Translations under genes and position numbers: made by a program | Part shown: positions 1 to 64,000 of the stretch, in pieces | How positions within the stretch are numbered: position 1 is the stretch's first letter | Layout: the number at the start of each line of letters is the position of its first letter | The notes under the pieces: model-generated | Database searches by the model: none | What the model saw: the letters and a program-made list of their open reading frames with translations, nothing else | Told to the model about the DNA's origin: nothing | DNA from: a virus | Direction: 5' to 3' (one strand) | Length of the DNA: 64,000 bases | Virus record (IMG/VR): IMGVR_UViG_3300045988_092366

Positions 1-779
1 AAAGAATCGTATCCATTACTGGATACCATACGGCACAACGCGTCGATTAGTTTGTCGTAAGCGTAAGTACCTTTAAATCCGGCGCTTGTGACGTAGATGT
101 CGTTCTGGTTCAGTGTCTCGTCTGGGTCTACTTTACCATTGACTTTTCTAGAAATTACAAGCATAGGCGCAATGATTTCTTCGTACTTTTGCTGGTCTGT
201 AATAGTCGCAACCTCTTCTGTAAGTACAGCTTGAGCACGGAAACCACGAGAACCAGAAGTCATACTTACATTCTTAATCGTACTTCCGTTGCGGAAACTG
301 TAAGTTACTTCATCTTTGGATTGGCTTGTCTTAGCCAACGTACCACGTGTATCCCAGATAATCTCTCTCGCTAGACCGGGAATTAGTTTGCATATTTCTT
401 GCATCTTAGATTGCAGAATCATCGCTGATTGACCTTTAGCATCTGCTACCGTAATCAATGTAGAGCCTGGGTAAAGAATTGCCTTGACCATTAAAGACAA
501 AACAGCCATAAAAGATTTAGAAAATCCTCGACTAAATACTTCATAAACAGTCCTATACCGCATATTAATGCGAAGAATCATACGTTGAGTTGGATAAAAT
601 TGAAATTTATTATTCGGATTTAGTGAAGCCATATAATCTACAAATTTATCTGGATACATACGCCAATAGGCAATAATACGTTGATATTTATCTAGATTAT
701 CTTCAATCTTCTTTGGGTCAATCTCGGCAACGCTTTTCTTATTATGCGCCGCAATCTTCAATAAATTACTCAGCGCCAT
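1..779 (-). CDS. terL: Terminase large subunit, N-terminal ATPase region (gene runs off the left edge)
   Basis: Absent from the ORF track because it leaves the window. Hand translation of the minus strand from ATG at 777-779 gives MALSNLLKIAAHNKKSVAEIDPKKIEDNLDKYQRIIAYW...FYPTQRMILRINMRYRTVYEVFSRGFSKSFMAVLSLMVKAILYPGSTLITVADAKGQSAMILQSKMQEI...DETLNQNDIYVTSAGFKGTYAYDKL, which matches TerL ATPase-domain blocks. Its start overlaps the stop of the upstream gene by 14 nt. Confidence 0.8.
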   Translation of the reverse strand, partial: MALSNLLKIAAHNKKSVAEIDPKKIEDNLDKYQRIIAYWRMYPDKFVDYMASLNPNNKFQFYPTQRMILRINMRYRTVYEVFSRGFSKSFMAVLSLMVKAILYPGSTLITVADAKGQSAMILQSKMQEICKLIPGLAREIIWDTRGTLAKTSQSKDEVTYSFRNGSTIKNVSMTSGSRGFRAQAVLTEEVATITDQQKYEEIIAPMLVISRKVNGKVDPDETLNQNDIYVTSAGFKGTYAYDKLIDALCRMVSSNGYDS

Positions 780-2277
780 ATTGTTCTGCCAATCTCTTAG
801 CTTCTTCCTCGCGTTCCTCAATCTGGAACTGCTGGAAGTCCGCAGCTTCTTCATCAGTGACCGCATTATCTTCATCTGTCTTAATGCCCTCTGCGATAAT
901 TTCGTCTACACTTTTGGTCTTGTTTTCTTCAAGTTTCTTGATATAAGATTCAATGAGGTTTCCTAGACCAAGTTCGTTCTTTACGAGGTTATCTGTATAG
1001 TTCTTCATATCATTAATGATAAAATCAATCTTGTCTTGCGGCACATTGATTGGGTCATCTTTTTTTGGGATAATCCCACCTTTAGATTCTACAAATGCAA
1101 CGAGTTCACCAATAGAGTCAATATCTCTCTTCTTCTCTTCCTGCTTTTGGCTATCTGTGAACTTTCCTGACTTACGCAACATATCATTAGCACCTTGTAA
1201 ATCTTTAAAAGTCTTAATATCGCCTACGTCTAGAGCTTGATTCATCTTTAAATCAGTCTTGCAGATATTTTTCAATACCTGTTCACGGTCTGTAGATAAT
1301 TCATAATCTGCTTCATATTTTTTATACAGCTCTTCCATCTTAACCCATTCAGAGGGCTTATAGAGAAGACCCCATTTAAGAGATAAATATTTAATATCGT
1401 CTTCTGTAAGATTCTCTGTAATCTGCGCTTCATCAATACGTGCAACATCTGGAATAAAGTCATTTTTCATTTCATCAGTAATATCTAGCGGCGCATTATT
1501 GATATTTTCTACAGGGTTCACACCAAGAGAAGAAGCAACATCAGGCATAAGGTCAAGCACTTGCGGCTCAGGGTCTACTTCTTTTGGTTGCTCTTTTTTC
1601 TTTTCCTTCTCAGCTTTCTTTGCTAAGAATTCTTGCTCAACATCTTTAGCCGCACTGATAACGTCAGCATTCTTCTTAATTTCTTCTGAATCAACGGTAT
1701 TCTCTGGAACTTCAAGTTCCTTCTTGTCAAGTACGCTATCAGGATTGCTCGCAACCTCTTCCTCGCCTTGCCGCATCTTCTCATTGATACGGTCGAGGAC
1801 GCTTTTGCGGCTCATAGTATTGTATTCAGCTTGCGAGATTTCACCTGCTTTAAGACTCTCTAAAAGCCTGTTTTCAAACTCTTCATCATAGGAAGTACCT
1901 TTGATGTTCTGCTGTTCTTTCCTAGCCTGCTGGAATTTCTCATTGTTGATTTTCTCAGAATCCGCATATTTCAGCTCATTATACTGGTCCATATTCATAG
2001 TGCGAAGATAGGTGCCGATAACCGACATAGGGCCAAATGTGGCTGGATTTTTCATATAGCTTTTATTTGCTAGCTCAACCCATTTCTTTTCAATATACGG
2101 CACGTCCATCTTCTTTAAAATCCATTTGAAAGTATCTGGGCGGCGATTATCAATATACATCGTCAGGCAAGTCTTGCAAAGGTCACATCTTTCATCTGTA
2201 TTGGGTATTTTATAGAAATCAGTTTCCTTCTTGGTCTTGCCGCATTTCGCGCATGTTTTCATAGATACGTCTGCCAT
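766..2277 (-). CDS. Acidic Lys/Glu-rich coiled-coil protein with N-terminal Zn ribbon (CAKCGKTKK...CDLCKTC)
   Basis: ORF 766..2529 trimmed to the internal Met MADVSMKTCAKCGK at 2277, which has an AGGAGA RBS. The upstream 84 codons overlap the preceding gene. Confidence 0.55.
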   Translation of the reverse strand: MADVSMKTCAKCGKTKKETDFYKIPNTDERCDLCKTCLTMYIDNRRPDTFKWILKKMDVPYIEKKWVELANKSYMKNPATFGPMSVIGTYLRTMNMDQYNELKYADSEKINNEKFQQARKEQQNIKGTSYDEEFENRLLESLKAGEISQAEYNTMSRKSVLDRINEKMRQGEEEVASNPDSVLDKKELEVPENTVDSEEIKKNADVISAAKDVEQEFLAKKAEKEKKKEQPKEVDPEPQVLDLMPDVASSLGVNPVENINNAPLDITDEMKNDFIPDVARIDEAQITENLTEDDIKYLSLKWGLLYKPSEWVKMEELYKKYEADYELSTDREQVLKNICKTDLKMNQALDVGDIKTFKDLQGANDMLRKSGKFTDSQKQEEKKRDIDSIGELVAFVESKGGIIPKKDDPINVPQDKIDFIINDMKNYTDNLVKNELGLGNLIESYIKKLEENKTKSVDEIIAEGIKTDEDNAVTDEEAADFQQFQIEEREEEAKRLAEQYGAE

Positions 2278-2341
2278 AAATCTCCTTTCTATACAACAAA
2301 CCCACTCCATCCAAGAGAAGGAAGAAGTGTGGTTAGTAATA

Positions 2342-3430
2342 TTATTTCTTTTTAGATTTGCGGCACTCACGACATGTAGAATAGAAGCCATCTTTCGCAG
2401 AATTATTCTTTGAGAAGAATAAAGGATGTGCCAACTTGGTCTTTCCGCATTTGCCGCACTTTTTCCATTGTCCATATTCCACATTTGTGTAATACCACAT
2501 AACATAATTCTTTTGAGCTTGTTCTGCAATCATCTTTGGAATTTTCTTGCGCCATAGCGTTGAGAAATATTGCGCGGTATGTGAAACTCCATATTCAGTC
2601 TCCATCATGCCGCATATCTCGTCATTCGATTTACCATCAATTTTCCATACTAAAAGGTCATATAGCATAGCTGTTGTCTGGTCTTTAGATTTGAATGTCT
2701 GCTCAATTAGGTTCTCAAAGTCTAAAAGCTCCCAGTGCATATCGCAATTGAGGTCAGTATAACATTCCTGCTTAATTGATGAATAGTATGTGAGCAGAAA
2801 TGAAACATGAACTGGATTAAATAATGAGATGACTCCATCGGATACGGGATACCCACGCGAGTCGAAATAAATTTTCTCAGACAAGTCCATATGCGCCATA
2901 TTCTTTAGCTGCGCTGAAACTTTTGACTTTGCAGGCCAACCCTTAACTGACTGCTTTAACAAGTACATCTGCTGATATGTTTCGATAATCTGCTTTTTCA
3001 GATAATAACGTTGCTTACCAGTAGCAGAAAGAAATTGTCGTTTGAGTGATGTGATAATAGAATCGAATTCCCGCATACCAGGAATGTTCTCTAAATCATC
3101 TTCTGAAATAGTATCCTTGTTATCTAGGATTTGATTCTTATCGTTGTTGACGAGTGCATAGATGCCGTCCTCGCCATTTTCCATATTCTCAACCATTTCC
3201 TCAAAAGAAATCTGTCGTTTGTTTACTGTTGCTTCTCTATTCTTCGTGATAATACTACGTTCTTTTTTCTTTTCCTTTTTTGTTTGATTTCTATCTGCGG
3301 CAAAGAGTAGATAGTCTGTCATTACGCGCAGGTAATTTGCATCTAGATTCTCTTGAGAAGTGGCCGCAATGGTTTCCCGCACACATTTAAGTCGTTCTTC
3401 CTGTGTCTTCAATGTGTAATCAAGTGCCAT
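2342..3430 (-). CDS. Hypothetical protein with C-terminal Zn ribbon (CGKCGKTK...CRECRKSKKK)
   Basis: 362-aa ORF with AAGGAGAAG RBS. Its CxKCGKTK ribbon resembles the N-terminal ribbon of 766..2277, so the two look like paralogs. Confidence 0.55.
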   Translation of the reverse strand: MALDYTLKTQEERLKCVRETIAATSQENLDANYLRVMTDYLLFAADRNQTKKEKKKERSIITKNREATVNKRQISFEEMVENMENGEDGIYALVNNDKNQILDNKDTISEDDLENIPGMREFDSIITSLKRQFLSATGKQRYYLKKQIIETYQQMYLLKQSVKGWPAKSKVSAQLKNMAHMDLSEKIYFDSRGYPVSDGVISLFNPVHVSFLLTYYSSIKQECYTDLNCDMHWELLDFENLIEQTFKSKDQTTAMLYDLLVWKIDGKSNDEICGMMETEYGVSHTAQYFSTLWRKKIPKMIAEQAQKNYVMWYYTNVEYGQWKKCGKCGKTKLAHPLFFSKNNSAKDGFYSTCRECRKSKKK

Positions 3431-3470
3431 ATCTTTACTTCTCCTTCTCTATTGGTTTTATTGCATCTAT

Positions 3471-3500
3471 ATTATACCATAAAAGAGTATGAAACGCAAG
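3471..3500 (-). promoter_or_regulatory. sigma70-type promoter for the 3430 operon: TTGCGT-18-TATAAT plus purine-rich leader ACCAATAGAGAAGGAG
   Basis: Reverse complement reads TTGCGTttcatactcttttatggTATAATatagatgcaataaaaccaatagagaaggagaag then ATG. Confidence 0.55.
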
Positions 3501-4214
3501 TGTATTATATAAAATTTTAGATATTTTTCTATGTATATTATATTTAAGTATGCAGCAAATGTGATTACCGTTTTTTGCCCATAAAACCATTACACCTATA
3601 AATTTTGGCCGCAAATGATTACATGTATCATGGTGCTGCTTTGGATTGCCGCGCCGTTGCTTAGAGCAACGGGCGTCAATATACTAACATTTTTGTATGT
3701 CTATTGGCGTAATGCGTATCGCTATAGTAAAATCTGTATAGTTATACCTATGAAAGTATATGGAAAATTATGCACTATTACCCATGCTCACTCTCCCCTT
3801 GCATGGAACCTATTGGATGTGCTACTTTTTCCAAGAGTATCCTATCCCCCTCTGTATGCGGTACGGTAGAGATACCGTTCGTCTCTTGTAAACTAATAAA
3901 CCAACGCAAGACCGCTTGGCTACAGAAATATTCTACTGCAAGTGAGAGTACATCCATACTTCTCACGGCAGAATAAATCTGCAACGTTTAAGACCCAGCT
4001 ATTCACCTCATTGGGGATTTTTGATTTAGGATAGTTCCTAAGCCGACTGGGAACGGCGCTATGGTTAGTTTTGTATATATTATAGCAAAAGGTTCAGCGC
4101 TTTTCAATAGCTTCGTGAAAATTTTTTAATGCCGTAATCGGAAAGTTTAAAAAGCCAATAGAAGGAATAAAGAAGAAAAGCGTTGCGTTTTATGGAATTT
4201 GAAAAATCCTCTTA

Positions 4215-4259
4215 GGTCGGTAATTTGGTATTTCAAAAAATAACTGAGGTCGGTAATTT
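4215..4259. repeat. Direct repeat aggtcggtaatttg x2
   Basis: gaggtcggtaatttggtatttc and gaggtcggtaatttgtgcagg, 31 nt apart, in the divergent non-coding region. Confidence 0.6.
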
Positions 4260-4308
4260 GTGCAGGGCGGGGCGTGCCTGGGAAAAAACAGGACGCGAAC
4301 CCGGAACG

Positions 4309-4346
4309 CCCCCCCCCATAGGGGGGGGGGCTAGCGCGCTAGCGCG
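4309..4346. repeat. Homopolymer palindrome C9-ATA-G10 followed by tandem gctagcgc x2
   Basis: acgcccccccccatagggggggggg ctagcgcgctagcgcg, inside the 1.2-kb non-coding divergent region 3431-4715. Confidence 0.7.
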
Positions 4347-4715
4347 TCAACAGTTTAGCCGCCGCGAGCGATAGCAGACAATGAGCGCGTTACTTGTAAG
4401 GTGATAGACGATAAATGTAACGTTGTATTTGTTGCGTTAGCTCATTGATTCTAAGGCGCTTATAAAGCGCCTTTTTATTTGCCGCTTTTGGTCGTGCCTA
4501 TGCGCGTAGGCATTTTACTAAATGGCACCTTGTAGGCTATTCTGTGGGCTTGCAAGGGTAAAAAATTATGAATTAGTGGTCACAACTTGATAGAGTTGTT
4601 TTTTCTGTGTATTCGCGTATTCACGCTCTCACGGTTTGACTTTTCGCTTGACTTGTATTACACTAAAGGATTAGACCAGAGACTTATGGAGGAATTGTGT
4701 GCGGCAAATTGATAC

Positions 4716-4760
4716 TTGCCAAACTAGGACGCTTACCGCATAATAATAGTTGTCCAAAGG
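4716..4760 (+). promoter_or_regulatory. Promoter TTGCCA-17-CATAAT followed by conserved transcript start AATAGTTGTCCAAAGG
   Basis: The same 17-mer TAATAGTTGTCCAAAGG and the same ggggacRgaWtggRgttagc pre-ATG box recur upstream of the 8257 gene. Confidence 0.5.
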
Positions 4761-4822
4761 CGAGGGTGCAAGGAGCTAACAAAGGGTTAGCCAGCCCGAA
4801 CGGGGACAGAATGGAGTTAGCA

Positions 4823-5293
4823 ATGTCTAACGCTCAGAACTACAACAAGGCTCTCAACCTCGCGGCTCAGTCCCACACCGACAAGTACAACACCACCAAG
4901 ACGCGCGTACTTGCCACGGGCGTTAAGCTTTCGGACGAGGCTTTCGATGCACTTTACCGCGCGGCAGTTGGCACTTCGGGTTTGATTGGTACCGCGCCTA
5001 CCGAGATTAGCGACGCTCAAGCGGATGCTCTGGACCTTCTTGTTGCGTTCCTTAATGCAAACCGTGATGAATGGTTCACGTTCTCCGATTTGTGCGGTCG
5101 TTCGGGCGCTATTAAGACTAGCAAGATTCGCGATTGGAACGGCAACACCTATACCACGCTTGATAATAAGAACACGCGCGACATTCTTAAAGAGTTCTTC
5201 GACCGTCTGATTAAGGCTAAGGTTTTTGAGGTTGATACGATGGTGTTTAAGTCGAACGGTACTAACGTTCTTTACGTTTATAAAGCTCGTTAG
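4823..5293 (+). CDS. Hypothetical protein in GC-rich island, behind a long conserved structured leader
   Basis: ORF 4697..5293. Start chosen at ATG 4823 by analogy with gttagcNcATG of the 8257 gene (ATG 4811 is the alternative). GC-rich codon usage. Confidence 0.55.
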   Translation: MSNAQNYNKALNLAAQSHTDKYNTTKTRVLATGVKLSDEAFDALYRAAVGTSGLIGTAPTEISDAQADALDLLVAFLNANRDEWFTFSDLCGRSGAIKTSKIRDWNGNTYTTLDNKNTRDILKEFFDRLIKAKVFEVDTMVFKSNGTNVLYVYKAR

Positions 5294-5301
5294 TTTTTGA
5301 T

Positions 5302-5325
5302 AGCTAGGGCGGGGAACGTCCCCGC
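5302..5325 (+). terminator. GC hairpin terminator gggcggggaacgtccccgccc
   Basis: Perfect 8-bp GC stem directly after the stop codon. Confidence 0.6.
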
Positions 5326-5354
5326 CCATTACCTTTAGAATTGGAGATATTATA

Positions 5355-5591
5355 ATGTTGTATCTGGTTTCTGTTAGCGGCATTAGCGCGGGCGAACAGC
5401 TTGACGATTACGAGGATTTTATCGTTGAAGCGGAGAACGAGGAGAATCTCGCCGCCGCTATCGTTGCCGACCGTTTGGATGGTATGGAGTCTGGCGAGCT
5501 TGACGGTTCCGTTTGGCGTGTGCGTGAGTTAGGCGATGAATTCGAGCTAGGCATTAAGCTCGATTTTATTTGCAAGGGTGAACGTCTTTAG
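5355..5591 (+). CDS. Small acidic protein (78 aa)
   Basis: ORF with GGAGA RBS, followed by hairpin gggtagggcttgcgccctaccc. Confidence 0.55.
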   Translation: MLYLVSVSGISAGEQLDDYEDFIVEAENEENLAAAIVADRLDGMESGELDGSVWRVRELGDEFELGIKLDFICKGERL

Positions 5592-5600
5592 TTAGTCAAA

Positions 5601-5622
5601 GGGTAGGGCTTGCGCCCTACCC
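5601..5622 (+). terminator. GC hairpin gggtagggcttgcgccctaccc
   Basis: Inverted repeat after the stop. Confidence 0.55.
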
Positions 5623-5641
5623 ACTCTTTGAAAGTGGAATA

Positions 5642-6124
5642 ATGAAAGCAATTGTATTAGACCTTGACGGCGTGCTTGTTGATTTTTACAACGTCAACGG
5701 TTGGTTGCCTATGTTGCAAGCGGAAAACGCCGCGCCTTACCTAATCGCTAAACCGTTAGGCGACTACAAGAAACTAAACAGTTTGCTTGCCGCTTTGCAG
5801 GGCTACGGTTATGCGGTTGAAGTTATTAGTTGGTTGGCAAAGGGCAAGACTACTAAGCAATTTGATAGCGCGGTACGCAAGAATAAACGCGCATGGTTGC
5901 GCAAGTATTACCCTGCTATTGATTTGCGAAACGTTCACGTGGTCAAGCATGGCACTAACAAGTGGCGCGTATCAAACTACAAAGGCGGCATTTTGTTTGA
6001 CGATGAAAGCGGTAACGTCCACGCGTGGCAACGTGATACGTCAAGCGGCAAAGCGGTACGTATTAAAGATGAAACTACTTTGCTAGACGCGCTAGAATCT
6101 CTTATTATCCAAGAGCTAGAATAG
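5642..6124 (+). CDS. HAD-superfamily phosphatase, 5'(3')-deoxyribonucleotidase-like
   Basis: N-terminal MKAIVLDLDGVLVDF is the DxDGV HAD motif I; 160 aa. Confidence 0.7.
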   Translation: MKAIVLDLDGVLVDFYNVNGWLPMLQAENAAPYLIAKPLGDYKKLNSLLAALQGYGYAVEVISWLAKGKTTKQFDSAVRKNKRAWLRKYYPAIDLRNVHVVKHGTNKWRVSNYKGGILFDDESGNVHAWQRDTSSGKAVRIKDETTLLDALESLIIQELE

Positions 6125-6128
6125 AGTT

Positions 6129-6150
6129 AGGGGAGCGGCAACGTTCCCCT
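6129..6150 (+). terminator. GC hairpin aggggagcggcaacgttcccct
   Basis: Inverted repeat after the stop. Confidence 0.55.
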
Positions 6151-6638
6151 ATGTTTCACGTGAAACGGTGACAAATGAAACTGTACAAATTAGTTAAATG
6201 GTTGCCCGTTATAATGGGTTCTATTGGTTTGATTCAATTAGTTTTAGATATGCATGATTGGAGCGTTGTATTTTTCTTCTTTATGGCTCTAACTTATACG
6301 ATATTTTAAAGGCACCTAAAAGGTGCCTTTTTCCGTTACGCCATAGTTGGCGGCGATTTTACCACAACACGTAACCAAAAGCAAGAGAAAAATTAGAAAA
6401 ACTTTTTCTTTTTTCTCGCGTGCGGCACGTCCTAAAAGTGCTATACTAACCTTAGTCGGGAGGACAACGGCACCGAACATAGCCTACTCATTATGACTTC
6501 GGTGTTGGCGCAGAATGCGCCGACCCCGGCGTTTGCTACGCAAACGGCGACACGTTCTCTACAGTTAGGTACCTTGAGTTAGCTATGGCTAACTTTGGCA
6601 AGTTAGCCTAGGTGAACAAAAATAATTTAAAATAATGC

Positions 6639-6666
6639 TTGCATTGTCCGCGCAAACAGCTATTAT
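6639..6666 (+). promoter_or_regulatory. Promoter TTGCAT-16-TATTAT
   Basis: Upstream of the exonuclease gene; followed by AAGGAG RBS. Confidence 0.45.
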
Positions 6667-6709
6667 TATAAGTGTAGTGATTAGCCCAAACGATTAAGGA
6701 GTTTTTCCT

Positions 6710-7423
6710 ATGGCTAACTTTGTTGTACTCGATACCGAGACCGCCCCAACCGTCAATCACAAAGACGGCAAGGCGCACCCCGAGACGTCTTTGGTTTACG
6801 ATTTTGGCTATACCATCCGCGACAACGACAATAACGCTATTCGTGAGCGTTCGTTTGTAGTCACGGACACGTTTTATCAAATTGACCTCATGAAAAGTGC
6901 CTACTACGCCGATAAAATCCCTACCTATCTTGAGGGAATTAAGACGGGCGAATGGGTCGAATCGTCTTTTAATGAGGTTTGGCGCACGTTCAAAGCAGAT
7001 TGTAAAGAGTGCAACGTTAAAAGCGCGTGGGCGTACAATTGTCGATTTGACGAGATAGCGCTAAACAATACGTTGCGCACGTATTCAAACGGTTTCGCTA
7101 CGTGGTTCATGCCCTTTAAGCTACGACTTAAAGACATTTGGGACTATGCAAGTAACATTACTAGTTCTAAGCGCTATCTAAAGTATTGCGTGGCAACAGG
7201 CGCATTTACACCCACGGGCAACCCGTCCACTAGTGCGGAAAGTGTTTACCGCTTTATCAATAGCGAACACGACTTTACCGAGGACCATACCGCACTTTCA
7301 GACGCGCGCATTGAGGCCGCTATTTTGCTTGCGGCAAAGGCTAAGCACAAAAAGACGCGCCACGGTTCGCGCGGTCAAGGTTGGCGAGACGCAAGCGCGG
7401 CATTTAAAGCGCTCGACCTTTAG
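6710..7423 (+). CDS. DEDDh 3'-5' exonuclease (DnaQ/RNase T-like)
   Basis: Exo I motif VVLDTETA at the N-terminus and Exo III motif HTALSDARIEAAIL near the C-terminus; 237 aa. Confidence 0.8.
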   Translation: MANFVVLDTETAPTVNHKDGKAHPETSLVYDFGYTIRDNDNNAIRERSFVVTDTFYQIDLMKSAYYADKIPTYLEGIKTGEWVESSFNEVWRTFKADCKECNVKSAWAYNCRFDEIALNNTLRTYSNGFATWFMPFKLRLKDIWDYASNITSSKRYLKYCVATGAFTPTGNPSTSAESVYRFINSEHDFTEDHTALSDARIEAAILLAAKAKHKKTRHGSRGQGWRDASAAFKALDL

Positions 7424-7429
7424 AAAACT

Positions 7430-7458
7430 AGGGGAACGGTTTCGACCGCTCCCCTTTT
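7430..7458 (+). terminator. GC hairpin plus T-run aggggaacggtttcgaccgctcccctttt
   Basis: Inverted repeat with U-tract. Confidence 0.65.
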
Positions 7459-7787
7459 CTTTTGCCATGAGCAAAAGCGATTCTAGCGCCCTAGAGCGTG
7501 CGGCAAGCCCCTTTATTTAAAATAAGGACTTTGGCCTAATGGCACCTTAAAACGCGTCTCATGGCCGCTATGGCGATATTTTTTTATTTAGGTACCGCAT
7601 TATCCGACAAGAAGTTAGCTATGGTTAATCGTGAATCATCGTTAGGTACCTAACTATTAAAATAGTTTACCTGGGTAAACTTCCCAAGACGCCATTTATG
7701 GCGCAAAAAATTATGACACACCCGAGCTGATTTGTCAAGCATTATTTTCAGATTTTTTTGAAAACATATTTCCTTCACAAATCCTGA

Positions 7788-7871
7788 TTGAAACGCTTTA
7801 ATTTTTAAAACGCTTTAAAGTTAGCCTAGGGTAACGCCGATTGAAGCGCTTCAAGTTTTGAAACGTTTCAA
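7788..7871. promoter_or_regulatory. Tandem operator-like palindromes TTGAAACG(N)TTTCAA
   Basis: ttgaaacgctttaa, aaaacgctttaaag, ttgaagcgcttcaag and ttttgaaacgtttcaaatg (a perfect 14-bp palindrome) within 85 nt. Confidence 0.5.
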
Positions 7872-8147
7872 ATGCACTTGTTTAAACAACCGAAGCCCCG
7901 AGGTTGGGGCCAAAATTTTACACCCGTCTAATTAGGTTTGTCAAGAAAAATCTTTTGACAATTTTCAGAAAAACACAAACATAACACATCCCGAAACCCA
8001 AATTTTTTTATGCAAGATTTGCCGCAAATGGCCTGATTCTATTCATTTTGCTTTATCTGGCTACAGTGCCGATATTTTGGGAATCTGAAAAAACTAGGCC
8101 ATCTACCTGCGGTTTCCATGATTCCTCCATATTTTTTCAAAAAGTTC

Positions 8148-8192
8148 TTGCCAAAAGTCTATGCAAAGCGTATAGTAATAGTTGTCCAAAGG
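8148..8192 (+). promoter_or_regulatory. Promoter TTGCCA-17-TATAGT followed by conserved start AATAGTTGTCCAAAGG
   Basis: Paralogous to the promoter and leader at 4716-4760. Confidence 0.5.
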
Positions 8193-8256
8193 GGACAGAG
8201 AAAAAAGAGCCGAACGGCGGCTCACTCGCGTCTCGGGGACGGATTGGGGTTAGCTC

Positions 8257-8685
8257 ATGGCTACCACTCGCACCAAGTTTCAGTTCACCGACTATCAGAT
8301 GTTCGCCGCTTTGGTGAACGTGGCGGGTGAAGTCTCGCCCGAGGTCATCAAGTCCGCGCTGGGGGACAATTATGACCCCGAGAAGCACACGCCCGAGAAC
8401 CTTGCCCGCAAGGTTTCCCACAAGTTCCACGTTCTCAAGGAGAACGCTGCCAAGCCCAAGGAGCCGTCTAATACGGCTCAGCTCAACAAGGTGCTTGCTG
8501 AACAGGTGGCAGCTGAGTTCGCCGATGGTAAGCCATTCACGCTCAACGACGTTATGATTAAGCACCCCAACGAGGTTAGGACGTTCTCAAAAGCGGGCGT
8601 TGTGGTCAACGTTCTGCTCTCTGAGAAGCGCGTCCGCAAGGCGGCACCTATCAACAACAAGACAGCTTATATCATCGTAGCGTAG
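8257..8685 (+). CDS. Hypothetical protein (142 aa) in GC-rich island
   Basis: ORF with conserved leader, GGGG/GGAG RBS and a strong downstream hairpin. Confidence 0.55.
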   Translation: MATTRTKFQFTDYQMFAALVNVAGEVSPEVIKSALGDNYDPEKHTPENLARKVSHKFHVLKENAAKPKEPSNTAQLNKVLAEQVAAEFADGKPFTLNDVMIKHPNEVRTFSKAGVVVNVLLSEKRVRKAAPINNKTAYIIVA

Positions 8686-8693
8686 TCATCTAG

Positions 8694-8717
8694 GGTGGGG
8701 CGATAACAAGCCCCACC
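8694..8717 (+). terminator. GC hairpin ggtggggcgataacaagccccacc
   Basis: Inverted repeat after the stop. Confidence 0.55.
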
Positions 8718-8758
8718 CACTACCCTTGCACCTATAGAACAGCATAGGACGGTCACGT

Positions 8759-9025
8759 TTGGAAGCCTACAGACGTAACGCGCTAATTGCGGCATTTGGC
8801 GAGCTACCCGACAAAGAGCTACAGCGCCTAGGGCGCGGGCTTGAAGCCCACCACGCCAACTGTATGAAAAGCGGTCAAGTTGTATTAGTCCCGGTCGAGA
8901 TTCACGAACTAATACACACGCTAACGCGCCTAGGCGGCAACGCCTACGCGAGCGGCGAAACCGACAACGCGCAAGTACTCATAGAATGCGCACAAATGCT
9001 ATTAGCGCAATTTACAATAAAATAA
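8759..9025 (+). CDS. Small protein with HNH-like His/Asn pattern (EAHHANC...VEIHELIH); TTG start
   Basis: 88-aa ORF (TTG start as given by the ORF track), followed by terminator aaccccacctgcccggtggggttttctttt. Confidence 0.35.
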   Translation: MEAYRRNALIAAFGELPDKELQRLGRGLEAHHANCMKSGQVVLVPVEIHELIHTLTRLGGNAYASGETDNAQVLIECAQMLLAQFTIK

Positions 9026-9041
9026 CACAATTAAATAAATA

Positions 9042-9071
9042 ACCCCACCTGCCCGGTGGGGTTTTCTTTTG
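9042..9071 (+). terminator. Rho-independent terminator aaccccacctgcccggtggggttttctttt
   Basis: GC hairpin plus U-tract. Confidence 0.7.
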
Positions 9072-9457
9072 CGTTTAATTCCTACTGAAAAGGTAGGAAA
9101 AAGATCGCCCTGCCTAGCACAAACGCGCAGAAAAGTCAAGATATTTTGAAAAAAATCACAGAAAATCCATAGTTGGGTCGATTTTACACGATTAGGTACC
9201 TTATTGTCAAGATTTTTCAAGCAAAAACACAACTTTTACACAAAAAACTGAGCGCCTGAAACGCGTTTTAACGGCTTTGCGTTCCTAAGCACTTTTAGCT
9301 ATCGCGCCTTTTAGGGCTATCTCAGGGCCGCACACGCGAAAAAAATTAAGTTAGGTACCAAGCGACCAGAGCAAGTGTTACCCTCGGCTAACTCCGAATC
9401 ATTATGAGGTACCTAACTATTATTTGTGGAGATTCCGTGTTGGTTTTGTGAAGAGTC

Positions 9458-9486
9458 TTGACAGGCTGGAAAATCTATGGTATAAT
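9458..9486 (+). promoter_or_regulatory. Orphan consensus promoter TTGACA-17-TATAAT with no downstream ORF
   Basis: cTTGACAggctggaaaatctatggTATAATataat. The next ~200 nt are non-coding, with direct repeat cgcctatatggcga x2 and hairpin atccct...agggat. Confidence 0.55.
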
Positions 9487-9996
9487 ATAATAGAGGAGTA
9501 CTATACAATAATACCATATTTGGGACTGCCGCCGCCGTTGCGCCTATATGGCGAAAATATGTAGAAATGGGGGCCTGCCAGCCCAGCGCCCACAAAATCC
9601 TAAAACGAAAGTCAATCATAAAATTAAATAAAAAATCCCTCCCCGCCTATATGGCGAGAAGGGATAGAACTAGCGTCTACCAAGAGAACGTTCTAAAATG
9701 AATTTTAATCGTTTTTTGCGTACCCCTGTACGGTACAGGAAAAATAAATCTATTTGTCTTGATTCCTGCGGCCAGTAGAAATTCAAAGTCAATCGCCAAG
9801 GCGCGCTTGCGCGTCATAAAATAGGCTCACATAAACCAAGAGACAAAAGAAAAAACAGTGTGCGGCACATGCTTTTTGTAAGTGAAAATCAATGCGGAAA
9901 TGTAACTAATTTAGTCACATTTAAAAAGTGTTTTTTAATATATATTTTTATTAAAGTGTAAATTACACTTTCCTGCCCAGAAATTTTGGCCGCATC

Positions 9997-10368
9997 TTAT
10001 TTTGCCTTGGGCTTACGCTTGCATACCATAGACATCTCATACGTCTTGGAATTGAGAATGAATCGGATTTTACCATCATCGCCGACCTCGATGCCATGCG
10101 GGGAATCCTCCCAGTCACCGATGGTCATAGTAAGCTCTCCTAGTGCGTCCACAATGGAATTCATAATCAATCGCTTTTCAGACACTTTCTTCTCCTTCTT
10201 GTCTGTATCAGGTCTATATGCTGCGTCATACTCGATGCCATGCTCTAGCAGATAGAGGTTGGCCGCACTTGCTTTGAGAATTGCCTGCTGTCTCTTGGAC
10301 TCGATATACTCGTCAGGAATCTCTATGGTATGCTCGTTACCTTTCATATCATAGTAAGTGTACCGCAT
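9997..10368 (-). CDS. Hypothetical protein (123 aa)
   Basis: ORF at the left end of the minus-strand block. Confidence 0.5.
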   Translation of the reverse strand: MRYTYYDMKGNEHTIEIPDEYIESKRQQAILKASAANLYLLEHGIEYDAAYRPDTDKKEKKVSEKRLIMNSIVDALGELTMTIGDWEDSPHGIEVGDDGKIRFILNSKTYEMSMVCKRKPKAK

Positions 10369-10479
10369 ATGCTTACTTCCTTCTATCTCTTGGAATAGGC
10401 CGGGAGTCTCGTCAAATGGACTCCACGGCCCTTCTAATTAAAAACTCTAATAAGTAGACCCTACTTATTAAATATTTCG

Positions 10480-10809
10480 CTACAGAGCCTTGTACGTGAA
10501 GGTCTTGCTGTTCACTGCCACCTTCTCGGCACGACCGTCCTCAACGAGGAAACGCATGTTGGCCGCAACCTTGCGGGAGCTGACATCCTCGCCCATGTGC
10601 ATGGCTACAGCCTTGGAGGTCGCAGGCTCGTCAAAAGACTTGAGAGCTGCGTAAATCTCGTCAAGGAAAGCCTGCTTCTCTGCGGACTTCTCAGCGTCCT
10701 TGGCACGCTTACGCTCGATAGCCGCAAGCTGCTTATCACAGAATTCTACAACGTCTGCGTTGTCGGACATAGCGGACTTGATGGTGTTGTAAATCTCAAA
10801 CTGGGTCAT
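10480..10809 (-). CDS. Hypothetical protein (GC-richer), start trimmed to MTQFEIY
   Basis: ORF 10480..10836. Upstream is a conserved TATAAT plus TTAAAGAAAGGGAGG leader whose sequence includes the first annotated codons. Confidence 0.45.
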   Translation of the reverse strand: MTQFEIYNTIKSAMSDNADVVEFCDKQLAAIERKRAKDAEKSAEKQAFLDEIYAALKSFDEPATSKAVAMHMGEDVSSRKVAANMRFLVEDGRAEKVAVNSKTFTYKAL

Positions 10810-11026
10810 GCTAATCTTCTTTCTCTTGGAACCCACGGGAGGTTTCTTATCCCCTCCCTTTCTTTAATTATATTATACTATAAGTTTTTACTGGCCGCAA
10901 GAACTTTTTCAAGATGAATTTGGTTTTGAAAATGAAAACCGAAATGGAATTCAATTTCGTTTTAGAAATGAAATTCGTTTTTGTAATTGGAATCGAAAAT
11001 TAAAAGGGTTGGGCTGAATTTTTTTC

Positions 11027-11055
11027 TTGACATTGGTTTGCTGAACTGGTAAAAT
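11027..11055 (+). promoter_or_regulatory. Plus-strand promoter TTGACA-17-TAAAAT reading antisense into the 3' end of gene 11154..12005
   Basis: tcTTGACAttggtttgctgaactggTAAAATgcg; no plus-strand ORF downstream. Confidence 0.35.
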
Positions 11056-11153
11056 GCGCACTTCAATGAATTAAGTCATGTAATCATTTTTACACTTATA
11101 TGGACTTTCTTCACAGCTTTAACACTGTATACACAATGCTTATGTTGTCATTT

Positions 11154-12005
11154 TTAGTCTTCCAACATAGACTTCACTTTAAGTTCATTTGGCGACAACG
11201 AGAATAGAGCCTGTACAACGTCAGCATTTGCAGATTTTTTCGCCAAATGTTCAAGCCATGCGTCACCACATTCTTCACCAAGTTTTTTATAGTAGTCCTT
11301 GATTTCACTAAGAGTAACCAACTTGCACTCTTTATTATCAATATCAGCATACGCTTTTATTTCTTTCAACGTATTCTCAATAGATTCCTTCTGCGCACGT
11401 GCATAATCATTTACCCTGTAGAGTTCAGTATAAAGACCTTTCTTTCCCTTACGGTATACAGCTTTCCCCGCATACTCGATAAGACCTACATCCCTAAGCA
11501 CGATAAGGAACTCGTCTACTCGGCGAATATTCCTTGCGTTCTTGCAATATCCAAGAGCCTTCAAAATCTCAGTGCGGGAAAAGAAATAATTCTCACCACC
11601 CTTAAAGAATGCTTCATGAAGTTGATACCACCTTTTAAGATAGCAATATGTCTTGAAGCAATCTGCGCTTAACGCACTGAGACAGAATCTAACGGTATCC
11701 ACAGGGATAGTGACATACTGTCCTTCCACTGGCTGCACGATAACGTTCATACCATTTATCTTGATAACATCCAATGATTCAAAGCAACTCATGACATTTC
11801 TGATTTGATAGTTCGTCAAGCCTACACTTTTCAATCTGGCTCGGCTGTCCTTCATAGATAGAATTCTCGTATTGTCCTTCTCCAATCTAGTATCTAACAT
11901 TAGACTTCCCATAGCATTGTAGTCACAGTTTTTATTTTCCAATTTCTCTGGGTCTACGCTAAAACTCAACTTAGGTGCTTTGTGGCTTTCTTCTTTATCT
12001 GTCAT
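11154..12005 (-). CDS. Winged-helix-like protein, putative replication initiator or regulator, sitting beside iterons
   Basis: Start trimmed to MTDKEESHK (RBS AAGGAGA). The C-terminal region RTEILKALGYC...LIVLRDVGLIEYAGKAVYRKGKKGLYTELYRV looks winged-helix-like. Five iterons lie immediately upstream. Confidence 0.45.
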   Translation of the reverse strand: MTDKEESHKAPKLSFSVDPEKLENKNCDYNAMGSLMLDTRLEKDNTRILSMKDSRARLKSVGLTNYQIRNVMSCFESLDVIKINGMNVIVQPVEGQYVTIPVDTVRFCLSALSADCFKTYCYLKRWYQLHEAFFKGGENYFFSRTEILKALGYCKNARNIRRVDEFLIVLRDVGLIEYAGKAVYRKGKKGLYTELYRVNDYARAQKESIENTLKEIKAYADIDNKECKLVTLSEIKDYYKKLGEECGDAWLEHLAKKSANADVVQALFSLSPNELKVKSMLED

Positions 12006-12076
12006 ATTTCTCCTTTCTTGCATACGCGTGCATGACATATTATTTATTAAAATAATTTATTATATAATTTATTAGG

Positions 12077-12320
12077 GGTGTTCATTTTTTAACAGTTTTG
12101 AAGGGACTGGTGTTCATTTTTTAACTATTTTACCTTAACTGGTGTTCATTTTTTAACTTTCTAACCACTCCTTTCACTTCATTAAAAATTTAAGGTTAAA
12201 AAATAGTCACCAAAGTACCTGCGGAAATAGTAACTGGTGTTCATTTTTTAACCGTTTTGACACTGGTGTTCATTTTTTAATCGCTCCGAAAGTGAAAAAA
12301 TAGCCACCAAAATACCTGCG
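12077..12320. repeat. Iteron array: GGTGTTCATTTTTTAA x5 direct, plus two inverted related copies (gtYaaaaaatagYcaccaaaRtacctgcgg)
   Basis: Copies at 12077, 12109, 12141, 12236 and 12265; inverted-type copies at 12195 and 12291. Spacers are 12-14 nt, which rules out CRISPR. Confidence 0.75.
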
Positions 12321-12527
12321 GTTTTGTCATTTGCCAATCCGTCTTGTCCGTTCAAAATAATTTACCGCGCTATTGCGCCATTACTTAGTTAACACGCAAA
12401 AACGTATAAGCTAACTTCACACGAACATCAAAATGCTTCGCCGCACCTACAGTATAACATACTTTGTTTATTTTGTCAAGTAAAAGAAAAGACCCACGGC
12501 CATAGGCCGCAGGTCTTTTACTACGCA

Positions 12528-13064
12528 CTATTTAATTTTTTTATCCTTCTTTTGGATACAAATATATTCAGATACCCAGTCTTCATCATCAAGAGTACCC
12601 GTGTGAATCTTTAATGAATAACTCTCTTCTGCTTCTTGAAGAGCAGCTGTAAATGTTTGATAAGTCAAATAATCGCCGGCAATATAATCTAAATGCTCAA
12701 GAGGAATAACGCAAATATCCTTATCGCTGCAAACATAAACATAATGAACATACTCTGCTAGCAGATGTACAACTTTATAAGGTTCATTGACCAATTGAAT
12801 ACAGGTTTTATACATAGTATCAATTTCATCAATATCAAATGGCAAGCCCCAAGATACTACGATGATAGGCTTTTTATCGTCTTTTTGATACCAAGTGGAT
12901 TCAAAGCCCTTTTGCTGAAAATGTAAAACAACTGCATGACACTCTTGGAGAGTCATATCCTCATTTGCAACCCTTGTGACACAATTCTGATTATGCGGCT
13001 TATCCAAATTCTTATATATCTCTTGTGCCATATCATCAACAAAATTATGTATATTATTCATCAC
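12528..13064 (-). CDS. Hypothetical protein (178 aa)
   Basis: ORF with RBS GAAAGAG. Confidence 0.5.
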   Translation of the reverse strand: MMNNIHNFVDDMAQEIYKNLDKPHNQNCVTRVANEDMTLQECHAVVLHFQQKGFESTWYQKDDKKPIIVVSWGLPFDIDEIDTMYKTCIQLVNEPYKVVHLLAEYVHYVYVCSDKDICVIPLEHLDYIAGDYLTYQTFTAALQEAEESYSLKIHTGTLDDEDWVSEYICIQKKDKKIK

Positions 13065-13359
13065 TACGCTCTTTCATAGCTACAAAATATCCCCAAGTAT
13101 CCATTGTATACTTCCAGTTACTATTAACCTTTATACCACACAATTCTAACATATCAGGTATAGGCCAAAAATGCCTGCTGCCTAAAGGACACCAGACTTC
13201 ACGTTCAGGACATACATGCTTATGAAGTTCTTCTTTGCTGACAATAATAGCAGTTCCATATGGCACAGTTTCAAGCATGTCATACACATAATCCATAATT
13301 TTAAACTGCCAGTCAATCATAGCGTCTTTTCCTCTTGTATCGGAGAACAACGGATACAT
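13054..13359 (-). CDS. Hypothetical protein (101 aa)
   Basis: ORF with RBS AGGTAGGTGA. Confidence 0.5.
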   Translation of the reverse strand: MYPLFSDTRGKDAMIDWQFKIMDYVYDMLETVPYGTAIIVSKEELHKHVCPEREVWCPLGSRHFWPIPDMLELCGIKVNSNWKYTMDTWGYFVAMKERSDE

Positions 13360-13371
13360 ATTATCACCTAC

Positions 13372-13698
13372 CTACTGAAGTCCATCAATTGCATCAATGC
13401 TAGAAAGAATAGTCTTACCATCTTCCTTAACCATATGACAAGCAAAAGGATAATCAGAGAAATAGTTATCAGTTACAGGCAGATAGAGATAGTAATCATC
13501 CTCTTCATCTACGCCAGCGACCAAGACATCATCAATCAGGTCATACATAGTCGGCAGCTCAGTATCATTACACGTATCCCGATTGGTCGCAAGAATCTCA
13601 ACCCGATAACCCGCGCACTTATAAATATAATACGCCGCAGATGCCACGAAATCCAAAGTCCAATAGACGTTCTCATACTTCTCATTAGTCAACAGCAT
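13372..13698 (-). CDS. Hypothetical acidic protein (start trimmed to MLLTNEKY)
   Basis: RBS GGATTAGGAGTG lies before the second ATG. Confidence 0.45.
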   Translation of the reverse strand: MLLTNEKYENVYWTLDFVASAAYYIYKCAGYRVEILATNRDTCNDTELPTMYDLIDDVLVAGVDEEDDYYLYLPVTDNYFSDYPFACHMVKEDGKTILSSIDAIDGLQ

Positions 13699-13706
13699 AT
13701 GCACTC

Positions 13707-14036
13707 CTAATCCCAATCGTTGACAGTCCAATAGACGCTCAAATGACCGCCGGGCTTATTATCATACTCGTCAGCATCATGCCAATAGTAATCACAGACA
13801 CACAGACCAAGGTCCTCAAGAGTATTCTTGGCATCGAGCATTTCCTTCTCAGTCCCCTCGCAAACAACCCAATAGGCGCAACCAGCATAATAGTCCTTGC
13901 GCTCTTCAAGAAGCATATCGGCAGCAATGTTCACCAGAGGAGCAACTTCCTTCCAGAGCTTGCGGCCGTTGACAACCTCATATGCCGCGTCCAGAAGGCC
14001 GTCAACCTGTGCAAGAATCGTCTCAACCTTAGTCAT
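13707..14036 (-). CDS. Hypothetical protein (109 aa)
   Basis: RBS AAGGAGAAAG plus the conserved promoter-leader. Confidence 0.55.
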   Translation of the reverse strand: MTKVETILAQVDGLLDAAYEVVNGRKLWKEVAPLVNIAADMLLEERKDYYAGCAYWVVCEGTEKEMLDAKNTLEDLGLCVCDYYWHDADEYDNKPGGHLSVYWTVNDWD

Positions 14037-14128
14037 ATACTTTCTCCTTCTCTTGGAGGATTTTATCTTGTCCTCTCCCTTTCTCTATATATATTATATA
14101 ATAATATAGAGCAGACCGCAAGAACTTT

Positions 14129-14419
14129 TTATAGGTCAATTTCCTCCAGAGACAGATGAATACAATACTTGCCGCCAACTTTGGCATAACTAAGGCAATC
14201 CCAATGTGCTTTATAGCCAAAAGACGTGATAATGTAATTGATAGCCGCAATCACATAATCCATGTCACTCATGCAATTAGCAGGAATGTAGAAAAAATTA
14301 GGGCAATCTACATTCTCACGCATACGACAAATAACATCGACAGTCTTCGTGAGAATATTTTTATCCTTAATGCGAGCAAGAATAACATTAAGACGAAGGT
14401 TATCATATTTGTTGGTCAT
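14129..14419 (-). CDS. Hypothetical protein (96 aa)
   Basis: Conserved promoter-leader TATATAAT...AAAGAAAGGCAAGGAAAGGAA upstream. Confidence 0.55.
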   Translation of the reverse strand: MTNKYDNLRLNVILARIKDKNILTKTVDVICRMRENVDCPNFFYIPANCMSDMDYVIAAINYIITSFGYKAHWDCLSYAKVGGKYCIHLSLEEIDL

Positions 14420-14505
14420 TTGAATTCCTTTCCTTGCCTTTCTTTAATAATATTATATAACATTATTAAACAGACTGCAAGAAAAATCTTATGCGGCCAA
14501 TGGCC

Positions 14506-14730
14506 TTATTCTTTCTTTTCTTGGATTACCTCACGCACAAGAAACACAGTTTCCCTTGCCGCATACAGAATCATACAGATACCAACGATAAAACCAATAA
14601 CACATAGGACAGTGAAAATAAGCAGACTCATAGGAGAACTACCAATCAATGTCGCCAGTGTCATTATCATGTCCCCAACAGGAGAATATAAAAGACAAGA
14701 CAGCGCATACTCCAACGATTGAACAAACAA
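14506..14730 (-). CDS. Small membrane protein (TTG start, or internal ATG at MIMTLATL)
   Basis: Two hydrophobic stretches; AGGAG lies 9 nt before the TTG. Confidence 0.4.
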   Translation of the reverse strand: MFVQSLEYALSCLLYSPVGDMIMTLATLIGSSPMSLLIFTVLCVIGFIVGICMILYAARETVFLVREVIQEKKE

Positions 14731-14762
14731 GACAGACAGCTCCTAACACTTCATCAATCATA

Positions 14763-14924
14763 ATCTTCATTATCCCATGCATCAATTACATTGCCGAGCC
14801 AATCATAGAAAGTTTCGCCGCTACCGCTTTCAATCTTATTAACATAATCAGCAATATTATCTGTATCGTCAGTAGCACCAAGGGCATCTAAAATATCATC
14901 ATAGATATAATCCATATAACCTCC
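14763..14924 (-). CDS. Small acidic protein (53 aa), below the ORF-track cutoff
   Basis: Hand translation gives MDYIYDDILDALGATDDTDNIADYVNKIESGSGETFYDWLGNVIDAWDNEDYD with a GGAGG RBS. Confidence 0.45.
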
Positions 14925-14972
14925 AATAGCAAAAAGGAGAATAGATTTCTCTACTCTCCTTGTGCGGCCAAT

Positions 14973-15695
14973 CTAGTCTTCAAAATTCATTTCTTTTCGT
15001 TCTTGGCGCTCATAGTTTTGGCCGTCCTCGAAGCCTTCATCGTAACCATCTTCACGACCTTCATAGTAGCCATCTTCACGACCATCTGCATAGCCAGTAT
15101 CGTAACCATCTTGCCAACTGGTGACTTTATCGTTGTGTACATCGGTACAATATGTTTTCAAAACTTTGTTATATGCGCCAGCAGTCTGAAAATAATGTTT
15201 GGCAACACACGCATTAAAACCTGCGGACTCACTCCACACGTCGTTCTCAGCACACTTGGAACGAGTAACCTTACCGTCACGCCACCACACGATAGTCCAA
15301 GGATTATCGTACTTGACGCGCTTAATCATATTAACCGAATTTTGATTAAACTTGCGGCTAATCTCTTCCTCGTGCTTTTGCTTCTTCTTAGCTAGCTTCT
15401 CATAGCCCTCGATAAGTGCAGGATAGAGGAATTCAATCAAATCATCATCAAGTTCCATATCCACGATATTGTCTGCAAAATCAGTACCATAGTGAAACTT
15501 AGCAAGGAACTTAGAATTCAAAGCAGCAAGCTGATGTGCGGCACGTGCAATCTCAGCGGTCTTAACATCTGAATGGGTCACAACATCGCTCCTATAAAAT
15601 GCAGCATCGGGATTCTTTACCCTCTCAACACCAATCACACTAGTTCTCCTTACCAAAATCCTTTTGGACTTGCTCAAAATACTTATAAAGGTCAT
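14973..15695 (-). CDS. Hypothetical protein (240 aa) with C-terminal repeats DGYDTGYADGREDGYYEGREDGYDEGFEDG
   Basis: ORF; overlaps the upstream gene by 56 nt. Confidence 0.5.
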   Translation of the reverse strand: MTFISILSKSKRILVRRTSVIGVERVKNPDAAFYRSDVVTHSDVKTAEIARAAHQLAALNSKFLAKFHYGTDFADNIVDMELDDDLIEFLYPALIEGYEKLAKKKQKHEEEISRKFNQNSVNMIKRVKYDNPWTIVWWRDGKVTRSKCAENDVWSESAGFNACVAKHYFQTAGAYNKVLKTYCTDVHNDKVTSWQDGYDTGYADGREDGYYEGREDGYDEGFEDGQNYERQERKEMNFED

Positions 15696-16086
15696 CGTTC
15701 AGCTCACACAGCATTGCGATACGAATCCACGTATCGAACTTAGTGATACCTTCCTGACCATGCCCCATGAACTCATACCAAGGCACCTCGTCACCGTACT
15801 GGTCTTCGAGCAGCTCACGAATATCCTCGTCAGCGAACATATTCGCAATCATCTCATAATCAGGCGAATATGTCACAAGGAAACAATCAGGATGTCCCGC
15901 GGACGAAGCATTGCCAGTTACATCATCTGAAAAATACAAATCATCAAAAACTTCATCGCTCCAGTCGGTATTGGCATTATACGTGCCGTCCTCGAAGTTT
16001 GCAACGATGAAATTCTTCGCATCGTCCTCGACCATATTCTTGAAAGAAAGATAAATCACACCCATTTTAATTCCTCTCTTGGACAA
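15640..16086 (-). CDS. Hypothetical acidic protein (148 aa)
   Basis: ORF with AAGAGAGGAA RBS. Confidence 0.5.
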   Translation of the reverse strand: MSKRGIKMGVIYLSFKNMVEDDAKNFIVANFEDGTYNANTDWSDEVFDDLYFSDDVTGNASSAGHPDCFLVTYSPDYEMIANMFADEDIRELLEDQYGDEVPWYEFMGHGQEGITKFDTWIRIAMLCELNDDLYKYFEQVQKDFGKEN

Positions 16087-16120
16087 ACTGATATATCAGA
16101 AGGTAAACTAACACATTAGA

Positions 16121-16321
16121 TTAAAGGCTCTGAATGCTGCCGACATAGCCCTCATAGACAAGATGATGCTCACGAAGGTTCTTGGCGGCAACCTCGGCCA
16201 TGATGCGGTCAAGCTGCTCAAGGCTCTTGAACACGCACTCAGTATACTCGATGCCGCAGAAGCGACCATCACCCTCGTAGAACTTGTTGAAGATGATGTT
16301 AGCCTTCATGTACTTAGCCAT
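16121..16321 (-). CDS. Hypothetical protein (66 aa)
   Basis: Conserved promoter-leader upstream. Confidence 0.5.
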   Translation of the reverse strand: MAKYMKANIIFNKFYEGDGRFCGIEYTECVFKSLEQLDRIMAEVAAKNLREHHLVYEGYVGSIQSL

Positions 16322-16400
16322 ATTGGAGAACCTTTCTTCCTTGCCTTTCTTTAATTATATTATATAACAATTTCAAACAGAACGCAAGAACTTTTTTGGA

Positions 16401-16724
16401 CTAATGACGCATAATAGGATAGAATAACCGTTGATAAAGTATTTGACCGCAATCTTGCCACCACTTTTCACGGTCTGCTGGAATATATACAGTGACCATA
16501 ATATCGCAAAGTTCCCAATAAGGTTTTATGGGTTCAACGCTACAATATGCAAAAAAACGATATTTATTTAATAAATCAATCGCTTTCTTAATGTTTTTAC
16601 GAGTGCGTTTATCACAGCCTTTATAAACTGAACACCACTCAAATTGAGTCGGCGGCATAAAAATTGTCTTTTTAAGGAAATATTTAAAAAAGACATTGGT
16701 TTCGCAATGGGTCAAAATATTCAT
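16401..16724 (-). CDS. Hypothetical protein (107 aa)
   Basis: ORF in the tiling path. Confidence 0.45.
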   Translation of the reverse strand: MNILTHCETNVFFKYFLKKTIFMPPTQFEWCSVYKGCDKRTRKNIKKAIDLLNKYRFFAYCSVEPIKPYWELCDIMVTVYIPADREKWWQDCGQILYQRLFYPIMRH

Positions 16725-16731
16725 ATTACCT

Positions 16732-17010
16732 CTAATAATAATAACAAACAGTCACTTCTACTTCCTCAGTACCATCGCAATGATGTGCAGATTTAATGCC
16801 AATTTTATATCCAGCTTCGGCATACTTAGCAAGGACTTTAATATCGGCTTCGCTCAAATATAGAAGATAAAGGGTACAATACGTAGTATTATCATAGGCG
16901 CTGTACTTTAAAGCTGTGTCAATCATAGTCTCAAGACTGGTATGTTCGTTTGCATGAGAAGGATTATTATGAATGTATTCGCGCTTAAATTCTAAAGGTT
17001 GAATCATCAA
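16732..17010 (-). CDS. Hypothetical protein (92 aa)
   Basis: ORF in the tiling path. Confidence 0.45.
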   Translation of the reverse strand: MMIQPLEFKREYIHNNPSHANEHTSLETMIDTALKYSAYDNTTYCTLYLLYLSEADIKVLAKYAEAGYKIGIKSAHHCDGTEEVEVTVCYYY

Positions 17011-17012
17011 TT

Positions 17013-17282
17013 CTACTTTCCATTGTTAAACCGATAAGAAAACGAAGCTGCGAGCTTTGTTTTGTCGCCATAAGAACGCGGTTCGATAGTAACTTCGTAG
17101 CCGGCATTTATATATTTTGTTAAAAGTTTCATCTTTTCAGCAGAGATTTCTTGAAAAACGTAAGTAAAGTTGCAGGAATCAGTTACACGATTATATGTTA
17201 ATCCATCATCAATATGACGCTCAAGGCTCATACCAAAATCTTCATTAAGCTGCCTATCTTTAACTTCATAGGGTGAAATCAC
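17013..17282 (-). CDS. Hypothetical protein (89 aa)
   Basis: ORF in the tiling path. Confidence 0.45.
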   Translation of the reverse strand: MISPYEVKDRQLNEDFGMSLERHIDDGLTYNRVTDSCNFTYVFQEISAEKMKLLTKYINAGYEVTIEPRSYGDKTKLAASFSYRFNNGK

Positions 17283-17291
17283 ATTTACTCC

Positions 17292-17450
17292 TTAATAAGA
17301 CAAAAGTTCCCAAGTATTGACCAGAAATGCTTCGTTCGTATCGACTGCATACAGAAGGACATGACCATCGCCATAAATTTCTTCAATCTGGCAGATGATA
17401 AACTTGCGAGTATAAGGGTTAAGATACTGTACATAATCGTTGCGCTTCAT
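17292..17450 (-). CDS. Small protein (52 aa), below the ORF-track cutoff
   Basis: Hand translation gives MKRNDYVQYLNPYTRKFIICQIEEIYGDGHVLLYAVDTNEAFLVNTWELLSY; RBS GGAAAG and conserved promoter upstream. Confidence 0.45.
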   Translation of the reverse strand: MKRNDYVQYLNPYTRKFIICQIEEIYGDGHVLLYAVDTNEAFLVNTWELLSY

Positions 17451-17530
17451 ATACTTTCCTTTCCCTCTTGGTATACTTATATTATATACTATTATTTCAC
17501 CATCTGCAAGAAAAATTTTAGATGTGCGGC

Positions 17531-17707
17531 TTAAAGATTACTCATATAATATAGATTATCTACCAAAAGACGAAAATAACGTCCAAGCATATCATCAGAT
17601 AGGATATATCTGCTAGGCGGCACACTAATTTCAGGACGTATATTGGCAAACCCATCTGTATTCTCAAATGAAATATGTATAGTACCAGTAGTAGGATACG
17701 TATACAT
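17531..17707 (-). CDS. Hypothetical protein (start ambiguous: TTG at 17752 or ATG at 17707)
   Basis: The conserved CCAAGAGAAA leader sequence sits inside the annotated N-terminus, which favours the later start. Confidence 0.35.
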   Translation of the reverse strand: MYTYPTTGTIHISFENTDGFANIRPEISVPPSRYILSDDMLGRYFRLLVDNLYYMSNL

Positions 17708-17888
17708 AAAAAATACACAACGACCTAATTTCTCTTGGCTACATTTAGACAAAACGTCAAAATGACAACACTCAGAGCCAGCATCATTATAAAATTTTAC
17801 ATGTCCAACAGTTCATTTGGAAGTTCTCCTATCAAGAGAACAATCTTTCAAAGCGTTATAGATTTTCTCAAGAATCTTCATATCTCTC

Positions 17889-18287
17889 CTAATAACAACG
17901 CATCAAAGTATCAACTTCAGTTATAAAGCTATAAACGTATTGACCAATAGAGTCCCAGTCATTGCCGCCGTGATACGGAATAACAAACCTAGCTGTTGAA
18001 TCGCCTAAATGACGATTATACTCCCAAATTGAAAAGTCTAGTTTGTGCTGCTTTTCCAAATTATGGTCAGTTGTCACTAAATCATCTACAGACACGCAGC
18101 CTTTAAGTGATTCATCATCAAGCCAAACCATATTGAAAAATACTTTGCTTGGATTAAGTTCATTTACAGAAATACATGCGGGTTTCCAATCAAAATGACA
18201 AAGAGGACGCTCGCGGTATGCTTGCTCAACCTTGGCGGAGTATTCAGTCAAGCTCTTAACAATTTCATCAGTTAGATAATAACTCAT
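17889..18287 (-). CDS. Hypothetical protein (132 aa)
   Basis: ORF in the tiling path. Confidence 0.5.
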   Translation of the reverse strand: MSYYLTDEIVKSLTEYSAKVEQAYRERPLCHFDWKPACISVNELNPSKVFFNMVWLDDESLKGCVSVDDLVTTDHNLEKQHKLDFSIWEYNRHLGDSTARFVIPYHGGNDWDSIGQYVYSFITEVDTLMRCY

Positions 18288-18289
18288 GA

Positions 18290-18628
18290 TTAATCCTTAT
18301 CAAAATCATTTGCGGCCAATAGACAGTCAAGAACGTGCGCGGCATCTGCTACTTTTTCTAGAACTCCTACACAAGTTCCTGCACTATCTCCTTCATCGTC
18401 TCGAAAACATAGTACAAAATTATAAGCAGCAGAATCGCTATCGTCCAAGCTGCCATCGTTAGGATAGATATGAATATTGCAATCAGCAGTCTTATATGAA
18501 AGGCCAGAAGCTACACGAACATATAGATTATCCTCTTGCTTTTTGACGATATTAAGGATATACCAAGAATACTTGGCAACATTCTTATACATGAAATCGT
18601 GGATAAGCTGATTCATAAACTTGTTCAT
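18290..18628 (-). CDS. Hypothetical protein (start trimmed to MNKFMNQ)
   Basis: RBS GGGAG before ATG 18626-18628; this avoids a 62-nt overlap with the upstream gene. Confidence 0.45.
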   Translation of the reverse strand: MNKFMNQLIHDFMYKNVAKYSWYILNIVKKQEDNLYVRVASGLSYKTADCNIHIYPNDGSLDDSDSAAYNFVLCFRDDEGDSAGTCVGVLEKVADAAHVLDCLLAANDFDKD

Positions 18629-18629
18629 C

Positions 18630-18938
18630 TTACACTCCCAACATTTGGCAAATGGCGGCATAGACATATGCACACTCCATATAACCTGCACTATATACTA
18701 TCAATTCCTCAACATCGTCACTGCCGAGTGCGGCAATAACGAATAGCGGCGCATATTCAAAGCCCTTATAGTTAACATAAGCCGTAACAGTCACATGCTT
18801 ATCACCAAAAGAGTAAGTATAAGTCTGCTCGTCCATGCTTGCAATTGCCACGTCCTCATGACACATGCGCATTACGTTATTGACGCTGGCGAAAACCTGA
18901 TTGATAGTCTGCTTGAACTTCTTGCTGCTCTGGGTCAT
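18630..18938 (-). CDS. Hypothetical protein (102 aa)
   Basis: Conserved promoter-leader upstream. Confidence 0.5.
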   Translation of the reverse strand: MTQSSKKFKQTINQVFASVNNVMRMCHEDVAIASMDEQTYTYSFGDKHVTVTAYVNYKGFEYAPLFVIAALGSDDVEELIVYSAGYMECAYVYAAICQMLGV

Positions 18939-19007
18939 GTTATATCCCTTCCTTGTCTTTCTTTATATATATTATATAATAATATAAGACTGGCCGCAAG
19001 TATAAAA

Positions 19008-19439
19008 TTATCGGTAGAGCATCTTAATTGCCATGTCGACAATGTCATTCATGTAGATGCTACCGACCTCGCATTTATAATCCTCTACATTAAACTCTAA
19101 CGAATCGCAACCATCATAGAATAAGAAATGCACACGGCCAACAGGATAATCACAATCGTATATATACTCTTCAAAACAACTTAGAGCGCAAGAGCAAAGA
19201 AGCTGATTGTCTGCCTTTTGCCGCACATCGAATGATACTACGTTATCATGCTCTTTAGGCTTACACGCTTTCCAGCTATACATATCACCATTACTGCACT
19301 TACCATGAATGGTATCAAACAAAATCTTGGCGCTCTTCATTCTATTTCCTCTCTTGGAAAATAAAAACAGAGGCTTGCGCCCCTGTTTACGATTAGTATA
19401 GAGACAACTTATTCTCTGGTACGTGAACGGTAGAGCCAT
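19008..19439 (-). CDS. Hypothetical protein (143 aa)
   Basis: ORF with AGAGGAAA RBS. Confidence 0.5.
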   Translation of the reverse strand: MALPFTYQRISCLYTNRKQGRKPLFLFSKRGNRMKSAKILFDTIHGKCSNGDMYSWKACKPKEHDNVVSFDVRQKADNQLLCSCALSCFEEYIYDCDYPVGRVHFLFYDGCDSLEFNVEDYKCEVGSIYMNDIVDMAIKMLYR

Positions 19440-19554
19440 TCAGATATTTGACAAGGACTGTTCCGTTGCTATTGAAGTGTAGAATCTTAACAACACTTAC
19501 CAGACCAGCAGGGCCAGTATAGGTAACGTAATCTCCAACAGATAGCTTAAGCAT
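19393..19554 (-). CDS. Small protein (start trimmed to MLKLSVGDYVTY)
   Basis: RBS GAGGAAGAGGA. Confidence 0.4.
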   Translation of the reverse strand: MLKLSVGDYVTYTGPAGLVSVVKILHFNSNGTVLVKYLNGSTVHVPENKLSLY

Positions 19555-19828
19555 CTTCGTCCTCTTCCTCTTCGTCAGTGTCCTCAATCCACTCATGGTC
19601 TTCATTGAGGAACCCGGCTTCTTCCAAGTCATATTTCATATAGAACCAAAGATAATCGTTAATATCAGTCTCAGTGCGGGCTTCGCCCTCTCCATACAAC
19701 TCGGCTTCTTCAACCAAGTCAACGATATAATCGTAAGCCTTTGGATGGTCAATCAGCTCTTCCAGCCAAGTCTTGCCGCCAGACCATGCTTGAAAACGAT
19801 TAAGTTCACGTTCGACAACGTAACGCAT
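19547..19828 (-). CDS. Acidic protein (93 aa)
   Basis: Conserved promoter-leader upstream. Confidence 0.5.
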   Translation of the reverse strand: MRYVVERELNRFQAWSGGKTWLEELIDHPKAYDYIVDLVEEAELYGEGEARTETDINDYLWFYMKYDLEEAGFLNEDHEWIEDTDEEEEDEDA

Positions 19829-19891
19829 ATCTTTCTTCTTCCTCTTGGCTTTCTTTAATAATATTATATAATATTAAAGAACGTAGGTCAA

Positions 19892-20218
19892 CTAGAAAAT
19901 AGTAAGGATTTTTGATTCTTTTACCATATCACAGAAAAGCATAACTGCGAAGTTCTGAACAGGACTCTCGCCCATTACGCCTTTCTCACCTAGATATGTG
20001 CGGCCAATTTTGCTATATGTAACATCCTTCCCGTTTTGATATTCACAATAAATATCAAAATAGACAGGTACTTGCTTGCGGCCAACTACTGTGAATTTGA
20101 TTCCACGATAGTAGAAAGTGCTGCGCGTCTCGCCGTTATACTCACCAACTAGCCAGCCTTCATTATATGCGATAGTCTCCAAAGCCGACAAAATATTAGA
20201 GATAAGGTTGCAATTCAT
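19892..20218 (-). CDS. Hypothetical protein (108 aa)
   Basis: ORF in the tiling path. Confidence 0.5.
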   Translation of the reverse strand: MNCNLISNILSALETIAYNEGWLVGEYNGETRSTFYYRGIKFTVVGRKQVPVYFDIYCEYQNGKDVTYSKIGRTYLGEKGVMGESPVQNFAVMLFCDMVKESKILTIF

Positions 20219-20227
20219 TAAATCTCC

Positions 20228-20548
20228 TTAGAGCTTGCGGCCACAGAAAGGACAATACTTAATCTCATGCGACAGACCGAACTTATCAATGCCATTATCG
20301 TAATACTCGCCAATGAGATAGTGGGTTTTATCTACGTAAGAGTAATGAATATATATACCAACGTCGGAACAGGCGCTGTCATAATCAGTGCAGTCGATGC
20401 TATTGCCCCAAATGGCCTTCATCTTGAAATTACAATACTTGCACATGTTAAACTCCTTAGAGATAGTAGACATCTTCACGCTTGGCGGTATGGAACACAC
20501 CGTCTTCATCAACAATAACAAGGCTATCGCAGAATAAAAGAACATCAA
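20228..20548 (-). CDS. Cys-rich Zn-ribbon protein (CKYCNF...CPFCGRKL)
   Basis: ORF with CxxC pairs and a conserved promoter. Confidence 0.5.
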   Translation of the reverse strand: MMFFYSAIALLLLMKTVCSIPPSVKMSTISKEFNMCKYCNFKMKAIWGNSIDCTDYDSACSDVGIYIHYSYVDKTHYLIGEYYDNGIDKFGLSHEIKYCPFCGRKL

Positions 20549-20672
20549 TGACTACGCCATATACATCGCCGTATAGAGCCTTATAAAGAACCATGGAGCC
20601 AATCATGTAATTTCCTTTCCTTCTTGGTCTATATATATTATATAATGATATATAGCGAAATGCAAGAACTTT

Positions 20673-21065
20673 TTAATGCGGCATTAGGAGATTTATAAAG
20701 GCACCATAAGGCGAGATAATCCAAGGGATAATGGTGGCAAATTCTATAACCGCAATACCCGCGAAAGCTGCACTTAGGCCATAGCAGACGTAACTTGTAG
20801 CTTCGAGAGCTTCATATTTATTCCTTACACAGCTTTTTTGATACTTTGTTAACGGTAATTTCTCCCAGTCAGAATATTCCTTACTTTTAGCCATACAAAA
20901 CCGAGCTACAACCAAAAGAACAATAGCGAGAATGGCAAGGATGATAACCCTACTAGCGTATGCCGCAATCACATATGAAGCATATGCTGGAATTACGTCT
21001 TTTGTAACAGCGCTTACAGCGATTCCAAGCTGATTTGCGATTTCTTTAATAACTTCTGTATTCAT
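20673..21065 (-). CDS. Membrane protein, paralog of 21084..21449 (holin-like or exclusion-like candidate)
   Basis: Shared N-terminus M(D/N)xExIxEIANQLGIxVxAVTKxVIPAxA followed by 2-3 TM segments. Confidence 0.5.
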   Translation of the reverse strand: MNTEVIKEIANQLGIAVSAVTKDVIPAYASYVIAAYASRVIILAILAIVLLVVARFCMAKSKEYSDWEKLPLTKYQKSCVRNKYEALEATSYVCYGLSAAFAGIAVIEFATIIPWIISPYGAFINLLMPH

Positions 21066-21083
21066 TGTTCACATTCTTTCCGA

Positions 21084-21449
21084 CTAATTAAGAATATAAT
21101 TAATAAAAGAACCATAAGGATAATATACCCAAAGAGCAATGGATGAAATTGAACAAAACAAAAGAACGAAAAATACTGTTGCACAAAACCCAGCGATAGC
21201 ACCAATTATAAAATAAAGACTTGAATCGTAGTCTTGATTTAAATCACCATTTCTTTTTTCAATTATGCCCTTTTTAATAAAAAATATCGTTAAAGTTAAA
21301 GTCAAAGCGAATAAACACCCAAATAGAATAGCCCCAAAGATATAATTTGCTGTTTCAAACTGTGCAAAGGCTGGAATCACTTCTTTGGTAACTGCATCAA
21401 CCGTAATACCAAGTTGGTTCGCAATCTCTTGAATAGCTTCTGCGTCCAT
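21084..21449 (-). CDS. Membrane protein, paralog of 20673..21065
   Basis: ATGA overlap with the RuvB-like stop; two TM segments. Confidence 0.5.
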   Translation of the reverse strand: MDAEAIQEIANQLGITVDAVTKEVIPAFAQFETANYIFGAILFGCLFALTLTLTIFFIKKGIIEKRNGDLNQDYDSSLYFIIGAIAGFCATVFFVLLFCSISSIALWVYYPYGSFINYILN

Positions 21450-23482
21450 TATTCACACTCTCCCATCATTGAACGGCCTAAATCGGTGATAACACGACCA
21501 CGCGGCTGCTTTTGAATATAACACTTAGATAACAGATAAGGCTCAATCTTCGTCTGTACAGTATCTTTATCCATACCAAGAGTAAGACAGATTGTATCTA
21601 CACCTACAGCACGAGTATTGCTGTTAAGGAAATTCATATAATCCATATCGTCTTGATTAAGACCAAACTTATTGATTCCCATCACATATAGAGCTTCATC
21701 AACGATTTCAGGATTGATTATACCATCATTCATAACCAAGGCAAAATCATATACACGGGCTACATAAGAATTGGCATTGCGCGGAATGCCGCGAGTAGTT
21801 GCCGCAATCTTATAGATACTCTTTTCATCAATCTTGATTTTCTTCTCTTGGCAAATCTTCTCTACAATAGATGCCATATCAGTTTTAGAATATGCGGCCA
21901 ATTTAATTTGAATAGGAAAACGATTCAAGAGTGCATCATTAAGACCGCCATAAAGATTAGTCGCGGCAATAAGAGTGAAATGCGGCAAACTCACCCTTGT
22001 CGCTACACCGTCTACTACCACGTCTGCTTCAAACTGTTCCATTGCGAAATAAAGAGACTCTTGCAGTCTTTGCGAAATGCGGTGTATCTCGTCGATGAAG
22101 AGAACGTCATTCTCTTTAAGATTAAGAAGAATCTCGTCAATTACTTTCTTGTCGTTAATCGCAGGACCAGAGAAAGCCTTGAACCCGTAGCCAAGCTCAT
22201 GTGCAATCACATTGGAAACTGTTGTATTGTGCGTTACAATAAAATCGTTAGTCAAATATAGGTGTTCATCATTATCAACATAGATACAAACCATTTCTTC
22301 TTTTTCTGGCATCTTTTCAATGTCTATAATAGAAATGTGATTATGACTAAAATTGTGTTTCTTAATGCCAATTGCTGATGCCATTAACATCTTTTTCCTA
22401 TTAAGTTTAAAAAGTTTTGGCTTTTCTTCATCGGAACAGCTAATTGTAATACTATAACAGATGCCAGTTTTGTATTTTTTTCTAGTATCGCTATAAATAC
22501 GCGGGCAATAAAAACCCAAAGAATTAGCTAAACGAATAACATCGTGGATAAGGTTAATATTAACAGAAGTAAAAGATACACTAGTTCTGTTATCTTTGGA
22601 TACCCTAGCATATCCGTCTGTGTCTAATAAACCCTGTAACAGATTAAGCCTTTGTTCAATGTCTCCATAAAAATATTCCTCTGGAATTCGTTTACTATGT
22701 GAATCGCAACATACTTGTTCTTCGCAAGTTGAAAATAGCTGCTTAGTCTGGACCGTTGTTACCATACAACCACTTGTAGCATTAACGCAAGGAGACTTTA
22801 GTTTAAAACACCAATTATAATTATTTTGAGTATACTTAAAAGGAACTGCTTTAAACTTTTCAGGAAGTAAACTTGCTACAATTTTTGGAATTTCATCATT
22901 TTCCGATGAAAGAGTGAGTTGGCTCTGCAAACAACATCCATCACCAAGAAAAGCTCCTACAATATACGGATGTACATTAAAGTTTTTATGAGTATATTCA
23001 ACGGCTTTTGATATAGGAACTTTGTACTTGTAGTCACGGCGACCGTTGCCTGTAATTCTATATATTCCATTGTCAATGATTTCTCGTAGCGTCATTGTCT
23101 TTAAATTATCTTTGGATGTACAATAACTCCAAAGATGTTCATCATTGCAATAAGTAGAACGTCCATCTTTAAAAGTAACCTTATAATTATCGAGTTTTCC
23201 TTGCGGGAAAACGCCCAAAACTTTCGTAGGCTTACCAAGCCTATCAAAAACATAATCTCCGACAGCAATATCGCCAAGACGCTTATCACCATCAGGCGTA
23301 GGAATAATTGTATCAACAGGTTGGGCTTTTCCGCATCCAGACTGGCCTGTGATAATCGTGTGCGGGAAAGACTCCTTCTTAATCTGCGCTGCCTTAATAT
23401 AGATTTGCAACATCTTTTGGACTTTGGGCTGTCCTTTCAAGTCTTCAATCTTACAAGGACGGAAACCGAACTCAGAAGCCAT
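21449..23482 (-). CDS. RuvB-like AAA+ ATPase interrupted by an intein in the Walker A loop
   Basis: N-extein FRPCKIEDLKGQPKV...IITGQSGCGK and C-extein TTVSNVIAHELGYGFKAFSGPAI...DVLFIDEIHRISQRLQESLYFAMEQFEADVVVDG correspond to RuvB GPPGLGKTTLA...DVLFIDEIHRL. Start trimmed to MASEFGF (RBS AAAGGA). Confidence 0.8.
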   Translation of the reverse strand: MASEFGFRPCKIEDLKGQPKVQKMLQIYIKAAQIKKESFPHTIITGQSGCGKAQPVDTIIPTPDGDKRLGDIAVGDYVFDRLGKPTKVLGVFPQGKLDNYKVTFKDGRSTYCNDEHLWSYCTSKDNLKTMTLREIIDNGIYRITGNGRRDYKYKVPISKAVEYTHKNFNVHPYIVGAFLGDGCCLQSQLTLSSENDEIPKIVASLLPEKFKAVPFKYTQNNYNWCFKLKSPCVNATSGCMVTTVQTKQLFSTCEEQVCCDSHSKRIPEEYFYGDIEQRLNLLQGLLDTDGYARVSKDNRTSVSFTSVNINLIHDVIRLANSLGFYCPRIYSDTRKKYKTGICYSITISCSDEEKPKLFKLNRKKMLMASAIGIKKHNFSHNHISIIDIEKMPEKEEMVCIYVDNDEHLYLTNDFIVTHNTTVSNVIAHELGYGFKAFSGPAINDKKVIDEILLNLKENDVLFIDEIHRISQRLQESLYFAMEQFEADVVVDGVATRVSLPHFTLIAATNLYGGLNDALLNRFPIQIKLAAYSKTDMASIVEKICQEKKIKIDEKSIYKIAATTRGIPRNANSYVARVYDFALVMNDGIINPEIVDEALYVMGINKFGLNQDDMDYMNFLNSNTRAVGVDTICLTLGMDKDTVQTKIEPYLLSKCYIQKQPRGRVITDLGRSMMGECE
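22226..23326 (-). mobile_element. Intein (367 aa) with LAGLIDADG homing-endonuclease domain, inserted between GK and TT of the P-loop
   Basis: Begins AQPVDTIIPTPDGD (Ala1, Hint block A-like) and ends FIVTHN immediately before Thr+1. Two LAGLIDADG-type motifs: IVGAFLGDGCC and LLQGLLDTDGY. Confidence 0.75.
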
Positions 23483-23547
23483 ATAAAATCCTTTCTGCTT
23501 CATTTCTTAAATATATTATATCATTTTATATGGCTTACTACAAGAAA

Positions 23548-23576
23548 AAAATAGGGCTATTTCTAGCCCTACCATT
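23548..23576 (-). terminator. Hairpin agggctatttctagccct plus T-run (minus strand)
   Basis: Sits between gene 23575..23919 and the RuvB promoter. Confidence 0.55.
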
Positions 23577-23919
23577 AGTACCGAGGAATCCGTCCCTTGA
23601 ACTTGCGCTCGCCGCATTTAGTAAATTTATCACAATCTAAGTAAGAACATATAAAGTTATCTTCTTCATCAAAGATACCGTTATCACTATGAAATACATA
23701 TACATCGTGCGGCTTCTCGTACTCTTCCCAAGCGTCCATGTTGTAAGCAATGTCATGTGCGAGGAAAAGTGCAATATCTGCATCACTATCTAGAATAGGG
23801 ATTACCTTCATTCCACGATAGGAATCAACGCCATCTTCAAACCAGTCCATCATAACAAAAAACATATTTACCACTCCACTACTAAAACAAAATGACCATT
23901 GCACGGTGTTATATAACAA
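23575..23919 (-). CDS. Hypothetical protein (114 aa)
   Basis: ORF in the tiling path. Confidence 0.5.
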   Translation of the reverse strand: MLYNTVQWSFCFSSGVVNMFFVMMDWFEDGVDSYRGMKVIPILDSDADIALFLAHDIAYNMDAWEEYEKPHDVYVFHSDNGIFDEEDNFICSYLDCDKFTKCGERKFKGRIPRY

Positions 23920-24209
23920 TTATAACCTAAGCTGTGATAATACACGACAATACTGCGGCGAAATTCTACATCCTGCGCACGTTCATCGTCACAAGGAAAA
24001 AGTTCGACCTTGCAACGGAACTTCATGCGCTCTGCCGCGGCAATAATCTCTTCATTGATTTTATCTTCTAGCTCTTGTGGAATATCATACTCATATTTAT
24101 AGAGAGTATCATATACCATCGTGCGGGCATCATTAGCAATCATAAAATACCTTTCTAAATCATTGCGCGACAAGTAACAACTGGGCGACCTTGCCAATCG
24201 CGCATACAA
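23868..24209 (-). CDS. Hypothetical protein (113 aa)
   Basis: ORF in the tiling path. Confidence 0.45.
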   Translation of the reverse strand: MYARLARSPSCYLSRNDLERYFMIANDARTMVYDTLYKYEYDIPQELEDKINEEIIAAAERMKFRCKVELFPCDDERAQDVEFRRSIVVYYHSLGYNCYITPCNGHFVLVVEW

Positions 24210-24349
24210 TCTCTATTAAACCAAGTATCACAAGGGCGATACTTAGGCTCAAACCAAGGACAATTAGGACAAGACGCACGCAATGGTGCAATACTGCCCG
24301 TTTGCCGCATCCATGCACGGCACACGTCTCCATGAACACATGCGGCCAT
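24155..24349 (-). CDS. Cys-rich small protein (64 aa)
   Basis: ORF; overlaps its neighbour by 55 nt. Confidence 0.4.
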   Translation of the reverse strand: MAACVHGDVCRAWMRQTGSIAPLRASCPNCPWFEPKYRPCDTWFNRDCMRDWQGRPVVTCRAMI

Positions 24350-24660
24350 TACTCATGCTCCTTACGATAACGCTCGGCATCTGCCGCAGTCGCTAGAAAA
24401 TATTCATGCTCATGGCCGGGCCAATTATATTCAACGAAGATACCAATCGAGCGTAGAATGGACTGAGCACCGCGAAGTTGCGTCTCATAACGTTCACGGT
24501 TCTCAGAGAAAGCCTTTAGTTCACGTTCAGACTTACTCTTTACAGAAGTGCTGATAATACTGCGCTCAATATCTTTTGTCGTGTTAAACCAGCTTAGAAC
24601 GCTCTCCTGCTGGTCTTTTGTAAGATAATTATAATGTTCTGGATAATCAAATGTACACAT
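24349..24660 (-). CDS. Hypothetical protein (103 aa)
   Basis: ORF in the tiling path. Confidence 0.5.
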   Translation of the reverse strand: MCTFDYPEHYNYLTKDQQESVLSWFNTTKDIERSIISTSVKSKSERELKAFSENRERYETQLRGAQSILRSIGIFVEYNWPGHEHEYFLATAADAERYRKEHE

Positions 24661-24662
24661 AT

Positions 24663-24884
24663 CTACTCTTTCATCACTGTAATTGTAGACTCACTACCGA
24701 GTCTATGTCCTATAATTGCATTATACCCAAGTTTCTGCAAGATTATACATATATCTTCACACTCTTTTTGTGGCATTTCATATACACAATATTCAAAGCC
24801 AATAGGCAAGTCAGATGTTTCTTGCTCTTGGATAATATCTAAGATACATTTGAGGTCATATATAGTATCTTTTTCCATAATCAT
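24663..24884 (-). CDS. Hypothetical protein (73 aa)
   Basis: ORF in the tiling path. Confidence 0.45.
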   Translation of the reverse strand: MIMEKDTIYDLKCILDIIQEQETSDLPIGFEYCVYEMPQKECEDICIILQKLGYNAIIGHRLGSESTITVMKE

Positions 24885-24908
24885 AGTTATAGACTCGCTA
24901 TCGAGCCA

Positions 24909-25307
24909 TTAACCTTCACCTCTCAGTTTGCGAATGCGATTACGAATGTCGGTAAATACTCTGCGCGTGCAGTAGCGTGCGCTTTCAAAACAACACTTAT
25001 CACACGAATAGGTTTTACTGCCAGCATAAGCGCAACATGGAGACGCGCCAGATATTCCGTTGTTCAAGTCCTCTTCCAGCTGCTTCCAGCTATCAGTATA
25101 AGGCTGTGTAAAATACATTTGTGAAACAAACCTTCTGACACCATTTTTGTACTCGACTGTCCATTTGCTATCGGTAGTTTCACCGCTCAGGTCGTAAGTA
25201 AATTTTGCAATATCCCACTGATTTCCATATTCGTCATATAGTGTCTTTGTGTCTAACGGAACCTCTTTACCTTTGGCATCTTTGGGTAGTGTGATTTGAA
25301 TTGCCAT
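24909..25307 (-). CDS. Hypothetical protein (132 aa)
   Basis: ORF in the tiling path. Confidence 0.5.
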   Translation of the reverse strand: MAIQITLPKDAKGKEVPLDTKTLYDEYGNQWDIAKFTYDLSGETTDSKWTVEYKNGVRRFVSQMYFTQPYTDSWKQLEEDLNNGISGASPCCAYAGSKTYSCDKCCFESARYCTRRVFTDIRNRIRKLRGEG

Positions 25308-25318
25308 TTAATCTCCTT

Positions 25319-25798
25319 CTATACAATCATATACTCGTCTACAAGACCCTTAGCCTTGGCGCGAGCAGGCATATAACGTCCAGCCCACATGCGGCGAATG
25401 ACATCCTCTGGAACACGCTCTACACCACCACGTTTGGCATTCTGCGGCAAAGCGATGTCAAGACCACGGTTGAAGTACACAAGGATAATCTTGTCGGCGT
25501 TCTTACCGCAATTCTCAACGGTCTTGCGAAGCGACTTCCAAGAAATATGAGTAGCATCTGCAATAACATTAATATCATTGCAAAGATTGTCGTTAATCTG
25601 ACTATAGAAACCCTTAATAACGTCACTCTCATACTTAAAGTAATCCATAGAAGGAAGAAAATCAGGGTCATTTGCCATATACTCAAAGCGAATATAATCA
25701 CGAGAAACAATTTTGGCATTAAGTTCAGCACTATGCTCATGCGCCCAAAACGACTTGCCGCAACCAGGAATTCCTGCTAGAATATAAAGATTAGCCAT
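25319..25798 (-). CDS. P-loop kinase (polynucleotide-kinase/AAA_33-like)
   Basis: MANLYILAGIPGCGKSFWA is a Walker A motif; 159 aa. Promoter TTGACT...TATAATATATTTAAAGAAAGCCAAAAGAAGGAGA upstream. Confidence 0.6.
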   Translation of the reverse strand: MANLYILAGIPGCGKSFWAHEHSAELNAKIVSRDYIRFEYMANDPDFLPSMDYFKYESDVIKGFYSQINDNLCNDINVIADATHISWKSLRKTVENCGKNADKIILVYFNRGLDIALPQNAKRGGVERVPEDVIRRMWAGRYMPARAKAKGLVDEYMIV

Positions 25799-25865
25799 GT
25801 GACTCTCCTTCTTTTGGCTTTCTTTAAATATATTATACTAAAATATAAAGTCAATAATCAAAATA

Positions 25866-26217
25866 TTAATTACGATGACTATCAAAATAAATATTTTCTG
25901 CCGCACAATCCTCAAAATAGTCATTGATAGTATCAACTACATTATAATTCAAAGGATAGGATTGCGTGCCGCCCCAGTATCCACGGACAACGCCGTCAAA
26001 AGTATCAATATAGATATTGGGACCACCAAAAGCAACAAGAGCGCACACCGATAAGACCTACACCCATACGCCATATATAGTCAATTCCATAGTTATCGTT
26101 AAAATATTCTATTAATTCATCGCAGTCATCAGAATGATTATATTTGTCTACAAGTTCATCAAGTTCTTCTGAAATACACTTGCACTGTTCATAAAGCATA
26201 TCATCGGTGTTGCTCAT
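25866..26217 (-). pseudogene. Two overlapping ORFs (26005..26217 and 25866..26048); possible frameshifted single gene
   Basis: 44-nt overlap in different frames; only the upstream ORF has a promoter-leader. Confidence 0.3.
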
Positions 26218-26223
26218 GGGATA

Positions 26224-26281
26224 ACCTTTCTCTTGGCTTTTCTTTAAATATATTATATCATTTTGAATTGCTGTCTGTCAA
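26224..26281 (-). promoter_or_regulatory. Archetype of the repeated promoter-leader unit: TTGACA-18-TATAAT-ATATTTAAAGAAAAGCCAAGAGAAAGG
   Basis: Reverse complement of ctttctcttggcttttctttaaatatattatatcattttgaattgctgtctgtcaa. More than 20 near-identical copies in the minus-strand block. Confidence 0.7.
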
Positions 26282-26287
26282 TAAAAA

Positions 26288-26318
26288 AATAGGGTAACTT
26301 CTATAAAAGAAGTTACCC
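26288..26318 (-). terminator. Hairpin gggtaacttct-ataaa-agaagttaccc followed (on minus) by a T7 run
   Basis: Perfect 11-bp stem; terminates minus-strand transcripts leaving the RNA-gene region. Confidence 0.7.
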
Positions 26319-26328
26319 TACGTAATGT

Positions 26329-26425
26329 ATGGAGGAAGTGACTGGTGACGCTCCAGATTCCCTACTAAGGAACACATCGCTTTCGAGGCGAGTCCGAACG
26401 CTGGTTCGATTCCACTTCCTTATGG
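26329..26425 (+). ncRNA. tRNA-like structured element (imperfect cloverleaf with canonical T-loop GGTTCGATTCC on the plus strand)
   Basis: Terminal stem AGGAAGT/ACTTCCT, D-like hairpin CTGGtgacgctCCAG, hairpins TTCCctactaaGGAA and CGCtttcgagGCG, T-loop GGTTCGATTCC. The T-stem and acceptor cannot both be made canonical. Confidence 0.45.
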
Positions 26426-26713
26426 CGGCTAACCGAAGTGCTGCCCTCCATTCCATCTCGGGAACGCACCGCTTTCTAGGCGGGCCTAGTCGCTGGACTA
26501 GTTGATTAGCCAAAGCAGGATGCGTATTCACGGCACATCCAGACTAGCTGTTTTTGGTGTTTCGGCTCACCTAATACTCCGTGAAAGCACTTGCTTATCT
26601 CCTAGCAAGAAGGCTCGCTATCCTTTCGAATAGCTGTGCGGCGTTGCCTATTCTACCGCAAAGCTGTTTTCGGCACAACTTCAAAACCACCGCCAATAGG
26701 AGCGTGGAAAACT

Positions 26714-26796
26714 CGGAGATACCGAGACTCGAACTCGGAATGGCTTTCACCACGACACCTTAGCAGGGTGCTGCGCTACCATTACGCCACATCTCC
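26714..26796 (-). tRNA. tRNA-Ser(GCU), class II
   Basis: Reverse complement GGAGATG-TG-GCG TAATGGTA GCGC-A-GCACC CTGCTAA GGTGT-(variable arm TGGTGAAAGCCA)-CCGAG TTCGAGT CTCGG-TATCTCC-G. All stems pair (one GU); anticodon GCU. Confidence 0.8.
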
Positions 26797-26907
26797 ATAT
26801 ATAAACAGCATCAGACCTCTCTCTGTCAAGTTTCGCTATAAAGAAGCGCTGCGAGTTATCATTATTCTGTATCTAATGCTGTTTTAAATAAGTAACTGCT
26901 TTTTAAA

Positions 26908-27807
26908 CTATTGGTGAGACTTTAGCCACTTCTGAACATACCAAAGCTGGCCGCATCCACCACCAATATCATCTTGACCAGCTGGGTCAAATGTCCTTAC
27001 ATTATAACCCTTTTCTAAGAACTTATTCTGAAACTTCTTAATAACATCTAAGTTTCTAAACGCCGCATCTTTCATAGTTTCATCAGATGCGCAAACTACG
27101 CTAAAAGTAAAATTAAAGATTACAGGAGAAAACAGGTCTGTAAGTTCTTTAAAGTTCTTATCTCCATTATTGGTTCCATCAATGCAGTAATTTAAGAACG
27201 GATGTCTACCAGTTTCTTTCCACCAAACAGTTCCAGCATCCCTAATCTTTTGAAGATTCATCTTCTTCTTGAATGGAATTAACACATTCCGCTCTGCATC
27301 ATTGGACTTGTGGATAGAAAATTGTAGGCCGATTTTATCTATCTTTTTAGATAAAGCAATCATCTTTGCAAAAGTTTCATCATTATCGCATCCAATAGTA
27401 GAAAGCAATAATTGAGCATTACTAAACTTTTCGTGAAGATTGATAATTGCTTTCTCAACTTCTGTCCAATTTAACATAGGCTCGCCCATGCTCATAAACA
27501 TAAACTGTAACTTTTTACACTTTTCGTTAATGTCATTAATTAAACCTTTATCAGTTAAGACAGTTACAATCTGGTCTACAATTTCATCAGCAGTAAGATT
27601 CCTAACAAACTTAGACCCCGTGCCGCAAAAACGACATCCAACAGGACAACCGCTCATAACACTACAACAAATTACAGTTCTATCATAGTAACTATTATAT
27701 TTATATAGAACCGCTTCGGCGACCATATCTTCTTTTGTAAAGACATACTTCCATACATCGCCAGAGTTTCCCTCAAAAGTCTTAAAATTCATAACCGCTA
27801 CTTTCAT
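26908..27807 (-). CDS. RlmN/Cfr-family radical SAM RNA methyltransferase (short form)
   Basis: CSVMSGCPVGCRFCGTGSKFVRNLTADEIVDQI (CxxxCxxC plus the F.RNL...EI block) and C-terminal DDIGGGCGQLW (the RlmN catalytic Cys context). Confidence 0.7.
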   Translation of the reverse strand: MKVAVMNFKTFEGNSGDVWKYVFTKEDMVAEAVLYKYNSYYDRTVICCSVMSGCPVGCRFCGTGSKFVRNLTADEIVDQIVTVLTDKGLINDINEKCKKLQFMFMSMGEPMLNWTEVEKAIINLHEKFSNAQLLLSTIGCDNDETFAKMIALSKKIDKIGLQFSIHKSNDAERNVLIPFKKKMNLQKIRDAGTVWWKETGRHPFLNYCIDGTNNGDKNFKELTDLFSPVIFNFTFSVVCASDETMKDAAFRNLDVIKKFQNKFLEKGYNVRTFDPAGQDDIGGGCGQLWYVQKWLKSHQ

Positions 27808-28044
27808 TTAGCAATCTTCGTCAAAATAATAGTCTTCTAACATAGCGGGAATGCCGTCAAGCAGCTCATTCTCGCCAAGAGTCTCTAAAGAAACATCAAC
27901 CAAGTCGGCATCGTACATATCATAAAGCAGGTCAAGATATGCGTCACGGTCAGATTTACTAATCTCCATTGTATTCCTCTTCGTCATACTCGCCATCATT
28001 GCACATCCAATCATTGACGCATACCTTTTCAGGTTCATCTTCAA
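27808..28044 (-). CDS. Acidic small protein (78 aa)
   Basis: ORF; ATGA-type junction with the RlmN-like gene. Confidence 0.5.
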   Translation of the reverse strand: MKMNLKRYASMIGCAMMASMTKRNTMEISKSDRDAYLDLLYDMYDADLVDVSLETLGENELLDGIPAMLEDYYFDEDC

Positions 28045-28200
28045 TCAGATGCTTGCGGCAAATACCTAGATACCAAAGGTCTGTAGACTCATAATATTTG
28101 CAATTGCCGCAGATATTAGTCGCTTCAACCATTATTTCTTCTTTCTCTTGGTTTCTTTAACTATATTATAGCATATCTTTTAACCAAAAGTCAAGAAAAA

Positions 28201-28473
28201 TTAAGCATAAAATTCGTTGAAATCATTAAGCCAATCTAAGAGAGCTAAAGATGTAAGTGAAGCCATGTCCCATAACTGCTCAGCACAATAAGTACTAGTA
28301 TGAGAAGGATTCTTTTCCATAGCATTTACAACAAGCTCATGGAAAACAGCACGGTCAACCTTTTTAAGTTCATCGACAATCTTCTCAATATCCTTTTGCT
28401 GACTAAGATATACAATGAAATCAAGAATCATAGCAGTCATTTTATTAAGGTGCATACTACACATTTCACTCAT
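28201..28473 (-). CDS. Hypothetical protein (start trimmed to MSEMCSMHL)
   Basis: RBS GGAGACAGAAAT; ATGAGTGA overlap with the upstream stop. Confidence 0.45.
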   Translation of the reverse strand: MSEMCSMHLNKMTAMILDFIVYLSQQKDIEKIVDELKKVDRAVFHELVVNAMEKNPSHTSTYCAEQLWDMASLTSLALLDWLNDFNEFYA

Positions 28474-28948
28474 ATTTCTGTCTCCAAAGTTCACGTGCGG
28501 CCATTCGTGCTTCACGACATTCAGGAGAAGAATCATTCTTTCCTGTCTGCTGAAAAACATAATCTTCGATGAAATCATAACTATTTATATCAGTAACACT
28601 CTTTACAAACTTAGGGCAACATGTAGGCCACCAAGCTCCAACACGGCCGATTGTATAGAAGCACGAACCGAATCTCTCATGACGCTTTTCTTTTGAAGTA
28701 ACGTCACCTAACCAATGAACACATTCGCCGCATGTATGGTCAGAATTTACATCACAAAACTGAAAACAAGATTCACCAATAACATCGTGCATCTGACCTT
28801 TGCAAACGCAAGGAAAGAAATCATACCTTACGCGATTATTGCGACCTTCACAATGCTGCGGACAATGGCTTAATCCTTCACATGAAATTTCATATTCTTT
28901 TTTAGTCAGACTCATGCTTCTCCAATTTAGGATGAATTGCCCATTCAC
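28466..28948 (-). CDS. Cys-rich protein (160 aa, multiple CxxC/HC pairs)
   Basis: ORF in the tiling path. Confidence 0.5.
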   Translation of the reverse strand: MNGQFILNWRSMSLTKKEYEISCEGLSHCPQHCEGRNNRVRYDFFPCVCKGQMHDVIGESCFQFCDVNSDHTCGECVHWLGDVTSKEKRHERFGSCFYTIGRVGAWWPTCCPKFVKSVTDINSYDFIEDYVFQQTGKNDSSPECREARMAARELWRQKYE

Positions 28949-29099
28949 CGCATCTGTCTCCAGGCGCAGGCGATGGATGAACGGTACGAATCATAAAGTC
29001 CATGTCTTGGATTACGTTTGGCGGGAAACGATAGCATGAGCGTCCTCGATAATATTTACAATTATCGCAAATCCTTTGCACCTTATGCTTGACTTCCAT
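28902..29099 (-). CDS. Cys-rich small protein (CDNCKYYRGRSCYRF)
   Basis: ORF. Confidence 0.4.
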   Translation of the reverse strand: MEVKHKVQRICDNCKYYRGRSCYRFPPNVIQDMDFMIRTVHPSPAPGDRCGEWAIHPKLEKHESD

Positions 29100-29101
29100 G
29101 T

Positions 29102-29638
29102 TTACTCTCCAAGCTCAATCTTTTTCTGCTGGACATCGAGCCAAATGTCGTGAATATTGACAGGAGTAAGGTTATTCGTGTCAACGCCTACGTGATACGT
29201 CCAATCAGCAAGGCCTTTAGGAGCCGCATCATGGACATGACCATACAGAATGACATTGGCGCTGTCTCCACACATTTCCTCGGGACGCTCGTGAATCATA
29301 ATGAAACTAACATCGTTGTAATCAAGGCAAGACACCTTGTTTTCGATAATCCAGCCGAGCTTTTCCATTTCTGCAATGCGCTTCTTGGTATCATGATTGC
29401 CGGGAATCACATGAATCTTGCCGTTAAGACGAGAACCGTACTTAGCTACAGTCTCAAGCGGTCCCATGAAGCAATCACCAAGATGATAAACAGTATCACC
29501 AGGAGATACAACAGAGTTCCACTTTTCAACGATGTGTTCGTTCATATCTTCGACCGTATTAAAAGGACGCGACTGGTCACAATAGGTGATAATATTCTTG
29601 TGAGAAAAGTGAGTGTCGCTTACTACAAAGGTGCTCAT
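29102..29638 (-). CDS. Calcineurin-like metallophosphoesterase
   Basis: Start trimmed to MSTFVVSDTHFSH (RBS AAGGAG). Motifs VVSDTHF, YHLGDCF and IPGNHDT. Confidence 0.7.
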   Translation of the reverse strand: MSTFVVSDTHFSHKNIITYCDQSRPFNTVEDMNEHIVEKWNSVVSPGDTVYHLGDCFMGPLETVAKYGSRLNGKIHVIPGNHDTKKRIAEMEKLGWIIENKVSCLDYNDVSFIMIHERPEEMCGDSANVILYGHVHDAAPKGLADWTYHVGVDTNNLTPVNIHDIWLDVQQKKIELGE

Positions 29639-29654
29639 TGAATCTCCTTTCGAT

Positions 29655-29695
29655 TTCTTAAATATATTATAACATAATATATAGCCAATAGTCAA
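29655..29695 (-). promoter_or_regulatory. Promoter TTGACT-18-tgtTATAAT-ATATTTAAG
   Basis: Reverse complement of cttaaatatattataacataatatatagccaatagtcaa. Confidence 0.6.
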
Positions 29696-29705
29696 CAAAA
29701 AAAAT

Positions 29706-29724
29706 AGGGACTCAAGAGAGTCCC
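29706..29724 (-). terminator. Hairpin gggactcaagagagtccc plus T8 (minus strand)
   Basis: Sits between the RNA-element array and the phosphoesterase promoter. Confidence 0.65.
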
Positions 29725-29740
29725 TACAAAAATATCAATG

Positions 29741-29823
29741 TGTGCGGAAAAAGTTTATTCAGTGCTGGATGGTCATAAAAATTGCTATATGAAGTAACTG
29801 AATAATAATCACGCACATTTGCG
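29741..29823 (-). ncRNA. Two-stem structured RNA element, copy A
   Basis: tgtgcg...cgcaca terminal stem and agtttattcagt/actgaataa inner stem around a 40-nt variable core. Confidence 0.5.
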
Positions 29824-29990
29824 TCTATATAGCTCGCACACTATATAGGCGAGAAAGGGGTTTACAAATAAAGGCAAGGAAAAAGTGTAAAGAGTGTTGG
29901 TGGGGTTGCCTCTTTCTAATGAAAGCTGCTCTTATTTAAACATATAACGAAGTAACTCTTTACTAATCACTTGCCGCACAAGAGAAAGCG

Positions 29991-30066
29991 ATACGGAAAT
30001 AGGTGTTTCAGTTTGAGTAATCAGCTCAGAATGGAGATTTGAAGTATCTGGAACATTATCACGTAT
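29991..30066 (-). ncRNA. Two-stem structured RNA element, copy F (compensatory variant atacg/cgtat)
   Basis: atacggaaa...gtttcagtt...tctggaac...atcacgtat. A 3'-half remnant of a further copy lies at 29948-29982. Confidence 0.45.
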
Positions 30067-30087
30067 CGCCTACTTTAATAAAATGAA

Positions 30088-30195
30088 TGCGGAAAAGGTT
30101 AAATCAGTTTAAACGTGCAACCGACACAGAGCTGGAGTCGAACCAGCGAGTACATTTTTCCAGAATGAAGTAACTGATTTATTATCACGCATTAT
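30088..30195 (-). ncRNA. Two-stem structured RNA element, copy B, carrying a tRNA T-arm mimic in the core
   Basis: aatgcg/cgcatt and aaatcagtt/aactgattt stems. Core (minus strand) contains GCTGG-TTCGACT-CCAGC. Confidence 0.55.
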
Positions 30196-30208
30196 AATAA
30201 ATAAGATA

Positions 30209-30295
30209 AATGCGGAAAAGTTAGATTCAGTGTCTAATTATTAACATACCAAAATTAATGAAGTAACTGAATCTTAATCACGCATTTAATAAACG
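30209..30295 (-). ncRNA. Two-stem structured RNA element, copy C
   Basis: aatgcg/cgcatt and tagattcagt/actgaatcta stems. Confidence 0.5.
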
Positions 30296-30398
30296 TTGGT
30301 GCCGCATCTAGGTACCGCCCCTAGCCAGTCTAAGACAGAAGATTTACAGTCTTCCCCTCGTCTTTAAAGGAATACTGCGGCAATTATAATTTAAAATT

Positions 30399-30504
30399 TA
30401 GTATGCCTTGTCTTGGGTTCGGGAGTCGGACCCGAATGCCTTGCGGCGCTATTTTTTGAGAATAGTGTGTATGCCAGTTCCACCAACCCAAGATAAGGCA
30501 TACT
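30399..30504 (-). ncRNA. 20-bp inverted repeat (19/20 match) enclosing a 66-nt loop with a T-arm-like hairpin
   Basis: agtatgccttgtcttgggtt ... aacccaagataaggcatact. Loop (minus strand) has CGGG-TCCGACT-CCCG and aaaaaatagcgccgc. Confidence 0.5.
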
Positions 30505-30513
30505 AACATGCCT

Positions 30514-30960
30514 TTAATTTGTCTGTTTCTGAATCCCAAGCTGGTCAAAAAACTCGTCTGGAATAAACTTGTCATCCAAAGGCTGATAATCTTTCCAGAT
30601 AATCAGAGGATACCAAGTCTTTGACCACTCGGTAAATTCAGCGAATTCATCATTATATCCAAAAGAAACAGCAAAACCAAACCAGCTTGGTTTGACATGC
30701 GGGAAAGTCTTTTTGATAATTCCCTCGTTGTCAACAAAATCGCCGATACGACCGCAAATAGTACAAACGTTCCTATAAGCATAAGTCCATGTGCCAGCGT
30801 ACTTATCAAAGTAATTGATAACAATGCTCTTATCGTAAGTGTGTTTATGATTGGCTTTCTTCACTGTCTTTTTCTTTTTACGAGCGGGAGCATTGGCCGC
30901 ATCGTCAGGAATATAAGCGTATTTAGTTGCCAATACTTCATCCTTATAAGGATACGACAT
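30514..30960 (-). CDS. Hypothetical protein (148 aa), CxxC present
   Basis: ORF with RBS AAAAGGAGC; the 20-bp IR hairpin lies just 3' of it. Confidence 0.5.
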   Translation of the reverse strand: MSYPYKDEVLATKYAYIPDDAANAPARKKKKTVKKANHKHTYDKSIVINYFDKYAGTWTYAYRNVCTICGRIGDFVDNEGIIKKTFPHVKPSWFGFAVSFGYNDEFAEFTEWSKTWYPLIIWKDYQPLDDKFIPDEFFDQLGIQKQTN

Positions 30961-31005
30961 TTACAAAGCTCCTTTTCTGCTTTTGGATAAATTGAGTAGC
31001 TATCT

Positions 31006-31063
31006 ACTCTGCTGGAATGGTAGGACTCGAACCTACAACAATGCTGGCTGCTTACACATCAGC
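31006..31063 (-). tRNA. 3' half of a split tRNA gene (variable region, T-arm GTAGG-TTCGAGT-CCTAC, acceptor CATTCCA)
   Basis: Acceptor 3' strand pairs 7/7 (one GU) with TGGAGTG of the 5' half at 31544-31550. Confidence 0.5.
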
Positions 31064-31483
31064 TTACCAGTTCTTTACTACTTCCTCCAATTCATAATCT
31101 TTTGCCCAAGTTACTCCCCTGCTTTGCCCATTCTTTGCAGGAAGAACACGAAGTTTTTTATCTGCTCCGCATTCATCGACAGGAATCAAGTAACATTTTT
31201 TATTGAACGAAGTAACAAAATAATCAATTTCATCTTTTGTATATTTATGATGAATTATCTTACCATCTTTACGATTACAGCTTCTTCCACTAAAACTAAA
31301 AGAAGCTCCATTGTCATTTGTATGAGAAGTTTTACTTTGAATTCGTAAAAATTTTCCTCCTGCATCAACTACAAAATCATATCTTTCACAATCTCCATAT
31401 GGAGTTAATACATTGAAACCCAATTTTAAAAAGGCTAACATAGCTTCAAATTCCGTTACGTTGCCTATTTGTTTACTATTCAT
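31064..31483 (-). CDS. PD-(D/E)XK nuclease (Hjc-like), homing-endonuclease-like, inserted inside a tRNA gene
   Basis: GNVTEFEAMLAFLKLGFNVLTPYGDCERYDFVVDAGGKFLRIQSKTSH. The D...D...QxK core is shared with the N-terminus of 38286..39035. Confidence 0.6.
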   Translation of the reverse strand: MNSKQIGNVTEFEAMLAFLKLGFNVLTPYGDCERYDFVVDAGGKFLRIQSKTSHTNDNGASFSFSGRSCNRKDGKIIHHKYTKDEIDYFVTSFNKKCYLIPVDECGADKKLRVLPAKNGQSRGVTWAKDYELEEVVKNW

Positions 31484-31511
31484 ATTTGTTTCATAAAGCT
31501 AGTAAGGTCAG

Positions 31512-31550
31512 GTAAACAGCCGCGTGCTCTACCATTGAGCTACACTCCAG
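31512..31550 (-). tRNA. 5' half of the split tRNA (acceptor TGGAGTG, D-arm GCTC-AATGGTA-GAGC, start of anticodon stem)
   Basis: Reverse complement TGGAGTGTAGCTCAATGGTAGAGCACGCGGCTGTTTACC. The ATG of the nuclease ORF follows about 25 nt later. Confidence 0.5.
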
Positions 31551-31578
31551 CAGGGTAGATAAACCACATTTTGTTCTA

Positions 31579-31647
31579 TTGGAGCGGCAAGACTCGAACT
31601 TGCGACACGTTGAGTTAACAACATTCTACCAACTGAATTACACTCCA
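31579..31647 (-). tRNA. tRNA-like gene (69 nt) with canonical acceptor, D and T arms but a truncated anticodon arm and a 12-13-bp extended acceptor helix
   Basis: TGGAGTG-TA-ATTC AGTTGGTA GAAT-[GTTGTTAACTCAACGTGTC]-GCAAG TTCGAGT CTTGC-CGCTCCA-A. Flanked by ttctattgga/tccaatagaa. Confidence 0.45.
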
Positions 31648-31877
31648 ATAGAACGAATTACTTAGATAAAAGGACGTTATGAAGATAACCGTCAGCTTCT
31701 TCAAACGTATCAAAGCTCTTGATGATTTCAAAACGAACAACAGAGCAATCAGTGTTGACACGAATCGAATAGATGCCGCAAGTCTTTTCACGGCAGATAA
31801 CGAACTTTTTCATAACTTCCTTCTCTCTCTTGGTTTATATATATTATATCATTATATAAACCAGAAGTCAAGAAAAA

Positions 31878-31978
31878 TATGCGGAAAAATTGCATTCAGA
31901 CTATAAGTGCGGCGTACCGCATCCTTAAAATAAAAATTGTCTTCAAGAAGTAACTGAATTCTCGTCACGCATATCAAA
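31878..31978 (-). ncRNA. Two-stem structured RNA element, copy E
   Basis: atgcggaaaa...gcattcagac...gaagtaactgaattc...tcacgcat. Confidence 0.45.
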
Positions 31979-32206
31979 TTACTAATTAAGAAAGAATGAC
32001 ACCCTGCTTTGCCTTGTTAATCTTGCGGCGAAGTTTGCGCATAATGCCGACATTCTCTGAGTTCTTACCCTTGCGATTAATAAGCATCTGATAACGCTGT
32101 TCCATCGTCTCGATTGACTGTGCCATACTTTCTTACCTTTCTCTTGGTTAAATATATTATATCAAATTATTCAACTATTTGTCAAATAATTTTTTATAAA
32201 CAAGGT

Positions 32207-32277
32207 GGCGAGAGGGAAGAGTCGAACTTCCAACTGTTGCATATGAAACAACTGTGATACCTTTTCACCACTCCGCA
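32207..32277 (-). tRNA. tRNA-Met/Ile(CAU)-like, probably degenerate (acceptor stem does not pair)
   Basis: D-arm GTGA-AAAGGTA-TCAC; anticodon arm GTTGT-TTCATAT-GCAAC (CAU); T-arm GGAAG-TTCGACT-CTTCC. 5' TGCGGAG versus 3' CTCTCGC mismatched. Confidence 0.35.
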
Positions 32278-32707
32278 TGTTTGTAGTTTTCACATCTGCC
32301 GAGGTTTGAAAACTACCAAAATATACCAGATTCCTCTTCCCCTAGGCGCTTCTTTTCAAGTATGCGCTGGCCCGCATTGTCTACGGCTACAGAGACGGCA
32401 TATATAAAATCTTGCAAGCAAGATAATATAATCACGTGGACGGTTTCAAACTGGGAAAACCGCCAACCCTTTAATCTATAATCCCTGCAAAAGACTATAG
32501 AAGTCGGGAGACATTTACCTTGCAGCGATAACCTCTCCCCAAGCATTGGATATAACATAATCGCTAGGTGCTATTCTCACCAATTAGACTAACCGCCGCT
32601 AACTCGGCCTGTCCGGGAGTCGAACCCGAATCTTCACCATCACGATTTGTTAACTATATTATACAAAATTACTCGGCGTTTGTCAAGTAATTTTTTAATT
32701 ATTTTGG

Positions 32708-32780
32708 CTGGTTCTGAGAGATTCGCACTCCCGTGACCACATTCAGAGTGTGGCATCCTAAGCTACTAGATGAAGAACCA
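32708..32780 (-). tRNA. tRNA-Gln(CUG) candidate (73 nt, non-canonical D-arm)
   Basis: Acceptor TGGTTCT/AGAACCA pairs 7/7; anticodon arm CCACA-CTCTGAA-TGTGG; T-arm GGGAG-TGCGAAT-CTCTC. Confidence 0.5.
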
Positions 32781-32781
32781 A

Positions 32782-32857
32782 TGGTCTGCTCAGCTTGACT
32801 TGAACAAGCAACCCCAAGTTCCCAAAACTTGAGCTCTACCAATTGCGCTATGAGCAG
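32782..32857 (-). tRNA. tRNA-Pro(UGG) with encoded CCA
   Basis: CTGCTCA-TA-GCGC AATTGGTA GAGC-T-CAAGT TTTGGGA ACTTG-GGGTT-GCTTG TTCAAGT CAAGC-TGAGCAG-A-CCA. All stems pair. Confidence 0.8.
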
Positions 32858-32975
32858 AAAATGGACAAATTTATATAGCGACTGCCCAAACCGCTAAATT
32901 AACTTGGGATAAGCACAGACGAATTCAAAGTTCGCTCTACTTATCACTTGGAGAGTGTCTAAGATTAGCACTCTG

Positions 32976-33059
32976 AGCAGGAAGTCAGATTTGAACTGAC
33001 GTGTTCGTAAAGAAGCGGGCTTACAAGACCCGTGCCATCGACCGCTAGGCGATTCCTGC
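32976..33059 (-). tRNA. Class II-type tRNA (84 nt), anticodon ambiguous (UGU or GUA)
   Basis: Acceptor GCAGGAA/TTCCTGC perfect; 3-bp D-stem GCC...GGC with GG in the loop; anticodon arm CGGGT-CTTGTAA-GCCCG; 14-nt variable arm; T-arm GTCAG-TTCAAAT-CTGAC. Confidence 0.6.
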
Positions 33060-33081
33060 TCAGAATGTTAAAAGAAAAATG

Positions 33082-33114
33082 AGCCTGCAATACTCTAGAA
33101 ATCTTGCAGGCTCT
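33082..33114 (-). terminator. Hairpin gagcctgcaa...ttgcaggctc plus T-run, between an upstream TTGACA/TATAAT promoter and the tRNA array (terminator or attenuator)
   Basis: 10-bp stem; the promoter lies at about 33188-33216 on the minus strand. Confidence 0.5.
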
Positions 33115-33233
33115 AACACCACTATTACAATATAAAAGTTGCGCAACAAAAATTATAACTTTTTGCCCAGAACTTTTATCTTGTAACTAAAGTTATTATA
33201 CCATATTGGTATAACGTCTGTCAAGAACTTTTT

Positions 33234-33767
33234 TTAGCTGTCAAACCAATAGACAACAAGAATATCTTGCGGAGTTAGATAATATGCTCCTTCAATGCTA
33301 CAATAACGCTTAATGTCCTCGATAAAATCGCCAACACTATCTTTAAGCTCATTGTTAGAGGAATGACTTCCGAGCATATCATCAATCGCATACTTAGTAG
33401 AACTAATCATATTGTAATGACTGATAATATCAGAAAGCATGACCGCATTATATCCATATGCGCCACCATCTTCCCACTCTTCCCATTCTTTGAGAATCTT
33501 TTGCGGCACAAGGTCATCATATGCGAAATACTTGCCAATAGGACAAGCAGATTCATCTACATATACACGACCATTGCCATCCATGAGCCAAGAAAATAAC
33601 TCATAGTTGCGACCATTGTATGGCTCTGCATAACTATACACGACATTATCATCGTCGTTATCGTAATACTGAGAAAACAACTCTACCGGATAATACTTCT
33701 CGCATCCATTCTTTCGTGCATGCTCGCTAGTCTTGCGAGCAAGATAAACATGAATGTCCTGTCCCAT
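33234..33767 (-). CDS. Hypothetical protein (start trimmed to MGQDIHVY)
   Basis: RBS AAGGAG immediately after the upstream stop. Confidence 0.5.
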   Translation of the reverse strand: MGQDIHVYLARKTSEHARKNGCEKYYPVELFSQYYDNDDDNVVYSYAEPYNGRNYELFSWLMDGNGRVYVDESACPIGKYFAYDDLVPQKILKEWEEWEDGGAYGYNAVMLSDIISHYNMISSTKYAIDDMLGSHSSNNELKDSVGDFIEDIKRYCSIEGAYYLTPQDILVVYWFDS

Positions 33768-33777
33768 AAAAAGCTCC

Positions 33778-34128
33778 TTACAGCGTGTCCCTGTCATATA
33801 CCTGACAGGAAAAGTTTAAGTCCATAAGATTGGCGTAAATATCACTAAGTCGATTTGCAATATCCGCACGAGTGTTATTCTTGCACGAACGACCATTAAG
33901 ATTCTTAATCTCGTTTTCCAAGTCACTCAGCTCAGAGTTGATAGCGTGCTGAACCTCGTACAAATCATCGCCGATAAGACCTTCAACACCAGTTGCGTAC
34001 TGTGCTTCATGATAGGAAAGCATCACGGACTCTAATTCATCATAGTTGAAGCCGTTCTCTTTCAAGCAAACGTCCAAGTCGCGCTTCGAGTCAATATTGT
34101 AATATTTATCTTTGACAAACAAATCCAT
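33778..34128 (-). CDS. Hypothetical protein (116 aa)
   Basis: ORF with AGAGAGGAAGG RBS and conserved promoter. Confidence 0.5.
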   Translation of the reverse strand: MDLFVKDKYYNIDSKRDLDVCLKENGFNYDELESVMLSYHEAQYATGVEGLIGDDLYEVQHAINSELSDLENEIKNLNGRSCKNNTRADIANRLSDIYANLMDLNFSCQVYDRDTL

Positions 34129-34196
34129 GATACCTTCCTCTCTCTTTCTTTAACTATATTATATAACTTCTTAAACCTCTTGGCAAGAACTTTTTT

Positions 34197-34616
34197 TTAA
34201 CTAAATAGCTTTAGCAGACGAGCGAAATCTTGGTCAAGAAGAGACTCATAGGAAGGACGGCTTGTGCGGACAGTCTTTGTATCCTTAGTGTCCTTTTCAA
34301 TTTCCTCAATCTGCTTCTTGATTTTCTCAGCCTGAGACTTTAGGTCAGCTAGCTTAGCCGCACGCTCTTCGCGCTCCTTCTTAATCTTTTCAGCCTGTTC
34401 CTTATCCTTCTTCTGCTTGCGGCCATTGGATACAGTCATAAGCTCGCGCGTAAGAGTGCTAGTTAGCTCATCAATAACCTTCATAGCATCTTTACCGCTA
34501 GCTTTATGGTCTAGGTCAAGGCCGTCAGAATCAGTTACATGTACACCAAAGTCTACAACACCATCCTCATTCGTTGTCATAGCTAGATTAAAGTTTAGAC
34601 CATAAGATTCTGCCAT
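34197..34616 (-). CDS. Lys/Glu-rich coiled-coil protein (139 aa)
   Basis: ORF in the tiling path. Confidence 0.5.
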   Translation of the reverse strand: MAESYGLNFNLAMTTNEDGVVDFGVHVTDSDGLDLDHKASGKDAMKVIDELTSTLTRELMTVSNGRKQKKDKEQAEKIKKEREERAAKLADLKSQAEKIKKQIEEIEKDTKDTKTVRTSRPSYESLLDQDFARLLKLFS

Positions 34617-34709
34617 TTACCATTCTCCTTTTAATTCTTTTGTTCCTTTAACTTCGTTAATATTATAACAAATATTTTTTTAGAAGTCAACTATTTTATT
34701 GAAAATATT

Positions 34710-35483
34710 TTAGTACCAACCATGAGACTGCCAGTGTGCGGCCGCATTTTCCCAGCTACCATATCTATTTGATACATATTGCTCAGCAACCCTGTCTTGA
34801 TTTTCCTGCGACAAGTCTCCATTCAAATAGGAAATATCAAGCTGATATGCGCCATAGTAGCGTCCATTGGTGGCACTATAGCTGCCGCCACTTTCTTTAG
34901 AAACAATGAAGTCACGCGCTGAACCATTCCAAGAGTAATCAGCATATGAATAACTTGGAGCGCTATATGAACTAGATTGCTGATTCTGGTAGTTTGCCTG
35001 CGCAGCCGCTTTAGCAGCAGCTTCTTGAGCCGCACGTTCTTCTGCTTCTTTCTTCTCTTGGAGTGCTTTCTGTTTCTTATCTGCACCATACTGTTTCCAG
35101 CTATCAAGTCGAGCCTTATATTGCTTTAACTCGGTGATAGTGTCGCAAACAGATTGCTTCTCCATAATATCTTGAATCTCTAAAATATCATTCTGTTCAA
35201 GATAATCTCCGTAATTTTGAATAATATATATGACTTCATCAAACTGTGAGTCTTTCATATTACATTTATCCACTAGCCATGTCTGAGCATTATCGTACCC
35301 ATCTTCCTTATATGGAATCATAGCATCAAGTGTAGTTGTGCGTACTGCCGCATTTGTAATTTCGTAATTAACGATAATTGCATCTGCTTCGTTTACACAA
35401 AAAGCATTTGTCACGCCAGCGAGTGCCACTACGGATAGGCACATAGCCAATGCTTTCGTTTTGTTTTTAATGAATTTCATTCG
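34710..35483 (-). CDS. Secreted protein with C-terminal transglycosylase-like (IsaA/SceD/Rpf-type) domain
   Basis: Signal peptide MKFIKNKTKALAMCLSVVALAGVTNA (RBS AGAAAGAGGAA). C-terminus KESGGSYSATNGRYYGAYQL...SWENAAAHWQSHGWY fits the ESGG..A.N...G.YQ...W pattern. Confidence 0.55.
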   Translation of the reverse strand, partial: RMKFIKNKTKALAMCLSVVALAGVTNAFCVNEADAIIVNYEITNAAVRTTTLDAMIPYKEDGYDNAQTWLVDKCNMKDSQFDEVIYIIQNYGDYLEQNDILEIQDIMEKQSVCDTITELKQYKARLDSWKQYGADKKQKALQEKKEAEERAAQEAAAKAAAQANYQNQQSSSYSAPSYSYADYSWNGSARDFIVSKESGGSYSATNGRYYGAYQLDISYLNGDLSQENQDRVAEQYVSNRYGSWENAAAHWQSHGWY

Positions 35484-35576
35484 GATAATTCCTCTTTCTA
35501 TTCCTATACGACAAGACGATTGCTTAAAAATATATAAAAAATATGGGCAAAAGATTATAACCATTTGCCCAATTAG

Positions 35577-36389
35577 TTAATTTGTAAAACGGATTTGCTT
35601 TTTCTTTAAGACCTCGCCAAGAGACAGAAAATCTTCACACTTATTACAATGATTTGATAGACGCTTGCAGCAACGGCGTTCGCAGTCAATCTTGCTTGCG
35701 GTGAAACTTGGATGGATTGCGTCACAATGAAAGTCCATATCTACATCTTCGTTGATTTCGCTCATTTGACCATGCCAATACTTGTTGATAAACCATGCGC
35801 GATATAGGACATCGAACTTCGCCCAGTCATACGGCAGTCCGCATTCAAATTCAAAAACATCAAAATATGGATTGATAGTATCCATGTCTTTTGGCATGAA
35901 AATTGGAGCCTTTGGATTAATACCACGGTCAAGTGTCATTGACGGCACCTGATTTAAAATTAGACGCATCTGAACATTGTTCTCTTGGCAAATGTCATGT
36001 ACATTCTTTAGATTATAACATAAATCATCGGCAATATATATATCAGATACACCTAGATTGATAAAAGATTCAAGACAAGAATAAGTTGGAACTTTCATAT
36101 CTTGGTTGAAGAAAAACTTATATGAGTTCTCTTTAAGTTCTGCGGCCTTTGTAATATCTGTTGGCGCTACGCGGATATAAATCTTGTCTGACACTTTGTT
36201 AATTGACTTGACTGTAGGCATATGAATACCTTCTGGGAATTCAAGATTGATACGAGTATCCTCATACTCCTGCACAAAGTCAATAAGGTCTTCAATTGAA
36301 TTGCGAGATTTGTAAAAGAGAATATTAAACTCTTTGACTTCATCGTTCAATTCGCCATTCAATTGAAATGGAATTGCCAATTTAATCAT
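35577..36389 (-). CDS. Hypothetical protein (270 aa) with C-terminal Cys cluster
   Basis: ORF in the tiling path. Confidence 0.5.
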   Translation of the reverse strand: MIKLAIPFQLNGELNDEVKEFNILFYKSRNSIEDLIDFVQEYEDTRINLEFPEGIHMPTVKSINKVSDKIYIRVAPTDITKAAELKENSYKFFFNQDMKVPTYSCLESFINLGVSDIYIADDLCYNLKNVHDICQENNVQMRLILNQVPSMTLDRGINPKAPIFMPKDMDTINPYFDVFEFECGLPYDWAKFDVLYRAWFINKYWHGQMSEINEDVDMDFHCDAIHPSFTASKIDCERRCCKRLSNHCNKCEDFLSLGEVLKKKQIRFTN

Positions 36390-36470
36390 ATATCATCCTT
36401 TCATAATAACCTATTTTATATTATATAACAAAAAAGGGCAATTGTCAAGAGACAATCACCCTAAAAATCA

Positions 36471-36686
36471 TTAAAGATATGCGGCCAAACGATTCCACAA
36501 CCATTGCGGCAAATCGGAAGTCTCGACCTCATAAGAATCCAAGAGGTCATAGACAATATCGGCAGAAGCACGCCCATCATATTCAGTTTCAATAGTCTGG
36601 ATTACAGAATCAACCTTCTGCTCCATCTCTTCCTCAGAAGCAAGAAGCATCATGGGGTTGCCCACAGAATTGTCCATATGCAGCAT
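36471..36686 (-). CDS. Acidic small protein (71 aa)
   Basis: ORF in the tiling path. Confidence 0.45.
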   Translation of the reverse strand: MLHMDNSVGNPMMLLASEEEMEQKVDSVIQTIETEYDGRASADIVYDLLDSYEVETSDLPQWLWNRLAAYL

Positions 36687-36688
36687 TA

Positions 36689-36871
36689 TTAGTCCTCCAT
36701 CAAAATGTCGGCAATCTTGAACATGTCTGCGGAAATACGCTCTACGCGCACGCCGTAGATGTTGTGAATCATATCAATTGCACCATCAAGATAATACCCA
36801 GAAATATCATCATGATGCTCAAGATAATAGTTTGCAAGGTGCAGAATAGCGGTGTTGTAAGAAGCCATCAT
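36689..36871 (-). CDS. Small protein (60 aa)
   Basis: Conserved promoter upstream. Confidence 0.45.
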   Translation of the reverse strand: MMASYNTAILHLANYYLEHHDDISGYYLDGAIDMIHNIYGVRVERISADMFKIADILMED

Positions 36872-36932
36872 ATCTTTTCCTCTCTCTTGGCTATATCATA
36901 ATTATAGCATATGATATAGCCAATCGTCAAGA

Positions 36933-37883
36933 TTAATTTTCAAACCAGTTACGCAACTCGATTACCGAAGGGCAAGTTCCTCGACCTTGCTCGCGGCACT
37001 CTTCCACGAACTCAGGAATTGCGTCCATGAGACTGGGTTCAAATGCCAGCTTGTTCTTGATGTTCTTGATAGTCTCAATATCGCGTCCAGTCCAAACCTG
37101 CTGCAAAACTCCACGAGCCTGCTTCCAGTTCTTGTACCAAGGAGTCTTATACTTCACCATAAAACCGTCTGCATCCTCGAAGACAAAGCCCTCGATGCTA
37201 GCACGTGCGGCCCACTTGTCAATGAAGGCTTCAAACTCCTGCCAGTTAGCAATGACTTTGCTAAGAACCTTGCAATAGAATCCAAAATGTCCAGCTACAT
37301 CAATAAGTGTATAGTACCCCGCATGGCTATAGTTGAAATCATTGTACACCAAGTCCAAAAGCACAAGGTGAGGATGTGAATACTCAACGATATGCGGGTC
37401 ATGGATAGGGTCAATGCACTCGAAGACAGCAGTGCAGTCATTCTTGTGCAGATATTCTGCAAATTCCTCCTGCTGTGCAGTGGTCAACGTCTTGTCAAGA
37501 ACGTCACGGATATATCCTGCAAAATCTCCCTCATTCGTGCTCTTGGATGCGATGAACAGCTTACCGTCCTCGGTCGGGTCGGCAGAAATCATCGCAAGAA
37601 ATCCGTTAGACTTGACATATGCGCACACAGGGAACACAAGATTCTCACGCAGGCTAACCATTTCAGTCTCAGGACGCTCTCCAATGTTGAAAAATTTGTT
37701 GTACGAACGTGCAACAACCTTATTGTTAGCACAATCCACGAAAAGCCCTCGACTACGAATCGAAGCAGAATCCCATTCCTTTTTGAAAAAGCACTTGTTG
37801 GAGAAATTAAAAGACGAGATTCCATTTGCAAGATGCTTCTCGCGCACAAGCGAGCTATTACGCAGCATATCGACTTCGTTCAT
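36933..37883 (-). CDS. ATP-dependent ligase-like nucleotidyltransferase (RNA/DNA ligase superfamily, KSNG variant of motif I)
   Basis: Motif I AYVKSNGFLAM; III TAVFECID; IV EGFVFEDADG; V FMVKYKT. 316 aa. Confidence 0.55.
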   Translation of the reverse strand: MNEVDMLRNSSLVREKHLANGISSFNFSNKCFFKKEWDSASIRSRGLFVDCANNKVVARSYNKFFNIGERPETEMVSLRENLVFPVCAYVKSNGFLAMISADPTEDGKLFIASKSTNEGDFAGYIRDVLDKTLTTAQQEEFAEYLHKNDCTAVFECIDPIHDPHIVEYSHPHLVLLDLVYNDFNYSHAGYYTLIDVAGHFGFYCKVLSKVIANWQEFEAFIDKWAARASIEGFVFEDADGFMVKYKTPWYKNWKQARGVLQQVWTGRDIETIKNIKNKLAFEPSLMDAIPEFVEECREQGRGTCPSVIELRNWFEN

Positions 37884-37957
37884 TTATCTTCCTCTCTCTT
37901 GGTTTAATAATATTATACCATATATAAATGTGTGCGGCAAATATTTTTTTCTACAAA

Positions 37958-37990
37958 AAAAAGGGAGAGGAACTAGTCCTCTCCCTTTGT
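37958..37990 (-). terminator. Hairpin gggagaggaactagtcctctccc plus T-run (minus strand)
   Basis: Lies before the promoter of the ligase-like gene. Confidence 0.6.
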
Positions 37991-38146
37991 AGCATTTTCT
38001 TCAAATTCCATGCGCTCTAACTTTTCCTTACGTTTTGCTTTATAAGTATCGTCTTTGCGCTGACGAATTAGCTTTGCTTTGTGGGAAAACTTTTCAAAAG
38101 TATCATCATCGCTATACTCAAGTTCGTCCCAGTCACGAATTTTCAC
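37973..38146 (-). CDS. Small Lys/Glu-rich protein (GTG start, RBS AAAGGA)
   Basis: ORF 37973..38239 trimmed; low confidence. Confidence 0.3.
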   Translation of the reverse strand: MKIRDWDELEYSDDDTFEKFSHKAKLIRQRKDDTYKAKRKEKLERMEFEENATKGED

Positions 38147-38285
38147 AATAAATCCTTTCAAAGAAAAATGCTGTCTAATATATAAAATCTCATTAAGAGA
38201 TATTATATGTGGACTCCCCGGCGAGACTCCAACTCGCATGATTAAGTTTAGAAGACTTGGCTCTGTGCTATTGAGTTACGGGGAG

Positions 38286-39035
38286 TTATAATTTTTCCCA
38301 TTCTTCATCAGAATAAGAAAATATATCAGTCTTTTTTCTTGGCAAATTATAAACATCGCACCATTTTCGGATTGCATTGTCACTTACCTGATATTCAGCA
38401 CCAATTGATAAAAAAGACTGAGTCCTAATTTTTGATTTTAATTCATCACGAGTAATATGTAATTTTGCACTAGTACCATAGCTATCTTTCTTTTCTTTAA
38501 TTGAACATTGTTTGCATAAAATTGCTCCGTATGATACGGTTTGTCCACAATTAGCACATCGTGGCGCAGACAATTCTTTTTCTTTTTGTTCTTCATTTAC
38601 CATTCGAATAATAGATTTTGTATTTAAAATTTTATCAAACGTATAATCACTTTCATAATTAACATTTTCAAAATTGCCGTTTGAAGTTTCATTAAACCTT
38701 ATTGTTATTGAATGTACATCACAGAAAGGTACTAAAATAGGATGCGGCCTTTGAAGACAGTATATTGCAAAATAATCTACATCATCTTCATTATAAAAAG
38801 TTGTCACGGTAGAATCAGCTCTTAGAGATGTATTCTTTAATTTAACTTGATAAACGCCATTACCGCTATATTTGCTAGTAGTTTTTACTTGTATTTTGTT
38901 AAGTTTATTATTGAACTTAGCAATCATATCAATTTTGGTATTTTCTCCGTATGGAAGAAATACTTCAATTCCATATTTTAAAAATTCTGTCAGTACAACT
39001 GCTTCTCCAATATCACCAATATTTTTACCATTCAT
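38286..39035 (-). CDS. PD-(D/E)XK (Hjc-like) nuclease plus Zn ribbon plus C-terminal HTH: free-standing homing-endonuclease-like
   Basis: N-terminus GDIGEAVVLTEFLKYGIEVFLPYGENTKIDMIAKFNNKLNKIQVKTTS is paralogous to 31064..31483; then CANCGQTVSYGAILCKQC. Confidence 0.55.
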   Translation of the reverse strand: MNGKNIGDIGEAVVLTEFLKYGIEVFLPYGENTKIDMIAKFNNKLNKIQVKTTSKYSGNGVYQVKLKNTSLRADSTVTTFYNEDDVDYFAIYCLQRPHPILVPFCDVHSITIRFNETSNGNFENVNYESDYTFDKILNTKSIIRMVNEEQKEKELSAPRCANCGQTVSYGAILCKQCSIKEKKDSYGTSAKLHITRDELKSKIRTQSFLSIGAEYQVSDNAIRKWCDVYNLPRKKTDIFSYSDEEWEKL

Positions 39036-39116
39036 ATTAAATCCTTTCGAACTTTAAAAATGCTTATACTATATATAAAGTATAAAGTTCGAATTATACA
39101 ATTTTGTCCAAGATAT

Positions 39117-39407
39117 TTAATAAGTGATGATATAGACCTTGCGGCTAGTGTCGTGATAAATCTGCGTCACTTCTGCTAAAATGTTGTGCAGTACAGCATC
39201 GCCAACAATCTTCTTAGCTTCATCATCGCCATATGCGAGAATAAAATGCGGAACAATTGCATCGTATGTATCACGAACAGGAACGCGCTTGCCATTAACG
39301 AAATCTACAAGGGTAGTATACTGTTCACACCATACAAATACAAAATTCGGATTGAGCTTTGTAATGTATGAATTCATTTCCTTGTCAGGAATAATAATAC
39401 AATTCAT
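39117..39407 (-). CDS. Hypothetical protein (96 aa)
   Basis: ORF in the tiling path. Confidence 0.45.
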   Translation of the reverse strand: MNCIIIPDKEMNSYITKLNPNFVFVWCEQYTTLVDFVNGKRVPVRDTYDAIVPHFILAYGDDEAKKIVGDAVLHNILAEVTQIYHDTSRKVYIITY

Positions 39408-39496
39408 TACTTAAATCGCTTTCCATAGTAATATGCGTATACAGAAAAAAGAAAAATAGAAACAATTCCTATAATTACAATCAACATGTTATCACC

Positions 39497-39940
39497 TTAG
39501 TAAAGTTCTTGAAAAGCCAAACCATTATCATCTGTGTAATAGATATGGCGAATTCCTTTGTCTCGCAAAGCGTTAAGACATGCGGCGCAAGGAAAACTTC
39601 TGCCCATAAGAAGTGGCTTGCCGGGCGAGATACGATAAATATAAATGTTTGCCTTGCTATAATTGATATTTATATCAATACACTTTGGAATATTTAGCAA
39701 ACAATCCATTTCAGCGTGCAAATAATCATGAATAGGCTTTCCATTATACCTAAAAGTCCTATATTTACGATTATACTTTTTCTGCAAAGGATTGGTCTTG
39801 CGACTATTATGACCAGTAGCAAGAACACGTCCCTTGTATGAGATTACCGCCCCGAGTTTGAAAGGTTCATATGTAGATTCCAGTGCCGCCTTTCGCGCCA
39901 AATCAAACATCTTCATATCATGCTTACTAAACTCAGCCAT
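39497..39940 (-). CDS. dCMP/cytidine deaminase family protein
   Basis: HAEMDCL (H-A-E) and PCAACLNAL (PCxxC) zinc-binding motifs. Confidence 0.75.
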   Translation of the reverse strand: MAEFSKHDMKMFDLARKAALESTYEPFKLGAVISYKGRVLATGHNSRKTNPLQKKYNRKYRTFRYNGKPIHDYLHAEMDCLLNIPKCIDININYSKANIYIYRISPGKPLLMGRSFPCAACLNALRDKGIRHIYYTDDNGLAFQELY

Positions 39941-40005
39941 TTATTAAATCCTTTCACATCTTATATTATATATAATATCATAAGATGTATCCAGTGTCAA
40001 GAATT

Positions 40006-40218
40006 TTATTTCACCAAAGTAAAATTAGGATGATAGCCAATCGACTTGCCGCATAGTGTAAGCAAGTTTACACAATTTGAGATAATACGTTCATACTCTT
40101 TAGTGCTATTGGCATTCTCCAATAGAGAAATAGAAGCGGCCATAGAAGTTTTTGCAAACTCTACAGGGCTTAACTCAATATAGATTTTTGCTTCTGGTGA
40201 TAAATCGTTCCAATTCAT
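40006..40218 (-). CDS. Small protein (70 aa)
   Basis: ORF in the tiling path. Confidence 0.45.
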   Translation of the reverse strand: MNWNDLSPEAKIYIELSPVEFAKTSMAASISLLENANSTKEYERIISNCVNLLTLCGKSIGYHPNFTLVK

Positions 40219-40279
40219 ATGACCGCATCCTTTCTTAAACTAAATATATTATAGAATAAAATAATTCAAAAGTCAATAA

Positions 40280-41254
40280 TTATTTTTCATCGTATGCGGC
40301 AAAAGCATTTAGCATTTTAGTGATAAGAGCGTGCCTTACAACATCTGCTTCTGTCATGCGGACAACGCCGATACCAGATACATCTTTCAGACTATTGGCA
40401 AGATATTCAAGACCGCTTTCGCCTTTGGAATCTTGCTGAACCAAGTCGCCGCACAAGACAATCTTAGAATCTTCTCCTAAACGTGTGACTGCAAGTTTTC
40501 CTAGAATCGTATTCATATTCTCTGCTTCATCCACGAGAAGGAAAGTCTTATATAGAGAACATCCGCGCATATATCCTAGCGGTAACATCTTAATTTTACC
40601 CTTTTCGATATATGAATCAAGTTTCTCACGCCCGAGAACTCGTTCAAATACATCCATCATAGGAAGTGCATATAGTGAAAACTTTTCATCGGCAGTGCCG
40701 GGAAGTGCGCCTAAATCTGCTTCACCTTTTGCTGAAACCATTGGACGAGAGATAACGATAGTATCTACGTTCTTATTGATAAGCTGAGACAGAGCATAGC
40801 ATACTGCTGTATAGGTCTTGCTTGCACCAGGAGGAGCAATACAAATAGTAATAGCATTGTGCCGCATACTATTTAGATATTCAAGTTGACCTTCTGTGCG
40901 GACCTTGATTTCTTTCTTACCATATTTCAAAATCGTGGTAGAAGAATCAGAATTGTCAAAGATGCCGCCATCCGCACTTTGCCTTGCAAGAAGCTGTACT
41001 TCATCTGTACTGATTTCGTCTTTTGAGCAAGCAATTTCAATCAGCTTTTCAAATACCTCTTGAGCTTGATGTACAGATTTCTCCTTGCCAAAAATTACGA
41101 TATTATTCTCTTCCTTAGAGCGTCCAAGATTAACACGTAGAGAGTCATCAATTTGCTCTTTAATGGCCTTCACATACCTATCTGATGGGCCTAGCACATT
41201 GACGGCATCAATACCACGAGGAATAGACACGTTAACTTGGATACTGTTGTTCAA
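40280..41254 (-). CDS. phoH: PhoH-like ATPase
   Basis: P-loop APPGASKTYTAV; LVDEAENM and CGDLVQQD motifs; N-terminal KH-like region. Confidence 0.75.
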   Translation of the reverse strand: MNNSIQVNVSIPRGIDAVNVLGPSDRYVKAIKEQIDDSLRVNLGRSKEENNIVIFGKEKSVHQAQEVFEKLIEIACSKDEISTDEVQLLARQSADGGIFDNSDSSTTILKYGKKEIKVRTEGQLEYLNSMRHNAITICIAPPGASKTYTAVCYALSQLINKNVDTIVISRPMVSAKGEADLGALPGTADEKFSLYALPMMDVFERVLGREKLDSYIEKGKIKMLPLGYMRGCSLYKTFLLVDEAENMNTILGKLAVTRLGEDSKIVLCGDLVQQDSKGESGLEYLANSLKDVSGIGVVRMTEADVVRHALITKMLNAFAAYDEK

Positions 41255-41267
41255 TAGAATCCCGCCT

Positions 41268-41861
41268 TTAATCTAATACTAGCTCCGTATTCTTCTTATA
41301 TCGCTCATAGTCCTCTTGCGGCACATCGAATACAGTAAAGATACCTGTCTTAATATACACGCCACCCATATTACCGTCACGCTTAATGCGACCGAGCATG
41401 TCTTTCCATCCGTCCTCAATCACTTCAACGCGTTGTTTGTCTGGCGCTACGACATATGCAGCAGAATATTTGCGACCTTCTTCTTTGCTTACTTCACCGC
41501 TAAGATAAAGATACTGTGGAGTTTTACTAATATCTTCCTCATATGAACGATATATAGAAACCATGTTATCCATGAGGTTTCCTAAAACATAGATTTGAAG
41601 GATAGGACGCACATGCTTGTAATCACAAATGACAGTATTGAGCCAATCGTTTAAGGACATGTCCTCGCATTTAAACTCTGCGCCAAAATCGTCCATCAAC
41701 ATAACTTCAAAGTCAAGTTCTTCTTCATCATCTTCGATGTTAAAGTCAATCGCTTCGGAGATATAATATTCAATTTCATCATATGAAATAAGATTATCAA
41801 ATTGTCCATATAAAGTATATGGAATATCATTTACAATAGTTTGAATCTTGCAATAACGCAT
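41268..41861 (-). CDS. Hypothetical protein (197 aa)
   Basis: ORF abutting the SPOUT gene. Confidence 0.5.
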   Translation of the reverse strand: MRYCKIQTIVNDIPYTLYGQFDNLISYDEIEYYISEAIDFNIEDDEEELDFEVMLMDDFGAEFKCEDMSLNDWLNTVICDYKHVRPILQIYVLGNLMDNMVSIYRSYEEDISKTPQYLYLSGEVSKEEGRKYSAAYVVAPDKQRVEVIEDGWKDMLGRIKRDGNMGGVYIKTGIFTVFDVPQEDYERYKKNTELVLD

Positions 41862-41862
41862 A

Positions 41863-42435
41863 TTAACCTTTCATCCTATAGCGTCGAGAGTATTCCATCA
41901 TGCAACATGCTGCGCTTTGCGCAACATTCAATGAGCGGCAAGAGCCATATTGACGAATATAAATCATTTCATCACACTTGTCAATGATTTCTTTTGGCAG
42001 TCCATCACATTCATTTCCATATACAAATGCAGACTTCATTGGAATATCAGCATCATAAATATTCTGCGGATTATACTCTGGAATATTATCTACAGCAAAA
42101 ATAGTATATCCAAGAGGATGAAGAATCTCAAGAACTTCATCGAAATCATCAGCATGATATACAGTTTCATATCTATGAGTGCTAATTGAACCACGCCTAT
42201 CCCATTTCTTGCGGCCAACGATATAGACTTCTTTTCCAAGAAACGCATTATTCGCGCGAATACCACTTGCGATATTGATATTATAGTTGACATTCATGAA
42301 GATGGAGACAATCGGAAGTCGATTCTTCTGCAAATCTGCTTTAATCTCTTCGTCAGTCCACTGCTTGTATGCGTCAATCACATTACGCTTTGCTGTCTCA
42401 CAGAATTCAGTGCTGCAACCATATTGAGTAATCAT
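41863..42435 (-). CDS. SPOUT (TrmH/SpoU-like) RNA 2'-O-methyltransferase
   Basis: Motif 2-like FVYGNECDGL and motif 3-like RSLNVAQSAACCMMEY. Confidence 0.6.
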   Translation of the reverse strand: MITQYGCSTEFCETAKRNVIDAYKQWTDEEIKADLQKNRLPIVSIFMNVNYNINIASGIRANNAFLGKEVYIVGRKKWDRRGSISTHRYETVYHADDFDEVLEILHPLGYTIFAVDNIPEYNPQNIYDADIPMKSAFVYGNECDGLPKEIIDKCDEMIYIRQYGSCRSLNVAQSAACCMMEYSRRYRMKG

Positions 42436-42443
42436 AATATCCT

Positions 42444-42680
42444 TTACATATTAATTAGAATAGTAAGCATTAAATATCCATAGTTCTTATCAACTTTAAT
42501 ATTGAAAGTAACAACATCTGCCTTTAAAATCGCGTCATGTTGTTCCTTTATCCATTCATTAAACGGAACAGAAGAAGTGCTCATTTCAGGAATGTTATAC
42601 ATCGCAAATGAAATATATAAGTTATTTCGCATATCATCATCAATAGCATCTAACAGACAATAAACATTCATATTTACCAC
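42444..42680 (-). CDS. Small protein (78 aa)
   Basis: ORF in the tiling path. Confidence 0.45.
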   Translation of the reverse strand: MVNMNVYCLLDAIDDDMRNNLYISFAMYNIPEMSTSSVPFNEWIKEQHDAILKADVVTFNIKVDKNYGYLMLTILINM

Positions 42681-42955
42681 TCAATCAATGAAAGCTGGTC
42701 AGTAAGGCGCTGGGACAGTTCATCATCTTCAATATAGAAAATATCTTCCTTGTCATTTACAAGATAATTAGAGATAATCTGCCCAAAACGCTGGTCAGGG
42801 TACTGCTCCCAAAGGTCTTGAAACTTTACAAGAATATCATAGATTCTATTTACATCACGCATAATTGTTCCTTTCAAATATAAAGTCAAGAGACTCCTAC
42901 TGGTAATGCTCCAGTTTAAACGCCTTTGCAGGGCGCTGCATAACTTTTCTGCCAA
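42674..42955 (-). CDS. Hypothetical protein (93 aa)
   Basis: ORF in the tiling path. Confidence 0.45.
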   Translation of the reverse strand: MAEKLCSALQRRLNWSITSRSLLTLYLKGTIMRDVNRIYDILVKFQDLWEQYPDQRFGQIISNYLVNDKEDIFYIEDDELSQRLTDQLSLIEW

Positions 42956-43204
42956 GGAGTCTCTTGACTTTATATTTGTATTATATTATATATAAAGTCA
43001 AAAGTCAATTAAAACATTTCAAGAAATGCCTTATAGATTTCAAAACGAAACTTTTCAAAACGTGCGGCAAATGCAATATACGAATAGCCGCACATAAAAA
43101 GTACATATAGTACAAATAGACAATCTGCCATTACTACTCCCTAGAATTAAACATGAGACATGCTACAGTGTAGCCAAAAAAGAAACCAATAGCAAAACAA
43201 ATCA

Positions 43205-43393
43205 TTACTTAATCTTGACCTTCCAAATATCATCGTATGTGTATGGAACGTTGTCAAGATTTTTCTGCTGCGGACTTGCTTTAGCACGAATCTTTCGAGT
43301 CTCTAAGGCTATATGCTCCATATAGCATTTCCCAGCAATTGCCGCAATCACAAGAACAGTGATGCAGATAATTGTAATAGCATCAATTCCCAT
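43205..43393 (-). CDS. Small single-TM membrane protein (62 aa)
   Basis: TM segment AITIICITVLVIAAIAG; conserved promoter upstream. Confidence 0.5.
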   Translation of the reverse strand: MGIDAITIICITVLVIAAIAGKCYMEHIALETRKIRAKASPQQKNLDNVPYTYDDIWKVKIK

Positions 43394-43479
43394 TATTCTT
43401 CCTTCTCTTGGATTTCATTTAAGTCTATTATATAGCAAAAAAGTCCCAAAGTCAATAGAAACTTTGGGACTAATTTATA

Positions 43480-44412
43480 TTATTTTGTATTGACTACTGG
43501 TGTTGACCCTTGCGGCACAACTACAGTATTACCATTCTTTGACATTTCCTTTAAAGCATCAATGTACTCTTGGGTTAGAACATTATCAGTTAGAGACTCG
43601 TTGAGAACACGGTTTGCTTCTGCTTCTTTCGTAGCTTCGATAACCTTAGTCTCACCCTTAATCTTTGCAGTTTCCTGCTGGTTTTGAGCCTTGGCTTTCT
43701 CTACTTCTGCGGCCTGAGAATCAGCATACGCGTCAGTAATAGACTTAGCATAAGAAATATCCTGAACGCTTACCTGCTCAACAGTAAGACCAATCTTAGA
43801 CCACTTCTTTTCAAGAGCCTTTTGGACAGCCTTGGTATACTGAGCGCGGTCAGTTAGCATTGTAATGGTATCGAATTGACCAGAAACTTCACGTGCTACA
43901 GAACGGAGGTCATTAGCTGCATAATTCTTGGTGAAGTTCTCTTGGGTGCCGTATTCAGTGTAAAGATACTCAGCTGTCTTCGGGTCAAGGCTATAGTTAA
44001 TCTGAATATCAACATTAGCAGAAGAACCTGACTTATCATTTACAGTTACGCAAGGACCCTCAGCAGAACCACCATCATAAGAGTATTCTGTATCTTTACC
44101 GTAAAAGTTGATTAAGTTATTGCGCGTATCAAACGTAATCACATCATTCCAAGGTGCGGTAAAGTGAAAGCCTGCATCTGTAGTAGACCCAGCTAGATTG
44201 CCGCCAAGAGAACGAAGAACAACTACTTCACCTACGTCTTGTGAGTAGACACAGCCAAGGCCAATAGCAATTAGACCAAGCACGATAACTACCGCTCGTA
44301 GCCCTAGTGGAACACGCTCTTCATGTTTATCTTCTTTGAAGAAAGATAGACATACGGCAATTCCTACAACCGTAATGATTACACCAATAATAAAAATAAG
44401 AATTTTAAACAT
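43480..44412 (-). CDS. SPFH/band-7 (stomatin/prohibitin-like) membrane protein
   Basis: Two N-terminal TM segments, then QDVGEVVVLRSLGG...GFHFTAPWNDVITFDTR and a C-terminal coiled-coil. Confidence 0.65.
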   Translation of the reverse strand: MFKILIFIIGVIITVVGIAVCLSFFKEDKHEERVPLGLRAVVIVLGLIAIGLGCVYSQDVGEVVVLRSLGGNLAGSTTDAGFHFTAPWNDVITFDTRNNLINFYGKDTEYSYDGGSAEGPCVTVNDKSGSSANVDIQINYSLDPKTAEYLYTEYGTQENFTKNYAANDLRSVAREVSGQFDTITMLTDRAQYTKAVQKALEKKWSKIGLTVEQVSVQDISYAKSITDAYADSQAAEVEKAKAQNQQETAKIKGETKVIEATKEAEANRVLNESLTDNVLTQEYIDALKEMSKNGNTVVVPQGSTPVVNTK

Positions 44413-44455
44413 TATAACCTTTCATCATAGTTGACTTTAATATTCAATTGTAAGA

Positions 44456-44968
44456 CTAGATTGCTTTTAATTGGTCAATGATTGGCAAGATTTGCATATT
44501 GCTTGTGCCGATAGCGTAGTTTTGCTGCTCTGAAATAAATACAATCTTGTCAAACGGTTCATTGTCTTGTGGCGAAACTTTGCATCTATACATTTCTGCA
44601 ATTTCCTTTTCACTTAGACGATGATATTTATCACGATTCTTATTGCGCGCAACTGCTACATTTTGTGGAGTTTCAACCCAAACGCAAATAACTTCGCAGC
44701 CATTGTAATTTACATTGTTGAAAAACTTATCGCGCTCAACGCGATTGATATTGCGGTCATTCGCCACAACGTAACGATGTGATTTTAAGGCAATGTTAAC
44801 TGCGTTATAAAAGCGCTTGTCAACTGTGTCGGCTTCTTCTGAATTATACATGCGGCAATTATCTCTCTTGATTGCCATACAGTCTTCATGTGAATCTTGA
44901 ATTGCCTTTGCAAATACAGACTTACCGCTCTGCGTTACACCGCACATTAGAATTAGCGTATGCTTCAT
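44456..44968 (-). CDS. P-loop kinase (polynucleotide-kinase/dNMP-kinase-like)
   Basis: MKHTLILMCGVTQSGKSVFA is a Walker A motif. Confidence 0.55.
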   Translation of the reverse strand: MKHTLILMCGVTQSGKSVFAKAIQDSHEDCMAIKRDNCRMYNSEEADTVDKRFYNAVNIALKSHRYVVANDRNINRVERDKFFNNVNYNGCEVICVWVETPQNVAVARNKNRDKYHRLSEKEIAEMYRCKVSPQDNEPFDKIVFISEQQNYAIGTSNMQILPIIDQLKAI

Positions 44969-44974
44969 TTTTGC

Positions 44975-45355
44975 CTACCAATAGATAGTATACTTACTAA
45001 TCGTAATATCAATTCGGTCAACGCCACGGAAATAAGTTACTTGATAGTGTTCATTGCGTGTTACGTCATAGCCAAGAGACTCTTCAAGGGATGCAAATAC
45101 TTCCTTCTGTGGATTGGTGAAGTCTTTCTCTGCGGCAGGAACGATGCTACCGCTCTGAACGATTTCTTCGTAGAAGTCAGATACATGCGGATAGAAGTCT
45201 ACACTATTCTTACCATCATTGGCTGCTTTCTCAATATCTTTCATTACAATATTGAAATAATCATATTTTTGAACTTGCTTGAACCGCTCTTCCCTTTTCT
45301 TCTTTAGAGCTAAGTAACGCATGTCACGTGCTTTTTCTGCTGTAATTGGTTCCAT
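44975..45355 (-). CDS. Hypothetical protein (126 aa), first gene of the minus block
   Basis: Promoter TTGACA-17-TATAAT (tgtcaa at 45410-45415) with leader AAAAGAAAGGA. Confidence 0.5.
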   Translation of the reverse strand: MEPITAEKARDMRYLALKKKREERFKQVQKYDYFNIVMKDIEKAANDGKNSVDFYPHVSDFYEEIVQSGSIVPAAEKDFTNPQKEVFASLEESLGYDVTRNEHYQVTYFRGVDRIDITISKYTIYW

Positions 45356-45419
45356 GTAATATCCTTTCTTTTATGCATTGGCTATATTATAAACCATAGT
45401 TATAATATTTGTCAATAGT

Positions 45420-45830
45420 TTTTTAAAGATAATTTGAGTAAAAATTTTTTCTTGACAAAAGATTTGAAAATCATTATACTTTTTAACTGGGTTGTTAAGG
45501 GGTTTACCCCTTAAATATATATAATATAAATTATATTAGTTTATAATGTAATTAAATTAGTTTATATATTAGTTTATATGTATATATTGATTTTTATATA
45601 TATAAGAGATATTATATAATTGTTTTATATATAAGAGATATTATTATAAAGAAATTCCTGTGCTACGCACAGTAATTTCTATTAAAAGAAGAGAATAAAA
45701 GAATAAAGAAAAATAAACTACTTTACTACGTAAAGTAGTAAAAAGAAACAGGAAAAAGAGAAGAAAAAAGTTCTTGCGTGCGGCCAAAAATTCATGTATA
45801 ATGTAGCTATGAAAACAAGAGAAAGGATTT
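45420..45830. repeat. AT-rich divergent control region with direct repeats (tagtttata x3; tatataagagatattat x2; ctactttactacgtaaagtagtaaa palindrome)
   Basis: Lies between the first minus-strand and first plus-strand promoters; candidate origin of replication. Confidence 0.55.
45775..45804 (+). promoter_or_regulatory. Promoter TTGCGT-18-TATAAT for the RNA ligase gene; leader ACAAGAGAAAGGA
   Basis: ttcTTGCGTgcggccaaaaattcatgTATAATgtagc. Confidence 0.6.
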
Positions 45831-45834
45831 TATA

Positions 45835-46767
45835 ATGTCTCACTTCAATAAGTATGTGCATCTTGAGCGCTCGACTCGTGCAGAAGTCCAGAACTTCATC
45901 GGTCGTGACGTAATTTTGCAGCCTAAACTGGATGGTAGCAACGCTTCCATCTGGGTAGATGATGATGGAAATATCGCTTGCGGCAGCCGCACCCGTGAGA
46001 TTTCTGTTGATAATGATAATGCTGGTTTCACTGAGTACGTCACCAACACTGATGATGTTGAGGTCAAGGCACTAAAGAACTGGTTGCTTGACCATCCTAA
46101 TTATATCATTTATGGTGAGTGGCTTGGCGGTGTTGATGGCCGCAAGTTTACTGGTACTATCAAGACTTATCTTGAGGGCGGTTTCTTCATCTTTGATATT
46201 CTCAATACTGAGGATGGTGAGTATATTGATTATGATGTATGGTATCCAGTAGTCAGCAAGTTCTATCATCGTTGCGTTCCTGTCATTTGCCGCATCAATA
46301 ACATGACTTGGGATGATGTGAACAAGCATGTTGACGAGTGTACTTACAATCTTCCGAAAGGAACTATCGGAGAGGGCATCGTAATCAAGGCTTATCCTTG
46401 CGTGCGCGACCCGTGGGGTAATGTTCAAATTGCCAAGATTGTCCGTGACGAGTGGCATCAGGATAAGTCTAAGAAGAAGCCTGTCTACACGGGCACTGAC
46501 TCTTTGGAGAAGGAGTTTGTAGAGAAGTATTGCACCGATGCCTTTGTCGAGAAGGAGGTCAATAAGGTTCTTATCGCTCTTGATATGGACAAAATTGATT
46601 GTAAGAACGGCAAGTTCTTCGGCATGGCTATCAATAAGGTTCTTGACGAACTTATGGAAGAGAACTTCTGGGATTTCTTCAAGAAGAAGAAAGCTGCTTC
46701 TGTCAAACTGGCCGCAATCAAGGGTCTTACTCAAGCACGAGTACGCGAGTACATTCTTAACAACTAA
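45835..46767 (+). CDS. Rnl2-family ATP-dependent RNA ligase
   Basis: YVHLERSTRAEVQNFIGRDVILQPKLDGSNASIWVDDDGNIACGSRTREI parallels T4 Rnl2 Y..LEnhy...ewvarEKIHGTNfSliie.d.v.caKRTg; motif I KLDGS. Confidence 0.7.
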   Translation: MSHFNKYVHLERSTRAEVQNFIGRDVILQPKLDGSNASIWVDDDGNIACGSRTREISVDNDNAGFTEYVTNTDDVEVKALKNWLLDHPNYIIYGEWLGGVDGRKFTGTIKTYLEGGFFIFDILNTEDGEYIDYDVWYPVVSKFYHRCVPVICRINNMTWDDVNKHVDECTYNLPKGTIGEGIVIKAYPCVRDPWGNVQIAKIVRDEWHQDKSKKKPVYTGTDSLEKEFVEKYCTDAFVEKEVNKVLIALDMDKIDCKNGKFFGMAINKVLDELMEENFWDFFKKKKAASVKLAAIKGLTQARVREYILNN

Positions 46768-46772
46768 ATAAA

Positions 46773-46809
46773 ATTTTAAGTGGGCTGTCAAATTTTTCTT
46801 GACGGCTCA
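46773..46809 (+). terminator. Hairpin gtgggctgtcaa...ttgacggctcac plus T-run, overlapping the next promoter (TTGACG-17-TATAAT)
   Basis: Inverted repeat after the ligase stop. Confidence 0.5.
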
Positions 46810-46865
46810 CTTTTTATATGTTATAATTATGTCAAAAGAAAAAAGACATTCTCTAGGGAGATTTA

Positions 46866-47078
46866 ATGACACTCGAAGATGCAATCATTCAAGGCCGACC
46901 TGAATATAAGACTTTTGATTTGTTTGGTTTGGTAAATCAAGATGGATATACGCATTTTGTATGGCTTGGAAATGTTGACCAAGTATATGATTGCTATCAA
47001 GACCAAGAGATAGAAGCAATTAACAATTTTACTAAAGAAATTCGTTTAAAGCATATCATAGAAGAATTGGAGTATTAA
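46866..47078 (+). CDS. Small protein (70 aa)
   Basis: ORF with GGGAG RBS. Confidence 0.5.
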   Translation: MTLEDAIIQGRPEYKTFDLFGLVNQDGYTHFVWLGNVDQVYDCYQDQEIEAINNFTKEIRLKHIIEELEY

Positions 47079-47081
47079 ATT

Positions 47082-47285
47082 ATGTGGATGATTTACGGAA
47101 AGCGCACCAAGGAACCTTATATTGATAAGCAGTTCCGTATGCTTACAGCAAAAGGTATGCGCACAACTGATTCAAGCAAGGCAATGATGTTTGTCGAGAA
47201 GAAGGATGCCGAAGCATTTCTTGAGAAAGTCAAAGCTGGCAAGACTTATTATGACCCTATCTTTGAAATCCGCAAGGCTCGCTAA
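47082..47285 (+). CDS. Small protein (67 aa)
   Basis: ORF immediately after the previous stop. Confidence 0.5.
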   Translation: MWMIYGKRTKEPYIDKQFRMLTAKGMRTTDSSKAMMFVEKKDAEAFLEKVKAGKTYYDPIFEIRKAR

Positions 47286-47527
47286 TGTATACATATATTG
47301 GCGAAGACTGGGTATATAAAAATCTTGTGCCGCCAATGAATGTTGAATTGAAACATGGACAGCAATATGATATTCATATTGAATCTGATTCACAGATGAT
47401 ATATGTAAACGGTGTTCCTATAGTCACAGAGTCAGTAGAAGTAAGAGTAGTTCTGCCACCAGATTATCAAGCATGGATTCCATACAATCCAGCTAGATTT
47501 GTAAAAGACTGGCAACCAAGTGGATGA
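47285..47527 (+). CDS. Small protein (80 aa)
   Basis: ORF; 1-nt overlap with the previous stop. Confidence 0.5.
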   Translation: MYTYIGEDWVYKNLVPPMNVELKHGQQYDIHIESDSQMIYVNGVPIVTESVEVRVVLPPDYQAWIPYNPARFVKDWQPSG

Positions 47528-47852
47528 TTATACAATCGTTAGCCTATATTGCCATGAGTGCGATAATGATTCATGCCCATTGTGCCGCATAGGTGAATAT
47601 GTTCCAGAAGAATCTAGGCAAGGATGCACTAGAAAATTAGACAATGATACATATGCTGAATATGAGCATATAAATAATGAGATTCTACCCTTTCTTTCTT
47701 TTGGTATGTACAAAAATGAGACTGAAAGGGTAGACGAATTTTTAAAATATGTCTATAAAAGATGTCCTATCGGTACAGTTTTAGATGAAAAAGGCAAGGC
47801 CATCGGCACTAAAAAGAAAATAATTGACAAATGCAACTCTGAAATGATATAA
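47520..47852 (+). CDS. Zn-ribbon protein (CHECDNDSCPLC)
   Basis: ORF with a CxxC...CxxC motif. Confidence 0.5.
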   Translation: MDDYTIVSLYCHECDNDSCPLCRIGEYVPEESRQGCTRKLDNDTYAEYEHINNEILPFLSFGMYKNETERVDEFLKYVYKRCPIGTVLDEKGKAIGTKKKIIDKCNSEMI

Positions 47853-47879
47853 TATAGTGGAACGAAGAAAGGAAACTAT

Positions 47880-48668
47880 ATGAATAAATCAGAGATGTTT
47901 AATTTTCTTGACAATAGGTTTCGTAATTGTAATCCTGAGTTCTTAAAATTGTCTCAGGTATATTTTGAAGATGCCGTTGAAGATACTTTTTATAATTTTA
48001 TTAAGCAAATTGGCAATACTATTGGTGCTGATTGGGTTAATGGTGGTTGTTCTAAATCTGTATTTCATTTTAAAGAGTTTAACAACTATGTGTTTAAGAT
48101 TCCTTATATTGGATTTTTTCATATTGAGGATGAAGATAATCAATATTTTAAAGACTGTGCTGAGCAAGAGCGTGTGCCTACGTATTTCTGCTTTGATGAT
48201 GTAGTCCTTTATAAAAATGCAAATAATGATGGTGCATATCCAGTAGATGCAAATGACTATTGTGCGGTTGAAGAATATATTTATCGTATTGCCCGCAAGT
48301 ATAATGTTAATCAGATGTTTACTAAGACTGCTTTTTTAGGTTTTATATGCGGCGTTCCGGTGTATGTTTCTTCTTGCGCTGGGAAAACATATAGTCGTAA
48401 AAAGAGCAATTGCCGCAAGACGGATAAAATTGCAAAGGCAATGATTGATAAAAGCTGCAAAGAGCACAAAGATAGCTATAGTGAATTTTATACTACAGAG
48501 TGTGGCGTTTTCATTGAAACGTATGGTCGCAGGGCAACTCAACGCTTTATTGATTTTCTTTATAAAGAAAAGATTTCAGACTTGCATACTGGCAACTATG
48601 GTTATGATGCTCTTGGCAATTTGAAAATCATTGACTACTCTGGTTTCCATGACCTAGATGTTTTCTAA
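47880..48668 (+). CDS. Putative atypical (ePK-like) protein kinase
   Basis: Gly-rich loop GGCSKSVFHF; VFKIP (VAIK-like Lys); HTGNYGYDALGN (catalytic-loop-like); KIIDYSGF (DFG-like). Confidence 0.35.
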   Translation: MNKSEMFNFLDNRFRNCNPEFLKLSQVYFEDAVEDTFYNFIKQIGNTIGADWVNGGCSKSVFHFKEFNNYVFKIPYIGFFHIEDEDNQYFKDCAEQERVPTYFCFDDVVLYKNANNDGAYPVDANDYCAVEEYIYRIARKYNVNQMFTKTAFLGFICGVPVYVSSCAGKTYSRKKSNCRKTDKIAKAMIDKSCKEHKDSYSEFYTTECGVFIETYGRRATQRFIDFLYKEKISDLHTGNYGYDALGNLKIIDYSGFHDLDVF

Positions 48669-48676
48669 AATTTTAC

Positions 48677-48706
48677 TTGACAAGTCATATAAACAGATGT
48701 TATAAT
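48677..48706 (+). promoter_or_regulatory. Promoter TTGACA-18-tgtTATAAT; leader TTCCAAGAGAAAGTGA
   Basis: acTTGACAagtcatataaacagatgtTATAATatagg. Confidence 0.65.
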
Positions 48707-48743
48707 ATAGGAAAGTTTTCCTTCCAAGAGAAAGTGATAAAAT

Positions 48744-50204
48744 ATGTCTAAGTTTAATGAAAAGGTTAAGCCCGAGCGTTCTATGTCATACGAGGGCGGC
48801 GAGAATTACAAGAAGGATGTACTTGAGGATTGGATGAATTTCCTGTTCTCTAGCAAGATGGACGATGGTTTCTACGAGAATGCCGACACGCAGCAGACTC
48901 GTTTCATCGAACTTACGAATCTTGTAATTGATAAGTATGGCGCTGAGTTCGCTGGTAAGTGTGCCATGTTTGCACGAAACCAACTTGGTATGCGTAGTGT
49001 CTCGCAGCTTGTTGCGGCTATGCTGAATGGTCAGAGCTTTGAGCGCAAGCGCGATTTCTATAAGGCTTTCTGTCATCGTCCTGATGATATGTCTGAGATT
49101 TTCGCAGCTGTTGACATGCTTGGTGGCAAGCGTTCTCATTCTATGATTCGTGGTTTTGCAGATTATATGTCTGGTCTTTCTGAGTACAATCTTATGAAGT
49201 ATCAGATGAAGGGCAAGCGCTATAACATGTATGACCTTATCAATATCATTCATCCCAAGAGTGGCATTGTTGATGGTTACATGAATGGTAAGCTAGAAGC
49301 TGCTGATACTTGGGAAGTCAATATCTCCACTGGCAAGGATAGTTGGAAGAATATGGTTGAGGGTAATCGTCTCGGTTATCTCGCTCTTATCCGTAATCTC
49401 AACAACATTCTCGCAGAGGACGTTGACGATGAATGGATTAAGCGTAATCTTGTAGACCAGCTTATTAACGAGGTTTCTATCAAGAAGTCTCTTGTATTTC
49501 CTTATCAGATTTATATCGCTTATCGTAATTTAAATGTTCAGAATTTTGCGGTCATCACTGCACTTGATACTGCTTTCCGCATTGCTTGCGGAAACATGCC
49601 AAAGTTGGAAGGTAATTCTGTTATCATGCTTGATGTCTCCGGTTCGATGGAAGACCGCTATGGTAATAAGTCCAATCTCACCATCAAGGAAGTTGGCGCT
49701 TGCTATGCTGCGGCTCTTTACATTAACGGTAATTGCGACTTTGTAAAGTTCGGCAATCGTGCTAAGTCTGCAACTTTCAAGAAGGCTTGCGGCCCATTCC
49801 AAGTAATTCGTGAAATGTGTGAGAACGATAATTGCGGTTATGGAACTGACATTGCTCCTGCTTTCGGTCTTATCAGTGACAAGAAATACGACCGCATCTT
49901 CGTTGTCTCTGATATGCAGGTGATGGCAAGACAGTATACTTATTGGGGAGATAGCACTGACGGTATGTGCAACTATAATAATTATTGTGCTGTACATGGC
50001 CGCACAATTCTTTATAGTTTCGACCTCGGCAACTATGCTGACCAAATTGCTAATCCAGGTAATCCTGACGTCCACCTCATGACAGCTCTGAACGATAACG
50101 TCTTCAAGATGCTTGAATACGTAGAGAATGGCGGCAAGCTGTACGACTACATCAATGATAACTACCATTTCTACGCCAACGATAACGATAACTACCTCTT
50201 CTAA
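48744..50204 (+). CDS. Ro60/TROVE-domain protein with C-terminal vWA domain (Rsr-like)
   Basis: C-terminal MIDAS motif VIMLDVSGSMEDRYG and FVVSDMQ; N-terminal 300 aa have TROVE-like length and composition. Architecture matches bacterial Rsr. Confidence 0.65.
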   Translation: MSKFNEKVKPERSMSYEGGENYKKDVLEDWMNFLFSSKMDDGFYENADTQQTRFIELTNLVIDKYGAEFAGKCAMFARNQLGMRSVSQLVAAMLNGQSFERKRDFYKAFCHRPDDMSEIFAAVDMLGGKRSHSMIRGFADYMSGLSEYNLMKYQMKGKRYNMYDLINIIHPKSGIVDGYMNGKLEAADTWEVNISTGKDSWKNMVEGNRLGYLALIRNLNNILAEDVDDEWIKRNLVDQLINEVSIKKSLVFPYQIYIAYRNLNVQNFAVITALDTAFRIACGNMPKLEGNSVIMLDVSGSMEDRYGNKSNLTIKEVGACYAAALYINGNCDFVKFGNRAKSATFKKACGPFQVIREMCENDNCGYGTDIAPAFGLISDKKYDRIFVVSDMQVMARQYTYWGDSTDGMCNYNNYCAVHGRTILYSFDLGNYADQIANPGNPDVHLMTALNDNVFKMLEYVENGGKLYDYINDNYHFYANDNDNYLF

Positions 50205-50220
50205 TTTTCTTTCTTTTGGT

Positions 50221-50248
50221 AAAGGCACCCTCATGGGTGCCTTTTTTG
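50221..50248 (+). terminator. Rho-independent terminator aaaggcaccctcatgggtgccttttttg
   Basis: 9-bp stem plus T6. Confidence 0.75.
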
Positions 50249-50249
50249 T

Positions 50250-50279
50250 ATTGACACTGGTAAATAAATCTGTTATAAT
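50250..50279 (+). promoter_or_regulatory. Promoter TTGACA-18-tgtTATAAT
   Basis: aTTGACActggtaaataaatctgtTATAATa. Confidence 0.65.
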
Positions 50280-50304
50280 ACATATATAGAGAAAGGAAAT
50301 AGAA

Positions 50305-51156
50305 ATGGCAGAAAATGTAAATAAAATTCAGAATAGGGTTGAAGAGCATCTTGGCGCTATTATTGCCACAGGCAAGTATTGGCAGTATCCATATCTTGTA
50401 TGCGCAGCCAATGGTTCCATGAATTATAATCTATGGGACGAAGAATCTGATGTTGATACCAAGTTGCTTATGATTCCAACAGCATATGATTTGTTCTTGG
50501 ATAAGAAGCATCTTAATAAAGTCGAGATTATGGACAATGACGAGCATTGTACAGTTAAAGATTTTCGAGACTATTTTAAGATTCTCCATAAGGCAAATAT
50601 TAACTTCTTGGAAATTCTTTGCACTGAGTATTATGTTGTTAATCCTAAGTATAAGATTTACTGGGAATATCTTCGTAAACATTGTGATGATATTGCCAAT
50701 CTTAATCCGCAGAAATTAATTTTTTCTTCTCTTGGAATGGCTATGGAAAAGGCAAAGAAGATTTGCCATGATTCTCCTGCAAACCATGAACTGATTGAAA
50801 AGTATGGGTATGTGGCGAAGGAATTGCAACATATCATGCGACTGTATCTGTTTGTCAAGCGTTATCTTATTGATGGAGCGTCATTCTCAGAAGCTATCTG
50901 GATTGATGAACGTAATTCTTTAGGTAAAGAGAACCTATATCGTGATGAAATGATGGCTATTAAACGTTATGGTATTATATATTCGTCAGAAGATGCAAAG
51001 GCAAAGGCAGAACACTATGTAATGAAAATGGACGAGCTTATTGAGAATAATTCTAAGTTTATTCCTGAGCCGTCTAAGGATGCGGTAGATGCACTTGAAT
51101 CAACTCAGTTTGCTATCATGAATTCTTATATGTCCGCAGCCTATAATAAACGATAA
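50305..51156 (+). CDS. Pol-beta-superfamily nucleotidyltransferase
   Basis: Gx9-13-D-x-D/E pattern in CAANGSMNYNLWDEESDVDTKLL; 283 aa. Confidence 0.5.
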   Translation: MAENVNKIQNRVEEHLGAIIATGKYWQYPYLVCAANGSMNYNLWDEESDVDTKLLMIPTAYDLFLDKKHLNKVEIMDNDEHCTVKDFRDYFKILHKANINFLEILCTEYYVVNPKYKIYWEYLRKHCDDIANLNPQKLIFSSLGMAMEKAKKICHDSPANHELIEKYGYVAKELQHIMRLYLFVKRYLIDGASFSEAIWIDERNSLGKENLYRDEMMAIKRYGIIYSSEDAKAKAEHYVMKMDELIENNSKFIPEPSKDAVDALESTQFAIMNSYMSAAYNKR

Positions 51157-51167
51157 GGAGAAAACAA

Positions 51168-51578
51168 ATGGCGCATTGTCAGCTTACAGATTGCTATTGG
51201 AATGAGGAAACTAAGGTAGCATCGGTTACTATTACTTCACAGTGGGGTAAATTCGTTGAATACGCTAAGCCGCATGATGAAGATATGGACGTTGCTAATA
51301 AGTGGATTGGTTGGAGCATTGCCGAATACAAGTGCCGCATGAAGCTACAGCAGAAGCGTGCGGCAGCTATGCGTGAACGTTATAATGGTCTTGTGGCTTA
51401 TGAGGACCAACTTTGGTATTCATTTAAGTACAATGATGCACTTCGCTATGCTAAAAAGGATTGGTATGATGCTCGTGACAAGTATCATGCTTTAAAGAAT
51501 AATTTCCGCACGTTCTGCAAAGACCAAGTGGAAAGCCGTAGAAAGTTCTTAGAGGACTTAGAGAAAAAGGGACTGTAG
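51168..51578 (+). CDS. Hypothetical protein (136 aa)
   Basis: ORF with GGAGAAAAC RBS. Confidence 0.5.
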   Translation: MAHCQLTDCYWNEETKVASVTITSQWGKFVEYAKPHDEDMDVANKWIGWSIAEYKCRMKLQQKRAAAMRERYNGLVAYEDQLWYSFKYNDALRYAKKDWYDARDKYHALKNNFRTFCKDQVESRRKFLEDLEKKGL

Positions 51579-51621
51579 TTTATGATGGGTGTCGATTGCT
51601 ATAATCGGCATCCATTTTTTG

Positions 51622-51651
51622 TTGACAACTGAAAATGAAAATGATATAATA
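51622..51651 (+). promoter_or_regulatory. Promoter TTGACA-18-TATAAT
   Basis: gTTGACAactgaaaatgaaaatgaTATAATatc. Confidence 0.65.
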
Positions 51652-51673
51652 TCTATAAAAGAAAGGAGGACTT

Positions 51674-52474
51674 TTGAGTAAAATTAAAACTGTAAAAGGT
51701 TCCTATATAGAAGATATTACAGGCCAAACTTTTAACAGACTAACAGTCATTGGATTAACTGATAAACAAAATAGTGATAATCGTTGGCTTTGGAAATGTC
51801 AATGCTCTTGTGAAAAACATAGTATTGTATATACTTCTATGCACCACCTTAAGTCTGGAAATACAAAATCTTGTGGATGTTTAAAATCTGAAAAGTGTGC
51901 CCAAAGAAATCATGACAATACTTTAGATTTAACAAATACAAAGATTGGTATGTTAACGCCAATTAAATTGCTTAAAACTCCAGATGGAGAACAAAAAAGA
52001 TGGCTATGTAAATGTGATTGTGGAAATTATGTTGAAGTTTTATTAGGAGAACTTCGTAGAGATAATTATGGCAATGATTCAAGACACTCACAGTTAAGTT
52101 GTGGATGTATGAAAAGGTCTGCTGGCGAAGAATTGATTATACAATATCTTGATAAACATAATATTAAATATGAACCAGAAAAATATTTTTCTGGTTGTAT
52201 TAATCCTAAAACAAACGGTCGTTTGCGTTTTGATTTTTATCTTCCAGATTATAATTTATGCATCGAATTTGATGGTGAACAACATTTTAAAACTGGTAAA
52301 TGGGCTTGGACAAAAGAAATTAAAGCGGAGGACATTCATTATAGAGATAATTTAAAAAATCAATTTTGTGAAGACAACAATATTAACCTATTAAGAATTC
52401 CATATACTGATTATGGCAAACTAAATAAAAATGATGATTATTTAATGAGGAAAATTAATGAAGCAACATCGTGA
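51674..52474 (+). CDS. Putative endonuclease: Cys-repeat Zn fingers plus C-terminal Vsr/DUF559-like PD-(D/E)XK domain (TTG start)
   Basis: CQCSCEKH...CGCLKSEKC and CKCDCGNY...LSCGC, then RLRFDFYLPDYNLCIEFDGEQHF. RBS GGAGGA lies 5 nt before the TTG. Sits upstream of the topoisomerase II genes. Confidence 0.5.
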   Translation: MSKIKTVKGSYIEDITGQTFNRLTVIGLTDKQNSDNRWLWKCQCSCEKHSIVYTSMHHLKSGNTKSCGCLKSEKCAQRNHDNTLDLTNTKIGMLTPIKLLKTPDGEQKRWLCKCDCGNYVEVLLGELRRDNYGNDSRHSQLSCGCMKRSAGEELIIQYLDKHNIKYEPEKYFSGCINPKTNGRLRFDFYLPDYNLCIEFDGEQHFKTGKWAWTKEIKAEDIHYRDNLKNQFCEDNNINLLRIPYTDYGKLNKNDDYLMRKINEATS

Positions 52475-54308
52475 AATTGAATCCTTATCTCCATTAGAGC
52501 ATGTAAGATTACGTAGTGATGTATATGCGGGAGACTGCTCTGATGCAACTCAATTGATTATTGAGATTTTAGGTAATTCTATTGATGAATATAATATTGG
52601 ATATGGCAAAGAAATTATCGTTAAAGTTGATAATATAAATCATATCTATTCAGTAGAAGATTACGGTCGAGGTTTCCCTGTCAATGAGCTTAGGGAAGAT
52701 GGTGAAACCACTCTTCAAGCTAGTTTTGACGTTCTAAATACCAGTGGTAAGTTTAGGAATGATGGCAGCTATGCTGGTGTAAGTCTTGGCAAAAATGGCC
52801 AGGGTGGTAAACTCACCAACTTTCTTTCACATTCTATGGAAGTATATAGTTGTCGCAATCATAATTATGAATTTGTTCAGTTCAAAGAGGGTGTTTTTCA
52901 AGAGAGAAAGTTAGGTAAAAGTACAAAAGAACATGGCACGACTGTTACTTTCAATCCTAGTGAAGAGTTTTTCGATTCTCCTGCTATCAATGAATCTAAA
53001 GTAAAACAGTTTTGCAATGAAATTACTTGTTTATGCCACGGTCTAATCATTGATTATAATGGTCAAAAGATTTTTCATGAAAATGGAATCGCAGATTTAT
53101 TGAGCAGTCAAGTTAAAGATAATATTGAGATTGTTTCAAATCGTTTCATTGAAGAGTTTACCTATGGTAAACAAGGCATGAGCGTTGGACTAACGTATAC
53201 TAGCTCTTCTTCTTCAAGTATTATTTCATACGTCAATTGCGGTTTAACTAGTGCTGGCCCACATATAGCTTCTATGAAGTCTACAATTACCCGTATTCTA
53301 AATAAGTGGGCTAAAGAGAATAATCTTCTGGGTGATAAAGATAAAAATCTAGATGGTGTTTCTTTACAAGAAGGTTTAATTTTAGTTTCTAATATTACTG
53401 CGGAGAATGTAAAATATGAAGCGCAAGTAAAAAGTACAGTTACTAAAATTGATACTGATTTCACTTCTATTTTTGGACAGCAGCTAGAAGTATGGCTAGA
53501 TAGCAACCCAGAAGATGCAAAGGCTATTCTTGAAAAGGCTATCCTTGCGCGAAAAGCAGCAGAAGCAGCTAAACGTGCGCGTGCGGCAGTTAAGAATAAT
53601 AAAAAGCGTGGTAATAAGGTTAAGATTCTTAATCCAGATAAGCTCAAAGATGCTGAATTCCTTGGCCAAGATTCTACTCTTCTCGTAGTAGAAGGACTGT
53701 CAGCTGGAGCTTCGATGTGTGTTGCACGTGAAATTGACAAATATGGAATTTTAATGCTGCGCGGCAAGCTAATCAACGCACTTGCAAATAAAGATGATAG
53801 ACTATTAAAGAACGAAGAGATTCAATTACTTTTTAAGGCACTTGGTATTAAACCACATGAAGATTATGAAGAGACAAATTTAAGATACGGCAGGATTGGC
53901 ATATGCGTTGACTCCGATAGTGACGGTTACCACATCGGATTGCTTATTGCATCAGCTCTAGAACACTTCTGTCCTAAGTTTATTCAAGAGAATAGACTAT
54001 GTTGGTTACGCTCACCTCTCTATATTGTCAAAGGTAAAGATAAGGAACAATATTACTTTACAGACCAAGAAATGGACGCAGCTAGACCAAACCTTCCAGC
54101 AGGAGTAGAGGTACAACGTTGTAAGGGACTCGGTTCGCTATCTGCAAGTCAAGCACGTAATTCTATGTTTGGCGCGAATCAGCATATGGATGTTCTTATT
54201 CCAACAGACAAAACAAAGAATAAACTTATAACTCTTATGGGTTCAAATGCAGATGGCCGCAAAGATTTTATTTTCAATAATATTGACTTTAGTGAGGTGA
54301 AAGAGTAA
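52458..54308 (+). CDS. Topoisomerase II ATPase/TOPRIM subunit (GyrB/ParE-like, T4 gp39-type)
   Basis: GHKL N-box EILGNSIDE, G1 box EDYGRGFPV, TOPRIM LLVVEGLSAGAS, MLRGKLINA. Confidence 0.8.
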   Translation: MKQHREIESLSPLEHVRLRSDVYAGDCSDATQLIIEILGNSIDEYNIGYGKEIIVKVDNINHIYSVEDYGRGFPVNELREDGETTLQASFDVLNTSGKFRNDGSYAGVSLGKNGQGGKLTNFLSHSMEVYSCRNHNYEFVQFKEGVFQERKLGKSTKEHGTTVTFNPSEEFFDSPAINESKVKQFCNEITCLCHGLIIDYNGQKIFHENGIADLLSSQVKDNIEIVSNRFIEEFTYGKQGMSVGLTYTSSSSSSIISYVNCGLTSAGPHIASMKSTITRILNKWAKENNLLGDKDKNLDGVSLQEGLILVSNITAENVKYEAQVKSTVTKIDTDFTSIFGQQLEVWLDSNPEDAKAILEKAILARKAAEAAKRARAAVKNNKKRGNKVKILNPDKLKDAEFLGQDSTLLVVEGLSAGASMCVAREIDKYGILMLRGKLINALANKDDRLLKNEEIQLLFKALGIKPHEDYEETNLRYGRIGICVDSDSDGYHIGLLIASALEHFCPKFIQENRLCWLRSPLYIVKGKDKEQYYFTDQEMDAARPNLPAGVEVQRCKGLGSLSASQARNSMFGANQHMDVLIPTDKTKNKLITLMGSNADGRKDFIFNNIDFSEVKE

Positions 54309-56402
54309 TTGGATTTTAAAGTAAGTTTAGACGATGTTATTGATAATAGCTTTGGACAATATGCAGGAGCAGTTATTCAATCACGTGCGCTAGTAGACGT
54401 TCGAGACTGCGTAAAGCCATCTACTAGACAAGTCCTGTACTGTATGTTCACAGACAAATTCACTCATGACAAGCCATTTAAAAAGACGCTGAAAGCAATA
54501 GGAAGTTGCATGAGACTCTATATTCACGGAGACGCATCTTGCGAAGGTATTGTAATGCGCAGTGGACAGCCTTTTTCCATGAGGTATCCATTGGTAGAAG
54601 TTGAAGGTTCATACGGGACTTTAACAGAAACAGGAAACTGGGCCGCACCACGATACACGGCATCACGTCTTTCTCCGCTGTCTGATTATCTTCTTAAAGA
54701 AACTGATAAATATACAGTAGATGAATGGGTAGATAATTATGACGATACTGAGAAGTATCCTAGAATTCTTTCTTCTCTTGGATTTTATAACATCGTCAAT
54801 GGCACAAGCGGAATTGCGTCTGGTCTTGCAAGCTCTGTTCCACAGTTCAATCTCAAAGAAGTAAATGCGGCAATGGTATATATGCTAGAACACAAGGATA
54901 CTACATTTGATGATATTCTATGTTATCCTGATTTTGCAACTGGCGGCACAATTCTCAATAAAGATGAAGTGCGTGAAAGCCTTAAAACTGGCAAAGGTAA
55001 AGGCTGTATTATTCGTGCAAAGCTAGAATATGATAAAAAAGATAATTGCATTATTGTTCGTGAACTTCCTTACAGCGTATATACTAATACAATTTGTAAT
55101 GAAATTGAAAAGATTACAAATGATGAAGAAACCAATCCCGGCATTATTAATCTAAATGACCTTACAGGTGAAGATGTTTGTATTAAGATTTATCTTTCTA
55201 GGTCTGCCAATCCAAAAGAAGTAGCAACTTATCTGTTTGAAAATACTTCTTTGCAGAAAACTTATGGTATTAATATGACTATGCTTGAGAACGGTCGTTA
55301 TCCTAAAGTCTTTGGTTGGCAAGAAGCATTGACAGCACACTTAAAACATGAAAAGCAAGTATATATCAATATGTATAATCATCAACTTGATGTTCTTAAT
55401 TACAAGTTGAAAATTACAAACGGTATCATTGCGGCAATTAATAAGATTGATGAAACAGTTGAGACAATTAAAAATTCTTCTTCAACCAAAGAAGCTAATG
55501 AAAAACTACAATCTTTTCTAAGCATTGATGAAAACCAAGCCAAAGCGATTCTAGAAATTAAACTTATTCGTCTTGCAAAATTAGAAGTAAACAAGCTACT
55601 TAAAGATAAAGAAAATCTTGAGTCTGAGATTGAACGAATTAGTTCTATTTTAAATTCAAATAAACTTCTAAAGCAAGAAATGATTAAACGTTTTAATGAA
55701 GTATCTGAAAAGTTTGGAGACGAGCGTCGCACTAAAGTAGTCCAAAAAGAAATTACAAAAACAAAAAAGGCAAGGTCTTCTGCGCCAAAAGAGAATAGGA
55801 ATTTTGTTATTGCATTTAATCCTCTTGGTTATCTGCAAAAAGTCTCACCTTCTAAGTACAAGAGTGATGGTAGCCTTGCATTCACTGTATCTGAGGATAG
55901 AAAAGTAGCTCTATTCTCGAACAAGGGGCGATTCTTTAGGATTGCTCTTTCAGATATTAAAGAATGCGGTTCAAAGGATAAGGGCACAGCTATCGGTGCA
56001 ATCATCAATCTTGATAATGACGAAAAGATTATCACAATTCATAATGATGTATTCGTAGATAAGCCTTATATGTTCTTTGTTACAGAAGACGGTAAGGTTA
56101 AGAAGTGTGAAGGTAAACAATTCGCTGGTGGCACTCGTAACGTTAAAGGTTCTGTAGCATTTAAGACCGACAGCAAAATTGTCAGCATCCAAGAGACAAA
56201 TGGATGTGTTGTAACATTAACATCAACCAAGAGACAAATTAGTTTCATGGCTGATAGTGTGCGGGCAAGCAGTATTCGTTCTGGCGGCATGTGCGGTATT
56301 AAGTTAGACGATGATGATAGAATTGTATCTATGACAATTACTGAACCGCAGAACTTTACAGGTAAAATTGCAAATAAGGGTGGACGAGGGGTTATTCTTT
56401 AG
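54309..56402 (+). CDS. Topoisomerase II DNA breakage-reunion subunit (GyrA/ParC-like, T4 gp52-type); TTG start
   Basis: QSRALVDVRDCVKPSTRQVLYCM and the active-site Tyr context NWAAPRYTASRLS. RBS GAGGTGA before the TTG, which directly follows the gyrB-like stop. Confidence 0.8.
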   Translation: MDFKVSLDDVIDNSFGQYAGAVIQSRALVDVRDCVKPSTRQVLYCMFTDKFTHDKPFKKTLKAIGSCMRLYIHGDASCEGIVMRSGQPFSMRYPLVEVEGSYGTLTETGNWAAPRYTASRLSPLSDYLLKETDKYTVDEWVDNYDDTEKYPRILSSLGFYNIVNGTSGIASGLASSVPQFNLKEVNAAMVYMLEHKDTTFDDILCYPDFATGGTILNKDEVRESLKTGKGKGCIIRAKLEYDKKDNCIIVRELPYSVYTNTICNEIEKITNDEETNPGIINLNDLTGEDVCIKIYLSRSANPKEVATYLFENTSLQKTYGINMTMLENGRYPKVFGWQEALTAHLKHEKQVYINMYNHQLDVLNYKLKITNGIIAAINKIDETVETIKNSSSTKEANEKLQSFLSIDENQAKAILEIKLIRLAKLEVNKLLKDKENLESEIERISSILNSNKLLKQEMIKRFNEVSEKFGDERRTKVVQKEITKTKKARSSAPKENRNFVIAFNPLGYLQKVSPSKYKSDGSLAFTVSEDRKVALFSNKGRFFRIALSDIKECGSKDKGTAIGAIINLDNDEKIITIHNDVFVDKPYMFFVTEDGKVKKCEGKQFAGGTRNVKGSVAFKTDSKIVSIQETNGCVVTLTSTKRQISFMADSVRASSIRSGGMCGIKLDDDDRIVSMTITEPQNFTGKIANKGGRGVIL

Positions 56403-56430
56403 TCTGCCCTTTTCTTTCTATTGGAGGAAT

Positions 56431-57465
56431 ATGTCTCTAAATATTTATTCGCCAATGTTGGTTGGCAAAGCTCCCAAAAATTACGAAGATATGCTTAAAA
56501 ATACACCAATCATCGGTACTATTAAGAAAGATGGATATTGGTCACAACTAGTTAAAGACGAGAATGAGGTTCATCTTTATAGTCGCACAGTCTCTAAAAA
56601 GACTGGCTATTATAGTGATAATATTGATAAAGTGCCGCATATTAAAGATTGGGCTATGAATGAGCTTCCTAATGGCACATGTATCATCGGTGAAGTTTAT
56701 TATCCTAATGGTACCTCTAAGAATGTAACATCAGTTTTAGGTGCTTTACCAGAGAAAGCAATTGAACGTCAGAAAGGCGAGTACGGCAAAATTCATTTTT
56801 ATATGCACGATATTCTTGCATATAACGGCGAAGATTATGTTATGAATAATATGACATATGATTATCGTTACAGTAATCTTTGTGAGCATATTGATATTGC
56901 TACTCCTTTAATTCCAGAACTTGAAGTAGCACGATGCTACGATAACGCTTATTTAGACCTAAATAAAGTCACAATTGATAAACTCGCCGCAGGCGAAGAG
57001 GGTATGGTATTTCGTGTCGAGAATGGTCTATATGCACCAGGCAAGCGACAGCCAAAAGTCATGTTCAAAATCAAGCAGGCTCAGAATGATATTGATTTTG
57101 TAATTACAGAAGTTCTGCCGCCAGAATATCTTTATACTGGTAAGGAATCTGAGACTTGGGGCTATAAAGATAAAGAAGGTAATCTAATTACAAAGGCCGC
57201 ATATTATGGTTGGGCTGGGGCTTTACGACTTGGCGCATATGATAATGCTGGAAACCTTGTGTCTGTTGGTCGTGTGTCTTCTGGTCTTACAGATAATCTT
57301 AAAGCTGACCTCGCAGCCAATCCTGATAAATATATTGGAACGGTTGTAGAGGTAAACTGCATGAGTCTAGATAAAGGAAATAAAACCATGAGACATTGTT
57401 ACCTATCTAGGCTTCGCGCGGACAAACCAGCACAGGACTGTAAGCTAGAAGAAATTTTTAGCTAA
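56431..57465 (+). CDS. ATP-dependent DNA ligase (T7-like)
   Basis: Start trimmed to MSLNIYSPML (RBS GGAGGA). Motif I IKKDGYW (KxDG); motif IV EGMVFRV; motif V KVMFKIK. Confidence 0.7.
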   Translation: MSLNIYSPMLVGKAPKNYEDMLKNTPIIGTIKKDGYWSQLVKDENEVHLYSRTVSKKTGYYSDNIDKVPHIKDWAMNELPNGTCIIGEVYYPNGTSKNVTSVLGALPEKAIERQKGEYGKIHFYMHDILAYNGEDYVMNNMTYDYRYSNLCEHIDIATPLIPELEVARCYDNAYLDLNKVTIDKLAAGEEGMVFRVENGLYAPGKRQPKVMFKIKQAQNDIDFVITEVLPPEYLYTGKESETWGYKDKEGNLITKAAYYGWAGALRLGAYDNAGNLVSVGRVSSGLTDNLKADLAANPDKYIGTVVEVNCMSLDKGNKTMRHCYLSRLRADKPAQDCKLEEIFS

Positions 57466-57468
57466 GGC

Positions 57469-57497
57469 TTGACTTCTAGAATATTTTATGTTATCAT
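57469..57497 (+). promoter_or_regulatory. Promoter TTGACT-17-TATCAT
   Basis: gcTTGACTtctagaatattttatgtTATCATgt. Confidence 0.5.
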
Positions 57498-57533
57498 GTA
57501 TATGAAATAAAAATGAAAAAGTAAAGGAGTTAT

Positions 57534-57806
57534 ATGATTACTATTACCAAGCCAGTATTTTCAGACAATGCTAAAAAGGTTCTAAAGCACCTACAGGAGA
57601 ATCAGGGCAAGGATGAAACTTTTAAGGACATTGCAAAGGCTGTTCATCTAACTGATAAGGCTACTAATTGCATTATCACCTCATCGCTTGTTCGCAAAGG
57701 CTATGCGGTTCGTGAGCTACAGCCTGATGGTGGCACTAACTTTATTCGCCTTACCGATGAAGGTATGAAAGTTGACCCTGAAATCACCGTAACATACACC
57801 AAGTAA
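57534..57806 (+). CDS. Small winged-HTH-like DNA-binding protein (90 aa)
   Basis: ORF with AAAGGAG RBS. Confidence 0.4.
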   Translation: MITITKPVFSDNAKKVLKHLQENQGKDETFKDIAKAVHLTDKATNCIITSSLVRKGYAVRELQPDGGTNFIRLTDEGMKVDPEITVTYTK

Positions 57807-57807
57807 T

Positions 57808-58692
57808 ATGGTTCTCGAATTTATTATAGCTGTTGTCTGTGCTATTACATTTATCGTATGCGGCTATAGTGTAGGCGTTATAGCTGGCAGAAAAGAAACA
57901 TGTGATATAGTCGAAGAGAACAACAAAGAAGTTCTTATTGCGCGAGAGCATATTGAATATCAAATTCAAAATGAAAAGGCACATTTAAAATCTCTCCAAG
58001 AGAATGTGGAACAGCAGAAGCAGAGTTTTGAAGACTTTAAAAAAGTTGAAAAAGAGAATATCATGAATAACCTTCGTGATTTTCAAGCTCAAGTTGACGA
58101 AGACAAAGCTGAATATATTGAGCAGATTCAAATTCTTCAAAGCTCACTTGACAAGCTACAGCGCCAAAAGGCTGCGACAATTGAAGCGTTTCAACGTGAA
58201 CAGGCGGTTCAAGATTCTAAAGATGATTATCGTATCATTATCGAAGATAGTGACAAAGCAGATATTGATATTCTAAATTCGTTTAAGAACCGCCTTTCTA
58301 ATCCAGAAATTCTTTCAAAGCTAATATGGTCAACGTACTTCCAGAAGAAAGCAAAGGCTTTATTCGTTAATATTGTTGGTACTGAAAAGACTTGCGGTAT
58401 TTATAAGATTACAGATATAAATGATACAAAGTGCTATATAGGTCAATCTGTAGATATTGCAAATCGTTTTACGCAGCATTGCCGTTGCGGATGCGGTATA
58501 AAAACTCCTAAAGATAATAAACTATATGCAGCGATGCTTAAAGAAGGTTTAGACCAATTCACATTTGAAATTGTAGAACTTTGTCCGCAAGAAGAATTAA
58601 ATGAAAAAGAAAAATATTATATTGATGTATATAATTCAGTTAATTATGGTTTTAATTCACAGGATGGTGTAAATGGGAAAAGTAACGATTAA
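57808..58692 (+). CDS. Membrane-anchored coiled-coil protein with C-terminal GIY-YIG nuclease domain
   Basis: N-terminal TM segment FIIAVVCAITFIVCGYSVGVIAG; about 160 aa of coiled-coil; then CGIYKITDINDTKCYIGQSVDIANRFTQH (GIY...YIG...R...H). Confidence 0.55.
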   Translation: MVLEFIIAVVCAITFIVCGYSVGVIAGRKETCDIVEENNKEVLIAREHIEYQIQNEKAHLKSLQENVEQQKQSFEDFKKVEKENIMNNLRDFQAQVDEDKAEYIEQIQILQSSLDKLQRQKAATIEAFQREQAVQDSKDDYRIIIEDSDKADIDILNSFKNRLSNPEILSKLIWSTYFQKKAKALFVNIVGTEKTCGIYKITDINDTKCYIGQSVDIANRFTQHCRCGCGIKTPKDNKLYAAMLKEGLDQFTFEIVELCPQEELNEKEKYYIDVYNSVNYGFNSQDGVNGKSND

Positions 58693-59353
58693 CAGTAATA
58701 CTGTTAAGAATCCTATTACGTTAATTGGCGAAATGGCTGGCCCTTGCTATGGCACAGATACCAGTAACGTAGAGAAGAATTATAAGCGCGGTCTTTCTTG
58801 TATTAAAGACGGGCATTTCCGCACACTTGAGTTTGGAGAAGTGTGGTTTGTTCTAGAGGGGTATTCAGCGAAGGTAATTCGAGAATTCTATACTCATAAT
58901 GGTGGAGCGCCTACACGTCTACAGGCAAGTACGCGTTATATTAAGTATCAAGATTTTGATTATGTAGTTCCTCCAAAAATCGCGGCAAATGAAGATGCGA
59001 AGCAAATGTACGATTCTTGTATGAAAGCTATTGCTGAAGCTACTACTTATATGCAAAAGGAATGTGGAATTCCGCAGGAAGATGCAAATATGGTTCTTCC
59101 TCTTGGAATGGCAACTACTGTCAGTTGTCGCTTCAATAGCCGCACACTTATGACTATGGCTGAACAACGTCTATGTACTCGTGCCTATTGGGAATTTAGG
59201 CAGCTAATGAAAGATATAATTGAAGCATTATCTAAGTATTCTGATGAATGGAAAACTATTTGTGATTTATTCTTTAAGTGTAAATGTGATAAAGCTGGTT
59301 ATTGTCTAGAGCATAAGTCATGTGGAAAATACCCCAAAAAAGTTATTGACTAA
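58673..59353 (+). CDS. ThyX-like protein with non-canonical RHR motif (THN)
   Basis: ThyX family blocks GEMAGPCYG, GHFRTLEF...FVLEGYSAKV...EFYTHNGGAPTRLQASTRY, versus canonical RHR...SQRY. Confidence 0.5.
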   Translation: MGKVTINSNTVKNPITLIGEMAGPCYGTDTSNVEKNYKRGLSCIKDGHFRTLEFGEVWFVLEGYSAKVIREFYTHNGGAPTRLQASTRYIKYQDFDYVVPPKIAANEDAKQMYDSCMKAIAEATTYMQKECGIPQEDANMVLPLGMATTVSCRFNSRTLMTMAEQRLCTRAYWEFRQLMKDIIEALSKYSDEWKTICDLFFKCKCDKAGYCLEHKSCGKYPKKVID

Positions 59354-59374
59354 GAATTAAAAATATGTTATAAT
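59346..59374 (+). promoter_or_regulatory. Promoter TTGACT-17-tgtTATAAT
   Basis: aTTGACTaagaattaaaaatatgtTATAATatg. Confidence 0.6.
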
Positions 59375-59415
59375 ATGTGATATAAGATTGAAAGAAAAAT
59401 TAGAAAGGAAAATGA

Positions 59416-60369
59416 ATGTTCCAGAAGACAAACAATTCATGCCATATCGAGGGATACGTATTTTCAACTGACCGCCTTGCACAGCGTGTCTCTAAAAAGA
59501 CAGGCACTCCATTTATTAACGGTACAGTGAACATTGCGACTGATGATAAGGGCCTTAACGTTGTTCCTGTATTTTTCCGTTATGTTACTGAGACTTTTAA
59601 GAGCGGCAAGCCTAATCCAGCATGGGAGATTCTAACTGCTCTTATCGACCATGAGGGTTCAGATACTTTTGAAGCTGTAGGTACTTCCGCTCTCAAGGTT
59701 CGTATTGACGGCTCTGTCGGCACAAATGATTTTGTATCTCGTGATGGTGAAGTTGTTTCTCCTAAGCGTGTCGAAGGTCAGTTTATGCACGTCATGACTA
59801 ATGAGATTTCTGAGAATCCCGCAACCTTTGATGTCGATATGCTGATTGCAAATGCGGCTGAGCAGGAAGTTGAAGAGGGCGATGATTTCGTCAAGCTACG
59901 CGGTTATGTCTTTGATTATCGTGGTGACGTTCTCCCCGTTGATGTTAATGTTCGTTCCAAGGGCGGTATGGACTACTTCATTGACCAAGATATTTCCAAT
60001 AAGAATCCTCTTCTAACTCATATTAAGGGTTCCATTGTATCTCAGGCTATTACGACTGAGAAGACTGAGGAATCTGCATTTGGCGACCCAGTAGTTCACA
60101 AGGTTGTTCGTCATGTTCGTTCTTGGGATGTTACTTGGGCTGCGGTCGAACCTTATGAGTGGGATGATGAATCTACTATCACTAAGAAGGAGTTCAAGCA
60201 GAAGCTAAACGAGCGTGAAGAGCGTATGGCAGAAGTTAAGCGTAATCATGACGAGTATCAGGCTAGTCGTAACGGTGGTCAGAACTTTGCGGCAGCAAAG
60301 GTAGTCGCAAAGGTTGAAGCCCCAGCGGATGAAAACGAAGATGATGATGACGATGATTGGCCCTTCTAG
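59416..60369 (+). CDS. ssb: Single-stranded DNA-binding protein (acidic C-terminal tail ...ENEDDDDDDWPF)
   Basis: 317 aa; tail resembles SSB/T7 gp2.5 acidic aromatic-terminated tails; strong terminator downstream. Confidence 0.5.
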   Translation: MFQKTNNSCHIEGYVFSTDRLAQRVSKKTGTPFINGTVNIATDDKGLNVVPVFFRYVTETFKSGKPNPAWEILTALIDHEGSDTFEAVGTSALKVRIDGSVGTNDFVSRDGEVVSPKRVEGQFMHVMTNEISENPATFDVDMLIANAAEQEVEEGDDFVKLRGYVFDYRGDVLPVDVNVRSKGGMDYFIDQDISNKNPLLTHIKGSIVSQAITTEKTEESAFGDPVVHKVVRHVRSWDVTWAAVEPYEWDDESTITKKEFKQKLNEREERMAEVKRNHDEYQASRNGGQNFAAAKVVAKVEAPADENEDDDDDDWPF

Positions 60370-60392
60370 TCAAGTATCAGACAATTAAATAG

Positions 60393-60424
60393 ATAGGGGA
60401 GAGATTAAGTCCTCTCCCCTATAA
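60393..60424 (+). terminator. Hairpin gataggggagagattaagtcctctcccctataag
   Basis: 11-bp stem. Confidence 0.7.
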
Positions 60425-60464
60425 GATAGAAAAGGATTTAAAATGGAATTTAATTTTACGCCAT

Positions 60465-60806
60465 GTGCGGTCCTGCTGCCAAGTGCTCGGAGTGCGCCGC
60501 AAGATAGCGAATAAGTTGCGTAAAGCCGGTGAATGGATGACTGAGAAATACATCGGAAAAGCCAGGCACTACAAGCACAACAACGACTTGTTCTGGAAAT
60601 ATAGAGACATCGTACTTGACGATAATGGCAATCCTGTTACGGACGATAACGGCAGACTTGTATGGCTACTGCTCAGATGGAAGGGTTGCGACAACGCTGC
60701 ATGGTGGACGAAAGGGTACAAGGATTGCAAGCTGTGCCGCGATGAAGGCAAGACGTACTGCATCGACTTTACCGACTGCAACGTCTACGAGGTCGTAAGC
60801 GAATGA
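60465..60806 (+). CDS. Hypothetical protein in the second GC-rich island (start ambiguous; alternative ATG at MTEKYIGK)
   Basis: ORF; local GC near 50%. Confidence 0.4.
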   Translation: MRSCCQVLGVRRKIANKLRKAGEWMTEKYIGKARHYKHNNDLFWKYRDIVLDDNGNPVTDDNGRLVWLLLRWKGCDNAAWWTKGYKDCKLCRDEGKTYCIDFTDCNVYEVVSE

Positions 60807-60831
60807 GCTGTGGAGCGAAGGCGGTAAGCAA

Positions 60832-61149
60832 ATGCTAACAGCGGATGAAGTCAAGTTCCTAAAGGAGCTTCAAGACAAATTGAATACGCAAGAGACGTTT
60901 TGTCAAGCGGACCCACGTTTCTGGGTAGTTGAGCAGGATCGCTGGTACACATGCCCAAAGGGCTACGAAGACCGCGTTGTTGTCGTAGACAACGAAGGGT
61001 GTGACACAATGACTCTTGGGCAGGGCGTGAAAGCAGCATTTTCTAGCATCCAAGCGAAGTTTAGCAGCGAGGACGCAACTGAGTGGCTAAGCAATTGGGG
61101 ACATAGCACTTGCCGCCGAGACAATGTTATTTATCTAAATCGTATTTAA
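60832..61149 (+). CDS. Hypothetical protein (105 aa), GC-rich island
   Basis: ORF. Confidence 0.45.
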   Translation: MLTADEVKFLKELQDKLNTQETFCQADPRFWVVEQDRWYTCPKGYEDRVVVVDNEGCDTMTLGQGVKAAFSSIQAKFSSEDATEWLSNWGHSTCRRDNVIYLNRI

Positions 61150-61197
61150 TAGTAGATAGCAAAAGATTAAACCAAGAGAGAAAAGAGAAAGCAATAT

Positions 61198-62214
61198 ATG
61201 TCAATTGATATTTTTAATATTGAACCTCACAAAGTTAGTCGTTCGCTAGAGGGCTATACAATCATGTTTTACGGTGAGCCTAAGACTGGAAAAACATCAA
61301 CAGCAGCCAAATTTCCAAAAGCCTTACTATTAGGTTTTGAGGTTGGCTATCTAGCAATTGGCGGCGTAAAACCGCAACCTATTAACAAATGGTCTGAATT
61401 TAAACAGGTTCTAAAGCAGCTAAAAGACCCGAAAGCTCATGAGCTATACAGCAATATTATTATTGATACTGCTGACATTGCTTATGACCTTTGTGAAAAG
61501 TACATCTGCAATCAGGCTGGAGTCTCGGCTGTGAATGAGCTACCTTATGGTCAGGGGTGGTCTAAAACTAGTAAAGAGTTCGATGAATGTCTTCGTTCCA
61601 TTCCTCAGATGGGCTATGGTCTAGTAATGATTTCACATAGTCAAGACAAGACTTTTACTGATGAAAATGGTAGTGAATATAACCAGATTGTTCCTACTCT
61701 TGGCAATCGTCCGCGTCTAATCGTTGACCGAATGAGTGACGTTATCGGTTACGCCCATCCAGTAGAAGAGGAAGATGGCCGCACTCATACTGTTCTGTAT
61801 ATGCGCGGAACCCCTCGATTCGTAGCTGGTTCTCGATTTAAGTATACGCCTGATTCTATTGACTTCACCTATGACAATCTTGTCAAGGCTATTGGTGATG
61901 CAATTGATAAGCAGGCAGAGGAAGATGCTGGAAAATTCGTGACTGATGCACGCACTACTGCTTATGACATTAATGATGGACCTGACTTTGAAGCTATGAA
62001 GAATGAGTTCAAAGAACTAACTGTCAAGATTCAACACAGTGTTTCTAAGGATGAATTCAAGAAGTCTTGGGCGCCTAAGATTATCGAAATTACAGATAAG
62101 TATCTCGGTGTCGGCAAGAAGGTCAATGACTGTACTGCTAAGCAAGCTGAACAGCTTTCACTTATCCTTGATGACCTTAAAGACTTACTGTCTAATGGAA
62201 TTGATGTAGCTTAA
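61198..62214 (+). CDS. RecA-fold P-loop ATPase (Sak4/AAA_24-like recombination protein)
   Basis: Walker A YGEPKTGKTS; Walker B-like IIIDTAD; 338 aa. Confidence 0.55.
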   Translation: MSIDIFNIEPHKVSRSLEGYTIMFYGEPKTGKTSTAAKFPKALLLGFEVGYLAIGGVKPQPINKWSEFKQVLKQLKDPKAHELYSNIIIDTADIAYDLCEKYICNQAGVSAVNELPYGQGWSKTSKEFDECLRSIPQMGYGLVMISHSQDKTFTDENGSEYNQIVPTLGNRPRLIVDRMSDVIGYAHPVEEEDGRTHTVLYMRGTPRFVAGSRFKYTPDSIDFTYDNLVKAIGDAIDKQAEEDAGKFVTDARTTAYDINDGPDFEAMKNEFKELTVKIQHSVSKDEFKKSWAPKIIEITDKYLGVGKKVNDCTAKQAEQLSLILDDLKDLLSNGIDVA

Positions 62215-62220
62215 TTCTAA

Positions 62221-62248
62221 AGACCGTCCATAATTGGGCGGTCTTTTT
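62221..62248 (+). terminator. Rho-independent terminator gaccgtccataattgggcggtctttttt
   Basis: Hairpin plus T6, followed by TTGACA-17-TATAAT. Confidence 0.75.
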
Positions 62249-62303
62249 TATTGACAAAATCTCCTGAATATGTTATAATTATATTATAAAGTTAGGAGAA
62301 AAT

Positions 62304-62822
62304 ATGGCAAAACAAAGACTTGTTAAATGTCCATATTGCGGCCAAATGATTGACCGTGATTGTGAGTTTGATTGGAACAAGATTGGCAACCGATATTGGC
62401 ATGATGAATGTTATACCAAAAGCCAAGAGGAAAAAGAAAAGAATAAAGATAAGCTGAAAAAGCAACGAGAAGCAGTTATGAAAATGGCTGGAAAATATCT
62501 TGGGGTATATATAGATTATCAAAAGGTAGCCTTAAATATGGGGCAACTTATTCAAGCTGGCGTTACATATGAGCAAATGGCTAAGTCTTTAAAATATTGG
62601 TATGAGGTAAAACATAACGACCCGAGTAGGTCGAATGGCGGTATATGGATTGTCAAATCAATTTATATCGAAGCGGAAAACTATTTCAAGCGATTGGAAG
62701 AGATTAGAACTGTACAGAGTGAAGAGCAAGTGAATACAGATATTACAGATGAACATCGTGTATTTGTGCGACCAAGAGACGTAAATATCTATAGAAAAAA
62801 GCCACGTTTCAATTTGGAATAG
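62304..62822 (+). CDS. Zn-ribbon protein (CPYCGQ...HDECY), 172 aa
   Basis: ORF with AGGAGAAAAT RBS. Confidence 0.5.
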   Translation: MAKQRLVKCPYCGQMIDRDCEFDWNKIGNRYWHDECYTKSQEEKEKNKDKLKKQREAVMKMAGKYLGVYIDYQKVALNMGQLIQAGVTYEQMAKSLKYWYEVKHNDPSRSNGGIWIVKSIYIEAENYFKRLEEIRTVQSEEQVNTDITDEHRVFVRPRDVNIYRKKPRFNLE

Positions 62823-62834
62823 AAGGGAGGATAT

Positions 62835-63542
62835 TTGATTAGTAAATACTATGATTCTGTCGCGGCATTACAGGTAATTGGATGTTGTATGCGGAAACCC
62901 GAATACTTAGCAGCAGATGGACAATACTTCTTTTCAGAACACGACTTTTGCAATGATTTACATAAGGTAGTATTTGGTGCGTTATATAGTCTATATAACG
63001 CAGGTGTAACCGACCATCTTGCGCGAGAAATTGAAAATTATCTTAAAGATAAGCCAAAAGCATATGCAGTTTATAAAGCCAATAAAGGTCGAGAGTGGAT
63101 GTTTGAAACTCATGCAAATGCCCACTTAGATGCTTTTGAGTATTATTATAATCGTCTAAAGAAAATGTCTCTACTTCGCGCATATGATGGTGTTGGCGTA
63201 GATGTATCTGATATTTATGACCCTGATAATATCTTAGATTCTGCAAAGAAGCAAGCGCAAGACGAGTACCTTGACGGCACGACATTGGAGCAATTAGCAG
63301 ATGATGTAGAAGGTAAATTTTATTTTATCAGGGATTTATATGTAGACAATAACGATAATGACTCTGTTGCTATTGGTGATAATGTCCAAAAGATTGTAGA
63401 TGAATTAGCACAGCATCCTGCTCGTGGTTGGGCAATGTATGATTTATATGAAGATGCAATCGCTATGGGCGCACGACCTGGCCGCTTTTATCTAAGAAGT
63501 GCAGCAACAGGTGTCGGTAGAATGATTTGCCGACAATAAACT
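62835..63542 (+). CDS. DnaB-like replicative helicase, N-terminal part, ending in a stop inside the Walker A region (TTG start)
   Basis: DnaB N-domain-like ALQVIGCCMRKPEYL...DFCNDLHKVVFGAL, then ...AIAMGARPG RFYLRSAATGVG RMICRQ*. RBS AAGGGAGGA. Confidence 0.55.
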
Positions 63543-63758
63543 GGGGAGAAAATCTGGAACCCTAAACCAAAAGGCAAGGGAATCAGAGGTGAAGGTTAAT
63601 TTTAAATTAATCAGCCGCAACGCATAGCAGGTGAAAAGATATAATCCTGCCACGAGGCCCCAGCTTTCTTTACAAGAAAGAAAAGATATGCTGAACTTGC
63701 GGGAAACTGTAAGAGCTGTAGGATAAAAAGCCTACAGGGTAACAAATTGAAATCAAGA
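63543..63758 (+). other. ORF-less, hairpin-rich intervening sequence splitting the helicase P-loop; candidate small self-splicing intron (boundaries approximate)
   Basis: Hairpins GCAGG-tgaaaagatataat-CCTGC, CTTTCTTT-acaag-AAAGAAAG and CTGTAGG-ataaaaagc-CCTACAG. The stretch aaaagatataatcc resembles the group I S element AAGATATAGTCC. No start codon in the downstream frame. Confidence 0.4.
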
Positions 63759-64000
63759 ACTGGTGTTGCCGATGCTTGCTTCTTTTCATGTTCTGAATAT
63801 TATTCAGATGAAGGTAAATGGGAGCGTTTATATAATCGAGTACCTACTTTATATATTTCGGTAGAATTAGACATTGAAGAGCTTACAACTATGGCGCTGG
63901 CTTTTATTGGTAATATTCCAGAAGACCATATCGTTGAAATGGATTTACTTACTTTTGACGAGGAAGAGAGATTAAAGAAAGCAGTACAGATTCTAGAAGA
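63759..64000 (+). CDS. DnaB-like helicase continuation (partial, runs off the right edge), in frame with no start codon
   Basis: KSRTGVADACFFSCSEYYSDEGKWERLYNRVPTLYISVELDIEELTTMALAFIGNIPEDHIVEM is comparable to DnaB KTAFALNIAENAA...LIFSLEMPSEQIMMRSLASLSRV. Confidence 0.5.

Follow-up and report, generated by a model that had tools for sequence, protein, structure and literature searches.

The DNA analysed here is a stretch of 64,000 nucleotides, called the window below, from a roughly 140-kb uncultured gut phage (IMGVR_UViG_3300045988_092366). Between positions 4000 and 9100 it carries a GC-rich block of six rightward genes. These are small and probably accessory, of an early or host-takeover type, organized in three putative operons and transcribed divergently from a phage sigma-like gene.

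The first operon would run from promoter P1 through a leader, g4823, g5355 and a HAD nucleotidase gene to a terminator at 6309-6333. P1 (4716-4744, plus strand) is sigma70-like (TTGCCA-17 nt-CATAAT, 10/12 in a consensus scan), and relatives keep its -35 element CTTGCCAAA and its spacing. It is followed by the box TAATAGTTGTCCAAAGG (4744-4760), unchanged even in the relative L021, and by structured leader 1 (4744-4822, plus strand), which was folded with RNAalifold from 15 distinct sequences. Here, UUGUCC (4750-4755) pairs with GGACAG (4804-4809) around a GGGYG/CRCCC stem and an apical hairpin (4775-4791), and a Shine-Dalgarno sequence and the ATG lie downstream of the fold. Of the cells in the alignment 97.9% are paired, three pairs show changes on both sides and none of 500 shuffles matches the covariation score. 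The first gene, g4823 (4823-5293, plus strand), encodes 156 aa in CpG-rich codons (GC3 0.59; variable sites by codon position 36/28/97). Family searches gave no match and no function was assigned to it; it occurs in about 64% of the relatives, and about one in three close relatives lacks it. A GC hairpin (5307-5327, plus strand) separates it from g5355 (5355-5591, plus strand; GC3 0.54; variable sites 31/22/53), an acidic protein of 78 aa, likewise unassigned, to which leader 1 is joined directly in some relatives. After a second hairpin (5601-5622, plus strand), which like the first has no T-tract, follows the gene at 5642-6124 (plus strand, 160 aa, GC3 0.50, variable sites 41/15/117). Its reading as a HAD-superfamily 5'(3')-deoxyribonucleotidase-like protein is confirmed by matches to Pfam NT5C (26.0 bits, cut-off 24.8) and PHROG 2643 (E = 2.4e-10), and it has a DLDG motif at the N-terminus. 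Downstream on the plus strand (6130-6166) lie a GC hairpin (6130-6149) and a conserved 14-bp palindrome, GTTTCACGTGAAAC (6153-6166), and the operon would end at an intrinsic terminator with hairpin and T-run (6309-6333, plus strand). A 44-codon open reading frame in between (6175-6309) gave no sign of coding-type evolution (38/31/37).

The second operon would consist of the exonuclease gene and the terminator at 7430. A conserved non-coding stretch (6335-6709, plus strand) precedes the gene; only 26% of its sites are variable, and close relatives are 93-97% identical over 6350-6450. Within it lie TGCTATACT (an extended -10 element, about 6437-6445), the site TTAGGTACC at 6565 and, at 6581-6595, a second copy of the exonuclease start region. 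The gene itself (6710-7423, plus strand; 237 aa, GC3 0.55, CpG ratio 1.61) encodes a DEDDh (DnaQ-like) 3'-5' exonuclease, as had been proposed: D8, E10, N110, D114, H193 and D198 are invariant in 30 homologues, and the AlphaFold2 model (pLDDT 92.4) matched DnaQ, epsilon, ExoI, RNase T and 3'hExo in Foldseek with E down to 4.5e-8. A bidirectional intrinsic terminator (7430-7455) follows. The family is borne chiefly by phage contigs of 130-180 kb; among GTDB species genomes it was found on nine MAG contigs only.

The third operon would comprise P2, a leader, the winged-helix protein g8257 and g8759, and end at the terminator at 9041. P2 (8148-8176, plus strand) is sigma70-like (AAAAAGTTCTTGCCA-17 nt-TATAGT) and shares its -35 half with six further promoters in the window. 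In leader 2 (8176-8256 including the invariant box, plus strand; RNAalifold), UUGUCC (8182-8187) has two alternative partners, the proximal GGACAG (8193-8198) and the distal GGACGG (8237-8242), and an apical hairpin lies at 8207-8223. The claim of conserved structured leaders thus holds for both, since leader 2 has 97.3% paired cells and six pairs changed on both sides, and again 0 of 500 shuffles reached the observed values. The mRNAs from P1 and P2 would begin with a conserved stem formed by UUGUCC and GGACAR, which is found in other large phages too. The product of g8257 (8257-8685, plus strand, 142 aa) has a predicted winged-helix-like C-terminal domain (AlphaFold2 pLDDT 73.5; Foldseek matches weak, E 0.03-0.1) and shows weak paralogy to g10480; its gene has the strongest codon bias, with GC3 0.73 and uniformly C/G-ending codons. 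Behind a hairpin without T-tract (8693-8718, plus strand) lies g8759 (8759-9025, plus strand; 88 aa, no function assigned, GC3 0.54, CpG-rich, variable sites 21/15/56), which is absent in at least one close relative, L016, where window positions 8752-9119 are missing. Beyond the bidirectional intrinsic terminator (9041-9063), the leftward genes g9997 (GC3 0.55) and g10480 (GC3 0.70) converge on the block (9997-10836, minus strand) from a promoter AAAAAGTTCTTGCGG-N17-TATAAT at about 10908.

Two long stretches were confirmed as non-coding, having no open reading frame with a coding-type substitution pattern, and as containing palindromes and motifs. The first (7460-8147, 38% GC) holds the palindromes TTAGGTACCTAA and AGTTTACCTGGGTAAACT, four copies of TTGAAACGYTTCAA and, on the minus strand, strong promoters at 7738 and 7944; L053 and L049 also have its 8-3-8 palindrome. 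In the second (9070-9990, 40% GC) are TTAGGTACC sites, a perfect-consensus plus-strand promoter (9458-9486) and, on the minus strand, a promoter (9210) and a terminator (9665-9635). A GC hairpin lies 3' of every gene; relatives retain these hairpins, with compensatory changes and flipped loops. Only three of the seven hairpins carry a T-tract, which corrects the earlier note's description of them as terminators. Each cistron is followed by such a hairpin, which lacks a U-tract inside the putative operons and has one at their ends.

The earlier note had described islands of about 50% GC in a genome of about 33%. The GC-rich region is real, with peaks of 50-54% over 500 nt, but positions 4000-9100 have 46.3% GC on a background of 38-39% (38.3% in the remaining window). 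High-GC codon usage of the six genes was borne out, with GC3 of 0.50-0.73 versus 0.365 +/- 0.094 in 57 other genes (Mann-Whitney, p = 3.3e-6), as were the smaller patches at 10.48-10.84 kb (10480-10836, GC3 0.70) and 60.44-61.15 kb (60465-60806, 0.66; 60832-61149, 0.50). Since the non-coding stretches inside the block have 38-40% GC, the excess is restricted to coding sequence and hairpins, and it is almost wholly synonymous. The CpG ratio reaches 1.5-1.6 in the block versus 0.95, and 12 of the 17 CpG-rich 400-nt windows of the 64 kb lie inside it. The block contains two codon flavours. One is CpG-rich (4823, 5355, 5642, 6710, 8759), retains TTT, ATT and CAA and is poor in GA/TC, and therefore follows no simple optimal-codon pattern; the other uses uniformly C/G-ending codons (8257, 10480, 16121, 60465). 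In about 20 relatives the variation of all six reading frames is dominated by third codon positions, so they evolve as coding genes. The equilibrium GC3 estimated from polymorphism lies between 0.44 and 0.61 in island genes and between 0.37 and 0.39 in those of the backbone, somewhat lower than the current GC3. Two phage tRNAs decode codons favoured by the backbone and shunned by the island (ACA 0.34 versus 0.05, CCA 0.39 versus 0.08-0.10), an argument that fits just two of the five informative phage tRNAs.

Relatives of the phage were compared over at least eight lineages, with sigma-protein identities from 75% down to about 40%. The genes orthologous to those of the nucleotidase and exonuclease and to g8257, g9997 and g10480 adjoin the same sigma-like and YonG_N-like genes, and most of these relatives again combine GC3-rich copies with an AT-rich backbone. 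For the exonuclease and sigma genes of five lineages the GC3 values are 0.54/0.43, 0.61/0.32, 0.63/0.41, 0.62/0.29 and 0.61/0.25. The bias is thus kept where synonymous sites should be saturated, which indicates a steady state. In L066 the exonuclease (GC3 0.32) and the nucleotidase (0.19) are AT-rich, whereas L067, which is equally distant, has values of 0.61 and 0.45. Since no gene replacement accompanies the AT-rich orthologues of L066, the composition shifts in place.

Because related phages hold these genes, similarly biased, at the same position, the block is an inherited and probably selected expression module and not foreign DNA. The earlier note had considered acquisition from a higher-GC replicon and had named a shared GC pattern in the orthologues of related phages as the finding that would speak against it; this pattern was found, and a recent horizontal import of the block is largely refuted. 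A plasmid, phage or host of higher GC content as the source of the block or of its CpG-rich genes, with the donor composition retained, is very improbable, although the GC content and dinucleotide signature are atypical and the broader clade has members with 50% GC, e.g., phAss-1. Exchange does happen in the region: most relatives have an additional 1.5-3.5 kb at position 4369, cassettes are variably present, and L049 and L050, with sigma proteins 84% identical, have exonucleases only 36% identical, so that a distant homologue was swapped in at least in this lineage pair. On the contrary, among the window, L021, L066 and L067 the exonuclease and sigma identities are concordant while the exonuclease GC3 spans 0.32-0.61, and the GC-rich alleles thus have no more recent shared origin. 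Each genome's avoidance of the restriction sites GATC and CCGG is common to island and backbone, the region gave no integrase or transposase family match, no repeat pair was seen flanking the block, homologues were found only in the phage clade, with no exonuclease match in the plasmid collection, and substitutions are near equilibrium with no decay toward 0.37. The same mosaic structure, the most marked in the locus, with flipping hairpin loops and cassettes gained and lost, would fit a neutral GC rise in a hypervariable, frequently recombining region, either by GC-biased gene conversion or by reshuffling in an early-gene pool shared by relatives that differ in GC content, without selection on expression. 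The polymorphisms, AT-biased relative to the current GC3, are also expected if a fixation bias counters mutation pressure. We consider this improbable, as non-coding DNA of the same region stays at backbone GC, GC3-rich genes that share the promoter type lie far off (16121, 20228, 33778, 45835, 60465), close relatives carry no divergent exonuclease alleles and L066 combines a mosaic early block with AT-rich orthologues.

The other suggestion of the earlier note, a distinct regulatory regime, stands in part. There are exactly two copies of the 17-mer TAATAGTTGTCCAAAGG (4744 and 8176), as noted, and both pre-ATG boxes with their internal hairpins are present. Two operons share a promoter, a box and a covariation-supported leader. 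The shared pair TTGCCA-17-CATAAT/TATAGT, however, resembles promoters of the host sigma70 and not those of a different sigma factor, it stands before only two of the six genes, and perfect sigma70 consensus promoters are frequent elsewhere in the window. Possibly a phage RNA- or DNA-binding factor, such as the winged-helix g8257/g10480 proteins or the adjacent sigma-like protein, reads the box and leader or the palindromes, and GC-rich structured mRNAs are needed for control or nuclease protection. This is rather unlikely, but would fit several findings: a 16-nt box is invariant amid diverged flanks and is found again after sigma70 promoters on six further large phage contigs, the palindromes TTAGGTACCTAA and AGTTWACC-N3-GGTWAACT are confined to the block within the window and recur in distant relatives, and the non-coding stretches of the block are better conserved than synonymous sites. 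Yet the box lies directly upstream of only two of the six genes, four of the six reading frames behind it in other phages have GC3 of 0.25-0.36, so that box and GC content are separable, and the winged-helix assignment is weak. Folding against synonymous shuffles is mixed, more stable for 6710, 8257 and 8759 (z about -3), neutral for 5642 and 10480 (about 0) and +2.2 for 4823.

We favour, at about even chances, an ancestral syntenic early-type block of host-RNA-polymerase operons in which selection linked to expression maintains the codon composition. Here, the host polymerase probably transcribes the block from its sigma70-like promoters. A strong promoter family, AAAAAGTTCTTGC-N17-TATAAT, precedes 8257, 10480, 16121, 20228, 33778 and 45835, all with GC3 of at least 0.5, and in the distant relative L049 a UP-TTGACA-17-TGnTAAAAT promoter occurs seven times in the same block, several of the copies running straight into a conserved GC-rich leader start. 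Being host-transcribed alone fails to explain the GC content, since replication and tRNA genes of the backbone are AT-rich despite perfect sigma70 promoters. In six lineages the exonuclease GC3 tracks that of the strongly biased g10480 homologue and not that of sigma. We infer that the synonymous GC would be held in place by selection tied to gene expression, for which translation on the host tRNA pool, high expression or mRNA stability are likely causes.

The phage is distant kin of phAss-1 and of Enterococcus phages of the EF1/VRE9 type. Unlike the island genes of the window, the orthologues in the Enterococcus phages, whose host is AT-rich, show no GC3 excess.

The GC anomaly of the block at 4000-9100 is real, although it is smaller than the earlier note had it (islands of ~50% inside a ~33% GC genome). 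Here, the block has 46.3% GC versus 38.3% in the rest of the window (the backbone), with peaks of 50-54% at 7.0-7.5 kb and 8.0-9.0 kb. The non-coding DNA within the block is at 38-40% GC and the excess is mostly synonymous. For the six genes highlighted previously, which are called by their start positions (4823, 5355, 5642, 6710, 8257 and 8759), the GC content at third codon positions (GC3) is 0.50-0.73 versus 0.365 ± 0.094 in 57 other genes (p = 3.3e-6). All six ORFs are indeed real genes, with variable sites concentrated at third codon positions among about 20 relatives; in the exonuclease gene 6710 these sites are distributed 47/24/176 over the three codon positions. No coding-type substitution pattern was seen for the 44-codon ORF at 6175-6309 or for any small ORF in the non-coding stretches.

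The bias comes in two flavours. The CpG-rich flavour of genes 4823, 5355, 5642, 6710 and 8759 displays a distinct dinucleotide signature, with a CpG ratio of 1.5-1.6 versus 0.95 in the backbone, depletion of GA/TC and AT and enrichment of AA/TT. Favoured codons are GCG, CGC, GGC, ACG, AAC, CAC and TAC, with TTT, ATT and CAA retained, a preference that does not amount to a simple set of optimal codons. Twelve of the 17 CpG-rich 400-nt windows of the 64 kb fall in the block. The second flavour, present in genes 8257, 10480, 16121 and 60465, has a backbone-like CpG ratio and uniformly C- or G-ending codons, including AAG, GAG, CAG, TTC, ATC and TCC. A GC3 of at least 0.5 is shared by 8257, 10480, 16121 and the other genes behind promoters of the AAAAAGTTCTTGC type, in keeping with a bias that depends on expression level. 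Two phage tRNAs decode ACA and CCA, codons favoured by the backbone and avoided by the block. A comparison of mRNA folding with synonymous shuffles gave mixed results, and the chi-like motifs AGCGG, GAAGCGG, GCGCGTG and GCTGGTGG showed neither enrichment nor orientation bias. Over the whole window, 103 copies of GCGGCA and 59 of TGCGGCA were counted, about 10-fold the mononucleotide expectation, on both strands without orientation bias and in coding as well as non-coding DNA.

The window represents 64 kb of the genome of a large tailed phage and contains topoisomerase II subunits, a DNA ligase, RNA ligases, PhoH, a radical-SAM protein and seven tRNAs. A sigma-like gene (2342-3430, minus strand) adjoins a gene whose orthologues in relatives have a YonG_N domain. 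When the block and 20 kb of backbone were compared with GenBank phages by megablast, no match was returned; about two dozen relatives at 80-95% nucleotide identity are present in IMG/VR, on contigs of 134-147 kb whose breakpoints differ in position. At the protein level, the nearest isolates are the Enterococcus phages EF1, H1 and VRE9 (about 33% protein identity), and beyond these distant phages phAss-1, the nearest described metagenomic phage, was the sole match. For the phAss-1 group Clostridia hosts have been predicted, and some members read TAG as glutamine (PMC10607447). Because of these relatives, TAG recoding was considered for the window as well and was rejected, the coding density being 0.81 under code 11 versus 0.84 under code 15. 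TAG is the stop of 30 of the 104 ORFs in the whole window and of 5 of the 7 within the block (4823-9025), and the 64-kb window, about half of the genome, holds no suppressor tRNA. As a side observation, two RNA ligases and an AAA_33 (polynucleotide-kinase-like) protein are encoded at 25319-25798, 36933-37883 and 45835-46767, and the seven tRNAs lie at 26.7-43 kb; by analogy, this combination calls to mind tRNA repair against anticodon nucleases.

Two proteins of the block can be assigned to enzyme families, in line with their previous annotation. For 6710, the residues D8, E10, N110, D114, H193 and D198 are invariant and F113 nearly so among 30 homologues of 39-81% identity. These residues correspond to the DEDDh motifs Exo I (DxE), Exo II (Nx2-3(F/Y)D, here Nx3D) and Exo III (Hx4D). 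Sequence-only searches of Pfam and PDB found no match for 6710. Its AlphaFold2 model (pLDDT 92.4, pTM 0.89) retrieved with Foldseek as top PDB structures a DnaQ domain, Pol III epsilon, ExoI, RNase T and 3'hExo, at a probability of 1.00 and E values of 4.5e-8 to 1e-5. Motifs and the modeled RNase H-like DnaQ fold together predict a DEDDh (DnaQ-like) 3'-5' exonuclease activity. The protein 5642 reaches 26.0 bits against Pfam NT5C (cut-off 24.8), in an alignment that covers residues 71-130 only, and E = 2.4e-10 against PHROG 2643 '5'-3' deoxyribonucleotidase', and its N terminus MKAIVLDLDGVL carries the HAD motif I, DxDx(T/V); against NCBIfam HAD-IIIC it stays under the cut-off. By Pfam, PHROG and motif I, it is predicted to be a HAD-superfamily 5'(3')-deoxyribonucleotidase-like protein of the NT5C type. 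Sequence searches for families found none for 4823, 5355, 8257 and 8759. The proteins 8257 and 10480 are weak paralogues, and the C-terminal 65 residues of 8257 weakly resemble a winged helix in the model.

The block had been credited with a promoter type of its own. The promoters ahead of 4823 and 8257, P1 (4716-4744, plus strand, TTGCCA-17-CATAAT) and P2 (8148-8176, plus strand, TTGCCA-17-TATAGT), each match 10 of 12 consensus positions, and by hexamers and spacing both are sigma70/sigmaA-like and not of a foreign type. Their position is kept in relatives, with the -10 varying as TAnnnT. Perfect TTGACA-17/18-TATAAT promoters are frequent ahead of replication and tRNA genes, and the upstream half of P2 (AAAAAGTTCTTGC) is common to six other strong promoters in the window. 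The family AAAAAGTTCTTGC-N17-TATAATATAnTTAAAGAAAGG is found on the minus strand at 10908, 14129, 16395, 20673 and 34194 and on the plus strand at 45766, and in all five resolved copies (14129 left out) the downstream genes have a GC3 of at least 0.5.

The cis elements behind these promoters are present as described before: the 17-mer occurs exactly twice, both pre-ATG boxes and both leader hairpins are found, and a GC hairpin lies 3' of every gene. Directly after the -10, AATAGTTGTCCAAAGG is invariant in all relatives, even in the related contig L021 with its diverged -35 and spacer. Both leaders fold alike. The 5' UUGUCC at the predicted transcript start, which is placed from the position of the -10 only, pairs with GGACRG just upstream of the Shine-Dalgarno sequence (SD), and a GC stem and an apical hairpin lie inside this helix. 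The apical helices are conserved and backed by covariation, with changes on both sides in 5 of 6 pairs of leader 2 and 3 of 5 pairs of leader 1 and a covariation score reached by 0 of 500 shuffles. For the closing helix only A-U/G-U exchanges are seen, because its 5' arm is invariant, and pairing there is consistent with the data, not proven. Among the Rfam covariance models only tRNAs reached the gathering threshold; within 3400-11200 the best E value was 0.27, far below gathering scores.

The invariant 16-nt start of the leaders, the box, is also present in other phages. The exact box TTGTCCAAAGGGGACA occurs in the related contig L050, and in the related contig L066 a variant precedes the homologue of 8257. 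Scanning IMG/VR for the 16-mer yielded 40 stretches, 18 of them outside close relatives; by a rough estimate, tens of chance matches would be expected for a 16-mer in a database this large. In 6 of these 18 a sigma70 promoter is followed by 4 nt, the box TTGTCCAAAGGGGACA, an SD and a start codon, and the matches that do not have this promoter context are probably due to chance. The six contigs (L076, L081, L084, L087, L103 and L105) span 24-183 kb, five of them at least 130 kb, and include the L050 contig. Downstream of the box, the genes are mutually unrelated and in 4 of 6 cases AT-rich, which marks the box as a portable expression element separable from GC-rich coding. The conservation of the 5' arm and loop UUGUCCAAAGG across distant phages suggests a sequence-specific partner, since a simple stabiliser would not need this sequence to be conserved.

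At the 3' ends, the hairpins at 6309-6333, 7430-7455 and 9041-9063 are followed by a T-tract and represent intrinsic terminators. Those at 5307, 5601, 6130 and 8693 are not followed by a T-run in the window and are better called intercistronic hairpins; at 6130 a T-run follows in some relatives. The block thus comprises three operons, and the remaining hairpins lie between cistrons. In relatives the hairpins 3' of genes are kept via compensatory changes, complete sequence replacement and loop inversion.

The non-coding stretches 6335-6709, 7460-8147 and 9070-9990 are as conserved as coding DNA among close relatives (88-97% in many 50-nt windows). Their per-site variability of 0.26-0.48 lies between that of exonuclease codon positions 1+2 (0.15) and 3 (0.75), and they hold strong promoters on both strands as well as palindrome arrays. 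A perfect TTGACA-17-TATAAT promoter at 9458-9486 (plus strand) has no ORF downstream and is aimed at the converging leftward genes 9997 and 10480. Three promoters with 11 of 12 matches on the minus strand (7738-7710, 7944-7915 and 9210-9181) are directed towards the bidirectional terminators at 7430 and 9041. These four promoters may give rise to small or antisense RNAs or to transcriptional interference. Several palindrome families look like operators for dimeric DNA-binding proteins and are candidate sites. The palindrome TTAGGTACCTAA, a candidate regulator site, is found only in 6565-9416, where all seven exact matches of TTAGGTACC(TAA) are located, too. In AGTTTACCTGGGTAAACT (7664-7681) the arms are conserved and the centre is variable; the same 8-3-8 palindrome has four copies in the compared contig L053 and five in L049, and AGTTWACC-N3-GGTWAACT is a candidate site common to all three. 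Further elements are the palindrome GTTTCACGTGAAAC (6153-6166) and four copies of TTGAAACGYTTCAA (7788-7871).

Non-coding parts of the block also contain repeats of GTGCGGCA at 4699, 6420, 7498 and 9860, which were rejected as an alternative promoter element because no conserved -10 lies downstream. CTATGGCTAACTTTG (6581-6595) is a duplicate of the exonuclease start region (6707-6721) and opens, 128 nt upstream, an 8-codon ORF encoding MANFGKLA before its stop (within 6577-6600). A similar start-like remnant, AGTTAGCTATGGTTAA, lies at 7613-7628.

An import of the block from a higher-GC replicon, recent or ancient, is poorly supported. This reading draws on the atypical composition, a known mark of genomic islands. 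However, syntenic orthologues exist in every relative examined and are mostly GC-rich, the very pattern that the earlier note had named as evidence against its proposal of a horizontally acquired module, and by this test the proposal is not supported. The orthologues of the nucleotidase, the exonuclease, 8257, 9997 and 10480 keep their position, with the sigma-like and YonG_N-like genes as neighbours, in relatives whose sigma identities to the window are 75, 58, 58, 56, 54, 53 and 41%. In most of them, the exonuclease has a GC3 of 0.54-0.63 versus 0.25-0.43 for sigma, and the flanks are AT-rich. Synonymous sites should be saturated at such distances, so that the bias would be a steady state and not a remnant. 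From polymorphism spectra, block genes have an equilibrium GC3 of 0.44-0.61 and backbone genes one of 0.37-0.39.

Restriction-site avoidance was compared as well. GATC is absent from 48 kb of backbone versus about 150 expected copies, and in the 64 kb it occurs just at 9103 and 60937. CCGG is strongly depleted in block and backbone of the window; the related contigs L021 and L051 show the same joint depletion, and in L053 CCGG is depleted in neither part. This pattern points to restriction or Dam-type pressure differing between lineages. A block-specific avoidance of GGCC (1 observed versus 12 expected), considered as a sign of a foreign history, was not reproduced in relatives and was dropped. 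Carriers of the exonuclease family are mainly phage contigs of 130-180 kb; in 185,579 GTDB species genomes the family appears on only nine MAG contigs, from bins of mixed taxonomy (Anaerovoracaceae, Clostridia, Lachnospiraceae, Erysipelotrichaceae and Prevotella) that are not usable as a host call. Homologues are thus confined to this phage clade. Plasmid searches by protein and distant DNA similarity gave no match, none of the ORFs of the region matched an integrase or transposase family, no repeat pair was seen flanking the block, and the nearest tRNA lies at 26.7 kb of the window.

Composition can also shift without exchange. In L066 the exonuclease and nucleotidase are AT-rich (GC3 0.32 and 0.19), and in L067, equally distant from the window, they have a GC3 of 0.61 and 0.45. 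Exonuclease and sigma identities agree within the group of the window, L021, L066 and L067, which indicates that the composition changed in place without gene replacement. Over six lineages, the exonuclease GC3 tracks the GC3 of the strongly biased 10480 homologue and not that of sigma, a correlation that is suggestive at this number. Orthologues in the Enterococcus phages show no GC3 excess, and phAss-1 is at about 50% GC throughout its last 24 kb. Gene exchange does happen: L049 and L050 are 84% identical in sigma and only 36% in the exonuclease, which indicates a replacement of the gene. Close relatives differ by whole cassettes, with an extra 1.5-3.5 kb at window position 4369 in most of them. 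Small cassettes at this position include a 59%-GC minus-strand ORF (4422-4871 in the related contig L010). The point at which similarity to most relatives is lost coincides exactly with two 33-nt direct repeats (4193-4258) and a C9-ATA-G10 palindrome (4308-4330).

Of the readings considered, an ancestral accessory module of the early type fits the block best. With its combination of a nucleotidase and an exonuclease, small unknown genes, host-type promoters and long regulatory spacers, it resembles the T5 pre-early region (PMC10644984) and the host-takeover module of SPO1. Its mRNAs would be built for strong and durable expression, with a 5' stem, a strong SD and a hairpin 3' of each cistron, and the GC-rich synonymous composition would be held by expression-linked selection. 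The most plausible cause would be that these genes are translated with the tRNAs of the host, before those of the phage come into play or independently of them. AT-rich replication genes are also found behind perfect sigma70 promoters, which counts against such a link to expression. Alternatively, a neutral regional process, either biased gene conversion or pool mixing in a recombination hot spot, could have raised the GC content; this explanation is weakened by spacers within the block that stay at backbone GC and by GC3-rich genes with the same promoter type far from it. A dedicated regulator acting on box, leader and palindromes may coexist with the early-module reading, but on present evidence the box is separable from GC-rich coding. 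A further-reaching version of the early-module reading appears unlikely to us, namely that the first-expressed genes are recoded to the host tRNA pool or away from AT-targeting defences, that the block switches between GC- and AT-rich states with a change of host, as L066 and L067 might illustrate, and that the box UUGUCCAAAGG(GGACA), invariant in sequence and present in several large phage lineages, marks a post-transcriptional regulon read by a phage or host factor. The rest of the genome would then stay AT-rich and rely on phage tRNAs.

Taken together, the feature is real, well-delimited and of an ordinary kind, an early-gene block in a phage genome, with cis elements of its own and a codon usage specific to its expression class, in a clade that is uncharacterised. 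Three aspects are of some interest: how large and how persistent in evolution the GC3 contrast is, that it was lost in place in one lineage, and that the sequence of the 5' box is invariant and recurs in several large phage lineages. An atypical GC and dinucleotide signature in a phage can be a stable inherited trait of one gene class, so that calling "horizontally transferred islands" in viral genomes from composition can be misleading. If the bias follows the host translation apparatus, the GC3 of early genes could help to predict hosts of uncultured large gut phages, and the pair L066 and L067 would represent a natural experiment for a host-linked bias. Box and leader form a compact candidate expression or stability element, without an Rfam match, for phages of Firmicutes-type hosts.

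Like a horizontally acquired island, the block deviates in GC content and dinucleotide signature and is set in a mosaic neighbourhood. In contrast, it is syntenic and orthologous clade-wide, has neither mobility genes nor an outside donor, shares the restriction-site avoidance of the backbone and shifts its composition in place. The leaders can be compared with those of E. coli ompA and B. subtilis aprE, where 5'-terminal stem-loops stabilise the mRNA. Common traits are the helix starting no more than a few nucleotides from the predicted 5' end, its position upstream of a strong SD and the compensatory changes; the leaders in the window differ by the sequence-conserved 5' arm and loop UUGUCCAAAGG, and their start site is a predicted one.

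The host-takeover module of SPO1 consists of many short early genes in small operons, with strong host-sigma promoters, ribosome-binding sites and terminators, and lies in the terminal redundancy. The window resembles it in its short genes and small operons with host-type promoters, strong ribosome-binding sites and terminators and in that both phages have sigma-like factors of their own, in the window presumably for later classes; the two share no sequence homology. We know of no GC contrast reported for SPO1. In T5, Dmp, a 5'-deoxyribonucleotidase, and the nuclease-associated A1 are products of pre-early genes, to be compared with the pair of a deoxyribonucleotidase-like HAD protein and an exonuclease in the window; as far as tested, the block proteins show no homology to A1, A2 or Dmp. 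To our knowledge, a GC-rich codon usage has not been described for this pre-early region. The pre-early regions of T5 and BF23 contain small, mostly unknown genes in opposed host-promoter units with a long non-coding region adjoining, and their functions include host-DNA destruction and nucleotide disposal (PMC10644984). Opposed transcription units and an adjoining long non-coding region are also seen in the window, where the exonuclease and the nucleotidase may have comparable roles. Evidence of a terminal repeat, two-step injection or nicks, as in T5, is not seen in the window. Like its relatives, the window shows the general layout of an early or host-takeover region, with clustered small genes that are split into several units and have promoters and terminators of the host type.

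A literature search for reported GC-rich early regions found nothing relevant. Temporal gene classes within one phage genome have been shown to differ in their synonymous codons (Mioduser, Goz and Tuller 2017; PMC5683454). Compared with this early/late partition, the GC3 difference in the window is large (0.2-0.35), concerns a small block and a few scattered genes and comes in two flavours, and the contrast has been kept over deep divergence and lost in one lineage.

Follow-up and report, generated by a model that had tools for sequence, protein, structure and literature searches.

Described counterparts of the locus analysed here are the host-takeover module of phage SPO1 (PMC6873191) and the T4-type elements defined as PeSLs (PMC4122927), and early genes have been reported to be sigma-A-dependent (PMC13401047). 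Small, putatively early genes of unknown function, predicted strong sigma-A promoters and strong RBSs are common to the SPO1 host-takeover cluster and to our locus. An earlier note on this DNA had pointed out a resemblance to SPO1-like host-takeover clusters, which is fair as an analogy; however, no homology to SPO1 genes was found, and the T4-type PeSL is the closer formal analogue. The PeSL analogy is itself incomplete, because a terminator occurs in only a quarter of the units.

The locus lies within the window, i.e., the whole stretch of 64,000 nucleotides analysed from virus record IMGVR_UViG_3300045988_092366, and the phage, a large one, is novel and uncultured, with related contigs of 110-147 kb. 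The 10.8-45.4 kb block would be its early gene region, and a Bacillota (Firmicutes) host is suggested by the type of its Shine-Dalgarno sequences. Early timing, start sites and promoter strength are all three predicted from consensus. More than 20 copies of one promoter-leader cassette had been described on the minus strand, an observation that is real but over-unified and was confirmed in part. A total of 28 minus-strand promoter units were counted between 10.8 and 45.4 kb (25 ahead of protein genes and three ahead of tRNAs), and all 20 coordinates originally listed coincide with minus-strand promoter-like sites of the sigma-A/sigma-70 type; with eight plus-strand units (45.8-62.3 kb) and one at 3476(-) outside the block, the total reaches 37 (Table 1). 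The repeated element is, as judged from its sequence, a set of about 37 predicted promoters of an ordinary, strong host type, each with a short purine-rich RBS leader and small, putatively early genes downstream. The best explanation of the whole, to which we assign a probability of about 0.72, is that putative early promoter/RBS modules occupy a region variable in gene gain and loss and are overlain by a clade-specific CCAAGAG DNA word. Genes driven by the cassettes are small and have no known function: 9 of 10 ORFs tested against PHROG had no family, and the remaining one matched a family of unknown function. The phage encodes its own sigma-like gene, so that later transcription classes would be possible.

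The 5' part of the module comprises an A-rich tract upstream of a -35 hexamer, followed by a 17/18-nt spacer and TATAAT, the latter being invariant in an alignment of 23 units (23/23). The discriminator is AT-rich with T-A at its end, and an A located 7 nt past TATAAT (23/23 aligned units; 30 of the 37 promoters overall) is most likely the transcription start. The leaders, with a median of 26 nt and a purine content of about 76%, are unstructured (folding energy ca. -2 kcal/mol, mean z-score -0.4) and merge into a strong Shine-Dalgarno sequence complementary to a Firmicute-type 16S tail (AGAAAGGAGG). With up to 3 mismatches, the 20-mer TATAATATATTTAAAGAAAG occurs 12 times, always on the minus strand, versus 0.07 expected, and TATAATATA is found 29 times versus 2.9 expected from composition. 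Among relatives, the conservation of promoter hexamers, CCAAGAG, Shine-Dalgarno and ATG reaches 0.95-0.99 versus a regional mean of 0.91.

The view of a single cassette with a TTGAC(A/T) consensus had to be abandoned, as the units fall into two -35 classes, TTGAC(A/T) (class A) and AAAAAGTTC-TTGC (class B; also written TTC-TTGC). TTGAC-type hexamers occur in only about 16 of the 28 minus-strand units, often with a TG-extended -10, and about 10 of the 28 display TTGC(G/A/C)N or TTGTAG without TG. Five of these ca. 10 units, as well as the plus-strand promoter at 45797, have an exact upstream AAAAGTTCTTGC, a 12-mer with seven exact occurrences and eight at no more than one mismatch, versus 0.88 expected. 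Most units had also been thought to be preceded by a hairpin and T-run, but convincing terminators were located directly upstream of, or overlapping, only 7 of the 28 promoters (12456, 23520, 26257, 29671, 36425, 37917 and 43432).

Table 1. Predicted promoter units, leaders and promoter-less RBSs in the window.
Feature	Coordinates	Strand	Description
Promoter TTGCGT-17-TGgTATAAT	3428..3499	-	leader ..CCAATAGAGAAGGAG (variant word); ahead of sigma-factor-like gene
RBS, no promoter	10368..10393	-	CCAAGAG-ATAGAAGGAAG, following hairpin
Early small-gene block (putative)	10807..45415	-	ca. 85 mostly small ORFs, 8 tRNA genes; 28 sigma-A-type promoter units
Class B unit	10807..10900	-	AAAAAGTTC-TTGCGG-17-TATAAT, +1 (predicted) AAAGAAAG; leader with 5' hairpin (GGGAGGGG..CCTCCC), then CCAAGAG, RBS, ATG
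Promoter TTGACA-17-TATACT	12444..12479	-	directly after strong terminator (12519-12487); no cassette-type leader
Class B unit	14034..14121	-	TTGCGG-17-TATAAT, AGAGAAAG, leader hairpin, CCAAGAG-AAGGAG, ATG
Class B unit	14417..14480	-	TTGCAG-17-TATAAT, leader AAAGAAAGGCAAGGAAAGGA, no CCAAGAG
RBS, no promoter	16065..16082	-	CCAAGAG-AGGA, within operon
Class B unit	16319..16387	-	AAAAAGTTC-TTGCGT-17-TATAAT, leader AAAGAAAGGCAAGGAAGAAAGG; also recombination breakpoint hot spot
Class B unit	17448..17509	-	TTGCAG-17-TATAAT, leader ATACCAAGAGGGAAAGGAAAG
Class B unit	18936..18999	-	TTGCGG-17-TATAAT, leader AAAGAAAGACAAGGAAGGGA
RBS, no promoter	19340..19388	-	terminator hairpin, then directly CCAAGAG-AGGAAA
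Hybrid unit	19826..19891	-	TTGACC-17-TATAAT, leader AAAGAAAGCCAAGAGGAAGAAGAAAG
Class B unit	20604..20665	-	AAAAAGTTC-TTGCAT-17-TATAAT, leader AGACCAAGAAGGAAAGGAAA (one-mismatch word)
Terminator, promoter and leader	23480..23573	-	terminator (23573-23550), then TTGTAG-17-TGaTATAAT; ahead of RuvB-like intein-carrying gene
Unit	25796..25861	-	leader AAAGAAAGCCAAAAGAAGGAGA; relative L026 lacks promoter part, leader/RBS only
Class A unit	26215..26321	-	terminator (26321-26289), TTGACA-18-TGaTATAAT, leader AAAGAAAAGCCAAGAGAAAGG; left junction of gene swap
Class A unit	28130..28194	-	TTGACT-18-TGcTATAAT, leader AAAGAAACCAAGAGAAAGAAGAAA
Class A unit	29636..29727	-	terminator (29727-29704), TTGACT-18-TGtTATAAT, leader AAGAAATCGAAAGGAG, no CCAAGAG
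Class A unit	31811..31871	-	TTGACT-17-TGaTATAAT, leader AAACCAAGAGAGAGAAGGAAG
Class A unit	32124..32185	-	TTGACA-18-TGaTATAAT, leader AACCAAGAGAAAGG; commonest breakpoint among relatives
Consensus promoter	32651..32686	-	upstream of tRNA gene cluster; no RBS leader
Consensus promoter	33188..33224	-	upstream of tRNA-Thr and downstream tRNAs
Class B unit	34126..34194	-	AAAAAGTTC-TTGCCA-17-TATAAT, leader AAAGAAAGAGAGAGGAAGG; CCAAGAG overlaps -35 hexamer (TTG-CCAAGAG)
Class A promoter	34614..34690	-	TTGACT-17-TGtTATAAT, longer A-rich leader, no CCAAGAG
Class A promoter	36387..36462	-	-35 hexamer within terminator hairpin (36462-36435)
Class A unit	36869..36930	-	TTGACG-18-TGcTATAAT, leader ATAGCCAAGAGAGAGGAAAAG
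Terminator, promoter and leader	37881..37988	-	terminator (37988-37960), TTGCCG-17-TGgTATAAT, leader AAACCAAGAGAGAGGAAG; ahead of RNA ligase gene
Promoter and short leader	39938..40000	-	TTGACA-17-TATTAT or overlapping TATAAT; ahead of dCMP-deaminase-like gene
Class A unit	40216..40276	-	TTGACT-17-TATAAT, leader AGTTTAAGAAAGGA, no CCAAGAG
Promoter	42973..43008	-	upstream of tRNA-Cys
Class A unit	43391..43471	-	-35 hexamer within terminator hairpin (43471-43442); leader AAATGAAATCCAAGAGAAGGAAG
First promoter of block	45353..45415	-	TTGACA-18-TATAAT, leader ..AAAGAAAGGA, no CCAAGAG
Class B unit	45766..45837	+	AAAAAGTTC-TTGCGT-17-TGTATAAT, leader ..ACAAGAGAAAGGA; ahead of RNA ligase gene
Six more consensus promoters	46799..62306	+	-10 at 46822, 47848, 50274, 51645, 59369, 62274; short purine-rich leaders, no CCAAGAG
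Class A unit	48677..48746	+	leader ..TTCCAAGAGAAAGTGA; ahead of TROVE/Ro60-like gene
RBS, no promoter detected	61172	+	CCAAGAG; ahead of AAA_24 gene

The module may be regarded as a compact expression unit read by the host primary-sigma RNA polymerase. Based on established knowledge, many strong promoters would ensure immediate and high transcription of small takeover genes, and a strong RBS within ca. 15 nt of the 5' end would favour high translation. In Firmicutes, a 5'-proximal RBS might also hinder RNase J1 from degrading the transcript in the 5'-to-3' direction, a protection described for STAB-SD elements and for the polypurine stabiliser of SP82. This putative stabilisation step is modelled on work in B. 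subtilis, where 5'-proximal ribosome binding acts as an mRNA stabiliser (PMC3997798, PMC7509114).

The region is mosaic among ca. 30 relatives, with gene gain and loss. Breakpoints form 139 clusters, 21 of which (15%) are found within 60 nt of a -10 versus 9.6% expected (p = 0.024), a modest association with cassettes in which the relatives are non-independent samples and many breakpoints simply fall at gene boundaries. An explicit swap involves a 70-aa ORF of the window, exchanged for an unrelated 124-aa ORF in relative L026, with both junctions within leaders. Given their near-identity over 50-75 nt, the modules may serve as homology patches for gene exchange between relatives, a role that is partly shown by these data and can be likened to that of T4 PeSLs.

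Exact CCAAGAG is present in 12 of the 37 promoter leaders, with five more carrying one mismatch, and its reverse complement ctcttgg, previously assigned to 20 sites, is exact at only 10. CCAAGAG stands at a variable distance from the -10, 8 to 17 nt in general and 36-37 nt in leaders with an inserted hairpin. Of the 15 exact copies in the tabulation, 12 have their first C 17-21 nt ahead of the ATG (15 of 18 with three starts missed by the gene caller and added by hand). CCAAGAG also occurs at RBSs devoid of promoters (16076, 19351 and 10387). The word tracks the RBS, not the promoter, and this spacing, promoter-less sites included, speaks for the post-transcriptional role that had been favoured over a promoter role. 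Extension of the element to plus-strand genes and the 3430 operon holds for 48744, where CCAAGAG is exact, but the word reads ACAAGAG at 45835 and CCAATAG in the 3430 operon. At RBSs, CCAAGAG is as conserved as the Shine-Dalgarno and start codon (0.95-0.997, with ca. 14 relatives per position). Leaders containing CCAAGAG and those lacking it do not differ in Shine-Dalgarno strength (p = 0.21), giving no sign that the word compensates for a weak RBS. In some 18 leaders, CCAAGAG is found immediately 5' of the Shine-Dalgarno, always in the sense orientation, where it is probably either a contact for a factor reading the word or tolerated at these sites alone, since its AGAG end merges with the RBS.

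The proposal of a translation enhancer or leader-binding factor left unexplained an intragenic enrichment of CCAAGAG on sense and antisense strands, with excess conservation. CTCTTGG/CCAAGAG occurs 56 times in the window versus 5.15 expected (ca. 10-fold; largest shuffle, 12), and about 40 of these 56 copies, missed in the earlier note, are located outside leaders, within genes and on both strands. Compared with codon-aware nulls, coding sequences contain 14 sense copies versus 1.8 and 16 antisense copies versus 5.0, and intragenic conservation is 0.85 versus 0.60 for phase-matched 7-mers, a value reached in 0 of 2000 resamplings. This both-strand enrichment and conservation rules out a leader or translation role as the sole account of CCAAGAG. 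In addition, CCAAGAG constitutes a short DNA word held by selection on both strands across the genome, and hence has a predicted DNA-level function in this phage clade, forming a layer separate from the modules. Enrichment is ca. 13-fold over base composition in close relatives and is present in divergent clade members too, with related phages carrying ca. 20 copies per 21 kb without any RBS context. Both CCAAGAG and a second word family, TGCSGC, which exhibits the same behaviour, are absent from the homing-endonuclease and intein inserts, which are recent homing elements, and relatives carry the TGCGG-word variants TGCGGGA and TGCGGA.

The window carries a set of promoter/leader modules that are expected biology for a large lytic phage and, overlying them, a layer of short DNA words that is unexplained and potentially new. 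The modules supply strong, compact Firmicute expression signals, ready-made. In the minus-strand block of small, presumably early genes (10.8-45.4 kb), 28 units were found, as a rule a sigma-A-type promoter followed by a short purine-rich leader and a ribosome-binding site (RBS); three of the promoters stand ahead of tRNAs. An earlier note, made from the sequence alone, had claimed more than 20 minus-strand copies, and this part of its description held well: every one of its 20 coordinates falls on a promoter-like site, and its 20-mer consensus, with up to three mismatches allowed, has 12 matches where 0.07 would be expected, every one of them on the minus strand. Together with eight plus-strand units and one ahead of the sigma-like gene at 3430, 37 units were tabulated. 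All have an exact or near-exact TATAAT and a 17/18-nt spacing, as in promoters read by a primary sigma factor (sigma-70/sigma-A). Among 23 aligned units, both TATAAT and an A 7 nt 3' of it are invariant, and a T stands just before that A in at least 90%; across all 37, A occupies the inferred +1 in 30. The predicted start site is a purine about 7 nt 3' of the -10 with a pyrimidine at -1, the context usual for sigma-A.

The single cassette proposed in the earlier note gave way to two promoter classes. Class A consists of TTGAC(A/T), 17/18 nt and a TG-extended TATAAT, and class B of (AAAAAGTTC)TTGC(G/A/C)N-17-ttaTATAAT, usually followed by ATAnTTAAAGAAAG-(G/A)CAAGGAAG; in the 37 units, about 24 of the -35 hexamers read TTGAC(A/T/C/G) and about 11 read TTGC(N)(N) or TTGTAG. 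Class B prevails at 10.8-23.5 kb and class A at 25.8-45.4 kb. The 12-mer AAAAGTTCTTGC has seven exact copies, and eight with up to one mismatch against 0.88 expected. Terminators had been placed ahead of most units, but convincing ones adjoin only 7 of the 28 promoters, the -35 hexamer lying inside the terminator stem in two of these. The conserved leader core, CCAAGAG (CTCTTGG on the other strand), is exact in 12 of the 37 promoter leaders, with one mismatch in five more, and is absent from most. Composition or chance was ruled out as the cause of these patterns by dinucleotide and codon-aware shuffles.

From the inferred +1 to the start codon, leaders have a median length of 26 nt, are 76% purine and are essentially unstructured (about -2 kcal/mol, mean z-score -0.4). 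A stable 5' hairpin was observed in two leaders, those of the minus-strand promoters at 10877 and 14098 (10865-10807 and 14086-14034), directly after the AAAGAAAG start (GGGAGGGG..CCTCCC). Both hairpins appear as insertions ahead of CCAAGAG and the RBS and contain an SD-like GGAGG; the whole 10877 leader folds at -17 kcal/mol, and the hairpin is a possible 5' stabiliser or regulatory stem. Searches of the leaders and of the ORF-poor 3.4-12.7 kb for known RNA families (Rfam) detected tRNAs alone at gathering thresholds, and a cutoff of E <= 1 added no credible match.

By sequence comparison, the phage appears to have no near relative among deposited phages. Megablast searches gave no match for 45-55 kb and a single 117-nt match for 25-35 kb, with nothing useful for host assignment, and the topoisomerase II large subunit shows at most 32% identity to any deposited phage record. 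About 30 relatives of 110-147 kb, mostly from one metagenome, were found in IMG/VR, with 84-97% nucleotide identity over the aligned parts; further, more distant relatives occur in many other metagenomes. The RBSs fit a Firmicute-type 16S tail (GAAAGGAGG), and a host search in genome contigs yielded only distant matches (at most 54% identity) in Eisenbergiella and Saccharibacteria MAGs, which lack word enrichment. The minus strand carries the genes between about 10 and 45.4 kb, the plus strand those beyond 45.8 kb. Their products include two topoisomerase II subunits, DNA ligase, ThyX, a DnaB-like helicase, an AAA_24 ATPase and a RuvB-like ATPase; among the others are two RNA ligases, a TROVE/Ro60-like protein, PhoH, a SpoU methylase, a sigma-factor-like protein and eight tRNAs, the latter served by consensus promoters of their own. 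A gene set resembling RNA repair or handling by its content spans 25319-50204; it comprises the TROVE/Ro60-like protein, both RNA ligases, an AAA_33 kinase-like protein, a metallophosphatase, the SpoU methylase and the eight tRNAs.

Positions of genes, inserts, repeats and isolated promoters in the window
Feature	Position	Strand	Remarks
Sigma-factor-like protein	2342-3430	-	PHROG 5767, no Pfam match; own RBS with variant word CCAATAG
Promoters followed by a common 16-mer	4739, 8170	+	Each then identical 16-nt AATAGTTGTCCAAAGG
Promoters of the ORF-poor stretch, and one further (-10 positions)	7715-, 7920-, 9186-, 9481+, also 11050+	as marked	
Tandem repeat, 32 nt x 2.6 (GGTGTTCATTTTTTAACTATTTTAAAGGAACT)	12037-12158		Intergenic, upstream of gene 11154-12005, beside 12-nt AT-rich repeat
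RuvB-like AAA+ ATPase	21449-23482	-	RuvB_N, lid and RuvB_C domains; intein host
LAGLIDADG/Hint intein	22216-23326	-	About 370 aa, in frame; none of the enriched words
AAA_33 kinase-like protein	25319-25798		
Metallophosphatase	29102-29638		
PD-(D/E)XK_5 endonuclease gene 1	31064-31483	-	Window-specific insert 31045-31510, none of the words
RNA ligase	36933-37883		
PD-(D/E)XK_5 endonuclease gene 2	38286-39035	-	
SpoU methylase	41863-42435		
AT-rich intergenic region from which the minus and plus gene blocks diverge	45400-45830		Iteron-like repeats TATATAAGAGATATTAT x2 and TTAGTTTATA x3-4; small hairpins
RNA ligase	45835-46767		
TROVE/Ro60-like protein	48744-50204		
GIY-YIG endonuclease gene	57808-58692	+	Region 57860-58982 without words, among the longest GCSGC-free gaps

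The observed part of the mechanism comprises the signals, their number, their conservation and a gene swap described below. Near-consensus -35 and -10 hexamers with an A start would be read by the host primary-sigma holoenzyme at once on infection, in the manner of the SPO1 early genes, which are transcribed with host sigma-A (PMC13401047, PMC6873191). On established knowledge, a strong Shine-Dalgarno (SD) sequence no more than about 15 nt from the 5' end would allow efficient initiation, and in Firmicutes such a 5'-proximal SD may also block RNase J1, as in the SP82 polypurine stabiliser. In the Bacillus 5' polypurine or STAB-SD stabilisers (SP82 early RNA, cryIIIA, hbs), it is ribosome binding that blocks RNase J1 (Hue et al. 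1995, as summarised in PMC3997798 and PMC7509114). Unlike these separate elements, the polypurine tract here is the genuine RBS of the first gene, and stabilisation would hold by analogy.

The earlier note likened the block to the host-takeover clusters of SPO1-like phages, only longer. The architecture bears this out, with small early genes, host sigma-A RNA polymerase, multiple strong promoters, strong RBSs and a sigma-like factor of the phage's own for later classes, as does the greater length (about 35 kb with some 85 ORFs and 28 promoters, whereas the SPO1 module has 26 genes in 12.4 kb). However, no homology to SPO1 gp37-60 or Herelleviridae was detected among ten cassette-driven ORFs, nine of which matched no PHROG family and the tenth a family without assigned function, and unlike SPO1 the block has tRNA and RNA-repair genes interspersed. 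One of the hexamers most in excess in the window is GATATT (114 vs 75), which also serves SPO1 late promoters as their -10.

The units also resemble the promoter-early stem-loop cassettes (PeSL) known from T4-type phages (Arbiol et al. 2010, PMC2839356; Comeau et al. 2014, PMC4122927), taken here as defined in PMC4122927. They are numerous, with an AT-rich tract ahead of a near-consensus early promoter of the sigma-70 type and an SD and start codon at the 3' end; some have a stem-loop just upstream of, or overlapping, the -35. They lie among small ORFs without known family in a variable region, with indels and replacements between relatives that are backed by modest statistics, and close relatives show gene insertions, deletions and replacements with junctions in cassettes. 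In contrast to PeSL, a real stem-loop or terminator is limited to that quarter of the units, breakpoints are modestly associated with cassettes, and the host signals are of the Firmicute type; the -35 hexamers fall into two classes, and the start-site context is invariant and the purine leader conserved. Nor is the phage T4-like, as seen from the low topoisomerase II identity and from the regions searched by nucleotide, where no match to known phages was found apart from the 117-nt one. Because only a quarter of the units have a stem-loop, the phage is not T4-like and SPO1 homology is lacking, the modules fail membership of both the PeSL and the SPO1 host-takeover classes.

Alignments of the relatives to the window split into many blocks at 10-33 kb. 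Breakpoints form 139 clusters, 21 of which have a -10 no more than 60 nt away, compared with an expected 9.6% (p = 0.024, with the relatives as non-independent samples), and many breakpoints are simply at gene ends; the most recurrent clusters fall in leaders (25814, 26226, 32125/32149, 16329-16397 and 14431). One swap could be resolved: between two leaders, the window has a 70-aa ORF and the minus-strand promoter c25837, and a related contig (L026) has an unrelated 124-aa ORF and no second promoter, with junctions at AAAGAAAAG-CCAAGA and GCCAAAAGAAGGAGA. These leader junctions and hot breakpoints speak for the view that the cassettes are alike mainly through common descent or copying, as mobile regulatory cassettes spread by recombination in the way of PeSL mini-circles, rather than through selection for expression at each site. 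So does the 84-94% identity of cassettes to each other over 50-75 nt, and so does the stretch AAAAGTTCTTGC...TATAATATAnTTAAAGAAAGGCAAGGAAG that class B units have in common, well beyond what a promoter needs. However, invariance is seen at just those positions that matter for function (TTG, TATAAT, the +1 A and the SD), spacers and upstream regions vary, and the overall enrichment of breakpoints at cassettes is weak. Descent or copying as the main cause is less likely than not, and it would be compatible with a reading of the cassettes as expression modules.

At true leaders, CCAAGAG begins 8-17 nt 3' of the -10, that is at +3 to +10 of the inferred transcript. It stands in sense orientation in all of them, with its first C 17-21 nt 5' of the ATG in 12 of 15 exact tabulated copies, or in 15 of 18 once three gene starts missed by the gene caller (10823, 28145 and 31827) were added by hand. 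RBSs without promoters are also preceded by it (16076, 19351 and 10387). Because of this fixed distance, the sense-only orientation and the presence at promoter-less RBSs, the word belongs to the RBS. Its seven leader positions show 0.95-0.997 identity (about 14 aligned relatives per position; regional mean 0.91), which equals the conservation of the SD, the ATG and the promoter hexamers. By arithmetic from counts, the word is about 18 times as dense in leaders as on either strand inside genes. SD strength does not differ between leaders with and without the word (p = 0.21), and the register of the word to the SD core varies; it thus neither rescues a weak RBS nor extends pairing with the 16S tail. 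The B. subtilis 16S sequence is not known to contain CUCUUGG.

Leaders account for only some 16-18 of the 56 copies of CCAAGAG in the window, where 5.2 are expected; about 40 lie inside genes, with both strands and all parts of the window represented, a feature that the earlier note passes over. Against synonymous-codon shuffles that keep the proteins, there are 14 intragenic sense copies for 1.8 expected and 16 antisense copies for 5.0 expected. Intragenic copies are intact in 85% of relatives, compared with 60% for phase-matched control 7-mers, a value reached in none of 2000 resamplings; the variant CCAATAG shows an equal pattern (0.84 vs 0.59). Several explanations of the intragenic copies were examined and set aside. 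Internal start sites were ruled out, RBS-like context being found at true leaders only, as was a general enrichment of TCTTG or -35-like words, from which CTCTTGG stands apart. A directional conversion or repair drive was likewise rejected: one-step neighbours are not depleted accordingly, and the relatives' variants are ordinary transitions at all positions. A literature search for the motif string matched only primer sequences.

These counts bear directly on the post-transcriptional role favoured in the earlier note, in which CCAAGAG is purely an RNA element of early leaders, either a translation enhancer or a site for a phage or host factor. Its link to the RBS stands, and the sense-only orientation, the ATG distance, the promoter-less RBSs, the SD-like conservation and the leader density would all suit such an element, as would a divergent relative (L053) that keeps the RBS association in 7 of 26 copies. 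However, a purely RNA-level role is contradicted by the selection on intragenic copies, which are equally frequent in both orientations and better conserved than matched 7-mers, and by two other relatives (L138 and L159) in which none of 44 copies is in RBS context; the absence of compensation for weak SDs and the unfixed register add to this. We consider it unlikely. A leader motif of this kind needs a genome-wide check before being called an RNA element.

Less likely still, and in our view improbable, is that CCAAGAG at +3 to +16 is an operator for a phage repressor or roadblock that shuts off early genes in the style of the stoperators of mycobacteriophage L5. The word lies within the RNA polymerase footprint at 12 promoters and is also scattered through genes, as stoperators are; the phage must leave sigma-A transcription, since it has a sigma-like gene of its own, and SPO1 offers precedents for early-gene inhibitors. 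Yet L5 stoperators are oriented along transcription, whereas the intragenic copies are 14 sense and 16 antisense. Moreover, the word follows the ATG and not the start site, is present at promoter-less RBSs, is absent from more than half of the promoters and, at 7 bp, is short for a specific operator.

A likeness is found in the start-associated sequences (SAS) of Cluster K mycobacteriophages, for which a role in translation initiation was proposed (Pope et al. 2011, PMC3203893). Both are short, asymmetric, clade-specific motifs that have a single orientation and a short, fixed distance (a few nucleotides) to the start codon of many non-structural genes, overlap or abut the SD, and are conserved across gene families. 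SAS typically keep one orientation and were contrasted with L5 stoperators, which act in transcription regulation (PMC3203893). In contrast to CCAAGAG, the SAS has 13 bp, contains the SD core and is essentially confined to gene starts; CCAAGAG has 7 nt, lies 5' of the SD core and is mostly intragenic, on both strands and under selection.

A second word family, TGCSGC, behaves similarly across the window. TGCGGC has 139 copies and TGCCGC 103, each against 18.8 expected; a 5' T or a 3' A flanks 88% of 209 GCSGC sites. The family exceeds codon-aware nulls (41 vs 12; 56 vs 8.8) and is conserved in excess (0.73 vs 0.62, p = 0.0005). Relative to dinucleotide expectation, the 7-mer and the 6-mer family are enriched about 7-10-fold in the window, and relatives reach 13-20-fold; over base composition, both are about 13-fold enriched in all close relatives, and they are also enriched in members of about 72% nucleotide identity from other metagenomes. 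More distant relatives have variants with a TGCGG core (TGCGGGA, TGCGGA/TTGCGG, TTGCGC), with or without CCAAGAG. Plus and minus counts of both words are balanced in every window bin, with no strand skew. No information was found in the +/-25 nt flanks of 157 CCAAGAG and 388 TGCGGC non-redundant copies, so that an extended or bipartite motif was rejected; no fixed spacing between the two words was found, and regular spacing was ruled out, the spacing being Poisson-like. Restriction sites are strongly avoided in the window (GATC 4 vs 475, CCGG 44 vs 149, GAGGC/GCCTC 6 vs 68, CCWGG 13 vs 49; no ATCGAT, CTGCAG, CTCGAG or AGATCT), so that the enriched words cannot be put down to a composition that is relaxed overall. 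This extreme avoidance is common to close relatives; some distant relatives are near-normal in GATC, which suggests different hosts.

The words are lacking in several mobile inserts (Table). The LAGLIDADG intein was found in at most two aligned relatives, and the presence of both PD-(D/E)XK_5 genes varies among relatives; together with the GIY-YIG gene, the latter look like free-standing homing endonucleases. At the genome-wide density, the probability of zero GCSGC across the intein, the first PD-(D/E)XK insert and the GIY-YIG region is about 3e-4 by arithmetic.

Short non-palindromic words of 5-8 nt that are strongly over-represented, conserved beyond coding needs and lineage-variable are known from Chi, KOPS and DNA uptake sequences, and CCAAGAG, TGCGGC and TGCCGC show the same over-representation and conservation. 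The Chi sequences of B. subtilis (AGCGG) and S. aureus (GAAGCGG) have a common GCGG core. Chi sites in general are over-represented and differ between taxa (PMC3384302). It is possible, though less likely than not, that CCAAGAG and the TGCGG-type words are DNA-level 'self' words, either mimics of host Chi that tame an AddAB/RecBCD-type nuclease or sites of a clade-specific DNA-binding or processing protein. Leader copies would then be parked where tolerated, the AGAG end merging with the purine RBS and the reverse orientation pairing with the SD. Enrichment on both strands and in all window regions, excess conservation, self-contained words with Poisson-like spacing, lineage variants with a common core in a wide family from many metagenomes, the word-free intein and homing-endonuclease genes, and the GCGG core of these Firmicute Chi sequences all point this way. 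On the other side, the words have no strand polarity, unlike Chi in bacterial chromosomes, and are found in a phage, not in a chromosome; TGCGGC and TGCCGC are both enriched with symmetric T/A flanks, a pattern that resembles a double-stranded quasi-palindrome (TGCSGCA) more than a word read on one strand. The roughly 18-fold leader excess also exceeds what parking predicts from other non-coding DNA (0.25 per kb per strand in the ORF-poor 4-10 kb), and a purely DNA-level role only partly explains it or the sense-only orientation.

Because neither a purely RNA-level nor a purely DNA-level role accounts for all observations, CCAAGAG is treated here as a clade-specific DNA word with a putative reader and a privileged slot beside early RBSs. 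Being enriched, conserved beyond coding constraints, lineage-variable and lacking in mobile inserts, the words together indicate an unrecognised sequence-reading process in phages or hosts, possibly nuclease evasion, recombination guidance or a DNA-binding regulator. The most far-reaching reading, to which we give a probability of roughly 0.3, is a genome-wide 'self-marking' or enzyme-guiding code of lineage-specific words, from which CCAAGAG was recruited to the SD-adjacent slot of early genes in the window's clade. Such a code would span a large uncultured phage family sampled in a dozen or more metagenomes, with the variants CCAAGAG and TGCGG-C/-GGA/-A present about once every 0.25-1 kb and kept on both strands by purifying selection, and with recent homing inserts free of words; it could be mimicry of host Chi against AddAB-type nucleases or a new phage-encoded recognition system. 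If so, SD-adjacent CCAAGAG would couple early gene expression to the word-reading factor, and genome maintenance would be tied to the control of early genes if the word is read in DNA as well as in mRNA leaders.

Some other sites in the window deserve mention. The AT-rich region between the two gene blocks is a candidate replication origin, genome end or assembly-breaking repeat; beside it, at about 45.5-45.7 kb, the assembled contigs of several relatives end, although assemblies cannot fix physical ends, nor a place in a terminal redundancy like that of the SPO1 module. A tandem repeat lies upstream of gene 11154-12005 (Table). The stretch at 4000-10000 has a higher GC content (0.44-0.47), few convincing ORFs and no Rfam match, yet it has strong sigma-A-type promoters. 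These promoter-driven stretches may be novel non-coding RNAs, which would be of interest given the TROVE/Ro60-like gene.

Follow-up and report, generated by a model that had tools for sequence, protein, structure and literature searches.

Class 3 inteins depend on a block F Cys that is essential for splicing; their block F branched intermediate is thiol-labile, and +1 mutants still undergo N-terminal cleavage. Class 1 inteins begin with Cys or Ser at position 1 and usually carry Thr at B7 and Asp at F4. Homing endonucleases of the double-motif LAGLIDADG type contain two helices with C-terminal acidic residues, within a pair of alpha-beta-beta-alpha-beta-beta-alpha domains. Class 3 is defined by the lack of a nucleophile at position 1 together with Trp at B12, Cys at F4 and Thr at G5 (PMC2807308, PMC5050341). 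Its prototype, the DnaB intein of mycobacteriophage Bethlehem (MP-Be DnaB), is full-length, spans 341 aa and includes a LAGLIDADG endonuclease (PMC2807308). In the experimentally validated class 3 intein DnaBi1 of Mycobacterium smegmatis (Msm DnaBi1), Ala1 is the named first residue and the substitution C118A abolishes splicing (PMC6195587); its junction, taken from a primer sequence, reads GK/ALALDTPLPTP (PMC7664689; here and below a slash marks a junction). Class 2 inteins (KlbA-like) are without the Trp-Cys-Thr triplet, and their known members use Cys+1 (PMC2807308). The triplet alone is no guarantee of activity, because Trp, Cys and Thr grafted onto the class 1 intein gp41-1 failed to produce splicing (PMC7664689). 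One review table includes RuvB among the bacterial hosts of inteins (PMC5874633).

We analyzed a 64,000-nt stretch of phage DNA (hereafter the window) and conclude, with a probability of about 0.9, that it carries a class 3 intein with a LAGLIDADG homing endonuclease at the Lys/Thr P-loop site of a phage-encoded RuvB (Table 1). The span that the first-pass annotation had assigned to the intein (21449-23482) is that of the whole precursor gene. Starting instead at an in-frame ATG at 23503 would lengthen the protein by 7 aa (ORF 21449..23503, minus strand, 684 aa); the start used here is Met8 of that ORF (MASEF...), has an SD-like AAAGGA 7 nt upstream and is of the type chosen by gene callers in two of the three closest homologues. 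The predicted host protein is RuvB, the Holliday junction branch migration ATPase. Pfam places RuvB_N at 426-535, AAA_lid_4 at 538-610 and RuvB_C at 612-680 of the precursor. Joining the exteins in silico yields a 310-aa protein with the full RuvB architecture (an AAA+ N domain with Walker A and Walker B, a lid and a C-terminal winged helix) and a computed mass of 34.7 kDa, close to the ~35 kDa first anticipated for the predicted product. As had also been proposed, the insertion separates the GK from the T of Walker A, which reads GQSGCGKTT in the joined exteins. The NCBIfam RuvB equivalog NF000868 (cutoff 282 bits) scored the spliced product at 303.2 bits and the unspliced form at 279.8 bits in two pieces; against TIGR00635 the spliced product reached 271.9 bits, below the cutoff of 299.

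Table 1. Features of the intein-containing ruvB gene in the window.
Feature	Position	Strand	Description
RuvB precursor gene	21449..23482	(-)	677 aa, 76.7 kDa (computed) from Met at 23482
N-extein	23327..23482	(-)	52 aa; C-terminal end GQSGCGK (Lys-1), first part of Walker A
Intein, probably class 3	22226..23326	(-)	367 aa, 42.0 kDa; Ala1...Thr-His-Asn367; gap relative to intein-free alleles
Ala1, block A position 1	23324..23326	(-)	Non-nucleophilic; from the sequence, in register with Msm DnaBi1 Ala1
Block B core N61-D-E-H64-L-W66	23129..23146	(-)	His at B10, triplet Trp at B12
LAGLIDADG motif 1, IVGAFLGDG	22937..22963	(-)	Residues 122-130, acidic Asp129
LAGLIDADG motif 2, LQGLLDTDG	22613..22639	(-)	Residues 230-238, acidic Asp237
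Cys347, block F position 4	22286..22288	(-)	Predicted initiating nucleophile; conservation and alignment to Cys118
Block G Thr365-His366-Asn367 and C-extein Thr+1	22223..22234	(-)	Thr+1 is the Walker A Thr
C-extein	21449..22225	(-)	258 aa and stop; remaining RuvB AAA+ domain, lid, winged helix

The extent of the insert follows from comparison with intein-free alleles. Three of these (P0121 at 98%, P0122 at 96% and P0123 at 95% identity to the predicted spliced protein) aligned with a gap of exactly aa 60-426 (A60-N426) of the 684-aa ORF and read GQSGCGK/TATAN at the junction. The insert starts with AQPVDT and ends with VTHN, followed by TTVSN. Alignment segments (HSPs) against a syntenic intein-free contig (L001) break at 23328/22215, confirming the insert at the DNA level. 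Chance matching is excluded because the best E-values were 3e-199 for intein-free RuvB alleles and 3e-128 for intein relatives. The size of 367 aa, the Ala at position 1 and the HN end before Thr+1 had all been read correctly in the first-pass annotation.

Conservation of the splicing residues was counted in 114 close relatives and in 130 distant representatives (clustered at 50% identity). Lys stands at position -1 in 114/114 close and 115/130 distant relatives, and Ala at position 1 in 110/114 and 96/130. Cys347 is invariant across all 244 (114/114 and 130/130), and Trp66 is kept in 109/114 and 126/130. H64, T365, H366 and N367 each occur in every close relative (114/114); among the distant ones, 127/130 have the block G5 Thr. 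The +1 residue is Thr in 113/114 close relatives, and in distant relatives Thr (118/130) or Ser (9/130). A phmmer search of the PDB aligned the insert to Msm DnaBi1 (6bs8), pairing C347 with Cys118, W66 with Trp67, H64 with H65, T365 with T137 and A1 with Ala1. The insert thus combines Ala1, the W66/C347/T365 triplet, Thr+1, a terminal Asn preceded by His and a HINT fold, the features expected of class 3. Ala1 is an expected hallmark of that class and implies no new splicing mechanism.

Two other readings of these junction residues were weighed. One holds that the boundaries are mis-assigned and that a standard class 1 intein starts at Cys57 (CGKAQPV...), a Cys that does lie 3 residues upstream of Ala1; the first-pass annotation had itself raised such an upstream start. 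Splicing from Cys57 would, however, produce GQSG/TTVS and delete the Gly-Lys of Walker A, and the conserved Lys-1 and Ala1 of the close relatives contrast with a position -3 that varies among their hosts (Cys, Ser, Thr, Ala, Val and others). The gap in the intein-free alleles fixes the boundaries, and therefore Cys57 cannot be the first intein residue; we give this reading practically no weight. Ala1, Asn at B7 and Cys at F4 likewise depart from class 1. The other reading, a class 2 (KlbA-like) intein in which direct attack on the N-terminal junction amide comes from the +1 residue and the block F Cys is uninvolved, would account for Ala1, which is common to archaeal KlbA class 2 inteins (PMC2807308). 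It is nonetheless very improbable here: the triplet is present, +1 is Thr, C347 never varies among the relatives, and the nearest relatives of known structure are gp41-1 and class 3 DnaB inteins rather than KlbA. The initial wording 'class 2 or 3-like' consequently keeps its class 3 part, given W66, C347, T365 and Thr+1, and loses its class 2 part, as the triplet is present and Cys+1 is not.

The class 3 intein carries the two LAGLIDADG motifs already recognized in the first pass. G124, G128 and G130 of motif 1 vary little or not at all among relatives, and in motif 2 the close relatives retain D235 (114/114), D237 (109/114) and G238 (114/114). Pfam LAGLIDADG_3 matched residues 224-293 with 38.7 bits (cutoff 22.5) and Hom_end scored 29.6 bits (cutoff 21.1). 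An AF2 model of the intein (pLDDT 95.9, pTM 0.93) matched the inteins PI-SceI (E=1.5e-18), TliVMA and PI-PfuI in Foldseek, as well as the class 3 mini-inteins 6bs8 and 6rix (rmsd 2.0-2.4 Å over 80 columns), and its endonuclease fold matched PI-SceI, PI-PfuI, I-DmoI and I-SceI. Sequence and model together identify the insert as a HINT splicing domain joined to a putative two-motif LAGLIDADG homing endonuclease.

We infer by homology, with MP-Be DnaB and Msm DnaBi1 as references, how the element splices, that it can do so and that its endonuclease is active. The 76.7-kDa precursor would be unable to bind ATP because its Walker A motif is split. [quoted passage not shown] Cyclisation of Asn367 would free the 42-kDa intein, and an O-to-N acyl shift would yield the 34.7-kDa RuvB with GQSGCGKTT intact. 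During co-infection, the endonuclease of the free intein would cut the P-loop codons of an intein-free ruvB, into which the element would be copied by homing.

The site is polymorphic for presence and absence, the intein-plus window standing against intein-free alleles that are 95-98% identical. The intein-free site in L001 is GGTTGCGGCAAG / ACCGCAACTGCC, and the window's joined extein sequence at the junction is GGATGCGGAAAA / ACAACAGTTTCC. Among the 25 differences between the extein DNA and L001, 10 fall within 32 nt of the junction, where TATAN is replaced by TTVSN; beyond its first 10 nt, the C-extein has only 4 mismatches. This cluster may reflect co-conversion in the junction-proximal part only and is partly diagnostic, because the N-extein divergence matches that of the 2.5 kb upstream, which is only 94% identical to L001. 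Base composition also fits a mobile element, with GC 34.2% and GC3 24.8% in the intein versus GC 40-45% and GC3 37-54% in the exteins. Allele polymorphism and the junction substitutions support homing indirectly, and cleavage is predicted.

Disrupted copies occur in two related contigs: the allele in L002 is the same one but bears two 1-nt indels, in C3 and T5 homopolymer runs, and in L003 a RuvB intein at this site lacks block B and is frameshifted. Either the element can decay or those assemblies are wrong. Such copies raise the question of whether the window's intein is itself a decayed, non-splicing fossil, with a precursor that never matures and a phage ruvB that is effectively a pseudogene. 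There is a precedent in the phage-origin intein pseudogene with a WDT triplet from Arsp-FB24 (PMC3196547), and the protein-database clusters are lopsided, with 87 and 470 members for intein-free forms versus 1 for an intein-containing fragment. The L002 indels are, however, typical of sequencing error. In the window, moreover, the 2,034-nt ORF is uninterrupted and keeps its frame across both junctions, neither the splicing domain nor the endonuclease domain has lost a catalytic residue, and the exteins, 98% identical to intein-free alleles, show no sign of relaxed constraint. We consider a fossil improbable, somewhat less so than a class 2 intein, and retain the reading of an intact class 3 element.

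More than 240 relatives occupy the same GK/T site, nearly all with Ala1, Trp, Cys and Thr; the intein family, described before, is very large (roughly 2,000 strong members), and its inteins normally begin with Ala. Their hosts include PhoH, AAA_33, DnaB, UvrD, terminase and other P-loop proteins. Overall, the identical Gly-Lys/Thr position is used in at least 10 unrelated P-loop NTPase families (RuvB, PhoH, AAA_33 kinase, AAA_24, AAA_30, DnaB, UvrD, deoxynucleoside kinase, guanylate kinase and terminase). RuvB is an unusual host: its combination with this intein family was found in 0 of 50,697 deposited phage genomes, and a literature search for 'RuvB intein' returned no paper. The window intein is 56-60% identical to the RuvB and AAA_33 inteins of L003 and to the AAA_33 intein of P0002, and none of the three can be singled out as donor because they are about equally distant. 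In L003, both RuvB and AAA_33 host members of this family. A rather unlikely reading is that the endonuclease, or the splicing constraint, is adapted to P-loop-coding DNA as such, making the element a generalist 'P-loop hopper'; if so, it could move between the ATPase genes of one phage genome, paralogous or non-homologous, with L003 as an example.

A megablast search with the 4-kb region had no match among deposited phage genomes, and the phage therefore has no close cultured relative. Within the window, tblastn with the intein found no second copy, so the window's other insertions lie outside this intein family. The helicase insertion that had been put forward as a further element is present at the window edge; a permissive Rfam search of its region (63300-64000) gave no match, and an Rfam search of the whole window at the gathering threshold returned tRNAs only.

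The result bears chiefly on annotation: the gene is best described as an intein-containing ruvB, and gene callers fragment related copies (L002, L003 and P0001). Phage RuvB joins the list of P-loop hosts of this class 3 family. The window and L001 form a natural intein-plus/intein-minus pair with a defined target site, usable for homing and co-conversion tests. An apparently intact, full-length class 3 intein with an endonuclease could also be of minor use in protein engineering, given that the class 3 inteins with structural data are mini-inteins.

Comparison with known inteins places the element among P-loop inteins of phages and bacteria. The class 1 split intein gp41-1 gave the strongest PDB sequence match for the splicing domain, with E=2.8e-12 for the natural form (6qaz) and E=3.1e-15 for its engineered Trp-Cys-Thr form (6riz). 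Both gp41-1 and the window intein have a block B of the form ...C-x-E-E-H-L... and a THN end, but gp41-1 is split in nature, starts with Cys1, carries Phe at B12 and Asp at F4, and follows the class 1 route. 'TerL1-a' type phage terminase inteins and other K/T P-loop inteins (PMC5050341) belong to the same intein family and share the 'classic' Lys/Thr point of Walker A. Relatives that are 33-37% identical along their full length occur in Lactococcus phage 949, Lactobacillus phage LfeInf and Staphylococcus, Vibrio and Klebsiella phages, in terminase, helicase, PhoH and RNA-ligase-adjacent genes rather than in ruvB.

Msm DnaBi1 and M. chimaera DnaB1 (6bs8, 6rix; PMC6195587, PMC7664689) also follow the GK of a P-loop, whose Ser/Thr serves as +1, and they share Ala1, block B xxxH-x-W, the catalytic block F Cys and the THN C-terminus. 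The N-terminal register of Msm DnaBi1 is identical to that of the window intein (A1, D5, T6, P9, T10, P11). The two DnaB inteins are ~140-aa mini-inteins of cellular DnaB that have lost the endonuclease, whereas the window intein has a two-motif LAGLIDADG endonuclease and resides in a phage RuvB; block B7 is Asp in the former and Asn in the latter. Cys48, the redox partner in DnaBi1, has no aligned counterpart here, and a conserved C60 adjoins block B7; by analogy with Msm DnaBi1, this Cys near the active site might, with low probability, make RuvB maturation redox-conditional. Mycobacteriophage relatives are <60% identical to the window intein. Going by its description (PMC2807308), MP-Be DnaB resembles the window intein in lacking an N-terminal nucleophile and in its Trp-Cys-Thr triplet, Thr+1 and DNA-metabolism ATPase host; Cys347 is equivalent to its Cys320, and the host is DnaB in the prototype and RuvB in the window.

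The minus-strand ruvB gene carries, within its Walker A motif, a 367-aa intein whose boundaries are exact. It forms the single long ORF of its region; a second in-frame ATG at 23482 (MASEF...), preceded at a distance of 7 nt by a Shine-Dalgarno-like AAAGGA, is the start chosen by gene callers in two of the three closest homologues and by the first-pass annotation. Translation confirmed the residue counts and boundary residues of that annotation, the insert running from AQPVDTIIPTP to FIVTHN between GQSGCGK and TTVSNVIA. Three intein-free RuvB proteins (P0121, P0122, and P0123) align with a gap of exactly A60-N426, reading GQSGCGK/TATAN at the junction, and the DNA alignment with L001, the syntenic intein-free contig encoding P0121, breaks at 23328 and resumes at 22215. 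An intein start at Cys57, raised beforehand as the boundary error to be feared, would delete the Walker A Gly-Lys and mismatch this gap; it is excluded because the intein-free alleles lack exactly A60-N426.

Coordinates of the ruvB intein, related copies, and neighboring features
Feature	Coordinates	Strand	Remark
RuvB precursor ORF	21449..23503	-	684 aa
Intein insert	22226..23326	-	residues 60-426 of ORF
Intein Cys60 codon	23147-23149	-	
Hydrophobic paralogues	20673-21449	-	121 and 130 aa
Extra tRNA	31579-31647	-	Rfam call, missed by ARAGORN
tRNA-Thr(UGU)	32975-33059	-	85 nt
GIY-YIG ORF	57808-58692	+	domain at residues 196-278
Thymidylate-synthase-like ORF	58673-59353	+	
DnaB-like helicase region	62835-64000	+	PHROG 19; stop at 63539
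Helicase insert	63519-63749	+	231 nt
L002 ruvB	3715-5769		with intein
L003 family inteins	714-2357 and 3645-5623		

The proposal that the joined exteins form a RuvB with an intact Walker A also held. The unspliced precursor matched Pfam RuvB_N in two pieces, together with AAA_lid_4 and RuvB_C, whereas the in-silico spliced 310-aa product matched RuvB_N end to end (E = 1.6e-43) and passed the cutoff (282) of the NCBIfam RuvB equivalog NF000868 with 303.2 bits, against 279.8 for the precursor. Among 5.8 billion proteins, the spliced product found full-length matches of 310-313 aa in P0121, P0122, and P0123 (98%, 96%, and 95% identical). The phage encodes a full-length RuvB reaching a cellular equivalog score. 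RuvB is a listed bacterial intein host (review table, PMC5874633), and no place in any deposited phage genome covered ≥80% of the precursor; the host protein is the less common aspect of this intein.

Class 3 inteins lack Cys, Ser, or Thr at position 1 and combine a co-varying Trp (B12)-Cys (F4)-Thr (G5) triplet with Ser or Thr at +1, whereas class 2 (KlbA) inteins are without the triplet and use Cys+1 (PMC2807308, PMC5050341). The RuvB intein has Ala1, N61-D-E-H64-L-W66, M-V-C347-I-Y-V, T365-H366-N367, and Thr+1. In a phmmer search of PDB sequences, W66 fell on Trp67 and C347 on Cys118 of Msm DnaBi1 (6bs8), a Mycobacterium smegmatis class 3 mini-intein, with the N-termini in register; Cys118 is the proven initiating nucleophile, since C118A abolishes splicing (PMC6195587). 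Taken together, the triplet, Ala1, Thr+1, and this alignment agree with class 3 on every sequence and fold criterion, and class 3 chemistry, with an obligate Cys and a block F branched intermediate, is predicted. Class 1 and class 2 were rejected on Ala1, the triplet, and Thr+1; of the "class 2 or 3-like" mechanism first suggested, the class 3 part stands and the class 2 part falls with the presence of the triplet. Cys60, immediately N-terminal to block B position 7, is kept in 108/114 family members and shared with the class 1 intein gp41-1; from its location close to the active site, it may be a disulfide partner of Cys347.

Two LAGLIDADG motifs had been noted and were found (IVGAFLGD129G and LQGLLDTD237G), both retaining the acidic residue, and the insert matched Pfam LAGLIDADG_3 (38.7 bits, cutoff 22.5) and Hom_end (29.6 bits, cutoff 21.1), with Hom_end_hint sub-threshold. 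An AlphaFold2 intein model built from 54 family sequences was confident throughout (mean pLDDT 95.9, pTM 0.93). Its first Foldseek matches in the PDB were full-length intein endonucleases (PI-SceI, E = 1.5e-18, then TliVMA and PI-PfuI), followed by mini-inteins including the class 3 DnaB structures 6bs8, 6rix, and 6riy (rmsd 2.0-2.4 Å, 80 columns). From complete catalytic-residue conservation and homology to experimentally characterised inteins, we infer splicing and homing.

The joined exteins differ from the L001 gene at 25/933 nt. Ten of these differences lie ≤32 nt from the junction, so that the C-extein begins TTVSN instead of TATAN, and the remaining 767 nt downstream hold only 4; this cluster is consistent with co-conversion or target-site immunity. 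Divergence of the N-extein is not read as a sign of mobility, because 2.5 kb upstream is likewise only 94% identical. The intein is more AT-rich than the exteins (GC 34.2% versus 40-45%; GC3 24.8% versus 37-54%). A second sample yielded the same intein-containing allele at 99.5% identity (L002, Logan ERR14022386, 56.9 kb), in which two 1-nt indels, a C gained within CCC at gene nt 137 and a T lost from TTTTT at gene nt 990, caused the gene caller to split the gene into three ORFs, P0001 among them; these are probably sequencing or assembly errors rather than decay. In L003 (ENA ERZ1764574, 101.8 kb), a contig from a phage that is only a distant relative, with a RuvB 51% identical, the RuvB intein at the same GK/A site is frameshifted and lacks ~17 codons that cover block B and include the essential His. 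A second, intact family intein occupies the L003 AAA_33 kinase P-loop, and the two are only 47% identical.

The window is a segment of a large phage genome, encoding 7-8 tRNAs, gyrase B and A, PhoH, two RNA ligases, DNA ligase, a TROVE/Ro-like protein, a radical SAM protein, a sigma-factor-like protein, and a GIY-YIG endonuclease. No intein interrupts the window's PhoH and AAA_24 genes; in other phages the same genes host this family. The helicase is split within its P-loop codons (SAATGVG/KS), the kind of site that the intein family uses, by an insert containing no ORF, and the frame continues beyond it (KSRTGVADA...). The last nucleotide of exon 1 is T and that of the insert is G. Folded as RNA, the insert is far more stable than shuffled sequences (MFE of -61.7 kcal/mol, z = -4.1), and Rfam gave no match; the insert is a candidate for a compact group I-like intron. 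The GIY-YIG homing-endonuclease ORF overlaps the start of the thymidylate-synthase-like ORF and may represent a further invasive element, this one in a gene of nucleotide metabolism. Directly downstream of ruvB lie two tandem paralogous small hydrophobic proteins, both beginning M-x-x-E-x-I-x-EIANQLGI, versus a single 128-aa copy in L001. tRNA-Thr(UGU) is ~12 nt over a standard class I tRNA; tRNA-Leu and tRNA-Cys were called by ARAGORN and missed by Rfam at gathering threshold.

Used alone as query, the intein retrieved 340 proteins at E ≤ 1e-5, 114 with full-length matches (close set). Exhaustive HMMER searching of 1.84 billion cluster representatives gave 17,547 matches at E ≤ 1e-3 (2,170 at E ≤ 1e-30); residues were counted in 130 top representatives with full-length matches (distant set).

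Residue conservation in the intein family
Position	Close set	Distant set
Lys at -1 (close set, junction GK/A...THN/T)	114/114	115/130
Ala at 1	110/114	96/130
Trp at 66 (B12)	109/114	126/130
Cys at 347 (F4)	114/114	130/130
Thr at 365 (G5)	114/114	127/130
+1	Thr 113/114	Thr 118/130, Ser 9/130

Close-set hosts are varied P-loop NTPases (AAA_33 kinases, PhoH, AAA_30, AAA_24, DnaB, UvrD, deoxynucleoside kinase, and guanylate kinase), with one further RuvB (P0017); the closest relatives, at 58% identity, reside in AAA_33 kinases. Deposited phage genomes contributed 832 matching records (30-37% identity; terminases, helicases, and PhoH), 300 of them from Mycobacterium phage. Ala1 being common in both sets, an Ala1 start is the family norm, and it has been described before, as has the "classic" P-loop position between Lys and Thr; a phage origin has also been proposed for class 3 inteins (PMC2807308, PMC5050341). 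The RuvB intein adds a new member, with an unusual host, to a well-known kind, to which Msm DnaBi1 also belongs, with Ala1 after the P-loop GK and the P-loop Ser as +1 (PMC6195587; primer sequence PMC7664689).
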